DNA of 64,000 bases. Source: Phyllobates terribilis. Lineage: Eukaryota. This document shows positions 1 through 64,000 of the stretch, piece by piece. The notes beneath the pieces are model-generated. The model did no database searches, had not been told where the DNA came from, and saw only the letters and a program-made list of their open reading frames with translations. The stretch covers positions 548,328,001 to 548,392,000 of the forward strand of contig NW_027362761.1 of NCBI RefSeq assembly GCF_046119375.1, written 5' to 3'. Position numbers and translations under genes: made by a program. Position 1 is the stretch's first letter. Every line of letters begins with the position of its first letter.

Positions 1-221
1 AAAGTGCAATTCCACAATTTTTTTTGTGTTTTTTATTTACCATGATAAATATATGGTAAAAGGGACCTGGCAATGCGATTCCTCCAGTCAGTATGAAATA
101 CCAAACATAGCTTTTTTATATTTAAGTGGTAAAAAAAAAATTCAGAAATTTGTAAAAAAAGAAAATGCTTTTGTCGCCATTTTCCGAGACTTGTAATGTT
201 CTATTTTTTTTTTCTTCCACA

Positions 222-2915
222 TTTTCCTCACCCTGATCCTCCTTCCTCCCACCATGCTGAGTGCTTGGAGACAACTGATCACACACTCCGAATAGCTGTT
301 CACTTTTCCATTTATAGATGCTGGCCTCTCGCCTGGTCAGCTTCAAGCGGGGCAAAAGGAGATCGCATGTAGCGATGCCAAAATATTTGAGCAGCCACGG
401 TCACATGAAGGCAATGGCAGGAAAGTGCAATTACTGTCACAAGTGGTGGATGATGATGAGACACAATTGCCAGAAAGTCAGGAGGAGAACCAGGCAGCGG
501 AAGTGGAAGATGAGGTGGTGGACAATGAAATCACTAACCCAACCTGGCAAGGTGACATGCAGAGAGAGGACAGCAGCACACAGGGGGAGGGAGGCATAGC
601 ACCACAACAGGCAGGAAAAAACAGTGTGGTGGCCAAAGACACAAGACGGGCAACATGACGGAAGTTGTCGGTCCAACTGTTTGGTCTTCCCAAGTCTGGT
701 TCTTTTTCAAAGACTGTCCAGATAACCCCAAAGAGGCCATTTGCAACATCTGCCAGGCCAGCATCAGCAGCGGCAGCAGAATTACCAGCCTGACCACCAC
801 CAGCATGCTCAGGCACATGACAGCAAAACACCCGACTAAGTGGGCTGAACACCAGGATCCAGAAACAGTGTCTGCGGATGACACCACTGCTTGTTCACCT
901 TTTGTGCGTGCACGCCAATTCACTGTTCGTGGTGCAGGTGAATGTGCCTCCTTTTACGCTCATGGAGATTTTTGCAACCTATTGGCGGCACCGTTCTTTT
1001 AGAACTCGGTCCCCAGCCGCCACTATTTCTCTGTGTGCCGTCCCCGCATTACACAAGAACGTGTCCCAAAACATTAGCCGTTCCTTCAACAGCGCAGTTA
1101 CTGGTAAGGTCCACCTAACCACGGACACGTGGACAAGTGCTTGTGGCCAGAGATGGTACATCTCGCTGATGGCACACTGGGTTAATATAGTGGAAGCCGG
1201 GACCCAGTCAGACCATGGGACAGAACACGTCCTCCTGACGCCGAGGATTGTGGGCCCTGGGTCAATCTTGGTTGATCCCACTTTCTACAGCTCCTGCACC
1301 TCCTCCTCCTAAGCCTCCTCAGCCTCCATTTCTGAAATGACCACATCAGTCACCCAACTGGAAGCACTTGAGCACTGCCTCGGCCAAGCGGCAACAGGCT
1401 GTGCTGAAGCTAATATGATTAGGGGACAAACCGCACACCTCTGAAGAGTTGTTGACAGCTGTAACAGAGAGGGCAGATCTGTGGCTGTCACCACTGAACC
1501 TACCGCCTGGCATGGTCGTGTGTGACAATGGCCGGAACATGGTGGCGGCTCTGAAACTAGGCAACCTCACACACATACCATGCCTGGCCCATGTGCCCAA
1601 ACTAGTGGCTCAGCAGTTTCTCAAAACCTACCCGGATCTGCCTGATCTGCCTGTCAAAATACGCCATGTGGGTGCCCATTTCAGAAAGTAGCCTACAGCT
1701 TTGGCTGCCCTCACCGTGCTTCAGCAGCGTTTGCAGTTTCCAGCTCACCTACTTGTGTGCGATGTCACCATGCATTGGAACTCAACCTTGCAGATGTTGG
1801 GAAGGATTTCTGAGCAGCAGAGAGCAGTTGTTGATTACCAGCTTTAACACACCTGAAGACTTCAAGGTCAGCCTCTGCACATAAGAACTGAGGAGTGGGC
1901 ATGGATGTCAGACATCTATGTCATCCTCCAAAACTTTGAGGACTCCACTAAGATGGTGAGTGGTGATGACAACATAATTAGAGTCATCATCCCGCTTCTC
2001 TGTCTTCTGAAATGCTAACTATTCACAATTAATGAGGAGGCATTGCAGGAAGAGCATGATGAGATGGAGACAGGAACCATACAGGGTGATGCCACACAGC
2101 CCTGCCTCATCTCATCCCAATGCAGATTGGGTGCTAATGAGGAGGAAGAGGATGAATAGAAACAGAAGTTGGTTTCCTGCGCTACAGACGGTACTATCCA
2201 CACCACATTCATACCGCCTGTTCAGCATGGAAGGCCTGGGGAAAGGGAGAATGAGGAGGAGGAGGATGAGGAGGAGAGCATGGACAGTCATCCTCTTGTT
2301 AAGGATAGGAAAGACTTGGCTGGTAGAAGTCTGGCACACATGGCTGACTTTATGTTACGCTGCCTTTCCCATGACCCCTGCATTGTACGCATTTAGGCCT
2401 ACAGTAATTACTGGTTAGTCACATTTCTAGACCCACGCTACAAGGAGAACTTTCTATCTCTCATTCCAGTGTCGGAGAGGTCTAGTAAAATGTTGCAGTA
2501 CCTGAAGGCCCTTGTTGCGGAATTATTAAAGGAGTCCAGGCGAGAGAGACACAAATACTATGCAGCAGAGGCAGGGGAACACTGTCAAAGGTGTGGGACA
2601 GTTTTCTCAGACCCTCCCAGCGCCTAGGCCCTAATGTGCGGGGTATTCTGACAAGGCAGGAAAAGTTTTGGAAGATGCTGAAGGACTATCTTGTCGACTG
2701 TACCAACATCTTCTGTGATTCCTCTGTGCCTTATAATTATTGGGTATCCAAGCTGGACGCGTGGCAAGAACTGGCTCTTTAAGCCTTGTAGGTCCTGACC
2801 TGCCCTGCCACTAGCATTTTATCAAAGTGGGTTTTTTGTTCCCCAGGGGAATAATAGCTGATAGGCACTGACTCTTATAAAAATAAACAAGGGTTGGATT
2901 GAACCAAACTTCTCA
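222..2915 (+). pseudogene. hAT transposase pseudogene (BED finger, DDE, dimerisation domain), many stops and frameshifts
   Basis: ORF pieces: VWFFFKDCPDNPKEAICNIC...MLRHMTAKH (BED), VHLTTDTWTS, VVCDNGRNM, HIPCLAHV, YWVSKLDAWQELAL. Confidence 0.92.
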
Positions 2916-3465
2916 ACACCACCGGATGATAGCAGCGGAACATAAAGTCAATCCAGTGGCTTTTTTTGGGATGTTTATTCCCATGCACCTCTTCACACCC
3001 AGACATGGGTATACGCTTCCTGATTTTGTCTATTTTCTGTTGTCCTCGTCCTTCTCCTCATCCTCCACCACCATATCACCAGGGTGACCGTGATGCAACA
3101 CCCACATAATTTTTTTGCAAGGGTGTTTATGATGCCAGTAGAAATTTTTTTTAGAGGCCTACCTCTAACATTCTGTATGTTATACAGTGTGCTCTGTTCA
3201 TATATACCCCCCAGAGGTCAATGTTTTTCTGCCCAAGCATGGACATTACCAGAATAGGAGACCCATTCCTTAACAATGGTAACAATTTTTTTAATGAGGG
3301 CCTCCTCAATTTCTCTTCAAAGGGTTATTGGAGTGCGTCCTAATTTTTAGCAGCCCTTTCAGTCACTGCATGGGCATTACCAGTATAGGAGACCCACTCA
3401 TTTATAATGGGAACATTTTTTTTACTGGGGCCCGTCTCTATGTCTCTTCAAAGGGGTATTGGAAT

Positions 3466-6400
3466 TAGAGATGAGCGGTGTTCGACTAGAACTGTTCGCC
3501 AATCTCAAATTCGAGCTGTTTTGGGCGGTGTTCGAGTTGTTCGACGAACCCGAACGATTTGCAAAAAATTCGGCTGTTCGAGGTTATGTTCGATAACTGT
3601 TCGTGCACCAAAAGCGTGTCCTGCATGGATTGTCTGCCACTCACTGTAATGCCACAGCCATGGTGGTTGTGGCATTACAGTGATTGCCCAAATCGATGGG
3701 AACAGTGCCAACAGTGAAACATGAAAAGCCGGCAATTCAGCAGCGGCATACACCTGTACCCGACAATTTAGAACCGAAAGAATAGAGCTTCACACATAGA
3801 TTAGATAGATATAAACATGTCAGCCACATATATACGAAGTACAGTGACAGTGTTGCTTACTGTACTTGTCATTTAGCGTAAAGGATTTATCAAAAAAAAT
3901 AATAGTGTTTTCATGCACCGTCTCTTTAAAAAAGCCGGCCGGCAATTCAGCAGCGGTACCCGACAATTTATAACAGACAGAATAGAGCTTCACACATAGA
4001 TTAGATAGATAGAAACATGTCAGTCACATATATATGAAGTACAGTGATAGTGTTGGTTACTGTACTTGTCATTTAGTATTAAAATAAAGGATTTATTATT
4101 AAAAAAATTGGCGTGGGGTTCCCCTTAATTTTAGGCTCTAGCGGAGGTTAAGCAGACGGCTGGGGCAGATGTTTGAAGCCTGGGAAGGGGGTAATACCCA
4201 CGGAGCTTCCCAGGCTACTAATATCAGCCCCCAGCTGAATACATAGCCTTTACTAGCTATTAAAATGGGGGACCCCCCCAAAAAAATGACGTGGGGTCCC
4301 CCCTAATTTAATAGCTAGCAAAGGCTAGGCAGACAGCTGGGGGCTGATATTAATAGCCCAGGAAGGGAGCCATGAATATTGGCCCCCTCCCAGGCTAGAA
4401 ACACCAGCCGTCAGCCGCCCCAGAAATGGCGCATTCATAGGATGCGCCAATTCTGGCACTTAGCCTCGCTCTTCCACGCTGCCCTGGTGCGGTGGCAGGG
4501 GGTAATAGGGTTGGGGTTGATGTCAGCTTATAATGCCAGCTGACATCAAGCCCAGGTTAGTAATGGAGAGGCGTCTATAAGACACCCCCATTACTAACCC
4601 CATAGTCAAAGTTAAAAAAAACACAAACACCCAGAATAAAGTCCTTTAATTGAAATAAAGACACAGTCCTTTATTGTTCTAAATTAAACCATACTTACCG
4701 TCACGCCCATTCCAGCTGAAGCCAACGATCTCCTGCAATAAAAGAAAAATAATAAAGCAACCTCATCCTTACCTTTCCATGGTTCCCACGACAGCTTCAG
4801 CTCTGCTACATCGAGATGACAGGCTGGACCGCAGCAGAACGCTGCCATCCAGCCTCTCATCCCGCAGACACTGAGAAGTGCAGGCTTGCTTGCGCTGCTC
4901 AGCGTCTCTCTGTGACGACATCCAGATGAGCCGAGTTCATGTCCAATGAACTCGGCTCACCTCATGCACGTCACTGACAGCGTGGGAAAATTCTCAAGCT
5001 GAAGCGCTGAGTGCAGGAGAATTTTCCCACGCTGTCAGTGACGTGCATAAGGTGAGCTCATGTCCAATGAACTCAGCTCACCTCCTGCACGTCACTGACA
5101 GCGTGGGAGAATTCTCCTGCACTCAGCGCTTCAGTGCGAGAATTCTCCCACGCTGAAGCGCTGAGTGCAGGAGAATTTTCCCACGCTGTCAGTGACGTGC
5201 ATGAAGTGAGCCGAGTTCATTGGACATTAACTCGGCTCATCTGGATGCCCTCACAGAGAGACACTGTGGAGCGCAAGCAAGCCTGCGCTTCTCAGTGTCT
5301 GCGGGATGACAGACTGGATGGCAGCGTTCTGCTGCGGTACAGCCTGTCATCTCGATGTAGCAGAGCTGAAGCTGTCATGGGAACCATGGAAAGGTAAGGA
5401 TGATGTTGCTTTATTATTTTTCTTTTATTTCAGGAGATCGTTGGCTTCAGCTGGAATGGGCGTGATGGTAAGTATGGTTTAATTTAGAACAATAAAGAAT
5501 TGTGTGTTTATTTCAATTAAAGGACTTTTTTCTGGGTGTTGTGTTTTTTTTAAATTCTTTACTAGAAATTCATGGTGGTCATGTCTAATATTGGCGTGAC
5601 CCCATGAATTTCGGGCTTAGGGCCAGCTGATAATGCCAAGCTGGCCCTAACCCCTTTATTACCCAGTGAGCCACCGCATCAGGGCCCTGGATGAGTTGGG
5701 TACAGCGCCAGAAGATGGCGCTTCTATGAACGCGCCATTTTCCAGGGTGGCTGCGGACTGCAATTTGCAGCGGGGGTGGCCCAGAAAGCTTGGGCCTCCC
5801 TGCGCTGCGGATTCCAGCCCCCAGCTGCCTAGTTGTACCTGGCTGGACACAAAAACAGGGCGAAGCCCCACGTCAATTTTCTTTAAATTATTTCATGAAA
5901 TAATTAAGAAAAAAGGGCTTCCCTATATTGTTGTGTCCGGCCAGGTACAAATAGGCAGCTGGTGGTTGGGGGCAGCCCGTTCCTGCCTGCTGTACCTGGC
6001 TGGACACAAATATAGTGCGAAGCCCCACGTCAATTTTTTTAAAATTATTTCATGAATTTCCTGAAATAATTTAAAAAAATTTAAGTGGGGCTTCGCACTA
6101 TATTTGTGTCCAGCCAGGTACAGCAGGCAGGAACGGGCTGCCCCCATCCACCAGCTGCCTATTTGTACCTGGCCGGACACAACAATATAGGGAAGCCCTT
6201 TTTTTCTTAATTATTTCATGAATTTCATGAAATAATTAAAAAAAATTGAAGTGGGGCTTCGCACAATATTTGTGTCCAGCCAGGTACAGCAGGCAGGAAC
6301 GGGCTGCCCCCAACCACCAGCTGCCTATTTGTACCTGGCCGGACACAACAATATAGGGAAGGCCTTTTTTTCTTAATTATTTCATGAATTTCATGAAATA

Positions 6401-8955
6401 ATTAAAAAAAAAGTACGTGGGGCTTCGCCCTATTTTTGTGTCCAGCCAGGTACAACTAGGCAGCTGGGGGCTGGAATCTGCAGCGCAGGGAGGCCCAAGC
6501 TTTCTGGGCCCCCCCCCGCTACAAATTGCAGTCCGCAGCCACCCCGGAAAATGGCGCGTTCATAGAAGCGCCATCTTCTGGCGCTGTACCCAACTCATCC
6601 AGGGCCCTGGTGCGGTGGCTCACTGGGTAATAAAGGGGTTAGGGCCAGCTTGGTATTATCAGCTGGCCCCAAGCCCAAAATTCATGGGGTCACGCCAGTA
6701 TTAGACATGACCGCCATGAATTTCTAGTAAAGTATTTAAAAAAAACACAACACCCAGAATAAAGTCCTTTAATTGAAATAAAGACACAATTCTTTATTGT
6801 TCTAAATTAAACCATACTTACCATCACACCCATTCCAGCTGAAGCCAACGATCTCCTGCAATAAAAGAAAAATAATAAACCAACCTCATCCTTACCTTTC
6901 CATGGTTCCCACGACAGCTTCAGCTCTGCTACATCGAGATGACTGGCTGGACCGCAGCAGAACGCTGCCATCCAGTCTGTCATCCCGCAGACACTGAGAA
7001 GCGCAGGCATGCTTGCGCTCCTCAGTGTCTCGCTGTGACGGCATCCAGATGAGCCGAGGTCATGTCCAATGAACTCGGCTCACCTCATGCACGTCACTGA
7101 CAGCGTGGGAAAATTCTCACGCTGAAGTGCTGAGTGCAGGAGAATTCTCCCACGCTGTCAGTGATGTGCATGAGGTGAGCTCATGTCCAATGAACTCAGC
7201 TCACCTCCTGCACGTCACTGACAGCGTGGGAAAATTCTCCTGCAATCAGCGCTTCAGCGTGAGAATTTTCCCACGCTGTCAGTGACGTGAATGAGGTGAG
7301 CCGAGTTCATTGGACATGAACTCGGCTCATCTGGATGTCGTCACAGAGAGACGCTGAGCAGCGCAAGCAAGCCTGCGCTTCTCAGTGTCTGCGGGATGAC
7401 AGGCTGGATGGCAGCGTTCTGCTGCGGTCCAGCCTGTCATCTCGATGTAGCAGAGCTGAAGCTGTCGTGGGAACCATGGAAAGGTAAGGATGATGTTGCT
7501 TTATTATTTTACTTTTATTGCAGGAGATCGTTGGCTTCAGCTGGAATGGGCGTGACGGTAAGTATGGTTTAATTTAGAACAATAAAGGACTGTGTCTTTA
7601 TTTCAATTAAAGGACTTTATTCTGGGTGTTTGTGTTTTTTTTAACTTTGACTATGGGGTTAGTAATGGGGGTGTCTTATAGACGCCTCTCCATTACTAAC
7701 CTGGGCTTGATGTCAGCTGGCATTATAAGCTGACATCAACCCCAACCCTATTACCCCCTGCCACCGCACCAGGGCAGCGTGGAAGAGCGAGGCTAAGTGC
7801 CAGAATTGGCGCATCCTATGAATGCGCCATTTCTGGGGCGGCTGACGGCTGGTGTTTCTAGCCTGGGAGGGGGCCAATATTCATGGCTCCCTTCCTGGGC
7901 TATTAATATCAGCCCCCAGCTGTCTGCCTAGCCTTTGCTAGCTATTAAATTAGGGGGGACCCCACGTCATTTTTTTTGGGGGGTCCCCCATTTTAATAGC
8001 TAGTAAAGGCTATGTATTCAGCTGGGGGCTGATATTAGTAGCCTGGGAAGCTCCGTGGGTATTACCCCCTTCCCAGGCTTCAAACATCTGCCCCAGCCGT
8101 CTGCTTAACCTCCGCTAGAGCCTAAAATTAAGGGGAACCCCACGCCAATTTTTTTAATAATAAATCCTTTATTTTAATACTAAATGACAAGTACAGTAAC
8201 CAACACTATCACTGTACTTCATATATATGTGACTGACATGTTTCTATCTATCTAATCTATGTGTGATGCTCTATCTTTCTGTTCTAAATTGTCGGGTACC
8301 GCTGCTGAATTGCCGGCCGGCTTTTTTAAAGAGACAGTGCATGAAAACACTATTATTTTTTTAAATAAATCCTTTACACTAAATGACAAGTACAGTAAGC
8401 AACACTATCACTGTACTTATTATATTTGTGACTGACATGTTTCTATCTATCTAATCTATGTGTGAAGCTCTATTCTTTCTGTTCTAAATTGTCGGGTACA
8501 GATGCTGAATTGCCGGCCGGCTTTTTTAAAGAGACGGTGCATGAAAACACTAATATTTTTTTTAATAAATCCTTTACACTAAATGACAAGTGCAGTAACC
8601 AACACTGTCACTGTGCTTCTTATATGTGTGACTGACATGTTTCTATCTATCTAATCTATGTGTGATGCTCTATTCCTTCTTGTCTAAATTGTCGGGTACC
8701 GGTGTATGCCGCTGCTGAATTTGCCGGCCGGCTTTTTTAAAGAGAGTGTCTTCTGAGCAGTTTGTCAGCTTTTGGACACCTTTGCAGGTGTTTTCTATGT
8801 GTTTCTATGTGTTTTTGTTTGCCTGCCATTGGTTTTAACGGTGTTCGACGGTGTTCTAAGGTGTTCGACGAACAGTTCGACGAACAGTTCCTCGAACATC
8901 CCGGTGTTCGACGAACCGAACCGAACCCGAACACTACGGGGGTGGCTCAACACTA
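3466..8955 (+). mobile_element. Non-autonomous hAT family B element with palindromic interior
   Basis: Ends TAGAGATGAGCG...GGCTCAACACTA flanked by 8-bp TSD ATTGGAAT (3458-3465, 8956-8963). Ends match those of 32084-42631. No recognisable protein inside. Confidence 0.95.
3727..8735. repeat. About 5-kb imperfect palindrome centred near 6056; each arm contains a 0.9-kb palindrome (4620-5550, 6745-7640)
   Basis: 4081-4620 is the reverse complement of 7640-8165. 5550-6050 mirrors 6065-6745. About 210-bp tandem units at both outer ends and about 175-bp units at the centre. Confidence 0.93.
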
Positions 8956-11800
8956 ATTGGAATGTGTCCTAATTTTTGACAGCCCTTGCAGTCATTGCAC
9001 ACGGAATAACTGTATAGCAGAACCGCTCCTTTATAATGCAAGCACTTTTTTAAATGAAGCCCTCCTCTATGTGTCTTTAAATTGTTATTGTTTTTTTTTC
9101 AAAATTTAGGCAGCAGTTGCAGTCACTCTATGTGTCTTTAAATTGGTATTGGCATCAAAAACGCTACATGTGAACATAGCCCAAGGTGTGGAGGAGCATT
9201 TTTTTATGGGGGGGTTATTTATATTGCCTTATATGCAAGTCATTACCCTGGAAAGGATGTTCCTTAACATTTTTGTTGCAAGAAAATCCATTTTTGTTTT
9301 GTTTTTGTATGTTTTATTGTGAGTCCGTAAAAGTGGTGTAATACTCTGACAACATTGTTCACAGCAGTGGCTTGGGAGTCAGAGATGCTTGCAGGAGTCT
9401 TCCCCATGCTGTTCCCATGTCATTTGAGCACTATTTCCATCGATTTTGGCAATTTTTAGGCCCCCTGCAGACCTCCAGGGGGGGGGGGGGGACTGCCGGA
9501 AGAATGCTCAAGTTTTCCATAGACTTACATTGGGCTTGCTGCTTGGGTACCCGAGCATTCCAATTTGCTCGACTAGAGCAATGAGCACCCGAGCATTTTA
9601 GATCTCGCTCATTACTACCTCTAAGTACTCAAAACCACTTTCAAGAAGTTTATTAACCTTTCAGGTGCTTTATAGGAATTAATGAAATGTGGAAGGAAAA
9701 ATGAAAATTTTACTTTTTTTCCCATACAAATGTTGCTTTAGCCCCAAATTTTGCATTTTCACAAGGGTAACAGGAGAAAATAGAACATACAATTTGCTGT
9801 GTGCAAAAATAAGACTTTGAAAAAAGTTAATTTCAGTGAAGCCTGCAGCATCAAATTGGATTCCTGAGCTGCCTCTAAAATCCAGAATATGATGCTGAAA
9901 ATTTTCGGAGAGGGTTGAGTCCATATGTTATCAATTGCTGAAGGGGTTGCCATATCCTAGGGCACTTTGCTGGGGTTCCCTCCTCACTAGATGAGGAGGA
10001 GGGGGTAGAAAAAATAAGGATTGTTTAATCTTCCTTACTGCCTCAATCTGTGAAGGAGGCAAGGAAAGCACATGCTGGGTGTGACGTGGGGGGTAACCCC
10101 ATCCACAACCCAGCAGCCACCACGGTGACCCCAGCGCTGAGTCACGCCTCACTTGTCGTGATGTCAGCGTGGGGTCATGTAATGCCTGTGAGCGGCCAAA
10201 GATAGCAGAAACAGCAACGTCAAGTATTTACAAAAATCCTTAGGGGCCCCGGGAGGATACATTGGGGGGGGTAAAATAAAGGACTGGACAACTTCTTTAA
10301 TAAATGGAATTGACTCTGCGATTGCCCTATCCGTTATGACTGCTGTTATTGGTACTGTCTCAGGCAGCACCAATCTCAGCATGCCACATTGATTTTTTTT
10401 TTTTTATTTTACTTTTAAAACGTGATGATTGGCTGGTCAGAATTGACTGGCCAATCACAGCAATCACTAACACGGGGAGGCGGATATCGTGAAGAGGTTA
10501 ACAATAATTATGCATTTACTGTCCTTTGTGAAATATAATGTAGCACTTTAAACTTTTATAAATGATTAGAGCCTTCCTGACATGGATTTCCAAAATAAGC
10601 GCTTCTGCCTCATCAGGTCCAAGAGATCTACGTAATAATGTGTGCAGTTTGCATTGTAAAATCTGGTGAAAGATCCACTTTAAAAGAGTCTGACTTAAAA
10701 TCTATCAATTTTTTTATGGTAAGAAAGAGTTAATGAGATAGAACAATCAGTCTTCATTGGGAACAAGAATGAGCTACACACCGAACACTTTGGACTACTT
10801 TAATAAACATCAGCATTAATAGACAATATTATTGTCTGCTGATCCCAGCAAAACATATGCTTTGTGGAAATAAGCAGATGCTATAGCCTAATCCTACAGG
10901 TTATCCTATAATTGTAGAGATGCAAACTGTTTTTTTATTAAAAATATAGTCATGCTATGGGGGAGGGTGGGGGCAAGAGCGCCAACATCTTCTCACAATA
11001 GTAGTTAATGCAGAAGACTTATGGATAAAATCGTGTGGAGCTGGGAATTAGTCAACAGAGACCTCACAAAGTGCTTCCTACACATGCTGTTCTGTCAGGC
11101 TGCACAGCGTCTTCTGCTTCAGAGGTAATTACATAGATTTTCTGTCTTGTACTTTCGAATACACAGCGCAGCACAGCACTTCACCAATGCTCGTAGCTCT
11201 GGGCTCCAGATGTATGGTGCTGGTGGAGGTTTACATATTGCATCTCAAGATTTTCAAACCACCATAAAACATGAAATCGCAAATTCTCTTCCTTTCATTG
11301 TTTTATTCCAGGGAATGGATTCTTTATCCATACTTTGTATTTAAACACTCATTTGTTTAGGATGCCGACTCCTCCGAGTCCATGGACCAGGACTGAAATG
11401 AATGCGCATGTTTAATATGGTCGTCTCCAGACAGGTGCTTCATTATTCATGTTCTGCTGATAGCAAAGCACTTTGGTTTTCTTAAAAAAAATAAAACATT
11501 CACGGTTTACAAACATTTTGCAGAGCAGTTATATAATGTCAGGAGGAATTAAGAGATGAGTTTGGATAAATGTTGGCAACATTGTATTATACAGAATTAT
11601 TACTATATATATTTTATGATCTCGGTAAGAATTTGTATTTTGAGATTATTGTCTGTTTGCTGGCTTTTTAAAACAGTTCGATGAGTCAGTGCTTTATATT
11701 ATGCAAATTGCCTCTTCGGAGAAAAAGAGGACTTGAACTCTATAGCGCCACCTATTGGAAGGTATATGACTTAGGATAAAAGCCAAATCAGAATCTCAAT

Positions 11801-11843
11801 TTGCAGACACGGTGTTCCGGGCTGTTGGCCCTCGTCAGTGCAA
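11801..11843 (-). ncRNA. Minimal type I hammerhead ribozyme (A13G variant)
   Basis: Minus strand TTGCA CTGACGA GGGC caaca GCCC GGAA CAC c GTG TC TGCAA: stems I-III and GUC cleavage triplet, with one core substitution. Confidence 0.8.
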
Positions 11844-12131
11844 CGTATGAGAACTGATTTGTCTAGATGAGAGGCTCTGGACTGAGGTCTAAGGGTTAAT
11901 TTTTCTCCTTGTGGCGAGTAACATGCCGACTCTGGCATGTCAAGGTAAGGAGGCTTATTCGCAGTGCAATGCTTCTCTGGGAAATTGAATAAGCAAATTG
12001 CCTCTTCAGAGAAAAAGAGGACTTGAAATCTATGGCACCACCTATTGGAAGCAGCAATCCTTCAAGTCACAATCAACCCTTTAACGAGTCGTGCAATATG
12101 ACTTAGGATAAAAGCCAAATCAGAATCTCAG

Positions 12132-12176
12132 TTTGCAGGCACAGTGTTTCGGGCTGTTGACCCTCGTCAGTGTAAA
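12132..12176 (-). ncRNA. Minimal type I hammerhead ribozyme (U16.1C variant)
   Basis: Minus strand TTTACA CTGACGA GGGT caaca GCCC GAAA CAC t GTG CC TGCAAA. Confidence 0.8.
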
Positions 12177-12311
12177 GTATGAGAATATGGTTCATATTAA
12201 AAACTTAAACCACTGTATTTCGGAGTTCAGATCCAACCAGAGGAAACATCCAAATAGAGATTAAATGTTTTCCCTAAGTAGAGAGGTTTTCCTATGTTTT
12301 AGAGTAACAAC

Positions 12312-12527
12312 TAGGAATGAGCCGATCTTGGATGTTTGGGTTCGTCGGGTTTGACTGAACAATAGTCCAAAGTTCGGTTCAGGTACCAGAACTCTCCCTG
12401 AACTTGAACCCAAACCCGGATTCTTTCTCTCTCTCCATCCAAACTCCGTACACTGAAATGGACTTCTGGGAGAAGTCAGTGTTCGGAACTCAACACCAGA
12501 CATCTAGTTTGGGTTCGCCCATCTCTA
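12312..12527. mobile_element. 216-bp hAT MITE
   Basis: TAGGAATGAGC...GCCCATCTCTA with flanks GTAACAAC / GTGACAAC (8-bp TSD, 1 mismatch). GTTCG motifs near both ends. Confidence 0.8.
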
Positions 12528-12809
12528 GTGACAACATATCATGAGCGTCTATGAAAGGCGGGGGTCTGAATATAGGTTAGAGTGTACATGCTGGCCATTG
12601 ACCCCAACAGATGAGCCAGTGAAAGATATAGATATGGCTACATATTTATGATTCCATGTGAATATAGATGCAATAATAAAGCAACAAGATCCAGCTCACC
12701 ACCTTAAGCCCCAATCCTGTCCAGAGCAATGAAGGCATCTCTGCCCACAGCAATGAAGAAGTTAAGTATTATCCAGCTTCATGGACATAAAATCTTCATT
12801 TATTGTTAA

Positions 12810-13178
12810 AGAGAATTTGTCAGCAGGTTTTTGTTACCTCATCTGTGAGCAGCATGATGTAGGAAAAGAGACCCTGCATCCAACGATGTATCACTTAGTT
12901 TTTTGAGTGCAACCATTCTGACACAATCAGAGTTTTTAGATTTAGCAATGCAGCAGAGCTGAGGAAGCTAACCCCGCCTACACCACAGCTAACTCAGCCC
13001 ACACCACACTCTTAGTAGACTCAGAGCTGCTTATAACAGAAGTTGGTGGAGTTGGACTCGCAAGGTGATTAAAGTTCAGTCTAACGAAACAGCACCACAC
13101 ATCATTGAGTTAAGTGTTTTAACCCATACATTATGCTGTCCTCAGTTTACATAGCAAAAACCTGCTGACAGATTCCAT
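12810..13178. mobile_element. T2/Kolobok-type MITE
   Basis: TTAA on both sides. Terminal inverted repeats agagaatttgtcagcaggtttttg / caaaaacctgctgacagattccat. Confidence 0.75.
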
Positions 13179-14054
13179 TTAAATGTGTAAAATCTTGATA
13201 ACATACATACAAAGGTTCATGTTAGATATAGCAATGCGTTTCTGGTGCGTCAAGCGTCCTTAATCATTTCTTCGGTATAGATGCAGTGACACTATTAGGA
13301 AGCATTATGCTTCTCTCATATTACATAACAAAACCTGCTGACAGATTCCTTTAAATGCTTCACTTGATAATGACTGCTGCATATAAGGAGCATGATAGAG
13401 TAAGTACAGCAATAAAGCTTTATTGTACTAACTCTGCTGACTGTCTTATACATGGAAGTGTAGTCTGATGGAAACCTTTTATTGGCGGAGCAAGAAAGAT
13501 ATAATGCAGCTCTCTGTCCTATTACAGCTGCATTTTGTATGTGTGCATGAGCCCTAAGAGTAATGATACCAAAGTAACTTGAAAGATCTAGGTCCAAATA
13601 CAAATTTGGGAACCGGTCTCGTCTCCTGCCATGTGCCATTTTTGAGCATTCTTATGTGGCACAAATGTCTTTTAGTCCTATTAGGCCACAGGAACCTGAA
13701 ACAGCTACTTCTCCTGCATACCCTTTAAATATGCCCCTAAATGATGAATTTTTTATCTCATTTAGGGTTTTTTCACACTGGTGTATAAAAAATATGTCCC
13801 AGTCTAATTTAGGAAAGTAGGACATATGAAATCCATATGGTATTCTGTATGTAATGCGAGTGTGCAATTTTTTCTCGCCATTCATATGCAATGCGATTTG
13901 TTACATGCGTCTACCCACAGAATCACTAAATGAAAGGGCCAGATAGATTTTTTTAAAGCTATTGTTGAGTTATCACCTTTCTATAGGACTCTTGTTTCTT
14001 GATTATTTTAGGTTTGTTAGCCAAACATGAATTTCAATTTTACATGCTACCAAA

Positions 14055-14560
14055 TTGAGCGTCTCCTTTGTCATGGTGTATTGTCAGTACAGTTTGTTGG
14101 CCATTAGACTCTATGTTCAGAATGCCTTTGATGTTCCATCGCCACGTCTCCAACCTAGATCCACTGGTGTGACATCAGCTTATGTAGTGGTTGCGTTTGA
14201 GGCCTTCCAGATACCACTAAAAGTTTGGAGGCCCTTTCCATGGCACAGTCTGGATGCCTAATATTCAATTACAGTGTAGCAAGTGCAATGGGATTGGTAG
14301 AATGTGCATTTAGCATTTTGGCCCCAAAATGGAGGGTACTGATGTTTGCCCTCCAATTAATCCAACAAAATTACATTTGTGTGAATATGGCATGTGTGAA
14401 CTCCCACTTCTGTAGCCGGATCCACGATAGGCCTGATTATGTGTTTCAACATGGAGACCATAGACCCAATTCTGGCATAGTCCCACACATTGGTTCGAGA
14501 TGCCAAGCCCCTTCTCACATCAGATTATGGTATATGTTGGCTTATAATTGTATTACTCCA
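14055..14560 (+). pseudogene. Harbinger DDE nuclease C-terminal remnant
   Basis: VVAFEAFQIPLKVWRPFP...IFNY...VECAFSILAPKWRVL resembles the HARBI1/DDE_Tnp_4 C-terminus. Confidence 0.75.
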
Positions 14561-14899
14561 GAGTGATTTTAGCCCTGCCAAGACACTCATGTTGCTTTAC
14601 CTTAAGAGAAATTTGTAAAATACCATGTAATAATGTCACATAGGCAAAATATGTGTTTGGTGATATGTTGTGCTGATTTTAAAATGATGTGGAATAATAA
14701 AAATAAAACTCAAACAACACTTAAGGAGAAATTATATGTATTTATTAATGAAGGTAATAAAGTCAATAAGGGCATCCTGCACCATATTGGTTTCATATGT
14801 CAAGGTAAACAAAAACAGAACAAAACAAACAAAAACAAATACTGGTATGTTGTCAGTTTCAAAAAATTATAAATTACAATAAGTAGAGGGGGATCTGGT

Positions 14900-17470
14900 C
14901 TGAGGGTCAGGATTGTGGGAAGACAGAGGCTAGATTGATGCATGACCTGGAGGAACATAGGATTAGTTGGAGGGAAGAGGGTTGTGAGAGGGAAATAAAG
15001 CATCAGATTGAGGAGGCCAACGGTATGGCCCACCTCTAGCACAATATCGTAACTCATGATGCTTATGGCTGTCTCAAATGTGGGCAAAGAGGCCAACAGT
15101 GTGCCCATGGCTAAAGGGGGCAGGTACTCTTCTCCAGCCAATTGATGGGACACTGTTATGTCCTAACTGGTCACCTGGTGTTTGATGTAGGACTGAGCTT
15201 GTGGTGTTGTGGTTGGGGCAGAAGTGGTGCAGGTGGATTACCTGTTTATGTGTGCTGGTTCTGAAGCTGGGGCATGCAAAGGTGGTTCTGGCCTGACAGC
15301 TGCCACCATTCCAGGAATTTATAAACCACTTAGTGGTCATTCAGTGCAGTAGAATTAGCCACCACATTTTGGAGAGCAGACCTGGCTCCCAGCTTGTTTG
15401 GCCATGGAAGGTCCTGCTTAAACCTCACCAGGCTCCAGCAAAATGCCTCATGACCATCTTCTGTATTCGTTTTCTGAGGAAGGGGGTGATGTGGTGGCCC
15501 ATAGTGCCCTGGCGTCTAGACATGGGGCTGATCAGGATTCCCTGTGCACCTGCTGCAATGGGAAATGGGGTCAGCTTGTGGGAGTGTCCAAAGGCAGCGT
15601 AAATGCACTGCTCCGGATTTGGACCTCTTTCTGAGGCTGGTCAACTTCTCCCAGTGGTGTAGCTCCTGCCTCCTCCTGTCCCTTCCCAGCAGGATCCAAC
15701 ACCAAACTTGTGCTAATGGATCTGAAAGGGCAAAAAAGAATCACAAAAACATTGTTTGCACGTTGCAGCAATTTATTAAAAACAAAACAGCTAAAAGAAC
15801 TTAGGGATGATGATCAATAACCGGGTCTAAAAATTGGAGCCTGTGCAGGTACAAGTAAGACCTTTTTTTTCAAGGGCACAGAACTCTGCTTGATGTGCTG
15901 CTGTCGCTCGCGGAGGTATTGGTCATGGTAGCTCTGCCACCATTTGAGCTGTCACTCCAAATAAACAGAGGAAAACTAATTAAAAACACGACATACTACA
16001 AAAATGATTTTGGACAACTGTCTGTTGTGTTTTTCATGGATAAAGTTTGTGGTCCGCTAGGCAAAAAGTCAATGGACATGGCCCCTCTAATTCAAGAATC
16101 TAACTTATTAGCACAATTTAGAACTTTCTTGTCGTTTTGCTTATTATGTCTGTTATGTTACGGGTCCGAGTGGTGGAACCTCCGTGCTTCAGTGCAAGGA
16201 GGGACCAGAGGGGTGTAACTAAGTGCCTACTCGAACCGACCCAGGTCACATGGTGGCTTAGTCGACTCCGTGAACCAGGGAGGGACCGGGCAGGTGAACC
16301 AGGTACGGTAGATAGCCAGACAGGTGCTCTGGGTAAGCAAGCAGGCGGGTACGGCGGAGAGCCATACAGGTGCTCCCGGTAGGCTGGCTGGCGGGCATGG
16401 CAGATTACTGGCTGGTGCTCCAGATAGGCAGGATGGCGGGCACGGCAAGTAACTGGCAGGTGCTCCAGGTAGGCAGGCTGACGGGCACGGCAGGTAACTG
16501 GCAGGTGCTCCAGGTAGGCAGGCTGGCGGGCATGGCAGGTAACTGGCAGGTGCTCCAGGTAGGTAGGCTGGCGGGCACGGCAGGTTACTGACTGGTGCTC
16601 CAGGCAGGCAGGCTAGTGGGCACGGCAGGTTACTGGCAGACTGGCGGGCTGGACTGTTAGACAGACTGGTGGGCAGGTCTGAAAGGCAGCGGGACCTGAG
16701 GGCTGAGGAAAGTGTTAGCACACAAAACAACAACCTTGCACAGGCATTTTGGAGGAGGTGCCTTTTATAGGAGAAGTCCTCCGGCCATTGGCCGGGGACT
16801 CTTTAGGATGGCGAGCGCAGCCCCCTTAAGAGGGAGGGAGCACGCGCGCGCCCTAAGCACAGTGCCCAGAAAGCACCCGAGGTGCGTGCCACAGCAGCAT
16901 CAGGGGAGCAGGAAGACGCCGGACCGGGACCACGGCGGTGAGGGGAACGGTGTCTCTGCCCGGCAGGAGGCCGAGACGCCGATGCTACAGTACCACCCCT
17001 TTACACTCCCTCTTCTTTAAGCCCGCGAGAAATTTTTTAAGAAGATGAGGGGCATGAATGTTCTCCTTGGGTTCCCAAGACCTCTACCAGGGCCAAACCC
17101 CTTCCAATCCACAAGAAATAAAGTCTTTCCCGTGGCAGTGAGGGGAACGGCATCTCCATCTCTGCCCGGCAGAAGGCAGAGACACCGATGCTACATATTA
17201 TTTCTTATTTTGTCTATTCTAATTGGCAAATTATATGTTTGGCAGAATAAAATTCAATACATAATACTGTATAGACATACTTACTGAGTGCAACTTGAAT
17301 ATCTGGTGTGCTGTCAACATAATTTGGGAACACCCTGTGGCATATCTCAGACCAGGCTGCTACCCTTACTGTCCAGTTGACATCAGTGGGGTGGCTGGCA
17401 TCCCACAATACGGAATTGTCCTGTACTAAAACATTGAGTAGTTCCACATTTATGTTCCTTGACATGTTGG
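14900..17470 (-). pseudogene. Harbinger MADF/Myb-like DNA-binding ORF, spliced, degenerate
   Basis: Exon 1 MSRNINVELLNVLVQDNSVLWDASHP...AAWSEIC ends at a gtaagt donor near 17284. The next exon (about 15980-15800) reads KWWQSYHDQYLRE...LQFLDPV with a frameshift. Confidence 0.7.
16156..17195 (-). mobile_element. Internally deleted chromoviral Gypsy LTR retrotransposon (full 3' LTR 16156-16990, PPT, chromodomain remnant, 5' LTR stub)
   Basis: TG...CA ends, flanks tgtta/tatta. Purine tract just before the 3' LTR on the minus strand. LVDWKGFGP..RSWEPKENIHAPHLLKKF remnant at about 17020-17135. 45-bp minisatellite inside the LTR (16330-16680). Confidence 0.8.
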
Positions 17471-17747
17471 GCTTTTTAAGTCCGCAGAGGCATGTTTTTT
17501 TTTGGGGGAGGATGTCTTGGTTGCAAGAAGGCTTTTGGCTAGGAATTTTCAGTGGCTGATGCAATTTCCTGGCTATTGTGTGAGTTGTGAGTTGTTTTCT
17601 CTCACTCATAGACTTGCATTGACGAATATTGTCCGATATACGCGGCCACTCGCAGCATGTTGAATTTTTTTTCTCATGTCAAATACAGCTGAGAAAAAAT
17701 GCACAGATCTGCACTGCCCCATTAAATAACATTGGTCCAAGTGCAAT

Positions 17748-17989
17748 ATTTATTTATTTTACCCACTTATATAGCACCATTAATTCCACAGCGCTTTGCA
17801 GAATTCATCATCACTGTCCCCGTTGGGGCTCACAATCTAAATTTCCTATCAGTATGTCTTTGTAGTGTGGGAGGAAACCCACGTAAACACAAGGAGAACA
17901 TACAAACTCCTTACAAATGTTGTCCTTAGTGGGATTAAAACCCCTGGACCCCAGCGCTGCAAGGCTGCAGTGCTAACCACTGAACCACC
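17748..17989 (-). mobile_element. tRNA-derived SINE
   Basis: Minus strand begins ggtggttcagtggttagcactgcagccttgcagcgctggggtcc (A-box-like tRNA head) and ends in an A-rich (aaat)n tail. Confidence 0.75.
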
Positions 17990-18899
17990 ATACTGCTTAA
18001 AACCTATTTTTATCGCATTGCACTTGTCCGATTTAGACACTAGTGTGAGCGAACCCTTACACAGATTAGAAATCTGAATTGATTATGATTGGAATAGAGT
18101 CTTAGAGTATATATTCTTTTTCTAAAATGTAATTATCACTTTTGGAAAACTCTTGCTAAGAGCAATTAATCAGAACTTTTTAATGGTAACACCACTTGCC
18201 CCCTGCAGGTTTTTATTCATCCTGTTATCCTAATTGTAATTAAATGACAATACCTACTACTGTATATTCCCAGTGCATGATGACAATTGAGTTTCATTTT
18301 ACAAAAGTTCCAATAGAAAAGTTAATATTAGTTGCTTAAAGTTGAGTTCCATAAAAATAAATTCAGGCTACTCTGCAACTTTGAGTATTAAGTAAACTGG
18401 GACGCCCTTTCAGCTTGGGCTGTAATATAACATTATTTTAGGCTCAAAATAGATCATACATGAGAAATTGTCCTATTCTCCATGTAGTAAAATTTAATTT
18501 TAACATTGCTTACATTTTGCCACAGGTCTACCAACATGGAATCTGAAGTAGTTCTCATTAGTATTGTCGATAAAGTTGTATCCTAATTGTAATGCCACTC
18601 ATTAAATCCCAATGGTACCAGAAATCTCAAAAAAAAAAAAAACAGCATCATACCATGCAGCCAAAAAGTAGCAATGGCAAACAAGCAGACTGTACTCTAA
18701 TGTAATGTTAAAGGGGATCTATCAGTAGGATCAATTCTCCTAAGACATCCATATGGGCGTGCAGATTATAGGAAGTTGAATGAAATGATACCTTGATATC
18801 TTTGATCCGATGGCTTGTACCTGATAAATCCATGTTTTTCTTAATATGCAAATGAGTATTAAGATCTATGGGCCAGACATAGATCTCCCTGAGCTTAGT

Positions 18900-21300
18900 T
18901 TAACCCCTTTACCCCGAGGGTGGTTTGCACGTTAATGACCGAGCCAATTTTTACAAATCTGACCACTGTCAATTTATGAGGCAATACCTCTGGAATGCTT
19001 CAACGGATCCCCCTGATTCTGAGATTGTTTTTTCGTGACATATTGTACTTCATGATAGTGGCAAAATTTCTTCAATATCACTTGCGTTTATTTGTGAAAA
19101 AATCAGAAATTTGGCGAAAATGTAGAAAATTTTTATGCCCTTAAATCACAGAGATATAGCTCACAAAATAGTTAATAAATAACATTTTCTATATGTCTAC
19201 TTTACATCAGCATAATATTGGATCCAACATTTTTTTTTTATTAGGGAACTACAAGGGTTAAAAGTTGACCAGCGATTTCTCATTTTTACAACAAAATTTA
19301 CCAAACCAATTTATAGGGACCACATCACATTCGAAGTGACTTTGAAGGGCCCAAAAGTGACACCATTCTAAAAGCTGCATCCCTCAAAGTGCTCAAAACC
19401 ACATTCAAGAAGTTTATTAACCCTTCAGGTGCTTCACAGGAATTTTTGGAATGGGGAAGAAAAAAATGAACATTTAACTTTTTCACAAAAATGTTAATTT
19501 AGACACCAATTTTTTTACTTTTGCAGGGGTACCAGGTAAAAATGGACCCAAAATTTGTTGTGAAATTTCCCCTGAGCATGCAAATACCTGATAAGTGGGG
19601 AAAAACATTGTTTGGGCGCATGGCAGCGCTCAGAAGGGAAGATGCGCAATTTGAATTTTTGAATTTAAAATTTGCTTGAATTAGTGGACGTCATGTAGCG
19701 TTTGGAGAGCCCCTGATGTGCCTTAACAGTAGAACCCCCCACAAGTGACACCATTTTGGAAACTAGACCCCTCAGGGAACTTATCTAGATGTGTAGTGAG
19801 CACCTTGAACCCCCAAGTGCTTCACAGAAGTTTATAACATGGAGCTGTGAAAATAATTAATTCAAACTTTTTCCACAAAAATGATATTTTAGCCCCAATT
19901 TTTTTATTTTCACAAAAATAAGAGGAAAAAAAAGAACATAAAAACTGTTGCTCAATTTCTCCTGAGTACGCTAGTACCCCATATGAGGGGAAAATACACT
20001 GTTTGAGCATATGTCAGGGTTCAGAAGGGAATGAGCACTGTGTTATTTTTTGAACGCAAAATTGGCTGGAATCAAGAGCGAACGCCATGTCGATCCCCCC
20101 CAAAAAAATGCTGGGATCGCTCGTGTATGGCAGGCAATCCCAGCAACGTTTTTTTGACCGCAAAGGACATGGGGCAGAGACTCAAGCATGTCACTCGAAC
20201 AACCGCGATACTCAGCGCATACCCGAGTACCTGATGCAAACTGAAGTAGCGAGCACTTGCGCTCAACACTGGTCGCCATATCGTCATCATTTTTTTTTCT
20301 TTAATTTTGAAAAAATCTCAACACTAATCCCAACCCAAACCCAAGCCCAACACTAGCCCAACCCTAAGCCTAGCACAACCCTAACCCTAGCCCAACCCTA
20401 GCCCAACCCTAACCCTAGCACAACCCTTATACAACCCCAACCCTAATCCTAGCCCAACCCTAACCCTAGCACAACCCTAACCCTAGCACAACCCTAACCC
20501 CAACGCTAATGCAACCCTAACCCTAGCACAATCCTAACCCTATAGTTTATTTTTTTATGCCACTCCTCATGTGGTGTAAGTAATTAGATGACATTATTCT
20601 TCGATTTGTTGCGATTACAGCAATACCAGATTCATATTGGGTTTTTACGATTGACAGCTGTCACACACTAAAAGATGCTTTTTTTGCAAAGACGAGTTTT
20701 TGCATTGCCATATTTTGAGAGCTATAATTTTTCCATATTTTGGCCGACAGAGTCATGTAACAGCTTGTTTTTTAGCGGGACAAGTTGATGTTTTTATTTG
20801 TACCTTTTCGGGCATTTGACATTTTTCTATCTTTTTCTATTCTGATTTTTGGTAGGCAGAATAAACAAAAACCAGCAATTCCAGAATTGTTTTTTTTGTA
20901 AGCCGTTCCGCGAATGGTAAAATTGATCGGCAGCTTTATTCTCCGGTCAGTACATTTACAGCGGTACCGCATTTGTATCATTTTTTTATGTTTTGGTGCT
21001 TTTACACAATAAAACTATTTTCCAGAAAAAAAATAATTTTGCATCACTTTATTCTGAGAGGTATAACTTTTTTATTTTTCATATGATGGAGCTGTATGGC
21101 GGCTTTTATTTGCGGGACAAGATGATGTTTTCAGCGGTACCATTTTTATTTACATTCGTCTTTTTTATTGCGTGTTATTCCATATTTTATTTGGCGTTAT
21201 GATGATAAAGCATTGTTTTCTGCTTAGTTTTTTTTTTTTTACAGTGTTCACTAAAGGGGTTAACTAGTGGGACAGTTTTATAGGTCAGGTCATTCCGGAC
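18900..21300. mobile_element. Kolobok/T2-like long non-autonomous repeat (right end uncertain)
   Basis: Starts TTAA-CCCCTT, contains AAGGGGTTAA at 21254-21263 and internal direct repeats. Related fragments at 9625-9830 and probably 1-210. Confidence 0.6.
20325..20542. repeat. Telomere-like (CCCTAA/CCCTAG/CCCAA) degenerate repeat
   Basis: ctaaccctagcccaaccctagcccaaccctaaccctagcacaaccc... Confidence 0.9.
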
Positions 21301-21479
21301 GCGGCGATACCTTTTATGCACTTTTATTATTTTTTTTCAGAATAAATACCGCACCTAGGCATTAGAAGAGGAAAATAAAAATAAAAAATGGAAGCAAAAA
21401 ATATGGTCACAATGCACTGTTAAGGGGGAGGGGGTCTGCTGCTGACACTTGTATAGGGGTAATGTCCCCCAATTCTGAT

Positions 21480-21895
21480 AATATCCCCCATCCTGGTATA
21501 TATGCCCTCCTTCCTATTAAACGTGGCCCCATCCCTATCCTGGTATGCACCATGGTACCCCTCCATCCTGATTTGCATGGTAACCCTCCATCCTAGTATG
21601 CATGGCACCCCTCATCCCTATCCTGGTATGCATGGCACTCCTCATCCCTATCCTGGTAGGCATGGCACCCCTCATCCCTATCCTCGCATGCATGGCACCC
21701 CTGATCCATATCCTGGTATGTATGGCACTCCGTTATCCTTATCCTGGTATGTATGGCCCCCTCATCCCTATACTGGTATGTATGATCCCCGTCATCTTTA
21801 TCCTGGTATGTATGGCCCCCTCATCCTTATCCTGGTATGTATGGCTCCCTCATCCTTATCCTGGTATGCATGGTCCACCTAATCCCCATCATGCT
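21480..21895. repeat. 30-bp minisatellite (atcctggtatgcatggcacccctcatccct), about 13 units
   Basis: Period 30 at 21591, 21621, 21651, 21681, 21711. Confidence 0.9.
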
Positions 21896-22084
21896 GCACA
21901 TAAAAAAAATAAACACTCCTACTCATCTTTCTTCTCTCTCCTCCAGCGCAGTGTCCTGTCTGCCCGCACTGATCTCGCCATAAGAGCCGCGCATGGGGTC
22001 ACTGCCATCCCAGGCTCGCAAGGAGAGATCAGCTGCCGGAGTCACTGCTCCCCACGCCGGGACTGTGTGCGTGGGGAGCAGTGA

Positions 22085-22325
22085 CTTCATGCTCCTTAAT
22101 AGTCGGCACACATCGTAGCCGCAGTGCGGCTCCTGCTGCTGTCGGGCGATTGAGTGTGCCCGATATTAAAGGGCATGAATATTCACCCCTCCCCACTCAC
22201 ATGGGCGTGGAGAGTGGGTGAATATTCATGCCCTTTAATAGTGGGCACACGCGATCGCCCAGCAGAAGCAGGAGCCGCGCTGCGGTTACAGTGTGCCACT
22301 ACTAAGGAGCATGAATATTCAGTGC
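22085..22325. repeat. Palindromic MITE-like hairpin centred near 22200
   Basis: attaaagggcatgaatattcacc / ggtgaatattcatgccctttaat arms, plus gcggctcctgct / agcaggagccgc. Confidence 0.75.
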
Positions 22326-22494
22326 TCCCCATGCCCATGGTTGTGAGATATTGTGTCCAGCGGAGATAAAGTGAGCAGGAATGGGTAACATCATCCTCTT
22401 ACATCGAATCGTCGATTTATGTTGGGATATGCGGTCTCGGATATGTTGTGTGGCCTCCCCAACATATCCGAGATCGCATAGGCATTTTATAAGA

Positions 22495-22862
22495 TATATA
22501 AGATAAGATAAGATATACTTTATTTATCCCGGAGGAAATTGCGGTATCACAGCAGCAGAACACAGATCTCGAACATGACACATATGATAACATAACATTT
22601 GGAATGCTTTAGACATTGCTTTTCAGACATTTGTTAAACACCCCCATAGCTGTTGGAACAAACGATTTCCTGTATTTTTCCTTTTTACACCTTAGTTGTA
22701 TTAGGCGATTGCTGAATGTGCTCTTCTGTTTCGCAAACAGTTCATAAAGCGGGTGTGTGTTGTTGCCCATTATAGCTCTGCACTTCTTCTTAATCCTATC
22801 CTCTACCACCTCTTCAAAAGTCCCAAGCTGTAGGCCCACCGTCGCGCTAGCCTTCTTGATCT
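22495..22862 (-). mobile_element. Rex/Babar-like LINE 3' end
   Basis: IKKASATVGLQL...HPLYELF...RLIQLRCKKEKYRKSFVPTAMGVFN followed by a (TATCT)n tail. Confidence 0.65.
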
Positions 22863-23483
22863 CACAAATGATGAATCGCAGGTGAAAAATTCCTTAACGG
22901 GATAACTTTTCCCAATTCTTGAATGAGTGAATGCATCCCCCCTGATGACATGGGAACACTGAAAACAGTGAAGGCATGGAAAAGTCCTTTTCTTCTGTAT
23001 GGCAAGTGTATCCTGGATTGGTGTAGGTCTACTATAGCCAATATCGGCTCTGACTAGAGTGTTACGTAGACTCTGTGCTCTTTTATTGCAAATCAAGGGG
23101 TAAGATTTAATATTCAGCGATCATCGGGTATGCGTTGCTAAGCAATGACCAGTGTTTCCTAATACAAGAGTGTATCAGCTTGTTGAAGGGATGATAAGTA
23201 TTGTCCAATGCTATCCTAAGGGAATTCGATTTTAGATGCACTGGTTGATGTTGTACTGTCTGCAGAATCTCCAAAGGATAACCTCTGTCTGAAAACTATT
23301 TGAACATTTCATTTATTCTGATATCACATTTCTGTTCATCTGAGACGATGCGGTTGATCCGACAGTATTGATATTTAGGTAGTGCCGACTTAACATGATG
23401 TGGATGCCAGCTTGAAAAGTGAAGTAGACCATTTTTGTCTGTGAGAGTCATATATAGATCAGTCTCCAGGCTTACATCCTTAT
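22863..23483 (-). pseudogene. Penelope-like element A, 3' part (post-RT region and Zn linker before GIY-YIG)
   Basis: DLYMTLTDKNGLLHFSSWHPHHVKSALP...CLHCFQC...GKSYPVKEFFTCDSSFV. Joins 45641+ in frame once the TSD is removed. Confidence 0.85.
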
Positions 23484-23694
23484 TAGTGTTGCGCGAGCAT
23501 GCTCGACACTGCTCGGTACTCGCCCGAGCATCTCACTACTCGGGATGTTCGGTGAGTACCGAGCATTCCCGGGTTACTTCGACAGGAGCTCGGGTCTCTG
23601 CCCTGCACGTTTGGCGCTCTTTACAGAGCCAATGAACATGCAGGGATTGCCAGCCAGTCACTGTAATGCCGCAGCCATGTTGTTTGTGGTCATT

Positions 23695-23760
23695 ACAGTG
23701 ATTGGCTGGCCGCACAGCGCCACCTCAAGTATTTAAAACTGGGCACCGCCATCTTGGGCA
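23695..23760 (+). promoter_or_regulatory. Putative family A transposase promoter
   Basis: Reverse CCAAT (gattggc), TATTTAAAA at 23730, YY1-like cgccatcttgg at 23747. Motif-only inference. Confidence 0.45.
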
Positions 23761-24129
23761 CAGTCGCTCCGGATCAGACAGTGTAGGGTCAGTGCTGCAG
23801 AGCTAGGGAGAGATTTATACTGGAAAATAGTTAGTGTAGGGTCTCTAAAGCCTGCCAAATCAAACAAACAGTCCTTCTCAGGACTAATATCCATCCGAGA
23901 TATCAGGCAGGCAGGCAGGCTATATAGGAGACGAAATGGTTATACCAACAAACGCTGAATTACTGTCCTGTGTGCTCCTGCTGGTCAAATTGCTAGACTT
24001 ATCCCCAGGTCTCAGGGGCCAGGAAAAATCCTTTTTTTTTCATCTAAATCCTGTTTTTTTATATTTTTTTCCTCAGTCAGAATGTACAAATACCCATCTT
24101 ATTAACCTTTTGGTATTTCTTCACCCTCA

Positions 24130-27100
24130 AAAAAAGCAATGAGCGTCTCGCTGGCTGTTCAGACTCCAATATATCTGTTTAAAAGAGTCTGGTGTACGCC
24201 AGAGAACTAGAACTGTGGTTTTCCTCTTCCACGGTTCAAATCTGGGTGTTATCAACCTGCTTGACTTTTTTCCATAAAAAAAACAGTTTGAGTGTGTTAC
24301 TGACTGATCAGACACAAATATATCTATTTTCACAAGTCTGGTATACTCCAGGAAATTATAAGTGTGGTTTTGCAGTTCCACGGTTCAAATCTCTGTATTA
24401 TCCACTTTTTTGTCTTTTTTGCTTAAAAAATAACATTTTCAGTGTCTCACTGACTGTTCCGACACCAATATATCTGTTAAAAAGAGTCTGGTGTAGGCCA
24501 GAGAACAAGAAATGTGGTTTTACTTTTCCACGGTTCAAATCTGGGTGTTATCAACCTGCTTGCCTTTTTCCATAAAAAAAAACAGTTTGAGTGTGTCGCT
24601 GACTGTTCAGACACAAATATATCTATTTTAACAAGTTTAGTATACACCAGGAAATTATAACTGTGGTTTTGCAGTTCCACGGTTCAAATCTCTGTATTAT
24701 CCAATTTTTTGTCTTTTTTGCATAAATAAAAACATTTTCAGTGTCTCGCTGACTGTTCAGACACCAATATATCTGTTTAAAAGAGTCTGGTGTAGGCAAG
24801 AGAACTAGAACTGCGGTTTTCCTCTTCTACCGTTCAAATCTGGGTGTTATCAACGTGCTTGCCTTTTTTCCATAAAAAAAAACAGTATGAGTGTGTCACT
24901 GACTGTTCAGACACAAATATATCTATTTTAACAAGTCTGGTATACACCAGGAAATTATAACTGTGGTTTTGCAGTTCCACGGTTCAAATTTCTGTATTAT
25001 CCACTTTTTTGTCTTTTTTGCATAAAAAAAAACATTTTCAGTGTCTCGCTGATTATTCCGACACCAATATATCTGTTTAAAAGAGTCTGGTGTAGGCCAG
25101 AGAACTAGAACTGTGGTTTTCCTCTTCCACGGTTCAAATCTGGGTGTAATCCACCTTTTTGAATAAAAAAAACATTTTGAGTGTCTCGCTGACTGTTCAG
25201 ACACAAATATATCTATTTTAACAAGTCTGGTATACACCAGGAAATATAACTGTGGTTTTGCAGTTCCACGGTTCAAATCTCTGTGTTATCCACTTTTTTG
25301 CCTCTTTTCAATAAAAAAAAAAACATTTTGAGTGTCTCGCTGACTGTTCAGACACAAATATATCTGTTTAAAAGATTCTGGTGTAGGCCAGATAACTAGA
25401 ACTGTGGTTTTCCTCTTCCACGGTTCAAATCTGGGTGTAATCCACCTTTTTACATAAAAAAAACATTGTGAGTGTCTCACTGACTGTTCAGACACAAATA
25501 TATCTGTTTAAAAGATAACGGTGTAGGCCAGATAACTATTACTGTGGTTTTCCTATCCCATGTATCAAACCTGGGTGTAATCCACCTTTTCACATAAAAA
25601 AAAAAACAGTTTGAGTGTCTCGCTGACTGTTCAGACACAAATATATCTGTTTAAAATAGTTTGGTGTAGGCCAGAGAACTAGAACTGTGGTTTTCCTCTC
25701 CCATGGTTCAAATCTGGGTGTTATATACCTGCTTGCCTTTCTTCCATAATAAAAAAACAGTTTGAGTGTGTTACTGACTGATCAGACACAAATATATCTA
25801 TTTTAACAAGTTTAGTATACACCAGGAAATTATAACTGTGGTTTTGCAGTTCCACGGTTCAAATCTCTGTATTATCCAATTTTTTGTCTTTTTTGCATAA
25901 ATAAAAACATTTTTAGTGTCTCACTGACTGTTCAGACACCAATATATCTGTTTAAAAGAGTCTGGTGTAGGCCAGAGAACAAGAAATGTGGTTTTACTCG
26001 TCCACGGTTCAAATCAGGGTGTTATCAACCTGCTTGCCTTTTTTCCATAAAAAAAAACAGTTTGAGTGTGTCGCTGACTGTTCAGACACAAATATATCTA
26101 TTGTAACAAGTTTAGTATACACCAGGAAATTATAACTGTGGTTTTGCAGTTCCACGGTTCAAATCTCTGTATTATCCACTTTTTTGTCTTTTTTGCATAA
26201 ATAAAAACATTTTCAGTGTCTCACTAACTGTTCAGACACCAATATATCTGTTTAAAAGAGTCTGGTGTAGGCCAGAGAACTAGAACTGTGGTTTTCCTCT
26301 TCCACGGTTCAAATCTGGGTGTTATATACCTGCTTGCCTTTCTTCCATAATAAAAAAACAGTTTGAGTCTGTCGCTGACTGTTCAGACACAAATATATCT
26401 ATTTTAACAAGTCTGGTATACACCAGGAAATTATAACTGTGGTTTTGCAGTTCCACTGTTCAAATCTCTGTATTATCCACTTTTTTGTCTTTTTTGCATA
26501 AAAAAAACATTTTCAGTGTCTCGTTGACTGTTCAGACACCAATATATCTGTTTAAAAGAGTCTGGTGTAAGCAAGAGAACTAGAACTGCGGTTTTACTCT
26601 TCTACCGTTCAAATCTGGGTGTTATCAACGTGCTTGCCTTTTTTCCATAAAAAAAACCAGTATGAGTGTGTCACTGACTGTTCAGACACAAATATATCTA
26701 TTTTAACAAGTCTGGTATACACCAGGAAATTATAACTGTGGTTTTGCAGTTCCACGGTTCAAATTTCTGTATTATCCACTTTTTTGTCTTTTTTGCATAA
26801 AAAAAAACATTTTCAGTGTCTCGCTGATTATTCCGACAACAATATATCTGTTTAAAAGAGTCTGGTGTAGGCCAGAGAACTAGAATTGTGGTTTTCCTCT
26901 CCCATGGTTCAAATCTGGGTGTAATCCACCTTTTTGAATAAAAAATAAATTTTGAGTGTCTCGCTGACTGTTCAGACACAAATATATCTATTTTAACAAG
27001 TCTGGTATACACCAGGAAATTATAACTGTGGTTTTGCAGTTCCACGGTTCAAATCTCTGTGTTATCCACTTTTTTGCCTCTTTTCAATAAAAAAAAACAT

Positions 27101-27775
27101 TTTCAGTGTCTCACTCACTGTTCAGTCACAAATATATCTGTTTAAAAGATTCTGGTGTAGGCCAGATAACTAGAACTGTGGTTTTCCTCTCCCACGGTTC
27201 AAATCAGGGTGTAATCCACCTTTTTGCATAAAAAAACAGTTTGAGCGTCTCGCTAACTGTTCAGACACAAATATATCTGTTTAAAAGATTCTGGTGTAGG
27301 CCAGAGAACTAGAACTGTGGTTTTCCTTTTCCATGGTACAAATCTGGGTGTAATCCACCTTTTTGCATAAAAAAAAAACAGTTTGAGTGTCTCGCTGACT
27401 GTTCAGACACAAATATATCTGTTTAAAAGAGTCTGGTGTAGGCCAGATAACTAGAACTGTGGTTTTGCAGTTCCACGGTTCAAATTTCTGTATTGTCCAC
27501 TTTTTTGCCTTTTTTCAATAAAAAAAACATTTTGAGTGTCTCACTGACTGTTCAGACACAAATATATCTGTTTAAAAGATTCTTGTGTAGGCCAGATAAC
27601 TAGAACTGTACTTTTCCTCTCCCCTGGTACAAATCTGGGTGTAATCCACCTTTTTGCATAAAAAAAAATATTTTAAGTATCTCGCTGATGTTCAAACACA
27701 AATATCTGTTTGAAAGAGTCTGGTGTAGGCCAGATAACTAGAACTGTGGTTTTCTTCTTCCACGGTTCAAATCTC
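24130..27775. repeat. About 150-bp satellite array (about 24 units, two subtypes, partly alternating) upstream of the family A transposase
   Basis: Recurrent gactgttcagacac...ctgtggtttt...ccacggttcaaatc units every 140-155 bp. Confidence 0.95.
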
Positions 27776-27834
27776 CTTTTTATTACACATTTGCCATTGA
27801 TAGTGCGAGTGTAAGCTATTTTACTTCATTTACA

Positions 27835-30800
27835 ATGGGTAAGGCGCGTGGCAAGGGACGTGGGACTGGACGTTCAGGTGATGGTGCGTGCAGAGGACGG
27901 AGCCGTGGCCAAGGTGAAAATGTGTCACAACCAACAGCCACATCTTTTCGCTCTCAGTTCTTGACCGAATTACTAGAGAAGCACACAACAGCACCACTAT
28001 TGCGAACTGATCAGTGTGAACAGGTTATTAATTGGATAGCAGATAATACTTCCAGTCACCTGGGCACCACCACCTCCGGTCTTTCTTCCACATGGTCAAG
28101 TGTTAGTAGCCGTGAGTTTAGACTGCATACTCCTCCTCACCCTGATGCTCCTTCCTCCCACCATGCCGAGTTTCGTCAGACAGCAACTGATCCCACAGTT
28201 GGACTCTCTGAAGAGCTGTTCACTGGTCCATTTCCATATTTGTGCCCCTCCCCTGCTCCTCTTGAAGTGGTGGAAGAGGAGATCCTATGAAGCGATGGCC
28301 ATATATTTGAACAGCCACAGCCACAGGAAGGCGACGTTGGCAATTGTCACAAGAGGTGGACAACGACGAGACACAATTGCCACGAGGTGAGGAGGAGGAC
28401 CGTGGTGTGGAAGTGGAAGAGGAGGAGGTGGTGGATGATCTCGTAACTGACCCAAAGTGGCAGGAGGACACACAGAGCAAGGCCAGCAGCACAAAGGGGG
28501 GGGGGGAGGCAGAGTACCCCAACAGGCAGGAAGAAGCAGTGTGGTGGCCGCAGACAGAAGGCAGGCAACCGCTCCCCGTAACACCAACATGAGGGACGTT
28601 GCCAGTACAACCGGTAGTTCTTCCAGAGTCTGGAATTTTTTTATAGACACTGCTGATAACCCCAAAAAGGCCATTTGTAAGACCTGCCAGGCCAGCATCA
28701 TCATGGGTGACAAAACTACCAGCCTGACCACTACCAACATGATCAGGCACATGTCAGCAAAGCACCCGACTTTGTGAGGCGAACCCCAGGGTCCACGACC
28801 AGTGTCATCGGGTGTCACCACTGCTACTTCCGCTGTTGTGCGTGTAAGAGAACCCCCTGTTGTGCGTGCAAGGCTATCCTCTGTCCATACTGCATGAAAA
28901 GATGCCCGCTCCTCTCAGTCTTCACTTGCTATTGCAGTTTCTCAAGAAACAGCAGCAATGGCCACATCCACGTCCCACCGCAGCACAGCATTCAATTGTC
29001 AATATCCCAGAGCTTTAAAAAAAAGCGCAAATTTGCAGCCAACGCCCCACAGGCCACAGTCCTAAATTCGCACATTTCACGACTGCTTGCATTGGAAATG
29101 CTACCTTTTAGGCTGGTGGAGACCGAATCCTTCCGCAACCTTATGGCGGTGCCCGTTGTTCGGAACTCGTTCCCAGCCGACACTATTTTGCCTGTTTGCC
29201 ATCCCCGCACTACACAAACACATGTCCCAAAACATCTGCTGTGCCCTCAACAACGCAGTTACTGGGAAAGTCCACCTGACAACGGTCATGTGGACAAGTG
29301 CTTGTGGCCAGGTATGGTACATCTCCCTGACGGCACACTGGGTAAACATTGTGGAAGCTGGGACCCAGTCGGACCTTGGGACGGAACACATCCTCCCCAC
29401 ACCGAGGATTGAGGGCCCTATGTCAGTCAGAGTTGCCCCCACAGTGTACAGCTCCTGCACATCATCCTCCTCCTCCTCCTCATGTTCAGCCTCCATCTCA
29501 GATATCACCACATCAGTTACAAGCTGAAAGCACTGCAGTACTGCCTCAGCCAAGTGGCAAGAGGCTGTGCTGAAACTCATAAGCTTAGGTGAGAAACCTC
29601 ACACTGCTTGTGAGTTGTGGACAGCTGTGAAAGAGCAGGCAGATCTGTGGCTGAGACCGCTGAACCTACATCCAGGCAGGGTCGTGTGTGACAATGGCCA
29701 TAACCTGGTGGAGGCTCTGAGGCGAGGTGAGATCACACACGTGCCATGCCTGCCTCATGTGCTTAACCTCGTGGGTCAGCATCTTCTTAAATCGCACCCC
29801 GAGTTGCCAGATCTGCTCTTCAAAGTACGCCGCCAGTCAGCTCATTTTCGGAAGTTGGCTACAGCTTCCGCCGCCCTTGCTGTGTTTCAGCAGCGTTTGC
29901 AGATTCCGGCACACTGACTGGTGTGTGATGTCCCCACATGGTGGAATTATACCCTACACATGTTGCAAAGGATTTGTGAGCAGAAGAGAGCAGTTGTGGA
30001 GTACCAGCTGCAACAAGGCCGTCGACATTCAGGTCAGACACCACACATAAGACCTAAAGGAGTCTGACATATGTACCATCCTGACAAACTTTGAGGAGTC
30101 CACCAAGATGGTGAGTGGCGATGACGCCGTCATTAGTGTCAGCATCCCAATTGTCTGTCTTTTGCAATGCTCTCTGCAGAGAATTAAAGAGGAGGCATTA
30201 CAGCCAGAGTATGATGAGATGGATCAAGAAGCCACAGTGGGCGATTACACACAGCCCAGCCTCATCTCATCCCAACATGCATTAGGGGACAATGAGGGAG
30301 AGGAGGAGGAGGAGGAGGAATAACAGGAGCTGGTATTATGCGCTGTAGACGGTAGTACCTGTACAACTGTCATACCGTCGGTTCAGCGTGGGTGGCCTGA
30401 GGACAGGGGGGAGGAGGAGGAGGAGTAGAGCATGGTCAGTCGTCATCTTGGTGAAAACATGGAAGTCTTGCCTGTTACCTGAACCGTGACCCTCGTGTTG
30501 TCAAAATGTTGGGTGACAGTCTTTACTGGTTGGTGACACTTTTAGACCCCCGCTACAAGGAGAACTTTCACTCTCTTATTCCTGAGGTGGAGAGGTCTAC
30601 AAAAATGGGGCAGTACCAGAAGGCCCTTGCTGCAGAACTGTTAAAAAAATTCATATCTGAATACGCTAGCGGCAGAGGTCACAGTTCGTTGACCAATCAA
30701 GGCGTACAGGCAAGAGAGACGTAACTCCAATCCAGCAGAGGCAGGGGAACACTGTCAACGTTCTGGGACAGTTTTCTGAGACCCGCCCAGCTTACAGGCC

Positions 30801-31132
30801 CTGAGGCGCGGTGTACACTCACAAGGAGTGGAAAGTTTCAAAAGATGGTGAGGGAGTACCTTGCCAACCGTGATTCCTCTGTGCCTTTTAATTATTGGGT
30901 TTCCAAGCTGGACACTTGGAATGAACTCACACTGTACGCCTTGGAGGTCCTGGCCTGTCCTGCTGCTAGCGTGTTATCGGAGGATGTTTTTAGTGCTGCT
31001 GGGGGTATTATAACTGATAAGCGCACTCACCTGTCAACTGACAATGCTGACAAGCTGACCCTTATCAAAATGAACAAGGGCTGGATTGGGCCAGACTTCT
31101 CATCACCACCAAATGACAGCAGAGTAACATAA
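27835..31132 (+). pseudogene. hAT family A transposase pseudogene
   Basis: ATG at 27835 (RG-rich N-terminus). BED VWNFFIDTADNPKKAICKTC...MIRHMSAKH, VVCDNGHN, HVPCLPH, LLDPRYK, CPAASVLSEDVFS. First catalytic D reads V; multiple stops. Confidence 0.93.
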
Positions 31133-31424
31133 AGTCAAATCCACTGTGTTGTTTCGGGAGGTGTATTACCATGCACCACTTCACACCCACACATGGGTAT
31201 ACGCTTCCTCATTTCTTCCTGTTTTTTGCTCTTCTCCTTATCCTCAGCCTCCACCACCACTAAACCACCAGGGTGACCGTGGTCCATGTTGCCAGCATTG
31301 CAAGTTCCTCCATCCTAATTTTTGGCAGCTTGTGCTTGGGAGGCATAGTAAAAGACTATGGGAGACCTACTCCCCAATAATGGAAATAATGTTTTTAATA
31401 TGCTGTACTGCATGGCTCTTGTAA

Positions 31425-32083
31425 GGGGCATTAAATCTGTCTTGTTAAGCTACTGCGACCTCCACCATTCTTCCAAGGGGCATTGATATTGTGTTTTTAT
31501 TCCACTGCAACCTCCACCACTCTTCCAATGGGCATTAAAACCATCTTGTTAAGCTACTGTGACCTCCACGTCTCTTACAAGGGACATTAAAACCATCTTG
31601 TTAAGCTACTGTGACCTCCAAGTCTCTTCCAAGGGGCATTAAAACTGTCTTGTTAAGCTACTGCGACCTCCACTACTCTTCCAAGGGGCTTTGATATTAT
31701 CTTTTTATTCCACTGTAACCTCCACCACTCTTCCAAGGGGCATTAAAACCATCTTGTTAAGCTACTGTTAACTCCACGTCTCTTCCAAGGGGCATTAAAA
31801 CCATCTTGTTAAGCTACTGTGACCTCCACGTCTCTTCCAAGGGGCATTAAAACCGTGTTGTTAAGCTAATGTGACCTCCACGTCTCTTCCAAGGGGCATT
31901 GATATTGTCTTTTTATTCCACTGTAACCTCCACCACTCTTCCAAGGGGCATTAAAACCGTCTTGTTAAGCTACTGCGACCTCCACCACTCTTCCAAGGGG
32001 CATTGATATTGTCTTTTTATTCCACTGCGACCTCCACCACTCTTCCAATGGGCATTAAAACCGTCTTGTTAAGCTACTGTGAC
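31425..32083. repeat. 52-bp minisatellite, left part (interrupted by family B insertion)
   Basis: aaaaccatcttgttaagctactgtgacctccacgtctcttccaaggggcatt units. Confidence 0.93.
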
Positions 32084-32454
32084 TAGAGATGAGCGTTGTT
32101 CTACTCGAACTGTTCGCCAATCTCAAATTCGAGCTGTTTTGGGCGGTGTTCCAGCCGTTCGGCGAACAAGAACAATTTGAGAAAAATTCGGCTGTTCGAG
32201 GTTATGTTCGATAACTGTTCGTGCACCAAAATCATAACTGGATTTTTTCTCAGTAATGATGAAAATTCATGTTAATACGCAGTTTGAGTGTACAGCGGGG
32301 TGGGGGGAGGGGCAGGGGATGGATCTCTGCAGGAACAATGAAGATCTCCATTTTTTTTTTCTCTTTCCCGCATTTACAGTGGGGAGGTGCAATCTGTCAG
32401 CCTATCAGCAGCGCACACACGGAGCGAAGTGCTTTTTTTCACACAAGCAAGGGC

Positions 32455-32530
32455 ATGTGTCATTGGCAGTGTATGTCACATGTCCTTGCCCTATAAGACC
32501 AAGCCATTTTCCCCGTCGCCACCATTTTCT
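32455..32530 (+). promoter_or_regulatory. Putative family B transposase promoter
   Basis: cattggc, TATAAG at 32492, gccatttt YY1/Inr-like motifs. Motif-only inference. Confidence 0.4.
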
Positions 32531-33002
32531 CACTGCTGCAGCTGCGTGTAAGACGGCACCGCTGTTGCTGTGTGTGCTATACCTTGTTAATTTCAAGCCA
32601 ATTTTCGCACAAATCTACAGATAGCTTGGGAGTAGGGAATAGTTGTGATTGCAGTCCTTTTAAGGACTAGGTTACAGCATTTCCTACGACTTTTATCAGG
32701 CAGGTCTGTGCTCTTAAATAGATAGATTGTGGGAGTAAAGACTAATTGTAATTGGAGTCCTTTTCAGGACTAGGTTACATCAGTTCCTATCAGTTTTTGC
32801 CAGGCAGGTCTGTGCCAGTGCTGTGCAAGTTTTTTTCACAGCATTTGGCTGAATCTAGCAAAGCTAATCCTTTTTGGCCTATTGCAGAGTGTGTTAGTCA
32901 GTGGAGTAGCCTTTCTGTGTTGCAAGATATACCACCTGTGTATAGAATACCAATTTTTTTACTGCACCTAGTGAAGTAAAATCTTTTGGGCATAGCATCA
33001 TT

Positions 33003-34262
33003 CTATTAGTCCATCTATACAGACCTCCATCAGGTTGCAAATTGAATATAATTTTTTTCTGCATCTACCTCTGAAAAAATATTGGGCTTCTAGCTGTGTG
33101 TGGGACTTGTTGTATTAGTCCATCTATACTGACCTCCATCAGGTTGCAAACTGAATATATTTTTTTCTGCATCTACCTCTGAAAAAATATTGGGCTTCTA
33201 GCTGTGTGTGGGACTTGTTGTATTAGTCCATCTATACAGACCTCCATCAGGTTGCAAACTGAATATATTTTTTTCTGCATCTACCTCTGAAAAAATATTG
33301 GGCTTCTAGCTGTGTGTGGGACTTGTTCTATTAATCGATCTATACAGACCTCCATCAGGTTGCAAACTGAATATATTTTTTTCTGCATCTACCTCTGAAA
33401 AAATATTGGGCTTCTAGCTGTGTGTGGGACTTGTTGTATTAGTCCATCTATACTGACCTCCATCAGGTTGCAAACTGAATATATTTTTTTCTGCATCTAC
33501 CTGAGAAAAAATATTGGGCTTCTAGCTGTGTGTGGGACTTGTTCTATTAATCCATCTATACAGACCTCGATCAGGTTGCAAACTGAATATATTTTTTTCT
33601 GCATCTACCTCTGAAAAAATATTGGGCTTCTACCTGTGTGTGGGACTTGTTGTATTAGTCCATCTATACTGACCTCCATCAGGTTGCAAACTGAATATAT
33701 TTTTTTCTGCATCTACCTCTGAAAAAATATTGGGCTTCTAGCTGTGTGTGGGACTTGTTCTATTAATCCATCTATACAGACCTCCATCAGGTTGCAAACT
33801 GAATATATTTCTTTCTGCATCTACCTCTGAAAAAATATTGGGCTTCTAGCTGTGTGTGGGACTTGTTGTATTAGTCCATCTATACTGACCTCCATCAGGT
33901 TGCACACTGAATATATTTTTTTCTGCATCTACCTCTGAAAAAATATTTGGCCTTCTAGCAGTGTGTGGGACTTTCTCTATTAGTCCATCTATACTGACCT
34001 CCATCAGGTTGCAAATTAAAAATAATTTTTATCTGCATCTAGCTCTGAAAAAATATTTGGCCTTCTAGCAGTGTGTGGGACTTTCTCTATTAGTCCATCT
34101 ATACTGACCTCCATCAGGTTGCAAATTAAAAATAATTTTTATCTGCATCTAGCTCTGAAAAAATATTTGGCCTTCTAGCAGTGTGTGGGACTTTATTAGT
34201 CCATCTATACTGACCTCCATCAGGTTGCAAATTGAATATAATTTTTTTCTGCATCTAACCCA
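33003..34262. repeat. 108-bp satellite array, about 11-12 units
   Basis: tattagtccatc at 33004, 33113, 33221 and onward. Confidence 0.95.
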
Positions 34263-34373
34263 GCCAATAGTTTTGGCCTAATACCACAGTTTGGCCACTC
34301 AGCTCTGCTCGGTTCCCATCCATTGTTTTTTTGTGCAAACAACTCCAGAGTTGTTAATTAGTTAACCACCAAA

Positions 34374-37300
34374 ATGAGTGGAAAAAGGCCTGCTGCTGGT
34401 GGAAAGGGGAATAGGCGTGTTGGGAAGGGGAAAAAAGGTTGTGTCCGTGGGGTAGGTGTTAAAGCAACAGTAACATCTGCAGAAGAAACACCATCTTCCA
34501 GCCAAACTAAAATGTCTACTTCTTTTAGCGGACAATGTGATAAGATCCCTTTCTTACGGCCACGCCAATCGCTACAAATTCCAGATGAGGCACAAAAACA
34601 GCAGGTGCTTCAACGGATATCAAGTGCTCCTTTAAGTGGGCTCTCCTCCACATCAACTTCAACATCACAAATACTCCAGTCCTCAAAGGTGTCACCCCAA
34701 TCGCACTTGTTTCCTCACAGCTCCCAAATCTCCAGCTGCCCGTCTGAGTATGAGGTAGAACAGATGGTTGAGTCTGCAGAGCTGTTTACTCATACTATAG
34801 CCTGGGAATCAGAGGTCGACTCCAGCGCTTCTGTGAATCCAGACGAGGAAATGATCTGCACTGATGCCCAGAATCTTTATGAGTCGGATCCAGGACCAGA
34901 CGCAGGAGGTTCTGACCATAATGTAGACCCTCATTCCCAAACTGTAACTCCTGTTGGTGGAGACAATGAGGAAGACGATGATAAGACTCAAATACCTGAT
35001 TGGAGCGACAACTTTAGTTTTTTGTCAGGGCAGGAACAGGTTGGCTCTGAGGACGACGGGTGTGATAACGCACAGGGTGATGATGATGAGGTTGGAGATC
35101 CCACTTACTGTCAACCCACAGTAAGCCAAGAGATGAGGACAGCAGAGGAGGTGGAGGAAGATGCTAGTGACGACGAGGTCAGGTTGCGCCTTCCTGGACA
35201 GAGACGTAGTACTGGAAGCACGTCAACAACTGCATCCTCAAACACAACTCTGCCTCTCACCACAAGTCGTGGTGGCTCTTCAGGTCGCATGGGTGCTAAG
35301 CCTTGCATAGCCTGGGCATATTTTCAGATCGATAAAGATGACCCAACTCGTGTTATCTGTAACATTTGTCAGCAAAAGCTAAGTAGAGGCCAAAAAATAC
35401 ATAGTTTGAGTACTTCATGCATGAACCAGCACATGGACATGAAGCATAAGTTGCAGTGGGAAGCTCAGTGTGCTACAATGCGGCCTAGCCGGCCGGGCCA
35501 ACCACCGTCTGCCATATCTTGTGCATCCGCGGCCTCTTCATCATCTGTGACTGGGGGGACAGCAGTCACACCTGTTTTGGGGCGCAGACCTGCCACCTCT
35601 TTACCCGCAACAGCCAGCGTGATTGGCAGGTCATCATTTTCTTTGGAGGTGGTAACACCAGCTGGTGTTGAGCGCTGTCCGACATCGATAGCACCACCTT
35701 TGGATCAAGGCAACCTAACATGTCCGCCTGCATCTTCCTCACAGACCGGCAGTTTGCCGGGGACACCCTTATCAACCCCGTCTAAGCACAATAGCCAGCC
35801 CTCGGTCCCTCAGATGTGGACAAGTAAAAGACCATTTCCTCCTAGCCATGAGAAAGCTAAGAGGTTGAATTTCACCATCTGCAAGTTCTTGGCTACAGAA
35901 ATGCTGCCTTTCCGCCTGGTGGACACAGAGGATTTTCGAAACCTTATGTCCGTCGCAGTGCCCCAGTACCAGATGCCCAGTCGGCACTACTTCTCAAAGA
36001 AAGGTGTGCCTGCGCTCCACCAGCATGTCGCACACAACATCACCGCTTCTTTGAGAAACTCTGTGTGTGACAGGGTGCATTTCACCACAGACACTTGGAC
36101 GAGTAGGCATGGACAGGGGCGTTACATGTCGCTGACTGGGCACTGGGTAACTATGGTGACAGCAGGACAAGGGGCTGCTGTCCAAGTCTTGCCGTCCCCA
36201 CGAGTTGTGCGTCAATCCTCTTTATGTCAAAGTTCCTCCACTGCTTCTGCCTCCTCAACCTCCTCTCGGTCTTCCACCTGCACCCAAAGCCTGTCTGGTC
36301 ATGCCACAAGCTTTCTAACTGCGCAGAAGGGATCCTGCACACCTCTTTACTATGCTGGCAGTAGGGCTCAATGTCATCAGGCGGTTTTTACATTGAAATG
36401 TCTGGGAAATGTGAGTCACACAGCTGAGGAGTTGTGGTCAGCTCTGGAGAACCAATTTCATGAATGGTTGTCTCCACTGGACCTGAAACCAGGGAAGGCC
36501 GTGTGCGACAATGCTGCAAACCTGGGTGCGGCCCTTCGCCGGGGCAATGTCACACACGTGCCTTGTATGGCTCACGTGTTGAACCTGGTTGTCCAGCAAT
36601 TTTTAGCCCACTATCCCAGACTAGATGGCCTTCTGCAGAAGGCACGGTCGCTGTGTGCTCACTTCCGCTGTTCGCATCCCGCAGCTCAGCGACTTACATC
36701 TCTACAGAAGTCGTTGGGCCTGCCACTTCACCGGCTAAAATGCGATGTGCCTACCCGGTGGAATTCAACTCTGCACATGTTGCAGCGACTGTGGCAGCAC
36801 CGACAAGCCCTGATGCAATACGTTCTGACGTATAGCCTGGGCCAACGAGATCCAGAGGTGGGGCAAATCACGTTGGAGGATTGGTCTCAGATCAGGGACC
36901 TATGCACCCTTCTGCACAGTTTTGAAATGGCGACGAAGATGTTTAGTGCTGATGATGCCATTATCAGCATGACTATTCCGGTGATTTACATGCTGGAGCA
37001 CATGTTAATAGAATTCGGAGTCAGGTGGTGGCACAAGAGGAGGTGGAGGAAGTAGAGGAGGAGGAGTTGTATGCGGAAGGGCTAACATCTGCAAGGTCCA
37101 GACGGTCGGCAGCACCAAGGCGGCAGGCATGTGAGGGTGGGGGAGATGGTTTTACCAGGGCGCATGGTAGCAGCCAAACTAGTGAGGAAGGTGCAGGAGC
37201 CCAGGAAGAAGTGGAGGATGAACTGATGGAAGGCTCATCAGATGAGGGAGACCTTGATCACATTTCTGTTGTGCGAGGTTGGGGGGAGAGGACAGAGGAA

Positions 37301-38055
37301 GGAAGCATGATTGTTACCTCGCCACCAACACAACAGGGACTTGGTGCTCCTGGATGCGCAACACACATGAGTGCCTTCTTGCTGCACTACCTGCAACATG
37401 ACCCTCGAATTGTGAGAATTAGAAATAATCCTGACTACTGGGTTGCCACACTGTTAGATCCCCGGTACAAAAGTAAATTTGCAGAAATTATTCCTGCCAT
37501 AGAAAGGGATGCACGCATGCAGGAGTATCAGCAGAGACTGTTGCAGAATCTTACATGTGCTTTTCCACAAAATACCAGTGGTGCACGTAGTGAATCTCAC
37601 AGTTCCAACTTGCCAACCGTGGGACCGTCAAGTGTTCAGCACTCAAACCGTAACAGAACCACAGTATCTGCTGGTAACATCACCACTTTTTTAGCCCATC
37701 CTTTGCAAGGCCACAGGAGACAAGAAGTCTGACACATAGTCAACGCCTAGAGACGATGGTACAGGAGTATCTCCAAGTAAACATTGAAGCCACGACTGTG
37801 TCACTGGACCCTTGCTCTTTTTGGGCTTCCAATCTGGATAAATGGCCGGAGCTAGCCACTTACGCCTTGGAGATCTTGTCATGCCCCGCAGCCAGCGTTC
37901 TGTCTGAACGTGTGTTCAGCGCTGCTGGTGGTGTGCTGACAGATAAGCGCACTCGGCTCTCCACTGATAATGTAGACAGACTCACGTTCATAAAGATGAA
38001 CAAATCATGGATCCGAAACGACTTTTCTACCCCTGTGTCATCCTGGGGAGAGTAA
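34374..38055 (+). pseudogene. hAT family B transposase (ZBED-like), two frameshifts; about 1,230 aa when repaired
   Basis: ORFs 34374-37055, 37025-37732, 37756-38055. BED AWAYF...CNIC...MNQHMDMKH, FTTDTWTS, VCDNAAN, PCMAH, TRWNS, LLDPRYK, SVLSERVFS all intact. Confidence 0.96.
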
Positions 38056-38490
38056 AAGCTTGATGATTGGTTAAAATCACCCTACCAACCGTTTTAAGCT
38101 TTCAAATTACTAATCATGTTTATCTGTATCTTGGCTGGAAAATAATTTGGGCTTTGTAGCAGTGTGCAGCACTGATTCTATTAGGCCATCTATAATAAGC
38201 TCCACCAGATTTAAAATTACTAATCATGTTTATCTGTATCTTGACTGGAAAATAATTTGGGCTTTGTAGCAGTGTGCAGCACTGATCCTATTAGGCCATC
38301 TATACTAAAGCTTCACCAGATTTAAAATTAATAATAATTTTTAGCTGCATCTAGCCCGGAAAATAATTTTGGGGCTCCGAGATGCGCAAGACACATAAGT
38401 GCCTTCTTGCTGCACTACCTGCAGCATGACCCTCATATTGTCAGAATTCGAAGTAATCATGACTACTGGGTTGCCACACTCTTAGATCCC

Positions 38491-39865
38491 CCAAACTTTT
38501 CGATCAACCTTTTCATTTTAATAAAGACCAAAAAAATGGTCATTTTTGAAATTATAAGCATTAGCAGGTTGTTAGAAACTGAAATCAAACAGTTTTCAAC
38601 TCAAAACTTTATTCTAGGTGATGTTACATTTTCACATAGGACCGCTTGTTCGAAAGGAGCTTCTGAACTCTCTCGTCCATTGAATTTGTCAGGTTTTGGA
38701 TGGTTTCTGCTTCAATTGTTTTGCATGAGGACAGAATACCCTCCCAGAGCTGTTGCTTAGATGTGAACTGCCTCCCGCCATCATAGACACTCCTTTTAAT
38801 GATGCTCCAAAGGTTCTGAATGGGGTAGAGGTCAGGGGAGCATGGGGGTCACACCATAATTTTGTCCCCTTTTATGCCCATATCAGCCAGAGATGCAGAT
38901 GTTTTATGTGCAGCATGAGATGGTGCATTATCATGCAGAAAAATGATCTTGCTGTGAAATACATGGTTCTTCTTCTTGAACCATGGCAGGAAGTGCTGTT
39001 TGAGAAAATCCACATACATTATGGAGTTCATCTTTAGCGCCTTCAGGGATCCTAAAGGGGCCGACAATCTCTCTCCCCATGATTCCAGCCCAAAACATTA
39101 CTCCACCTCCTCCTTGTTGGCGCTGTAGCCGTGTTTGCGTGGGGTGTCCATCAACCAGCCATCCTCCACTCCATCCATCTGGACCATCGAGCGCTGCACG
39201 GCACTCATCCGTGAACAAAACAGTTTTGAAATCAGTCTTCATGTAATGTTTGGCCCACTGGAGCCGTTTCTGCTTGTGTGAAGTGGATAGAGGAGGTCGA
39301 CAGGATGGCATATGCACAGCTGCAAACCTCTGAAGGACCCTGCATCTTGTTGTTCGGGGGACGTTGGAGGCACAAGCAGCTTCAAAAACTTGTCTGCTGC
39401 TATGACAAGGCTTTTTTGCCGCTGCTCTTTCAACCTGACGTAATTGCCTGTAGGAAAGAGTCCTCAATTTGCCCTTATCAGCACGCACACGTGTGTACTG
39501 TGAATCAGCTACATACTTGTTGATTGCCTAGACACTTCATCCTGATCATCGCACAATGTTGATTGTAGTCATGCCTTGACCTAAACACTCCACAATTTGT
39601 TGCTTCTCAGCAGCCGACACATCCTTTTTCTTTCCCATTTTGGCAGAAAATGTAGGCTGCTTAATAATGTGAGACAGCCTTCTTAAGTAGTCTTGCCTTT
39701 CATTGGACACATCTGCCAAACTAATTAGCACAGGTGTCTGCAATTGCTTACAGTGATATAAAGAGCCCTGACACACATCACCATCAATGAGTTTAACTGA
39801 CAAACAAACAAATTCTTCCCTTATCACTCCTAAACACTTTTTGCATAATAATTTGGAACACAGTG
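38491..39865 (-). mobile_element. Tc1/mariner remnant carried inside family B copy 1
   Basis: TA followed by TIR cactgtgttccaaattattatgc at the 39865 end. MGKKKDVS..., VLFTDEC, FLHDNAPSH motifs. Other end truncated. Confidence 0.9.
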
Positions 39866-39949
39866 TACATGTGCTTTTCCACAAAACACCAGTGGTTCAC
39901 GTAGTGAATCTTACAGTTCTAACTTGCCAACCGTGGTCTGTATGGAGTT

Positions 39950-41765
39950 GTTCAATAAAGGGCCCAAAATTAAGATAACATAGATGGGAGAGGTCTCTAT
40001 GAATAGGAATTCCTAAGTATTTGATACCCTGTGAGGGCCAGGCAAAGGGAAAGTTGGACTGGATGGAATCCTATATGGATTTGGTGAGGGAGACATCGAG
40101 GTCCTCAGACTTCGATGCATTGATTTTAAAATTTGACCATGTAACAAAGTGATCTATTTCAGCCATAACAGCATGGATGGATATATGTGATTGAGTGATA
40201 TATACTAGGACATCATCAGCAAATAGAGAGCACTTGTACTCGGTGCCTCCCACCTCAATCCACCTAATATTGAGGTTATGGCGAATTGATGAGAGCAGGT
40301 GCTCCGTCACTAGGATGTATAAGAGAGGGGACAGAGAACATCCCTGCCTTGTCCCATTGGTGATTGTGAAAGGTGATGAAAATGTTCTGACGCGCCCCCT
40401 GGACCTTGGGACATCCGGAGCCGGACACTTTTTGGTGGATGCTGGTGGTTGTAGTCTCCGTGGCGGCAACCCGGTTCCGTGGCTCAGGGCGGTCAAACCA
40501 GTGGCGGAACTATTTATGTGGTTTTGATGTTTAAATGTCCGACTACGCCACCCGTGGATTGCGGTCAGAATGAACCGCCACTCCTGGGCAGACCGCTGAG
40601 GCTGGTGTTGTGGGTGCAGCAGAGCGTAGCATAAATCCCCACGGGAGGAGTATAGCCTCAGGGCAGTGTATGCGGAGGATGGGGGTGATGGTGCAGGGCA
40701 GCAGCAGTAATGACATGGAGTCAGTGATGCAGTCCAGGGCCTTTACTCACAGTTATTATTATCCAGACCACGTCTGCAGGTAACGGCTGCCCACGTCGTA
40801 CTGTGCTCACCAGGTGAGGGGCTCAGACAACTCCCAGATAACTTTGGAGTGCTTCACAGGACCCCCTTTGTGTGTCCTTTGTCTGGCCTTTCTTACCAAC
40901 CCTTCTGTCCGGCTGCCTCGGGCCTCCTCTTGGTAAATTTGGCGCCAGTTTCCCTGACCCTATGTGGTGCCTTCCTAGCGGGTGTAGCGAGGGGCTGCGC
41001 CACATAAAATGTCACAGCCTCCTGTTTCTAGCTGAGGGTCGTTTCCTGCCTCCACTAGTTTCGGGGACCGGTCTCCCCCTTTGGCCTGACCCCTCCACGC
41101 AGGTGGATTCGGGCGTGCGGTAGCGACTCGCCCGTCCGCACCCCTGAGATCCCTTCGTTCCTCGTTCCTGGAGCCTTCTCCGCTCCTCTTCCTTCCTTCT
41201 CCCTCTTCCAGGCCTGGGCCTCTGTTACTAGGCCCGCCTCCGGAGCAGAGCGCATGCAGAGCCCCTGCTCCCTGCCACTTCTGCTCAGACTTCTCTGCAC
41301 TGAACTAAGATGGTGCCCACCTTTTATACTCCCTTCTCAATGCACCCAGGAACTGCTTCCTCCCTGCTCCTGCACTACAGGGTTCCCCTTCCTCAGTGTT
41401 CCCTCCCCCCACTCCAGCCAGGGACAGGGACTGTCGTGCCCATCTCAGGGGCATATTGGTCGCCCTGCCCCATGGCAATGTGGTGTAATGCATGCAGGTG
41501 TCGGGTCCTGATCCACACTACATCCTTACCTGAGAGTGAGATATCACACCTCTGGGTGAGGTGCAATACCTCTGTAGCAACCGAGCCCTCAGGGTGCTAC
41601 AGTTCCATTTATCTTCAGCCTAGGTGACGTATTGCGATACAGGTCCGTGATTTTGGCTATAAAAGGGTCCCCTAGACCCCTACCCCAAGCTTTTTAAGAG
41701 AATCATATATGGCGTGCCAGGAGACTCTATGGAATGCTTTCTCAGCATCCAACGAGAGTATCTAA
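39950..41765 (-). pseudogene. L1-clade reverse transcriptase fragment, split by solo LTR
   Basis: LSLDAEKAFHRVSW (41765-41700), RLKINGT|[15 protein letters not shown]...LFADDVL...KYLGI once the LTR is removed. Confidence 0.88.
40388..41601 (-). mobile_element. 1,214-bp solo LTR
   Basis: Minus strand TGTAGC...GCGTCA with 4-bp TSD GAAC. TATAAAA about 275 nt from its 5' end. Confidence 0.85.
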
Positions 41766-41871
41766 TTACAAATTTTTAACTGCATCTAGCCCAGGAAATA
41801 CTTTGTGCCTAGTAGCAGGGTCTGCTAGTCAGCGGATTATCCCGGCTGTTAAGCAAGCTACACCACCTGTA

Positions 41872-42137
41872 GTTTGGACACTTCATTTTTTCAAAGGAAA
41901 TGCTTCGGGACCACGGGATACTCAGTGAAGAGCATCAGGAGGCACCCCAAGGCATAGGGGCTCGGACTGGCAGCAGGATGCCTTGCGGTGGACAGCCGAG
42001 CTCGATCCTTATAAAAGCTTTTTAACTGCAGCAGCTTTAGTGGACGCTACTGGAGCTGGAATTACGCGGCTGCTGGCATGAGACTTGCCCTCCAATAGAT
42101 CCTTGTAAATGGATTTAAAGTGTATTTATTCAAATTA
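41872..42137 (-). pseudogene. 18S rRNA: 18S rRNA gene fragment (about 265 bp) inside family B copy 1
   Basis: Reverse complement gagggcaagtctcatgccagcagccgcgtaattccagctcc...gctgcagttaaaaagct...gatgctctt...cccgaagcatttcctttgaaaaaa matches vertebrate 18S as I recall it. Confidence 0.9.
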
Positions 42138-42631
42138 GAGAGACAATTTAAATTAAAAAGCTTAGAGCTGCCTCCACCACAGGGGGGCTCGCTCGACCCA
42201 CCAGCGGACAGGCACCAGTATTGGGAGAGGGGGGCTGGCCGTCAGGGTTCACCGCGGCTCTGGCACAAACCCGGCGACACGGAGGTGGCACGGGCAGGAG
42301 CGGACTGAACGTGTCGGCTTCTCACTTTTTGGATTTTAGAAGGGCATGACATGCCTATATCTGAGTCTCCCCCTCCTTTTACTCCTCCACCTCTTTTCTT
42401 TTCGCATGACTATATGTACTTGTCACTTTTCCATGTGTTAGTTGTGTCTTCTGAGCAGTTTGTCAGCTTTTGGACACCTTTGAAGGTGTTTTCTATGTGT
42501 TTCTATGTGTTTTTGTTTGCCTGCCATTGGTTTTAACGGTGTTCGAAGGTGTTCGACGAACAGTTCGGCGAACACACGGGTGTTCGACGAACCGATCCGA
42601 ACTCGAACACTACGGGGGTGGCTCAACACTA

Positions 42632-43900
42632 ACTGTGACCCCCACGTCTCTTCCAAGGGGCATTAAAACTGTCCTGTTAAGCTACTGTGACCTCCACGTC
42701 TCTTCCACGGGGCATTGATATTGTCTTTTTATTCCACTGTAACCTCCACCACTCTTCCAAGGGGCATTAAAACCGTCTTGTTAAGCTACTGTGACCTCCA
42801 CGTCTCTTCAAAGGGGCAGTAAAACCATCTTTTTAAGCTACTGTGACCTCCAAGTCTCTTCCAAGGGGCATTAAAACCGTCTTGCTAAGCTACTGCGACC
42901 TCCACCACTCTTCCAAGGGGCATTGATATTGTCTTTTTATTCCACTGCGACCTCCACCACTCTTCCAATGGGCATTAAAACCGTCTTGTTAAGCTACTGT
43001 GACCCCCACGTCTCTTCCAAGGGGCATTAAAACTGTCCTGTTAAGCTACTGTGACCTCCACGTCTCTTCCACGGGGCATTGATATTGTCTTTTTATTCCA
43101 CTGTAACCTCCACCACTCTTCCAAGGGGCATTAAAACCGTCTTGTTAAGCTACTGTGACCTCCACGTCTCTTCCAAGGGGCAGTAAAACCGTCTTGTTAA
43201 GCTACTGTGACCTCCAAGTCTCTTCCAAGGGGCATTAAAACCGTCGTGTTAAGCTACTGTGACCTCCACGTTTCTTCCATGGGGTATTAATACTGACTTG
43301 TTAAGCTACTGTGACGTCCACTTCTCTTCCAAGGGGCATTAAAACCGTCTTGTTAAGCTACTGTGACCTCCACGTCTCTTCCAAGGGGCATAAAACCATC
43401 TTGTTAAGCTTCTGTGACCTCCACGTCTCATCCAAGGGGCATTAAAATTGTCTTGCTAAGCTACTGTGACCTCCACGTCTCTTCCAAGGGGCATTAAAAC
43501 CATCTTGTTAAGCTACTGCGACCTCCACCACTCTTCCAAGGGGCATTGATATTGTCTTTTTATTCCACTGCGACCTCCACCACTCTTCCAAGGGGCATTA
43601 AAACCGTCTTGTTAAGCTACTGTGACCTCCACATCTCTTCCAAGGGGCATTAAAACTGTCTTGTTAAACCACTCTGACCTCCACAGTTCTTTCAAGGGGC
43701 ATTGAAATGTTGTTTTTAATTAACTCTAACCTCCACGACTCTTCCAACGGGCATTGCATTTCCTCCTAAATTTAGTCAGCTTTTGCTTTTCAATGCATAG
43801 GTGAACACTAAGGGAGACCCACTCCCCAATAATGGGTAGAAGGTTTTAAGTACGCGGTAATCCACGTCTGCTTCAAGGGGCATTGCAGTTCCTCATAATT
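42632..43900. repeat. 52-bp minisatellite, right part, with a 364-bp (7-unit) higher-order duplication
   Basis: gacccccacg at 42637 and 43001. Confidence 0.92.
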
Positions 43901-44199
43901 TTTGGAAAGCCTTCCAATCACAGCTTAGTCCAACGGTGCACAGGAGACCCAGTTGCTATAAATGGAAAAAACAGATTAGTTAAGGCCCTCTGACCTCCAT
44001 GTCACTCCCAAGGGGCATTGGAATGCCGTCGAAATTTTTAGTAGGCATTGCACTCACTGTGTGAATATAACTGTGTAGCCGAATCGCTCCTTTTGGTACA
44101 GAAACATATCCTGCAAGACATGTGTGGTTGACTGGCCTGATATTGATGATAATGGTCCCTGTTCCTCCTGCTCTTTCTCCTTTGCCACCACCTCATCCA

Positions 44200-45030
44200 T
44201 CATTCATCACCTGAAGCTTTTTTAAATGGGAGTCATAGAACTGGGATAGTAGCAGGAAAACATCCAGCAATCCTCGGAGGAGGTAGGATATGCGCGAAAA
44301 TGCTGACCACCTCAGGCATAGCCGCTACTACATGCATGCGCTTGCATTCCAAGGAACAGAAAGCTAAGGAGATTGATGTCCTCGTGATCTTGAATAATTT
44401 ACTCGCTGTGTAGGAGGCCGACCACTGCTGCTGTCTACCTTCTGAACTTTGTGTTGAAGCCTGATTGACCCAGGACCCGCAATCCTCTTTGTCTGGATGA
44501 CGTGTTGCATCCCAGTGTCCAACTGTGTCCTGGCTTCCACAATATTAACCCAGTGTGAAGGCATCAGTGAGATGGACCATCCCTGTCCACATTCACTTGT
44601 CCACGTGTTTGTGGTTAGGCTGTCCTTCCCATTAAATGCACTGGGGAGGCCACAGGTAATGTTTTGGTATGCCTGCTTGTGTATAAGTTGCACCAGGACA
44701 AATAGGGGCGGCTGGGGACCGAGTATGGACACCCAGCCGCCCCCTGGCGGCTGGGGACCAAGTGTGGACACCCGGCCTGCCAACGCAGCCATGACGTGGT
44801 GGCCAGATTCCGCCTCCACATGCCTAAAAGGCCCAATTTCAAGTGCAAGGAGTATGGTATTGAAGCATGGGGGTGGGTGGGTGGCAGGCTGCATACTTGC
44901 GCTTGCATTGCAAGGAATGGGGGAGGTACAATTGAACACTGCCCTGGGACAAGAACTTGCACGGGGATAGTTGCAAGTCTGCATCTTCTGATGCGGCAAG
45001 GATCACTTCTGATGGGCACACTTTTAGGAA
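44200..45030 (-). pseudogene. Inverted degenerate hAT transposase fragment in the family A 3' region
   Basis: LALEIGPFRHVEAES...LTTNTWTSECGQGWSISL...HWVNIVEA on the minus strand. Confidence 0.85.
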
Positions 45031-45640
45031 GTGACCTTGGTGTCAGAGATGCTTCCAGGAGTCTACCCCATGCTGTTCCCATGTCTTTTCAGCACTGTAT
45101 GCATGTGTCACACAGCACATGGCCAGATAAGGTTGTAAAATGTTAAAATGACTTTTCCCGGTGAATGCATTTGTCACGGTTGAAAGCAATGCAAAAGTGC
45201 AAAAATGCATAAAAAATGCTACGTGTGAACATAGCAGAAGGTGTGGAGGAGTATTTTTGTTTTTGGTTATTTATTTTACCTTATACACAAGTCTTTACCC
45301 TGGAAAGGATGTTCCTTAGCATATTTCACAGGAAAACCGTTTCAGTTTCTTTTTTGAACGTTTTATTGTGAGCCCGTAAAAGTGGCTTAATAACTCTGAC
45401 CACATTGTTGACAGCGGTGACCTGGGCGTCAGAAATGCTTCCTGGGGCGATCCCCATGCTGTCCCCATGTCATTTGAGCATTGTCACTATCGTTTTGGGC
45501 AATTTTTAGGCTTTCTACAGACTGCCGAGGTGCCGCAGCAAAAATGCTTGGGTCTCCCTTAGACTAACATTGGGCTCGTTCTCGGGTGCTCGAAGCCTGA
45601 GCTTCGAGCACCCGAGCATTTTAGTGCTCGCTCAACACTA

Positions 45641-46510
45641 ATCCTTATGTTAGATGACAAGAGTGTCAAGGAAGTTCATTTTTTGATTGTGGTATTGTAT
45701 AGTGAATGTGAGATTGGGTATGCACTAAGTATCTGGGAAAATTGTATTAAAGTTTCCTCCGGACCCTGACATATTAGAAAAACATTGTCGATGTATCTTT
45801 TCCAAATAAGAACATGTGATTGGAAGAGGTATTTAGAGTAAACGTGATCTGCTTCAAATTGTGCCATAAAAATATTGGCATATAGGGGTGCCATATTGGC
45901 CCCCATTGCCGTTTCTGTCTTCTGAAAGTAGAATTGATCTTCAAATAAGAAGTAATTCTTTTGTAGCATTAGAGTCAACGTATCACGACAAAATTCCCGT
46001 TGCATACAAGAGAAAGAGGAAAATTTCCCCAATAAAGTCACTACAGCCCTAGTACCCAGTTGGTGATCAATATTCGTATAGAGACTGTTGACGTCCATCG
46101 TTACTAAGAGGCAATTAGATGGAATTTGCCCTAACATACGCAAGTCAGATAAGAAGTGCGAAGTATCTTTTAGGAACAATGGGATATTGCATAATAAGAG
46201 AGTTAATATTTTCTCCATAATGATAGATAGGGGATAGCTCACAGAATTAGTAGATGCGACTATCAGTCTACAGGGAGGTTTCATCAAATTCTTATGAATT
46301 TTTGGTAGTGTGTATAGGACCGGATATTGGGATGGTGATTGATAAGGAATTCACTCAATTTTTTATCTATAGTTCCATTTTTGGTGTATCCCTCTACCAA
46401 AATCTTACTATCTCATGATATTTGTGCTGTGGGGTCTCTTGGGATAGGTGTATAAGTTGATATATCTTCCAATTAAGCTCTGCTTACTTATTTAGCTATA
46501 TTGTCTTATG
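45641..46510 (-). pseudogene. Penelope-like element A, RT part
   Basis: LYTLPKIHKNLMKPPCRLIVAS, LVTMDVNSLYTNI, TAMGANMAPLYANIFM, WKRYIDNVF. Confidence 0.9.
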
Positions 46511-47546
46511 ACAGATCACTGATCGTTCAAGTGATCTGCCTCCTATTTTCCATAATGCATCTAGTAGTGTGGGGCTTGGTAAAATACAGTAAGAGGCAGT
46601 TCAGTGAAGGCACAGTGAGCTGTCATAAGAGCATACAGATGAATATGTAAGCAGAGCACCAGATAGCGCCCACCCCACAGTTCTGCCCCGAAGCACGGTC
46701 ATATCATTATCTTCAAACTCAAAGTAAAGATTAAACAAGAACCACAGAATGGATTTCATCAACTAAGGTATCATTTTAATCAGTGTAATGTCGCCCACCT
46801 GACTGCGTATGTAGTTTACTGAGCGCAATCCTGCTGATAGGTGCACTTTAAGTTTGGCCAAACCCACTGAACCTAAGCTTTTATGAGTTTGCTCATCTCT
46901 TGTCCTAATTGGACCTATTTTATGTCCTATTTTTTAATTATCTGAAGTAACTATAATTCGTTTTCTCTTACAGAGTTTATGAATCAAGTTATTTCCTAGA
47001 CCAAACACTAAAGACAAAAATTTTAAAGACTCATACACTAAAGAGTAGTGTTGAGCCACCCCCGTAGTGTTCGAGTTCGGTTCGTCGAACACCCGTGTGT
47101 TCGCCGAACTGTTCGTCGAACTGTTCGTCGAACACCTTCGAACACCGTTAAAACCAATGGCAGGCAAACAAAAACACATAGAAACACATAGAAAACACCT
47201 TCAAAGGTGTCCAAAAGCTGACAAACTGCTCAGAAGACATAACTAACACATGGAAAAGTGACAAGTACATATAGTCATGCGAAAATAAAAGAGGTGGAGG
47301 AGTAAAAGGAGGAGGAGACACAGATATAGGCATGTCATGCCCTTCTAAAATCCGAAAAGTGAGAAGCCGACACGGCCAGTCCGCTCCTGCCCGTGCCACC
47401 TCAGTGTCGCCGGGTTTGTGCCAGAGCCGCGGTGAACCCTGATGGCCAGCCCCCCTCTCCCAATACTGGTGCCTGTCCGCTGGTGGGTCGAGCGAGCCCC
47501 CCTGTGGTGGAGGCAGCTCTAAGCTTTTTAATTTAAATTGTCTCTC

Positions 47547-47811
47547 TAATTTGAATGAATACACTTTAAATCCATTTACAAGGATCTATTGGAGGGCAAG
47601 TCTCATGCCAGCAGGCGCGTAATTCCAGCTCCAGTAGCGTCCACTAAAGCTGCTGCAGTTAAAAAGCTTTTATAAGGATCGAGCTCGGCTGTCCACCGCA
47701 AGGCATCCTACTGCCAGTCCCAGCCCCTATGCCTTGGGGTGCCTCCTGATGCTCTTCACTGAGTATCCCATGGTCCCGAAGCATTTCCTTTGAAAAAATT
47801 AAGTGTCTAAA
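47547..47811 (+). pseudogene. 18S rRNA: 18S rRNA gene fragment in copy 2
   Basis: Same segment as 41872-42137. Confidence 0.9.
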
Positions 47812-48082
47812 CTACAGGTGGTGTAGCTTGCTTAACAGCCGGGATAATCCGCTGACTAGCAGACACTGCTACTAGGCACAAAGTATTTCCTGGGCTAGAT
47901 GCAGTTAAAAATTTGTAATTAGATACTCTCGTTGGATGCTGAGAAAGCATTCCATAGAGTCTCCTGGCACGCCATATATGATTCTCTTAAAAAGCTTGGG
48001 GTAGGGGTCTAGGGGACCCTTTTATAGCCAAAATAACGGCCCTGTGTCACAATATGTCACCTAGGCTGAAGATAAATGGAAC

Positions 48083-49296
48083 TGTAGCACCCTGAGGGCT
48101 TGGTTGCTACAGAGGTATTGCACCTCACCCAGAGGTGTGATATCTCACTCTCAGGTAAGGATGGAGTGTGGATCAGGACCAGACACCTGCATGCATTACA
48201 CCACATTGCCGTGGGGCAGGGCGACCAATATGCCTCTGAGATGGGCACGACAGTCCCTCTCCCTGGCTGGAGTGGGGGGAGGGAACACTGAGGAAGGGGA
48301 ACCCTGTAGTGCAGGAGCAGGGAGGAAGCAGTTCCTGGGTGCATTGAGAAGGGAGTATAAAAGGTGGGCACCATCTTAGTTCAGTGCAGAGAAGTCTGAG
48401 CAGAAGTGGCAGGGAGCAGGGGCTCTGCATGAGCTCTGCTCCGGAGGCGGGCCTAGTAACAGAGGCCCAGGCCTGGAAGAGGGAGAAGGAAGGAAGAGGA
48501 GCGGAGAAGGCTCCAGGAACGAGGAATGAAGGGATCCCAGGGGTGCGGACGGGCGAGTCGCCACCGCACGCCCGAATCCACCTGCGTGGAGGGGTCAGGC
48601 CAAAGGGGGAGACCGGTCCCCGAAACTAGTGGAGGCAGGAAACGACCCTCAGCTAGAAACCGGAGGCTGTGACATTTTATGTGGCGCAGCCCCTCGCTAC
48701 ACCCGCTAGGAAGGCACCACATAGAGTCAGGGAAACTGGCGCCAAGTTTACCAAGAGGAGGCCCGAGGCAGCCGGACAGAATTGTTGGTAAGAAAGGCCA
48801 GACAAAGGACACACAAAGGGGGTCCTGTGAAGCGCTCCAAAGTTATCTGGGAGTTGTCTGAGCCCCTCACCTGGTGAGCACAGTACGACGTGGGCAGCCG
48901 TTACCTGCAGACGTGGTCTGGATAATAAGAACTGTGAGTAAAGGCCCTGGACTGCATCACTGACTCCGTGTCATTACTGCTGCTGCCCTGCACCATCACC
49001 CCCATCCTCCGCATACACTGCCCTGAGGCTATACTCCTCCCGTGGGGAGTTATGCTACGCTCTGCTGCACCCACAACACCAGCCTCAGAGGTCTGCCCTG
49101 CAGCGGCGGTTCACTCTGACCGCAATCCACGGGTGGCGTAGTCGGACATTTAAACATCAAAACCACATAAATAGTTCCGCCACTGGTTTGACCACCCTGA
49201 GCCACGGAACTGGGTCGCCGCCACGAAGACTACAACCACCAGCATCCACCAAAAAGGGTCCGGCTCCGGGTGTCCCAAGGCCCAGGGGGTGCATCA
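48083..49296 (+). mobile_element. Solo LTR in copy 2 (within L1 RT fragment 47921-49730)
   Basis: GAAC-TGTAGC...GCATCA-GAAC. Confidence 0.85.
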
Positions 49297-49818
49297 GAAC
49301 ATTTTCATCACCTTTCACAATCACCAATGGGACAAGGCAGGGATGTCCTCTGTCCCCTCTCTTATACATCCTAGTGACGGAGCATCTGCTCTCATCAATT
49401 CGCCATAACCCCAATATTAGGTGGATTTAGGTGGGAGGCACCGAGTACAAGTGCTCTCTATTTGCTGATGATGTCCTAGTATATATCACTCAATCACATA
49501 TATCCATCCATGCTGTTATGGCTGAAATAGATCACTTTGTTACATGGTCAAATTTTAAAATCAATGCAGCGAAGTCTGAGGCCCTTGATGTCTCCCTCCC
49601 CAAATCCATATAGGATTCCATCCAGTCCAACTTTCCCTTTGCCTGGCCCTCACAGGGTATCAAATACTTAGGAATTCCTATTCATAGAGACCTCTCCCAT
49701 CTATGTTATCTTAATTTTGGGCCCTTTATTGAACAACTCCATACAGACCACGGTTGGCAAGTTAGAACTGTAAGATTCACTACGTGAACCACTGGTGTTT
49801 TGTGGAAAAGCACATGTA

Positions 49819-51193
49819 CACTGCGTTCCAAATTATTATGCAAAAAGTGTTTAGGAGTGATAAGGGAAGAATTTGTTTGTTTGTCAGTTAAACTCATTGA
49901 TGGTGATGTGTGTCAGGGCTCTTTATATCACTGTAAGCAATTGCAGACACCTGTGCTAATTAGTTTGGCAGGTGTGTCCAATGAAAGGCAAGACTACTTA
50001 AGAAGGTTGTCTCACATTATTAAGCAGCCTACATTTTCTGCCAAAATGGGAAAGAAAAAGGATGTGTCGGCTGCTGAGAATCAACAAATTGTGGAGTGTT
50101 TAGGTCAAGGCATGACTACAATCAACATTGTGCGATGATCAGGATGAAGTGTCTTGGCAATCAAGAAGTATGTAGCTGATTCACAGTACACACGTGTGCG
50201 TGCTGATAAGGGCAAATTGAGGACTCTTTCCTACAGGCAATTATGTCAGGTTGAAAGAGCAGCTGCAAAAAAGTCTTGTCATAGCAGCAGACAAGTTTTT
50301 GAAGCTGCTTGTGCCTCCAACGTCCCCCGAACAACAAGATGCAGGGTCCTTCAGAGGTTTGCAGCTGTGCATACGCCATCCTGTCGACCTCCTCTATCCA
50401 CTTCACACAAGCAGAAACGGCTCCAGTGGGCCAAATATTACATGAAGACTGATTTCAAAACTGTTTTGTTCACGGATGAGTGCCGTGCAGCGCTCGATGG
50501 TCCAGATGGATGGAGTGGAGGATGGCTGGTTGATGGACACCCCACGCAAACACGGCTACAGCGCCAACAAGGAGGAGGTGGAGTAATGTTTTGGGCTGGA
50601 ATCATGGGGAGAGAGATTGTCGGCCCCTTTAGGATCCCTGAAGGCACTAAAGATGAACTCCATAATGTATGTGGATTTTCTCAAACAGCACTTCCTGCCA
50701 TGGTTCAAGAAGAAGAACCGTGTATTTCACAGCAAGATCATTTTTCTGCATGATAATGCACCATCTCATGCTGCACATAAAACATCTGCATCTCTGGCTG
50801 ATATGGGCATAAAAGGGGACAAACTTATGGTGTGACCCCCATGCTCCCCTGACCTGTACCCCATTCAGAACCTTTGGAGCATCATTAAAAGGAGTGTCTA
50901 TGATGGCGGGAGGCAGTTCACATCTAAGCAACAGCTCTGGGAGGGTATTCTGTCCTCATGCAAAACAATTGAAGCAGAAACCATCCAAAAACTGACAAAT
51001 TCAATGGACGAGAGAGTTCAGAAGCTCCTTTCGAACAAGGGGTCCTATGTGAAAATGTAACATCACCTAGAATAAAGTTTTGAGTTGAAAACTGTTTGAT
51101 TTCAGTTTCTAACAACCTGCTAATGCTTATAATTTCAAAAATGACCATTTTTTTGGTCTTTATTAAAATGAAAAGGTTGATCGAAAAGTTTGG
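49819..51193 (+). mobile_element. Tc1 remnant in copy 2
   Basis: Same as 38491-39865. Confidence 0.9.
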
Positions 51194-51518
51194 GGGATCT
51201 AAGAGTGTGGCAACCCAGTAGTCATGATTACTTCGAATTCTGACAATATGAGGGTCATGCTGCAGGTAGTGCAGCAAGAAGGCACTTATGTGTCTTGCGC
51301 ATCTCGGAGCCCCAAAATTATTTTCCGGGCTAGATGCAGCTAAAAATTATTATTAATTTTAAATCTGGTGAAGCTTTAGTATAGATGGCCTAATAGAATC
51401 AGTGCTGCACACTGCTACAAAGCCCAAATTATTTTCCAGCCAAGATACAGATAAACATGATTAGTAATTTGAAAGCTTAAAACGGTTGGTAGGGTGATTT
51501 TAACCAATCATCAAGCTT

Positions 51519-54500
51519 TTACTCTCCCCAGGATGACACAGGGGTAGAAAAGTCATTTCGGATCCATGATTTGTTCATCTTTATGAACGTGAGTCTGTCT
51601 ACATTATCAGTGGAGAGCCGCGTGCGCTTATCTGTCAGCACACCACCAGCAGCGCTGAACACACGTTCAGACAGAACGCTGGCTGCGGGGCATGACAAGA
51701 TCTCCAAGGCGTAAGGGGCTAGCTCCGGCCATTTATCCAGATTGGAAGCCCAAAAAGAGCAAGGGTCCAGTGACACAGTCGTGGCTTCAATGTTTACTTG
51801 GAGATACTCCTGTACCATCGTCTCTAGGCGTTGACTATGTGTCAGACTTCTTGTCTCCTGTGGCCTTGCAAAGGATGGGCTAAAAAGTGGTGAAATGATT
51901 CCGCAAAATTGATGTTACCAGCAGATACTGTGGTTCTGTTACGGTTTGAGTGCTGAACACTTGACGGTCCCACGGTTGGCAAGTTGGAACTGTGAGATTC
52001 ACTACGTGCACCACTGGTATTTTGTGGAAAAGCACATGTAAGATTCTGCAACAGTCTCTGCTGATACTCCTGCATGCGTGCATCCATTTCTATGGCAGGA
52101 ATAATTTCTGCAAATTTACTTTTGTACCGGGGATCTAACAGTGTGGCAACCCAGTAGTCAGGATTATTTCTAATTCTCACAATTCGAGGGTCATGTTGCA
52201 GGTAGTGCAGCAAGAAGGCACTCATGTGTGTTGCGCATCCAGGAGCACCAAGTCCCTGTTGTGTTGGTGGCGAGGTAACAATCATGTTTCCTTCCTCTGT
52301 CCTCTCCCCCCAACCTCGCACAACAGAAATGTGATCAAGGTCTCCCTCATCTGATGAGTCTTCCATCAGTTCGTCCTCCACTTCTTCCTGGGCTCCTGCA
52401 CCTTCCTCACTAGTTTGGCTGCTACCATGCGCCCTGGTAAAACCATCTCCCCCACCCTCACATGCCTGCCGCCTTGGTGCTGCTGACCGTCTGGACCTTG
52501 CAGATGTTAGCCCTTCCGCATACAACTCCTCCTCCTCTACTTCCTCCACCTCCTCTTGTGCCACCACCTGACTCCGAATTCTGTTTAACATGTGCTCCAG
52601 CATGTAAATCACCGGAATAGTCATGCTGATAATGGCATCGTCAGCACTAAACATCTTCGTCACCATTTCAAAACTGTGCAGAAGGGTGCATAGGTCCCTG
52701 ATCTGAGACCACTCCTCCAGCGTGATTTGCCCCACCTCTGAATCTCGTTGGCCCAGGCTATACGTCAGAACGTATTGCACCAGGGCTTGTCGGTGCTGCC
52801 ACAGTCGCTGCAACATGTGCAGAGTTGAATTCCACCGGGTAGGCACATCGCATTTTAGCCGGTGAAGTGGCAGGCCCAACGACTTCTGTAGAGATGTAAG
52901 TCGCTGAGCTGCGGGATGCGAACGGCGGAAGTGAGCACACAGCGACCGTGCCCTCTGCAGAAGGCCATCTAGTTTGGGCTAGTGGGCTAAAAATTGCTGG
53001 ACAACCAGGTTCAACACGTGAGCCATACAAGGCACGTGTGTGACATTGCCCCGGCGAAGGGCCGCACCCAGGTTTGCAGCATTGTCGCACACGGCCTTCC
53101 CTGGTTTCAGGTCCAGTGGAGACAACCATTCATGAAATTGGTTCTCCAGAGCTGACCACAACTCCTCAGCTGTGTGACTCACATTTCCCAGACATTTCAA
53201 TGTAAAAACCGCCTGATGACATTGAGCCCTACTGCCAGCATAGTAAGGAGGTGTGCAGGATCCCTTCTGCGCAGTTAGAAAGCTTGTGGCATGACCAGAC
53301 AGGCTTTGGGTGCAGGTGGAAGACCGAGAGGAAGTTGAGGAGGCAGAAGCAGTGGAGGAACTTTGACATAAAGAGGATTGACGCACAACTCGTGGGGACG
53401 GCAAGACTTGGACAGCAGCCCCTTGTCCTGCTGTCACCATAGTTACCCAGTGCCCAGTCAGCGACATGTAACGCCCCTGTCCATGCCTACTCGTCCAAGT
53501 GTCTGTGGTGAAATGCACCCTGTCACACACAGAGTTTCTCAAAGAAGCGGTGATGTTGTGTGCGACATGCTGGTGGAGCACAGGCACACCTTTCTTTGAG
53601 AAGTAGTGCCGACTGGGCATCTGGTACTGGGGCACTGCGACGGACATAAGGTCTCGAAAATCCTCTGTGTCCACCAGGTGGAAAGGCAGCATTTCTGTAG
53701 CCAAGAGCTTGCAGATGGTGAAATTCAACATCTTAGCTTTCTCATGGCTAGGAGGAAATGGTCTTTTACTTGCCCACATCTGAGGGACCGAGGGCTGGCT
53801 ATTGTGCTTAGACGGGGTTGATAAGGGTGTCCCCGGCAAACTGCCAGTCTGTGAGGAAGATGCAGGCGGACATGTTAGGTTGCCTTGATCCAAAGGTGGT
53901 GCTATCGATGTCGGACAGCGCTCAACACCAGCTGGTGTTACCACCTCCAAAGAAAATGATGACCTGCCAATCACGCTGGCTGTTGCGGGTAAAGAGGTGG
54001 CAGGTCTGCGCCCCAAAATAGGTGTGACTGCTGTCCCCCCAGTCACAGAGGATGAAGAGGCCGCGGATGCACAAGACATGGCAGACGGTGGTTGGCCCGG
54101 CCGGCTAGGCCGCATTGTAGCACACTGAGCTTCCCACTGCAACTTATGCTTCATGTCCATGTGCTGGTTCATGCATGAAGTACTCAAACTATGTATTTTT
54201 TGGCCTCTACTTAGCTTTTGCTGACAAATGTTACAGATAACACGAGTTGGGTCATCTTTATCGATCTGAAAAAATGCCCAGGCTATGCAAGGCTTAGCAC
54301 CCATGCGACCTGAAGAGCCACCACGACTTGTGGTGAGAGGCAGAGTTGTGTTTGAGGATGCAGTTGTTGACGTGCTTCCAGTACTACGTCTCTGTCCAGG
54401 AAAACACAACCTGACCTCGTCGTCACTAGCATCTTCCTCCACCTCCTCTGCTGACCTCATCTCTTGGCTGACTGTGGGTTGACAGCAAGTGGGATCTCCA

Positions 54501-55219
54501 ACCTCATCATCATCACCCTGTGCGTTATCACACCCGTCGTCCTCAGAGCCAACCTGTTCCTGCCCTGACAAAAAACTAAAGTTGTCGCTCCAATCAGGTA
54601 TTTGAGTCTTATCATCGTCTTCCTCATTGTCTCCACCAACAGGAGTTACAGTTTGGGAATGAGGGTCTACATTATGGTCAGAACCTTCTGCGTCTGGTCC
54701 TGGATCCGACTCATAAAGATTCTGGGCATCAGTGCAGATCATTTCCTCGTCTGGATTCACAGAAGCGCTGGAGTCGACCTCTGATTCCCAGGCTATAGTA
54801 TGAGTAAACAGCTCTGCAGACTCAACCATCTGTTCTACCTCATACTCAGACGGGCAGCTGGAGATTTGGGAGCTGTGAGGAAGCAAGTGCGATTGGGGTG
54901 ACACCTTTGAGGACTGGAGTATTTGTGATGTTGAAGTTGATGTGGAGGAGAGCCCACTTAAAGGAGCACTTGATATCCGTTGAAGCACCTGCTGTTTTTG
55001 TGCCTCATCTGGAATTTGTAGCGATTGGCGTGGCCGTAAGAAAGGGATCTTATCACATTGTCCGCTAAAAGAAGTAGACATTTTAGGTTGGCTGGAAGAT
55101 GGTCTTTCTTCTGCAGATGTTACTGTTGCTTTAACACCTACCCCACAGACACAACCTTTTTCCCCTTCCCAACAAGCCTATTCTCCTTTCCACCAGAAGC
55201 AGGCCTTTTTCCACTCATT
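51519..55219 (-). pseudogene. hAT family B transposase, copy 2 (frameshift near the N-terminus, stop at 52979, frameshift near 51882)
   Basis: ORFs 52979-55081, 51842-52879, 51519-51818 are nearly identical to copy 1. Confidence 0.96.
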
Positions 55220-55327
55220 TTGGTGGTTAACTAATTCACAACTCTGGAGTTGTTTGCACAAAAAAACAATGGATGGGAACCGAGCAGAGCTGAGTGGCCA
55301 AACTGTGGTATTAGGCCAAAACTATTG

Positions 55328-57664
55328 GCTGGGTTAGATGCAGAAAAAAATTATATTCAATTTGCAACCTGATGGAGGTCTGTATAGATGGATTAATAGA
55401 ACAAGTCCCACACACAGCTAGAAGCCCAATATTTTTTCAGAGGTAGATGCAGAAAAAAATATATTCAGTTTGCAACCTGATGGAGGTCAGTATAGATGGA
55501 CTAATAGAACAAGTCCCACACACAGCTAGAAGCCCAATATTTTTTCAGAGGTAGATGCAGAAAAAAATATATTCAGTTTGCAACCTGATGGAGGTCTGTA
55601 TAGATGGATTAATAGAACAAGTCCCACACACAGCTAGAAGCCCAATATTTTTTCAGAGGTAGATGCAGAAAAAAATATATTTAGTTTGCAACCTGATGGA
55701 GGTCTGTATAGATGGATTAATAGAACAAGTCCCACACACAGCTAGAAGCCCAATATTTTTTCAGAGGTAGATGCAGAAAAAAATATATTCAGTTTGCAAC
55801 CTGATGGAGGTCTGTATAGATGGATTAATAGAACAAGTCCCACACACAGCTAAAAGCCCAATATTTTTTCAGAGGTAGATGCAGAAAAAAATATATTCAG
55901 TTTGCAACCTGATGGAGGTCTGTATAGATGGATTAATAGAACAAGTCCCACACACAGCTAGAAGCCCAATATTTTTTCAGAGGTAGATGCAGAAAAAAAT
56001 ATATTCAGTTTGCAACCTGATAGAGGTCTGTATAGATGGATTAATAGAACAAGTCCCACACACAGCTAGAAGCCCAATATTTTTTTAAAAGTAGATGCAG
56101 AAAAAATATATTCAGTTTGCAACCTGATGGAGGTCTGTATAGATGGATTAATAGAACAAGTCCCACACACAGCTAGAAGCCCAATATTTTTTCAGAGGTA
56201 GATGCAGAAAAAAATATATTCAGTTTGCAACCTGATGGAGGTCTGTATAGATGGATTAATAGAACAAGTCCCACACACAGCTAGAAGCCCAATATTTTTT
56301 CAGAGGCAGATGCAGAAAAAAATATATTCAGTTTGCAACCTGATGAAGGTCTGTATAGATGGATTAATAGAACAAGTCACACACACAGCTAGAAGCCCAA
56401 TATTTTTTCAGAGGTAGATGCAGAAAAAAATATATTCAGTTTGCAACCTGATGGAGGTCTGTATAGATGGATTAATAGAACAAGTCCCACACACAGCTAG
56501 AAGACCAATATTTTTTCAGAGGTAGATGCAGAAAAAAATATATTCAGTTTGCAACCTGATGGAGGTCTGTATAGATGGATTAATAGAACAAGTCCCACAC
56601 ATAGCTAGAAGCCCAATAATTTTTCAGAGGTAGATGCAGAAAAAAATATTTTCAGTTTGCATCCTGATGGAGGTCAGTATAGATGGACTAATACAACAAG
56701 TCCCACACACAGCTAGAAGCCCAATATTTTTTCAGAGGTAGATGCAGAAAAAAAATATATTCAGTTTGCAACCTGATGGAGGTCTGTATAGATGGATTAA
56801 TAGAACAAGTCCCACACACAGCTAGAAGCCCAATATTTTTTCAGAGCTAGATGCAGAAAAAAATATATTCAGTTTGCAACCTGATGGAGGTCTGTATAGA
56901 TGGATTAATAGAACAAGTCCCACACACAGCTAGAAGCCCAATATTTTTTCAGAGGTAGATGCAGAAAAAAATATATTCAGTTTGCAACCTGATGGAGGTC
57001 AGTATAGATGGAATAATACAAGTCCCACACACAGCTAGAAGCCCAATTTTTTTTCAGAGGTAGATGCAGAAAAAAATGTATTCAGTTTGCAACCTGATGG
57101 AGGTCAGTATAGATGGTCTAATACAACAAGTCCCACACACAGCTAGAAGCCCAATATTTTTTCAGAGGTAGATGCAGAAAAAAATATATTCAGTTTGCAA
57201 CCTGATGGAGGTCTGTATAGATGGATTAATAGAACAAGTCCCACACACAGCTAGAAGCCCAATATTTTTTCAGAGGTAGATGCAGAAAAAAATATATTCA
57301 GTTTGCAACCTGATGGAGGTCTGTATAGATGGATTAATAGAACAAGTCCCACACACAGCTAGAAGCCCAATATTTTTTCAGCGGTAGATGCAAAAAAAAA
57401 TATATTCAGTTTACAACCTGATGGAGGTCTGTATAGATGGATTAATAGAACAAGTCCCACACACAGCTAGAAGCCCAATATTTTTTCAGAGGTAGATGCA
57501 GAAAAAAATATATTCAGTTTGCAACCTGATGGAGGTCTGTATAGATGGATTAATAGAACAAGTCCCACACACAGCTAGAAGCAAAATATTTTTTCAGAGA
57601 TAGATGCAGAAAAAAATTATATTCAATTTGCAACCTGATGGAGGTCAGTATAGATGGACTAATA
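55328..57664. repeat. 108-bp satellite array, about 21-22 units
   Basis: Reverse complement of the 33003-34262 unit. Confidence 0.95.
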
Positions 57665-58792
57665 GTATGATGCTATGCCCAAAAGATTTTACTTCACTAG
57701 GTGCAGTAAAAAAATTGGTATTCTATACACAGGTGGTATATCTTGCAACACAGATAGGCTACTCCACTGACTAACACACTCTGCAATAGGCCAAAAAGGA
57801 TTAGCTTTGCTAGATTCAGCCAAATGCTGTGAAAAAAACTTGCACAGCACTGGCACAGACCTGCCTGGCAAAAACTGATAGGAAGTGATGTAACCTAGTC
57901 CTGAAAAGGACTCCAATTACAATTAGTCTTTACTCCCACAATCTATCTATTTAAGAGCACAGACCTGCCTGATAAAAGTCATAGGAAATGCTGTAACCTA
58001 GTCCTTAAAAGGACTGCAATCACAACTATTCCCTACTCCCAAGCTATCTGTAGATTTGTGCGAAAATTGGCTTGAAATTAACAAGGTATAGCGCACACAG
58101 CAACAGCGGTGCCGTCTAACACGCAGCTGCAGCAGTGAGAAAATGGTGGCGACGGGGAAAATGGCTTGGTCTTATATTGCAAGGACATGTGACATACACT
58201 GCCAATGACACATGCCCTTGCTTGTGTGAAAAAAAGCACTTCGCTCCGTGTGTGCACTGCTGATAGGCTGACAGATTGCACCTCCCCACTGCAAATGCGG
58301 GAAAGAGAAAAAAAAATGGAGATCTTCATTGTTCCTGCAGAGATCCATCCCCTGCCCCTCCCCCCACCCCGCTGTACACTCAAACTCCGTATTAACATTA
58401 ATTTTCATCATTACTGAGAAAAAATCCAGTTATGATTTTGGTGCATGAACAGTTATCGAACATAACCTCGAACAGCCGAATTTTTCTCAAATTGTTCGTG
58501 TTTGCCGAACCGCTCGAACACCGCCCAAAACAGCTCGAATTTGAGATTGGCGAACAGTTCGAGTAGAACAACTCTCATCTCTACTAAAGAGACAGCGATA
58601 GTTAATTGTTTTTCGCTTAAATAGGAGATAAGGTGCATTACATTAAACGGACACTAAACATAGCACAGAACCTTTCTGCTCCCACTCCACAAACTGCTCA
58701 AATTCAGCTGACGAAGCAGACAACAGATGATGTTGTTGGTTGTCAGACCTTAACTTGGATAGTTCATCAATATATTATTGGTGCAATTCATA

Positions 58793-59878
58793 CAGTGGGG
58801 AAAATATGTATTTGATACATTTGCCGATTTCGCAAGTTTTCCTATCTACAAAGAATGTAGAGGTCTGTAATTTTTATCATAAGTATACTTCAACTGTGAG
58901 AGACAGAATCTAAAAATAAAAACCAGAAAATCACATGGTATGATTAAAAAAAAATTAAATTGCATTTTATTGCATGAAATATGTATTTGATCACCTACCA
59001 ACCAGCAAGAATTCTGGTTCTCACAGACCTTTTTATTTATGAAGCCCTCCTACTATGCACTCATTAGCTGTATTAATTGTACCCGATTGAACTCATTTCC
59101 TGTATAAAAGATATCTGTCCACACACTCAGTCACACTATAACCTTTCCACCATGACCAAGACCAAAGAGCTGTCTAAGGACACCAGATACAAAATTGTGG
59201 ACCTGCACAAGGCTGGGGTACAGGACAATGGGCAAGCACCTTGGTGAGAAGGCAAAAACTCTTGGCACAATTTTTAGAAAACAGAAGAAACACAAGATGA
59301 CTGTCAATCTTCTTCGGTCTGGGGCTATATGCAAGATATCACCTCTTGGGGTAAGGTTGATTATGAGAAAGATCAGGAATTAGCCCAGAACTATACAAGA
59401 GGTCCTGGTCAATGACCTGAAGAAAGCTGGGACCACATTCTCAAACATTACCATTAGTAACACACTACGCCATCATGGAATAAAATACTGCAGGGCTAGC
59501 AAGGCCTGCTCACGCCAGTGCATTTCTATGCCCGTTTGAAGTTCACCACTGACCATCTAGAAGATACCGAGGAGGCATGGGAGAAGGTCATGTGGTCAGA
59601 TGAAACCAAAATAGAACTTTTTGGTATCAACTTCTCTCACCGTATTTGGAGGAGGAAGAAGGATTAGTACAACCCCAAGAACACAATACCAGCTGTGAAG
59701 CATGGTGGGGGAAACATGATACTTTTTGGGTGCTTTTCTGCAAAAGGGACAGTACGACTTCACCACATTGAAGGGAGGATGCATGCGGTCATGTATCATG
59801 AGATTTTGGCCAAAAACTTCCTTCTCTCAGTTAGAGCATTGAAGATGAGTTGTAGCTGGGTCTTCCAGAATGATAATG
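58793..59878 (+). mobile_element. Tc1 element remnant (second family), 3'-truncated
   Basis: TA followed by [37 protein letters not shown]..., [32 protein letters not shown]. Confidence 0.88.
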
Positions 59879-60009
59879 AAGAGGCATGCACCTTTTCATG
59901 AATCAGGAGCATCTGATTTCACCACACTGGTCTGGATGAATCAAGTCCAATTTCTTTAAGAAGATGGCACATCTGTCCAGCTACTTCAGTTAAAAGCTGC
60001 AAATACTGG

Positions 60010-62878
60010 AGAAAACCGAGTACACGGCATAAATAGAAAAAAACTTTATTAAAGGTAGAAAAGTCTTATTAAAAAGTACAGATTACAAATACATGTGAAT
60101 TGCGGAGCATGTCAAAAAATAGAAAACATGGCCATAGTTGCGCTGTAGCCAGGGAGACGAAAAAACCCATGCAAAAAAATTATTCAAGGGAAAAGTCACG
60201 ATGCATCTTATAAATAGATACGTACTCCCTAAGCGCAGGGCTAACAGGGCCTATGTAGACAGTAACACACTGAGATTGGGAGCAAGGAGTATATTACTCA
60301 TGAAGTCAATGAAAATCTGGATACAGAGTATATATACAAAGAACTTTGAAACGTCAAGCAATGAGAAAGTATCCAGAGTATGCATATACAATCCATTATA
60401 GATGACTCTCCAATGTAAACACCAGGGACAAAGAGGACGAGGGGGTGGACTGACAGGGCAGGAGCGAACAGATGGAGGGCCCACAAGCCTCGACGCGCAT
60501 TTCGCGTAAATAGCTTTTTCATGAGGCGTCGCTGGTCCAGAGACTGGCATCTTTTTAAATATCGCGCTCAGAAGGTCACATGTACAGTCATGTGACCGGA
60601 ATAAGATGGCCGCCGACCGGAAGGCATATCCGGTGCATGCGCAGGTGTCACTGTAGCGTCCCGCCCCCCGCTGCGTCTGTGAAGGCAGCGGCGCAACCCT
60701 GGAAGTGCCAGGAAGACAACATCCGGAGCGTCACCGGCGCCATGGAGACAGACTCGCGGGACCGTAGTTGGGTGAGTAGCCCCGCGCATGCGCGCCGCCC
60801 ACCTCAAAGCGCCGCATACAGCTTCCACCATAGCCATAGCTACATATCTACAATAAACACACATCCCACAGTATCATACATTATTATAAATAGAGGTCAG
60901 TGTAAGAAACAATAACATATATCAAAGTTCATATAATAAGATACAGACATTTTAAGGGATTCAATTCCACGGCAGAACGTAGACAGCCAGGTGGGCGGGG
61001 TCCATCAGGGTCGGTCAGTCCTCCCTCTTCTTTTAGTTGGAAAGCGCTTACAGCAAAAGGGGGTATCATAGCCGGAATAAGGATCAGAGATATGTTATAT
61101 ACACTGAATAACAAAGAAATAAAGGAAAAAACCGTTAAAATCAGAAATTAAAATCAAAAGATAAAAATGGGCAAACCACAAATGCTCATCCCGCCATATG
61201 TTATATAGCAGGGACTACAGGAGAGCAGAAAATAGCCAAAAAAGGCGATACAATCAAATGCAACAGGGGGATATAGCAGGTACCCCTCAGTCAGGACAAC
61301 CCATAGCTCATAGGGCTATGGATTAAATCCTGAAAAGAGTGATAGTCAAACACATGAGACGCAGAACAGCATTGTACTAGATCATAGGAATGACGAAAAA
61401 CCCAAATTCTCATTCAGACCCCGCGGTGCCAGGGTATCAAGAATGATGATCCATCTCGCCTCCTTTTGTGCCAGGAGGCGTTTGGCATTCCCACCCCGGG
61501 AGCCGAGACACACTTTATCAATCCCCCGCACCTTAAGTGAACGGGCATCACAATTATGAACGGCCTTAAAGTGCCGGGGTAGTGTCTTCAACTCCTGGGG
61601 AACCGTGGATGTCCGTGCCGCGCCAATGTCCCGTACGTGTTCCCAAACTCTGACTCGAAGCTCCCTAGTAGTTACGCCAACATAAATCAAATTGCACCCA
61701 CACGTGGCAAAATAAACCACATGTGTGGTGCTACAAGAGATAAAGTGGTGGATATCGAACTGGCGGGAGCAATCAGAGTTGGGGAATGACGCACAGCGAA
61801 GGACATTGGCGCAGGCGACACAATGACCACACGGGAATGAACCCACCATGGGACTGCGGGATCCGAACGGATTCGGCCGAGAGGGAACATAGTGGCTAGT
61901 GACCAGAATGTCCCTCAGCGTAGGGGAACGCCGCGGTGTCATGAGCGGGAAATCGCCTATTCGTTCCCGCAGAGAGGGCTTCGTGTTAAGTATGTCCCAG
62001 TGACGAGAGAGGATCCGCCGCATAGTTCCCCACTCATGATTGAATGTGGATATGTAGTGGATCCTCTCTGTTTTATCATGTTTATAAACAGTAGAGGGAT
62101 GTATAAGACGGTCCCTAGGGGTATCACGGGCCCTCCTGTAGCCACGGCCAATAGATCGATTGCTGTACCCACGTTGTTGAAAGCGCTCAGCCAGATCTGC
62201 GGCCTGTTTCTCGAAACTGGAGATAGTGGAGCAGATTCGCCTCATCCTGAGGAATTGGCCGACCGGGACGGCTCTGATGGTAGAAACATCATGAGCTGAA
62301 GTGGCATGTATCAGGGAGTTGACAGCGGTCGGCTTCCTATACACATCCGTCTGGATACGGCCATCATGGTCTACCTCAAGGGTGATATCCAGAAAGTCAA
62401 CTCGCTTCGGATGATAAGTATAGGTAAGCCTGATCGCATGTGTGTTAGAGTTCAACCGTAACATAAAATCGTCAAGCTCCTCCACCGTCCCCTGCCAGAA
62501 AAATAAAATATCATCTATGTATCTCATCCATGACACGACCCGGTCAGTGCCCCGTATCCCCTCGTCGCCAAAAATCTCCCTCTCCCAAGCGCCCAGGAAG
62601 AGGTTGGCATACGAGGGGGCAAAGGCTGTACCCATGGCCGTGCCACGCCTTTGGAGATAAACAGTATCTTTAAAAAGAAAATAATTCTGGCAGAGGACGA
62701 ATTGGAGGAGCTCGAGGATAAATTCCCTAGATGGACCGTCCAGGTCAGAACCCCCTAGGAAGAGGCGAACCGCACTCAGGCCCAGCTCATGGCTGATGCA
62801 GGTGTACAGACTCTCGACATCGGCCGTGACCAGGAGAGTGCCGTCAGTCACAAGGGCGCCGTCAACCCGCGTAAGGAC
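60010..62878 (-). mobile_element. Penelope-like element B (3' part), interrupted by family B copy 3
   Basis: RT-GIY-YIG ORF followed by a GC-rich pLTR-like region with a TATA-like motif and a degenerate hammerhead. Confidence 0.8.
61382..62878 (-). CDS. Penelope RT + GIY-YIG endonuclease, uninterrupted C-terminal ~498 aa (N-terminus cut off by hAT insertion)
   Basis: LVTADVESLYTCI, RRGTAMGTAFAPSYANLFLG, WMRYIDDI, CGHCVAC, VVYFATCGCNLIYVGVT. Confidence 0.92.
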   Translation of the reverse strand, partial: VLTRVDGALVTDGTLLVTADVESLYTCISHELGLSAVRLFLGGSDLDGPSREFILELLQFVLCQNYFLFKDTVYLQRRGTAMGTAFAPSYANLFLGAWEREIFGDEGIRGTDRVVSWMRYIDDILFFWQGTVEELDDFMLRLNSNTHAIRLTYTYHPKRVDFLDITLEVDHDGRIQTDVYRKPTAVNSLIHATSAHDVSTIRAVPVGQFLRMRRICSTISSFEKQAADLAERFQQRGYSNRSIGRGYRRARDTPRDRLIHPSTVYKHDKTERIHYISTFNHEWGTMRRILSRHWDILNTKPSLRERIGDFPLMTPRRSPTLRDILVTSHYVPSRPNPFGSRSPMVGSFPCGHCVACANVLRCASFPNSDCSRQFDIHHFISCSTTHVVYFATCGCNLIYVGVTTRELRVRVWEHVRDIGAARTSTVPQELKTLPRHFKAVHNCDARSLKVRGIDKVCLGSRGGNAKRLLAQKEARWIIILDTLAPRGLNENLGFSSFL

Positions 62879-64000
62879 TAGTGTTGAGCCACCCCCGTAG
62901 TGTTCGAGTTCGGTTCGGTTCGTCGAACACCCGTGTGTTCGCCGAACTGTTCGTCGAACTGTTCGTCGAACACCTTCGAACACCGTTAAAACCAATGGCA
63001 GGCAAACAAAAACACATAGAAACACATAGAAAACACCTTCAAAGGTGTCCAAAAGCTGACAAACTGCTCAGAAGACACAACTAACACATGGAAAAGTGAC
63101 AAGTACATAAAGACATGCGAAAATAAAAGAGGTGGAGGAGTAAAAGGAGGGGGAGACACAGATATAGGCATGTCATGCCCTTCTAAAATCCAAAAAGTGA
63201 GAAGCCGACACGGCCAGTCCGCTCCTGCCCGTGCCACCTCCGTGTCGCCGGGTTTGTGCCAGAGCCGCGGTGAACCCTGATGGCCAGCCCCCCTCTCCCA
63301 ATACTGGTGCCTGTCCGCTGGTGGGTCGAGCGAGCCCCCCTGTGGTGGAGGCAGCTCTAAGCTTTTTAATTTAAATTGTCTCTCTAATTTGAATGAATAC
63401 ACTTTAAATCCATTTACAAGGATCTATTGGAGGGCAAGTCTCATGCCAGCAGCCGCGTAATTCCAGCTCCAGTAGCGTCCACTAAAGCTGCTGCAGTTAA
63501 AAAGCTTTTATAAGGATCGAGCTCGGCTGTCCACCGCAAGGCATCCTACTGCCAGTCCCAGCCCCTATGCCTTGGGGTGCCTCCTGATGCTCTTCACTGA
63601 GTATCCCATGGTCCCGAAGCATTTCCTTTGAAAAAATTAAGTGTCTAAACTACAGGTGGTGTAGCTTGCTTAACAGCCGGGATAATCCGCTGACTAGCAG
63701 ACACTGCTACTAGGCACAAAGTATTTCCTGGGCTAGATGCAGTTAAAAATTTGTAATTAGATACTCTCGTTGGATGCTGAGAAAGCATTCCATAGAGTCT
63801 CCTGGCACGCCATATATGATTCTCTTAAAAAGCTTGGGGTAGGGGTCTAGGGGACCCTTTTATAGCCAAAATCACGGCTCTGTATCGCAATACGTCACCT
63901 AGGCTGAAGATAAATGGAACTGTAGCACCCTGAGGGCTCGGTTGCTACAGACGTATTGCACCTCACCCAGAGGTGTGATATCTCACTCTCAGGTAAGGAT
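62879..64000 (-). mobile_element. hAT family B composite element, copy 3 (right end; continues beyond window)
   Basis: Near-identical to 47046-48165, including 18S fragment (63385-63649), L1 piece and LTR start (63921). Left flank GTAAGGAC is the predicted TSD. Confidence 0.95.

Follow-up and report, generated by a model that had tools for sequence, protein, structure and literature searches.

In the window, the whole 64-kb stretch of DNA that was analysed, an insertion on the minus strand at 11700..12185 comprises 1.46 units of a non-coding repeat that is 332 nt long and bears a hammerhead, as delimited by the direct repeats D1 and D2 and their alignment. It consists of an upstream repeat of 196 nt (11990..12185), the 5' end of which lies 47 nt upstream of the cleavage nucleotide of the first ribozyme (HH1), a 136-nt part that occurs only once (11854..11989), and a downstream repeat of 154 nt (11700..11853, from the alignment). 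The single-occurrence part contains no ORF, holds two PSE candidates and is crossed by contigs of the same repeat family. The downstream repeat has lost 42 nt between 11764 and 11761 with respect to the upstream repeat and to the family, the contigs of which contain the missing 42 nt, and the depth of these contigs drops to flank level outside about 11690-12185. A tandem or dimeric unit had been proposed in the initial annotation; two hammerheads do lie 332 nt apart, but 1.46 units fall short of a full dimer, and TRF reported no array at 11700-12185. The 332-nt period, repeated here 1.46 times, lies within the 150-450 bp head-to-tail range of metazoan non-LTR retrozymes, the GC content of 44 % is under the 50 % retrozyme criterion, and the longest open frame (stop-to-stop) is 96 codons. 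The copy is isolated, as nothing similar to the unit occurs elsewhere in the window (best E 1.3). It may be bordered by a target-site duplication, with a 5' copy at 12188..12197, separated from the element by 2 nt, and a 3' copy at 11690..11699 (both on the minus strand), which are identical at 8 of 10 positions; this match is marginal, being equalled by 62/5000 and 109/5000 null pairs (p 0.012-0.022). Target-site duplications of metazoan non-LTR retrozymes, where present, are longer than 4 bp. The plus-strand string at 11743..11758, with a second copy at 12033-12048, is putatively CTCF-like; the string is present as annotated, but not at the position first given for it (about 11737).

The two type I hammerheads claimed for the minus strand, 332 nt apart and each with a different single core lesion, were both recovered. 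HH1 (12132..12176) carries U16.1C at 12139 and a helix I mismatch at 12173, with a predicted cut after 12138, and HH2 (11800..11844) carries A13G at 11817 and a terminal helix I mismatch at 11844, with a predicted cut after 11806. A motif search of the kind suggested in the initial annotation, using a type I descriptor that allowed one core mismatch, returned exactly these 2 sites in the window and none in any of 12 composition-matched null windows, while a scan of the window with Rfam at gathering level was negative for hammerheads, as were scans of 901 and 96 nt with the limit relaxed to E<=10. Two structural details required correction. The motifs had been called minimal hammerheads, but a helix I of 6 bp, a helix II of 4 bp and a short palindromic helix III correspond to the canonical type as defined in the accessible part of PMC4209133; the minimal class was rejected on the basis of the 4-bp helix II, the lack of an extra nucleotide and the extended helix I. 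Similarly, the proposed 1-nt stem III loop is unable to close a helix; helix III in the monomer consists of 2-3 bp with a near-palindromic loop of 3-5 nt, and the helix III strands of HH1 and HH2 pair with each other at 7/9 positions.

An extended helix I is predicted around HH2 (11784..11861, minus strand), with 5+5+8 bp separated by two internal loops. The fold of these 18 bp has a z of -3.29, with 2/200 shuffles as good, and, as judged by eye, three more pairs would be added by the letter that the family majority has at 11862; the distal arm of this helix is absent from HH1. The minus-strand fold is more stable than all shuffles (z -3.35, 0/100 as stable), in contrast to the plus-strand fold (z -1.0, 16/100), and the circular fold of the unit is matched in stability by 1/60 nulls. 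A hybrid hammerhead composed of the HH1 core and the HH2 cut site was set aside: its core would be canonical, but its fold lies 11.1 kcal/mol above the optimum, its helix I is mismatched and its single cut would yield no monomer.

The locus is one decayed copy of a very abundant family. Contigs of the unit family numbered 7,380, 14,766, 16,232 and 15,261 in four of four runs, which are contig counts rather than copy numbers and represent four organisms from four studies (three if X1, a possible source, is left out). The search of sequencing runs named no RNA run as a holder of the unit, and X15-X20, six runs of small share that may be RNA, were kept out of these counts along with one further organism. 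In all four runs the majority has the canonical letter at each of the two core lesions, with 98.0-99.9 % of depth at 11817 and 96.0-97.5 % at 12139, and the majority is also canonical at 11844, the helix I mismatch of HH2. The expectation that the consensus ribozyme would be canonical was thereby borne out, as was the claim of an anuran retrozyme-like family, given a high-copy repeat with a canonical majority ribozyme in four organisms. One organism (C) exhibits a double change in helix II from G-C to A-U, found at 11829 in 73 % and at 11821 in 83 % of depth; in the remaining three organisms it does not exceed 1.2 %. The majority letter at 11842 is altered in organisms B (81 %) and D (84 %), which would disrupt a pair in helix I, and the 40/82 rows listed contain no matching change of its partner. 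None of the contigs listed covers the stretch from end to end, nor is an array of more than 1.46 units seen. A pattern scan for other copies gave 0 matches in metagenome contigs, prokaryote genomes and viral contigs, as expected for a frog repeat.

Both octamers of the initial annotation are present as claimed: an exact ATGCAAAT at 11701..11708 and a 7/8 copy at 11991..11998, both on the minus strand. The exact octamer is located at the 3' end of the insertion, downstream of both ribozymes, and its sequence complements the 3' strand of helix I as well. The second is the sole octamer upstream of a ribozyme and is exact in the family majority, with the canonical letter at 11992 reaching 99.1-99.5 % of depth in all four runs; the chance of an octamer per unit is 2.3 %. 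Two candidate PSEs, identified with probes that were all human, lie on the minus strand of the single-occurrence part. Candidate 1 (11931..11949) matches the human U6 PSE at 13/19 positions, the best of 628 positions, with a chance of 5.4 %. Candidate 2 (11900..11918) matches U6 at 10/19 (rank 5/628) and H1 at 9/15 (rank 2/630), forms a small inverted repeat in the majority sequence of the family and presumably resembles a Xenopus-type PSE; it lies 64-65 nt upstream of the position that corresponds to the 5' end of the insertion. The U6 motif was taken from PMC1790723. No Staf/ZNF143 site was matched beside the octamer with the SBS1 probe of PMC3627581; just a 6-nt core is present at 11983 (20 % by chance), outside the five best ungapped matches of that probe. 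The snRNA-type promoter of the initial annotation is a candidate that rests on the octamer and on two weak, competing PSE candidates, with no Staf match. Judged from these motifs, a promoter of its own is possible for the unit but weak, at somewhat under an even chance.

The ends of family copies bear on the manner of insertion. Loose ends at 11700 were found in 82, 288, 297 and 321 contigs in the four runs, although the reference itself ends at 11700 and loose ends consequently accumulate there by construction. The sequences past this point are AT-rich, agree with one another at only 0.40-0.45 and have a median length of 255 in three runs (loose-end rows listed: 24/2178). Immediately beyond the octamer many sister copies pass into AT-rich DNA, as would be the case with Penelope-type priming. 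Since the consensus of these ends has some copies running 8-17 nt or more further into the unit, the position represents an end zone rather than a single site. The 3' end of the insertion is situated inside the unit, 146 nt downstream of the ribozyme cut as measured in an intact unit; it has no poly(A) or simple-repeat tail, and its 3' flank is A/T-rich. Internal priming and AT-rich targets have both been described for a Penelope-like enzyme in the accessible part of PMC11167929. Penelope-like reverse transcriptase (RT) sequences occur in the window together with LINE-type RT fragments, and the best protein relatives of one Penelope-like ORF are from dendrobatid frogs (63-64 % identity). However, the Penelope-like ORFs lie 33-50 kb from the unit and have no sequence in common with it, so their proximity is not evidence. 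The flanks of the two Penelope-like ORFs in the window are not similar to the unit, no hammerhead was found in the flank of the ORF at 61382, NCBIfam and PDB searches of these ORFs were uninformative, and no partner Penelope family was identified for the unit. Mobilisation by a Penelope-type RT, suggested in the initial annotation, thus agrees with the ends of the family but gains nothing from the ORFs nearby.

Taken together, the locus is best explained as 1.46 units, now decayed, of a frog repeat with high copy number and a canonical type I hammerhead, most probably a non-LTR retrozyme placed here by a Penelope-like enzyme from an RNA template. As in related amphibian elements, intact multimers would be transcribed, pairs of hammerheads would share a palindromic helix III and then cut, and the 332-nt monomers would be ligated into circles. 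The biochemistry of Penelope suggests that an RT-endonuclease would nick AT-rich DNA and that copying would start internally, beside the octamer, having stopped here after 1.46 units. The template was perhaps a circle read past one turn, which we slightly favour, but an uncleaved multimer would serve almost as well. After insertion both repeats would have mutated independently, for which reason the release of monomers from this locus is predicted to be absent.

Alternatively, the unit could be the pseudo-LTR of an autonomous Penelope-like element (PLE) and the locus its truncated remnant, which we regard as improbable. The repeat-unique-repeat layout resembles the partial tandems of PLEs in the accessible part of PMC8557442, the end zone is of the Penelope type, and 24 of 57 Xenopus retrozyme families match 22 Repbase entries at their termini, 21 of them PLEs, according to the available text of bioRxiv 10.64898/2026.07.22.740005. 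In contrast, the ribozyme is canonical and is devoid of the long helix II and extra nucleotide described for PLE minimal hammerheads in the portion of PMC4209133 consulted, no ORF for an RT plus GIY-YIG lies between the repeats at the locus, none of the 24 listed loose-end rows enters a shared long sequence at the unit boundaries, and the unit has no similarity to the flanks of the window's PLE-like ORFs.

It is very improbable that the unit is a retrozyme-like one moved by a LINE with priming at the 3' end, or by an enzyme other than that of a Penelope-like element. LINEs are left open as carriers by PMC7229834 in its accessible sections, and the A/T-rich 3' flank and the LINE-type RT fragments in the window are compatible with them; however, a tail-less 3' end inside the unit fits internal priming better than priming at an RNA end. 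That DNA recombination spread the repeat as an ordinary satellite, its hammerhead being a relic without a current role, is hardly to be expected. Both local ribozymes are indeed broken, Rfam finds neither, and 8/9 Xenopus dimers were uncleaved in vitro in the available text of bioRxiv 10.64898/2026.07.22.740005; nevertheless, this copy stands alone in the window and may be flanked by a target duplication, the core is kept in the family majority, helix II has undergone its double change in organism C, and folding is strand-specific.

Elements of the preferred kind, non-LTR retrozymes, are already published for amphibians, including frogs, with a link to Penelope (PMC7229834; bioRxiv 10.64898/2026.07.22.740005), and the likenesses drawn here and below rest on the accessible parts of the sources cited. 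In the axolotl, units of 330/350 nt display dimer cleavage and circles, and Rtz_331 and Rtz_353 share with the frog unit a non-coding length of ~330 nt, a GC content <50 %, a stable predicted fold, a very high copy number and a canonical type I hammerhead with a weak palindromic helix III (PMC7229834). The helix III loop of the frog family is a 5-nt near-palindrome, whereas that of the axolotl units is a tetraloop, and the frog copy is an isolated 1.46-mer; the two are likened by features, not by sequence homology. Amphibian retrozyme units average 316 bp and are linked to PLEs (Li, Clavereau, Pollet, bioRxiv 10.64898/2026.07.22.740005), those of Xenopus and other anurans being alike in unit length, in their dispersed monomers and short tandems and in the mobilisation by PLEs proposed for them; 1/9 Xenopus dimers was cleaved in vitro. 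Li et al. define an active retrozyme by a TRF tandem in which two complete ribozymes follow one another; this locus, as opposed to the family, has no TRF array and both of its cores are lesioned. The main text of the same preprint, where accessible, contains no discussion of internal promoters or end zones. With PLEs the frog unit shares the partial-tandem layout, a hammerhead inside the repeated part, internal 3' ends and AT-rich targets (PMC11167929, PMC8557442, PMC4209133), but it has no ORF, its hammerhead is canonical rather than minimal, and no inverted 5' copy is present at the locus. Newt satellite 2 likewise is about 330 bp long and has a hammerhead with an octamer upstream (PMC2220036); its snRNA-type promoter activity has been shown, whereas the promoter of the frog unit is a candidate with an ambiguous PSE.

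A bolder and rather doubtful reading is that of a self-promoting frog retrozyme, in which an internal octamer-PSE promoter would start polymerase II ~48 nt upstream of the cut. As this putative start coincides with the 5' end of the insertion, the latter would have been copied in full from a primary transcript that had escaped cleavage, and not from a circle. The octamer would then play a dual role, as a promoter element in DNA and, in RNA, as the partner of a helix I strand beside the Penelope-like start site. The 5' end of newt satellite 2 is positioned 46-47 nt upstream of the cut. A search of titles and abstract beginnings, which covered mainly papers outside subscription, yielded no literature on a frog retrozyme promoter.

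As one among very many decayed copies, the single locus is of little weight. The family, on the other hand, offers a clean test of which enzyme moves animal retrozymes, as its end zone predicts where a frog Penelope-like RT would start. It offers an equally clean test of how animal retrozymes are transcribed, metazoan retrozymes seeming promoterless according to a 2020 review (PMC7761336), in opposition to the promoter of newt satellite 2. Were the self-promoting reading true, it would contradict that statement and widen the range of the satellite 2 promoter beyond salamanders to include frogs; a promoter conserved in frogs would be a general amphibian trait.

The element is a minus-strand insertion at 11700-12185 that comprises 1.46 units of a 332-nt period, namely an upstream repeat of 196 nt (12185-11990), a part of 136 nt present once between the two repeats, and a downstream repeat (11853-11700) that lacks 42 nt. 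Its GC content is 44 %, and none of its open frames exceeds 96 codons. The two type I hammerheads of the initial annotation, on the minus strand, 332 nt apart and with one core lesion each, were both located: HH1 in the upstream repeat (12176-12132), whose core lesion is U16.1C (12139) and whose helix I is mismatched at 12173, and HH2 in the downstream repeat (11844-11800), where the core lesion is A13G (11817) and helix I is mismatched at its terminal pair (11844). A motif descriptor allowing one core mismatch recovered only these two sites in the whole 64 kb and none in any of 12 null windows. Rfam returned no hammerhead match, not even for a 96-nt query at E<=10. As described in a passage of PMC4209133, canonical metazoan hammerheads have 6 bp in helix I, 4 bp in helix II and, on a short helix III, a palindromic loop, whereas minimal PLE (Penelope-like element) hammerheads have a helix II of 7-8 bp, a shorter helix I and an additional nucleotide after A9. 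HH1 and HH2 match the former definition there, and the label 'minimal' was therefore dropped; the element's ribozyme is canonical.

In context, HH2 is predicted to form an extended helix I of 18 bp (fold z -3.29; 2 of 200 shuffles), and HH1, whose distal arm is missing, shows no extended helix I fold (z 0.70). Between the two copies, helix III strands form pairs at seven of nine positions, as a double hammerhead requires. A single unit yields a more stable predicted fold than its shuffles on the ribozyme strand (z -3.35; 0/100) but not on the opposite strand (z -1.0; 16/100); folded as a circle, it was equalled in stability by one of 60 nulls. The locus itself is predicted to be inactive as a ribozyme, because neither core is intact and a hybrid hammerhead joining the HH1 core to the HH2 cut site is 11.1 kcal/mol less stable than the optimal fold.

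A search of sequencing runs matched 24, of which 20 contain part of the stretch and none contains half of its words. The family of sister copies was surveyed in four runs, one from each of organisms A-D, in which 7,380, 14,766, 16,232 and 15,261 contigs were fitted at 80 % or more, counts that are not copy numbers; run X1 may represent the source organism, and without it three studies remain. The canonical ribozyme anticipated for the family was borne out, the majority letters being canonical at both core lesions in all four runs (98.0-99.9 % of depth at 11817 and 96.0-97.5 % at 12139), as they also are at 11844 (99.7-99.9 %, four of four). The lesions are thus private to the window copy, and their presence on both repeats fits decay after insertion. 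Family contigs contain the 42 nt missing from the downstream repeat and run from the unique part into both repeats; among the contigs listed, none covers the whole stretch. The helix II pair 11829-11821 reads A-U instead of G-C in organism C (73 and 83 % of depth, against no more than 1.2 % in the other three), shares from which we infer that both changes lie on the same contigs. Organisms B and D carry a majority change at 11842 (81 and 84 %) that would disrupt a pair of helix I; the 40 of 82 rows listed contain no change at its partner. At 11809 (X11) and 11821 (X13), the loose ends of 51 and 43 contigs resemble hammerheads whose helix II differs (a G-run and a C-run), indicating related subfamilies of hammerheads in organisms C and D.

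The octamer was found as annotated, exact at 11701-11708 and in seven of eight letters at 11991-11998 (both minus strand), and at 11992 the family majority restores the canonical letter (99.1-99.5 % of depth, all four runs). The CTCF-like string is present as well, at 11743-11758 rather than about 11737; its likeness to a CTCF site is our assumption. Newt satellite 2 is driven by an snRNA-type promoter with an octamer, and the initial annotation pointed to octamer motifs here. Of shuffled units, 2.3 % contain an exact octamer by chance; at the locus only the broken copy lies upstream of a ribozyme, and the intact copy ends the insertion. Probing with human snRNA promoter elements (PSEs; PMC1790723) gave two candidates, one at 11949 (13/19, the best match; chance 5.4 %) and one at 11918/11917 (10/19 and 9/15, ranking 5th of 628 and 2nd of 630), and the 7SK PSE is placed at -67 to -46 in a passage of PMC2235858. 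The second candidate lies 64-65 nt upstream of the point matching the 5' end of the insertion, so that the start would be about 48 nt before the ribozyme cut. Newt ovarian transcripts have their 5' end 46-47 nt before the cut, close to this predicted distance. In the family majority this second candidate also reads as a short inverted repeat, and it may act as RNA structure. A reason for the octamer's presence other than a promoter is given by its complementarity to the 3' strand of helix I, with which it pairs when the 1.46-mer is folded optimally. The Staf probe taken from a passage of PMC3627581 was not matched. For newt satellite 2, an snRNA promoter is stated in a citing passage (PMC2220036), and a review passage on polymerase II bears on it (PMC6765202); a passage of PMC7761336 holds that retrozymes, i.e. 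hammerhead-bearing retroelements, seem to have no promoters, and none of the papers listed by our literature searches, judged by title or the opening of the abstract, concerns a frog retrozyme promoter. An internal snRNA-type promoter in the unit is given slightly less than an even chance, and a self-promoting unit, with the insertion a copy of its primary transcript, is unlikely.

Loose ends at 11700 number 82, 288, 297 and 321 contigs in the four runs, with AT-rich letters in poor agreement (0.40-0.45) and a median length of 255 in three runs and 38 in X1; since the reference stops at 11700, they gather there by construction. Among the 24 of 2178 loose-end rows listed, the pattern is read as many copies passing into unrelated DNA soon after the octamer. 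For 8-17 nt the consensus of these letters still matches the unit, so the ends form a zone. This zone lies 146 nt beyond the ribozyme cut in an intact unit and is therefore not a product of self-cleavage; in the predicted unit fold it falls inside a hairpin formed by the octamer region. According to PMC11167929, a lizard Penelope-like protein nicks AT-rich DNA, starts synthesis within a stem-loop, at two internal positions, and in vitro uses mainly uncleaved RNA as its substrate.

A Penelope RT like those encoded nearby had been suggested as the possible mobilising enzyme. The window does encode an open RT and GIY-YIG frame, about 494 codons long and including a cysteine-rich linker (minus strand, about 61382-62870), as well as a fragment of an RT (45676-46350). 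We take both to be PLE by their motifs and by the names of their relatives (RT or GIY-YIG proteins), the former presumably Neptune-like. They lie 33-50 kb from the element and have no sequence in common with the unit, and no hammerhead was found beside them. The best of 631 relatives of the longer frame (E<=1e-20) come from dendrobatid frogs (63-64 % identity), which supports an anuran host. These frames are evidence that the genome has Penelope-like enzymes, but not for the particular enzyme that moved the element. A block with 18S rRNA-like fragments (Rfam RF01960, 61-65 bits; 42044-42163 minus, 47488-47851 plus, 63333-64000 plus) occurs in three copies of 97-98 % identity (41522-42631, 47039-48162, 62872-64000), one bordering the Penelope-like RT frame on its 5' side. 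A large inverted duplication (33001-42631 versus 47046-56588, about 97 % identity) holds hAT (zf-BED, dimerisation), Tc1-like and RT fragments. Nearer the element are MITE-like inverted repeats directly to its right (12806-13355; 84 nt, 70 %; 26 nt, 85 %), a weak MADF match (14201-14566, plus; E 0.002) and a minus-strand frame that we take to resemble a Harbinger nuclease fragment (17214-17678), the latter two possibly one decayed Harbinger transposon; degenerate telomere-like hexamers within 11-, 17-, 28- and 45-nt periods (20319-20542) and a tandem array of 150/300-nt period with about 12 double units (24140-27774) follow.

The element is probably a decayed retrozyme copy inserted in a Penelope-type manner. 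That it is a pLTR (pseudo-LTR) remnant of a PLE is improbable, mobilisation of the unit by a LINE is highly improbable, and spread of a satellite by DNA is the least probable. The element is absent from the TRF tandem-repeat list, and a similarity search within the window found nothing else resembling it (best E 1.3). Its flanks show a possible 10-nt target duplication, identical at 8 of 10 positions, a score equalled by 62 of 5000 pairs taken locally and by 109 of 5000 shuffled ones. At the left flank (11560-11690), single contigs of X9, X11 and X13 (depth 1-23) with differences in common possibly represent the orthologous site.

Within the retrozyme mechanism, the unit, its lesions, the canonical majority and the end zone are directly observed. 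By analogy with axolotl elements (PMC7229834), multimers would be transcribed, cut as dimers and ligated into circles; from PLE biochemistry, priming would be internal, beside the octamer, at an AT-rich nick, and 1.46 units would be synthesized on a template that has a little over an even chance of being a circle and a little under of being an uncleaved multimer, after which the inserted copy would decay. Passages of PMC7229834 define animal non-LTR retrozymes and name PLEs as likely carriers, and a 2026 preprint (bioRxiv 10.64898/2026.07.22.740005) reports such retrozymes in all 7 amphibians sampled, 57 families of them in Xenopus, of which 24 match Repbase entries, mostly PLEs, and cleavage of 1 of 9 Xenopus dimers. 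The element is real, correctly placed and belongs to a kind already known.

What the first reader, a model, noticed from the sequence alone, without database searches (positions are those of the whole stretch)
32084..64000. Giant cargo-carrying hAT: one 10-11-kb composite copied at least three times in 32 kb
Copies 1 and 2 (and the visible part of copy 3) share the same nested interior: transposase, duplicate transposase piece, Tc1, L1 RT fragment with solo LTR, and 18S fragment. They have different 8-bp flanks, so the cargo was assembled first and then transposed as one unit. Identity looks to be in the high-90% range and terminal CpGs are largely retained, indicating recent activity. This is a Pack-type, composite vertebrate hAT that amplifies pieces of three other TE classes and rDNA. 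I do not recall a description of it, but cannot search.
Basis: partly seen in the sequence, partly recalled or inferred. Interest (0 to 1): 0.78.

Follow-up and report, generated by a model that had tools for sequence, protein, structure and literature searches.

The report
Cargo-carrying frog hAT transposon
A 10-12 kb cut-and-paste transposon in a frog genome picked up dead scraps of three other mobile elements and of ribosomal DNA and then jumped as one unit; this is an unusually heavily loaded case of a known kind of hitchhiking, not a new kind of element.

Summary
Observation confirmed. Two complete copies (10,548 and 11,538 bp) have perfect, different 8-bp target-site duplications and unrelated flanks. 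They differ by 1.6% outside an internal array and share every cargo junction. Only 1.1 kb of a third copy is visible. The transposase is an Ac-type hAT closest to poison-frog (dendrobatoid) proteins.

The loaded progenitor therefore probably had an open 1,233-codon transposase. It looks like an autonomous element with dead passengers, not a typical non-autonomous Pack element. Host-derived cargo is only about 270 bp of 18S (2.6%).

Size is ordinary for hATs here: copy 1 sits inside another TSD-bounded hAT of 11.6 kb with the same array-transposase-array-debris layout. Activity is a few million years old, and both full copies are dead.

Precedents exist for each feature (Tol2 with Angel, Xenopus Pack-hAT-N8, Pokey with rDNA spacer). 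I found no description of this family, but could not check Dfam, Repbase or genome-wide copy number. New variant of a known kind; interest 0.42.

The parts
32084..42631 (+). Composite hAT, copy 1 (10,548 bp), TSD ACTGTGAC at 32076-32083 and 42632-42639
32084..32231 (+). Left end: 11-bp imperfect TIR plus CpG-rich subterminal GTTCG/CGAAC repeats (7 in 150 bp; 9 in the right 150 bp; 1.5 per kb window-wide)
33001..34257 (+). 108-bp internal tandem array, 11.6 units, upstream of the transposase
34374..38055 (+). hAT transposase gene (BED finger, hATC domain, Hermes-aligned motifs); broken in this copy by a 1-bp gap at 37006 and a 19-bp gap near 37679
38097..38368 (+). 110-bp repeat (2.4 units; one unit fewer in copy 2), 70-77% like the 108-bp unit
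38369..38491 (+). Duplicate transposase piece A (89% to 37341-37463)
38492..39867 (-). Tc1 element, one TIR intact at a TA site, other TIR missing; ORF broken identically in copies 1 and 2
39866..39936 (+). Duplicate transposase piece B (94% to 37552-37622), begins at the Tc1 TA
39937..41757 (-). L1-type RT fragment truncated at both ends, interrupted by the solo LTR
40388..41601 (.). Solo LTR, 1,214 bp, TG...CA ends, 4-bp TSD GTTC; superfamily not tested
41758..41872 (+). Element-native sequence again (73% to 32849-32959; 88% over 34 bp to 38336-38369)
41873..42145 (-). 18S rRNA fragment, about 270 bp: firm core 42044-42163 by Rfam; extension through the variable region to a conserved motif near model position 750-785 seen in the copy 2 and 3 alignments at lower posterior
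42444..42631 (+). Right end with subterminal repeats and TIR
47046..58583 (-). Composite hAT, copy 2 (11,538 bp), TSD CTAAAGAG; 108-bp array of 21.6 units at 55335-57665; transposase 51519-55218 with 1-bp gaps at 55162 and 51887 and a stop at 52981
62879..64000 (-). Composite hAT, copy 3, right 1,122 bp only (LTR tail, L1 piece, 18S, right end)
61382..62878 (-). Target of copy 3: RT plus GIY-YIG-like ORF (Penelope-like by motif, recalled; no Pfam hit), open for 498 codons up to the insertion
23484..45640 (+). Older, different hAT that hosts copy 1: TSD ATCCTTAT, 150-bp array (24140-27774), decayed transposase (about 27.8-31.1 kb), 52-bp array (31416-32083 and 42632-43755), inverted transposase scrap (about 44.1-44.9 kb); 11,601 bp without copy 1; splits a Penelope-like RT
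3466..8955 (+). Element with the same ends (about 92%) and TSD ATTGGAAT but a different, palindromic 5-kb interior and no transposase match

Best explanation
An Ac-type hAT of a dendrobatoid-like frog gathered dead passengers in the region between its stop codon and its right end, where they disturb neither the gene nor the ends. Shown by junctions: a Tc1 inserted at a TA inside a transposase-derived piece, and a later deletion removed one Tc1 TIR plus about 88 bp; an LTR element inserted into an L1 fragment (4-bp TSD) and survives as a solo LTR. Shown: the loaded element then moved as a unit by cut-and-paste, giving perfect 8-bp TSDs at unrelated sites. Inferred (about 0.65): the loaded progenitor encoded a working transposase, because every transposase lesion is private to one copy while cargo lesions are shared. 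Inferred (about 0.55): the 3.4-kb block came in at once by template switching from a decayed sister copy, not piece by piece. Inferred: copy number rose by gap repair or transposition during replication; three copies within 32 kb suggest local hopping, but an abundant family in a TE-dense region is not excluded. After insertion the copies decayed neutrally and their 108-bp arrays changed length independently. The cargo has no apparent function; it hitchhikes.
For: Perfect TSDs at both full copies (chance about 1.6e-5 each). An unoccupied version of the copy 1 site, with a single ACTGTGAC, lies in the same 52-bp array at 42944-43055. TSDs fit NTNNNNAN at 11 of 12 positions over 6 sites (P 6e-6; consensus from PMC3878927). 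Five transposase lesions, 0 shared; the frame is open for 1,233 codons along the pairwise alignment. Sister proteins P0120 and P0115 read through the broken positions. Tc1 is the same length in both copies with the same stops and frameshifts. dN/dS between copies is 0.84, with 12 synonymous changes vs 13.0 expected under neutrality. Duplicate pieces vs resident gene: 8 synonymous, 9 non-synonymous (ratio 0.34, P=0.027), so selection acted on a transposase lineage after they split. Native repeats and a short TTGG.GCT similarity bracket the block.
Against: Only two copies show the transposase, so '0 of 5 shared' is a small sample. Three of the five lesions are 1-bp gaps in base runs and could be assembly errors (each copy is still dead without them). 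Neutral dN/dS between copies gives no positive proof that the loaded element made its own enzyme. No near-identical intact protein was found (best full-length matches about 50%, best partial 83-92%). Divergence is uneven along the element (1.28% left vs 2.46% right, P=0.0003, split chosen after looking; 0.9 vs 1.6% without CpG sites, P=0.009), which hints at mosaic ancestry rather than two clean daughters of one master. The synonymous test rests on 17 changes.
Confidence: 0.75

Rival explanations
1. Non-autonomous Pack-like element moved in trans by a separate, cargo-free autonomous partner; its own ORF was incidental.
For: Eukaryotic transposases act in trans (established knowledge). An element with the same ends and no transposase (3466-8955) has a perfect TSD, so these ends can be moved in trans. 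Both visible genes are dead, and dN/dS is neutral.
Against: No shared lesion in 3.7 kb of ORF while the cargo ORFs carry shared lesions. A long-idle gene of the same age as the cargo would be expected to share lesions.
Confidence: 0.2
2. Segmental or inverted duplication, with gene conversion, of one old nested locus.
For: Copies 1 and 2 are inverted, 4.4 kb apart; divergence is uneven and includes a 515-bp identical run (P=0.03).
Against: Homology stops exactly at the TIR in all 5 visible ends; TSDs are distinct and perfect; flanks are unrelated.
Confidence: 0.03
3. Assembly artefact (repeat mis-join or haplotype duplication).
For: The region is very repetitive (63% of the window lies in TSD-bounded or partial hATs); some 1-bp gaps look like base-run errors.
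Against: 1.6% substitutions with CpG bias (38 of 148), different array lengths and unit patterns, and biologically correct TSDs are not produced by mis-assembly.
Confidence: 0.02

Closest known systems
Tol2 (medaka hAT) carrying the Angel MITE
   Same: Autonomous vertebrate hAT with 8-bp TSDs that amplified while carrying another TE inside it (bioRxiv 10.64898/2026.01.12.699174, passages).
   Different: Tol2 is 4.7 kb with one 0.7-kb passenger and is still active. This element is 10.5-11.5 kb with a nested four-part block, rDNA and tandem arrays, and its visible copies are dead.
Multicopy Pack-TIRs, e.g. Pack-hAT-N8_XT of Xenopus tropicalis
   Same: Frog hAT that captured sequence and then transposed to several sites with distinct TSDs; microhomology at breakpoints (PMC8277862, passages).
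   Different: Those carry short non-TE pieces (median 224 bp; 291 bp in the frog example). Here over 90% of the acquired DNA is TE debris, and a full transposase gene is kept.
Pokey (Daphnia piggyBac element)
   Same: DNA transposon up to 9.8 kb with a transposase ORF, rDNA-derived sequence and a length-variable repeat region upstream of the ORF (PMC3849761, passages).
   Different: Pokey targets 28S and carries spacer repeats that evolve in concert with rDNA. Here there is one decayed 18S coding fragment, and the array is unrelated to it (P=0.6).
ToxhAT (fungal 14-kb hAT)
   Same: hAT of similar size moving cargo as a unit (PMC12506042, search listing and start of abstract only).
   Different: Its cargo is a functional gene. 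No functional cargo is evident here.
Dendrobatoid 'ZBED4/6-like' hAT transposases (Ranitomeya variabilis P0100, P0120; Anomaloglossus baeobatrachus P0115)
   Same: Form a clade with this transposase (SH-aLRT 100, quick tree of 28 rows); 68-80% identity over hundreds of residues.
   Different: Only protein fragments; whether those genomes carry the same cargo could not be seen.

Membership tests
hAT superfamily (Ac type) | 8-bp target-site duplication | tested here: met
   2 of 2 complete copies perfect; copy 3 has one side only
hAT superfamily (Ac type) | Short imperfect TIRs with subterminal repeats | tested here: met
   11 bp, 9 of 11 identical; GTTCG/CGAAC at 47-60 per kb in the ends vs 1.5 per kb window-wide
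hAT superfamily (Ac type) | BED finger and C-terminal hATC domain | tested here: met
   PF02892 E 1e-10; PF05699 E 2e-16
hAT superfamily (Ac type) | DDE catalytic core with CxxH and RW motifs | tested here: met
   Second D, CxxH, TRWNS and the E of SERVFS align to Hermes; first D assigned by the TTDTW motif only; motifs present in both copies
hAT superfamily (Ac type) | NTNNNNAN target preference | tested here: met
   11 of 12 positions over 6 hAT-like sites in the window (4 with these ends, 2 of other families; one has a single flank, one a 1-mismatch TSD). Its being specific to the Ac branch is recalled.
hAT superfamily (Ac type) | Demonstrated transposition activity | not testable with these tools
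   Needs an excision or polymorphism test
Pack-TIR (PMC8277862) | Non-TE sequence enclosed by a TIR element | tested here: met
   18S piece of about 270 bp, 2.6% of the element
Pack-TIR (PMC8277862) | Captured interior is host, non-TE DNA | tested here: not met
   3,389 bp of the acquired DNA is transposase, Tc1, L1 and LTR debris
Pack-TIR (PMC8277862) | Multiple copies with distinct TSDs (multicopy class) | tested here: met
Pack-TIR (PMC8277862) | Identifiable parental copy at high identity | not testable with these tools
   No host genome available; the 18S piece is visibly decayed against the Rfam consensus
Pack-MULE-like non-autonomous elements (definition recalled) | No functional transposase in the mobilised unit | tested here: inconclusive
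   Both copies dead now, but 0 of 5 lesions shared
Segmental duplication | Homology extends into flanks | tested here: not met
Catalogued Dfam/Repbase family | Match to a library consensus | not testable with these tools

The most novel reading that the evidence does not exclude
A poison-frog hAT lineage in which 10-12 kb autonomous elements with internal satellite arrays routinely carry nested TE debris and 18S fragments, nest in one another and hop locally. A sizeable share of the 'young' Tc1, L1, solo-LTR and dispersed-rDNA copies counted in these giant genomes would then be passengers of hAT jumps, not traces of their own activity, and hAT's share of genome expansion would be underestimated.
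Probability: 0.3. Interest if true: 0.65.

Novelty: new variant of a known kind. Interest (0 to 1): 0.42.

Why it matters
It is a clean natural example of a cut-and-paste element staying mobile, and probably self-sufficient, while about half of it is passengers and arrays. If the family is abundant, repeat landscapes of poison-frog genomes (hAT-Ac listed at 2.8-5.1%, PMC12208295) would misassign its cargo to Tc1, L1, LTR and rRNA bursts, and 18S probes or rRNA annotation would pick up false sites. If copies are few, it is a local curiosity.

Tried and rejected
(1) 108-bp array derived from 18S: rejected, local score 17 vs null mean 17.8, P=0.6; the array is also unrelated to the 150-bp and 52-bp arrays of the host hAT (P 0.06-0.65). 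(2) A shared frameshift near 37690: first alignment suggested one, but it resolves into a 19-bp gap in copy 1 and a separate 1-bp gap in copy 2. (3) Purifying selection between copies 1 and 2: not seen. (4) Protein search with the right-end frame next to the 18S piece: 0 of 9 candidates scored. The 99 proteins gave one weak hit to the cargo region and none of six 18S-type peptide motifs, so nothing is known about cargo in other frogs. (5) Unequal ages of the three copies: private changes 14, 10 and 4 of 1,105 sites, P=0.07, not significant. (6) Other Rfam matches in copy 1 (6 of 7) are below gathering score and treated as chance. (7) The careful tree did not finish; only the quick tree is used. 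(8) No fold or complex prediction was run, as none bears on the question. Prokaryotic, phage and plasmid collections were not searched. (9) Literature searches for a prior description found none; one search returned 0 papers. Supplements were not read; repeat libraries deposited with poison-frog genome papers may hold this family.
Full report
OBSERVATION. A self-BLAST of the window shows one 10-12 kb unit three times: 32084-42631 (+), 47046-58583 (-) and 62879-64000 (-, cut by the window end). Homology stops at the terminal base in all five visible ends. A scan for TIR-like ends paired by matching 8-mers found five pairs: both full copies, 3466-8955, 23484-45640 and a 216-bp element at 12312-12527 with one mismatch. 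Flanks of the copies are unrelated. Copy 1 lies in a 52-bp array, where chance 8-mer repeats are expected. However, a neighbouring higher-order unit (42944-43055) shows the same junction with a single ACTGTGAC, so the duplication is real. Outside the 108-bp array, copies 1 and 2 differ at 148 of 9,174 sites, 38 of them CpG transitions.

ANATOMY. From the left end: TIR and subterminal GTTCG/CGAAC repeats; a 0.77-kb leader; a 108-bp array (11.6 or 21.6 units); the transposase gene (34374-38055); a related 110-bp repeat; then a 3,389-bp block made of transposase piece A, a Tc1 lacking one TIR, piece B starting at the Tc1 TA, and an L1 RT fragment split by a 1,214-bp solo LTR with a GTTC duplication. 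The L1 frame reads on across the LTR, and the L1 piece has neither end nor tail. Next come 115 bp of element-native sequence, about 270 bp of antisense 18S, and the right end. Rfam firmly supports a 120-bp 18S core. The copy 2 and 3 alignments extend it, at low posterior through the variable region, to a conserved motif near model position 750-785.

TRANSPOSASE. BED and hATC domains and Hermes-aligned catalytic motifs make it a hAT. The best full-length relatives are anuran 'ZBED4/6-like' proteins at about 50%. Fragments from Ranitomeya and Anomaloglossus reach 80-92% in the searched region and form a clade with it (quick tree, 28 selected rows of 126 proteins). The host is thus most likely a dendrobatoid frog; the species was not determined.

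KEY RESULT. Copy 1 has gaps of 1 bp (37006) and 19 bp (near 37679). Copy 2 has two 1-bp gaps (55162, 51887) and one stop (52981). None is shared, and along the pairwise alignment the frame is open for 1,233 codons. Sister proteins P0120 and P0115 read through those positions. By contrast the Tc1 is 1,376 bp in both copies with the same stops and frameshifts. So the passengers were dead, and the transposase probably alive, when the unit multiplied. Between copies dN/dS is 0.84, matching neutral decay. Caveats: only two genes are seen; three lesions are base-run gaps that may be assembly errors; an open frame does not prove it supplied the enzyme.

AGE. K2P distance is 1.59%, about 3.2 My at 2.5e-9 per site per year. 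That rate is Xenopus-derived and taken from bioRxiv 10.1101/2023.11.06.565769 (passages), so the date is rough. Divergence is uneven (dispersion P=0.002; left 1.28%, right 2.46%), which suggests exchange among family members or two sub-lineages. Copy 3 has the fewest private changes (4 of 1,105 vs 10 and 14; P=0.07) and interrupts an RT ORF still open for 498 codons.

HOW THE CARGO CAME. Shown: Tc1 into a TA of a transposase-derived piece, then a junction deletion; LTR into L1. Inferred: the block entered at once by template switching from a decayed sister copy. It is bracketed by native repeats (88% over 34 bp), starts at a short similarity between the repeat unit and the transposase, and its transposase pieces differ from the resident gene by 6-11% with a synonymous excess (8 of 17, P=0.027). 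Stepwise insertion inside a long-lived active lineage fits these data too. The 18S piece contains a 12-base match (TTTTTAACTGCA) to the native unit, but it lies inside the piece, so I draw nothing from it. Tol2 vectors are listed with over 11 kb capacity, and local hopping is reported for Tol2 and Ac/Ds (PMC3878927, passages), so neither size nor clustering needs a new mechanism.

CONTEXT. Copy 1 is nested in the 3' 52-bp array of an older hAT (23484-45640, TSD ATCCTTAT, 11,601 bp without copy 1) that itself splits a Penelope-like RT. That element has the same plan: end, tandem array, transposase (44-48% to ours), array, transposase scrap, end. Large size, arrays and 3' debris therefore look typical of hATs in this genome. 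A 5.5-kb element with the same ends as the composite but a palindromic interior (3466-8955) sits in the matching 3' repeat of another such hAT.

COMPARISON. It is a hAT by every feature tested. It works like a multicopy Pack-TIR (capture, then transposition), but it fails the feature that the interior is host DNA, and it is probably not non-autonomous. Tol2 with Angel, Pack-hAT-N8_XT, Pokey and ToxhAT (listing only) each anticipate one aspect. Passages of four frog genome papers and four targeted searches gave no description of this family. The library lacks most subscription papers, supplements were not read, and Dfam and Repbase could not be checked. No eukaryotic genome search was available, so copy number and distribution are unknown.

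VERDICT. Real, well supported, and a new variant of a known kind. The probable autonomy of the loaded progenitor is the most interesting point. Interest 0.42; 0.65 if the family proves abundant enough to distort TE and rDNA counts.

Noticed in passing
window 23484-45640: A 22-kb TSD-bounded hAT (11.6 kb without copy 1) with 150-bp and 52-bp arrays, inserted in a Penelope-like RT whose halves lie at 45641-46350 and about 22350-23483: three-level nesting.
   Followed up: partly
window 3466-8955: Same ends as the composite (about 92%), perfect TSD, interior is a 4.8-kb near-perfect palindrome (93.6%) with 200-, 166- and 121-bp repeats. Whether it moved with this interior is unknown (single copy).
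   Followed up: partly
window 3458-3465 and 32076-32083: Two of the four insertions with these ends lie in the 3' CTCTTCCAAGGGG-type repeat of older hATs; target preference or chance.
   Followed up: no
window 225-3092 and 8956-9617: Decayed hAT of the same family as the 23484-45640 element (72-75%), with its right end at 9617; left end not found.
   Followed up: partly
window 61382-62878: RT plus GIY-YIG-like ORF open for 498 codons, cut by copy 3; no Pfam hit at E 0.001.
   Followed up: partly
window 58780-59900: A second, decayed Tc1-like element next to copy 2, with no DNA match to the cargo Tc1.
   Followed up: partly
window 33001-34257 and 55335-57665: The 108-bp arrays evolved separately: copy 1 alternates two unit types and ends in three divergent units that copy 2 lacks.
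   Followed up: partly
window 12312-12527: 216-bp hAT-like MITE with a 7 of 8 TSD.
   Followed up: no
window 20319-20542: Telomere-like degenerate (AACCCT-rich) repeat tract.
   Followed up: no
window 42146-42443: About 300 bp of GC-rich sequence between the 18S piece and the right end, absent from the 3466-8955 element; origin unknown.
   Followed up: partly
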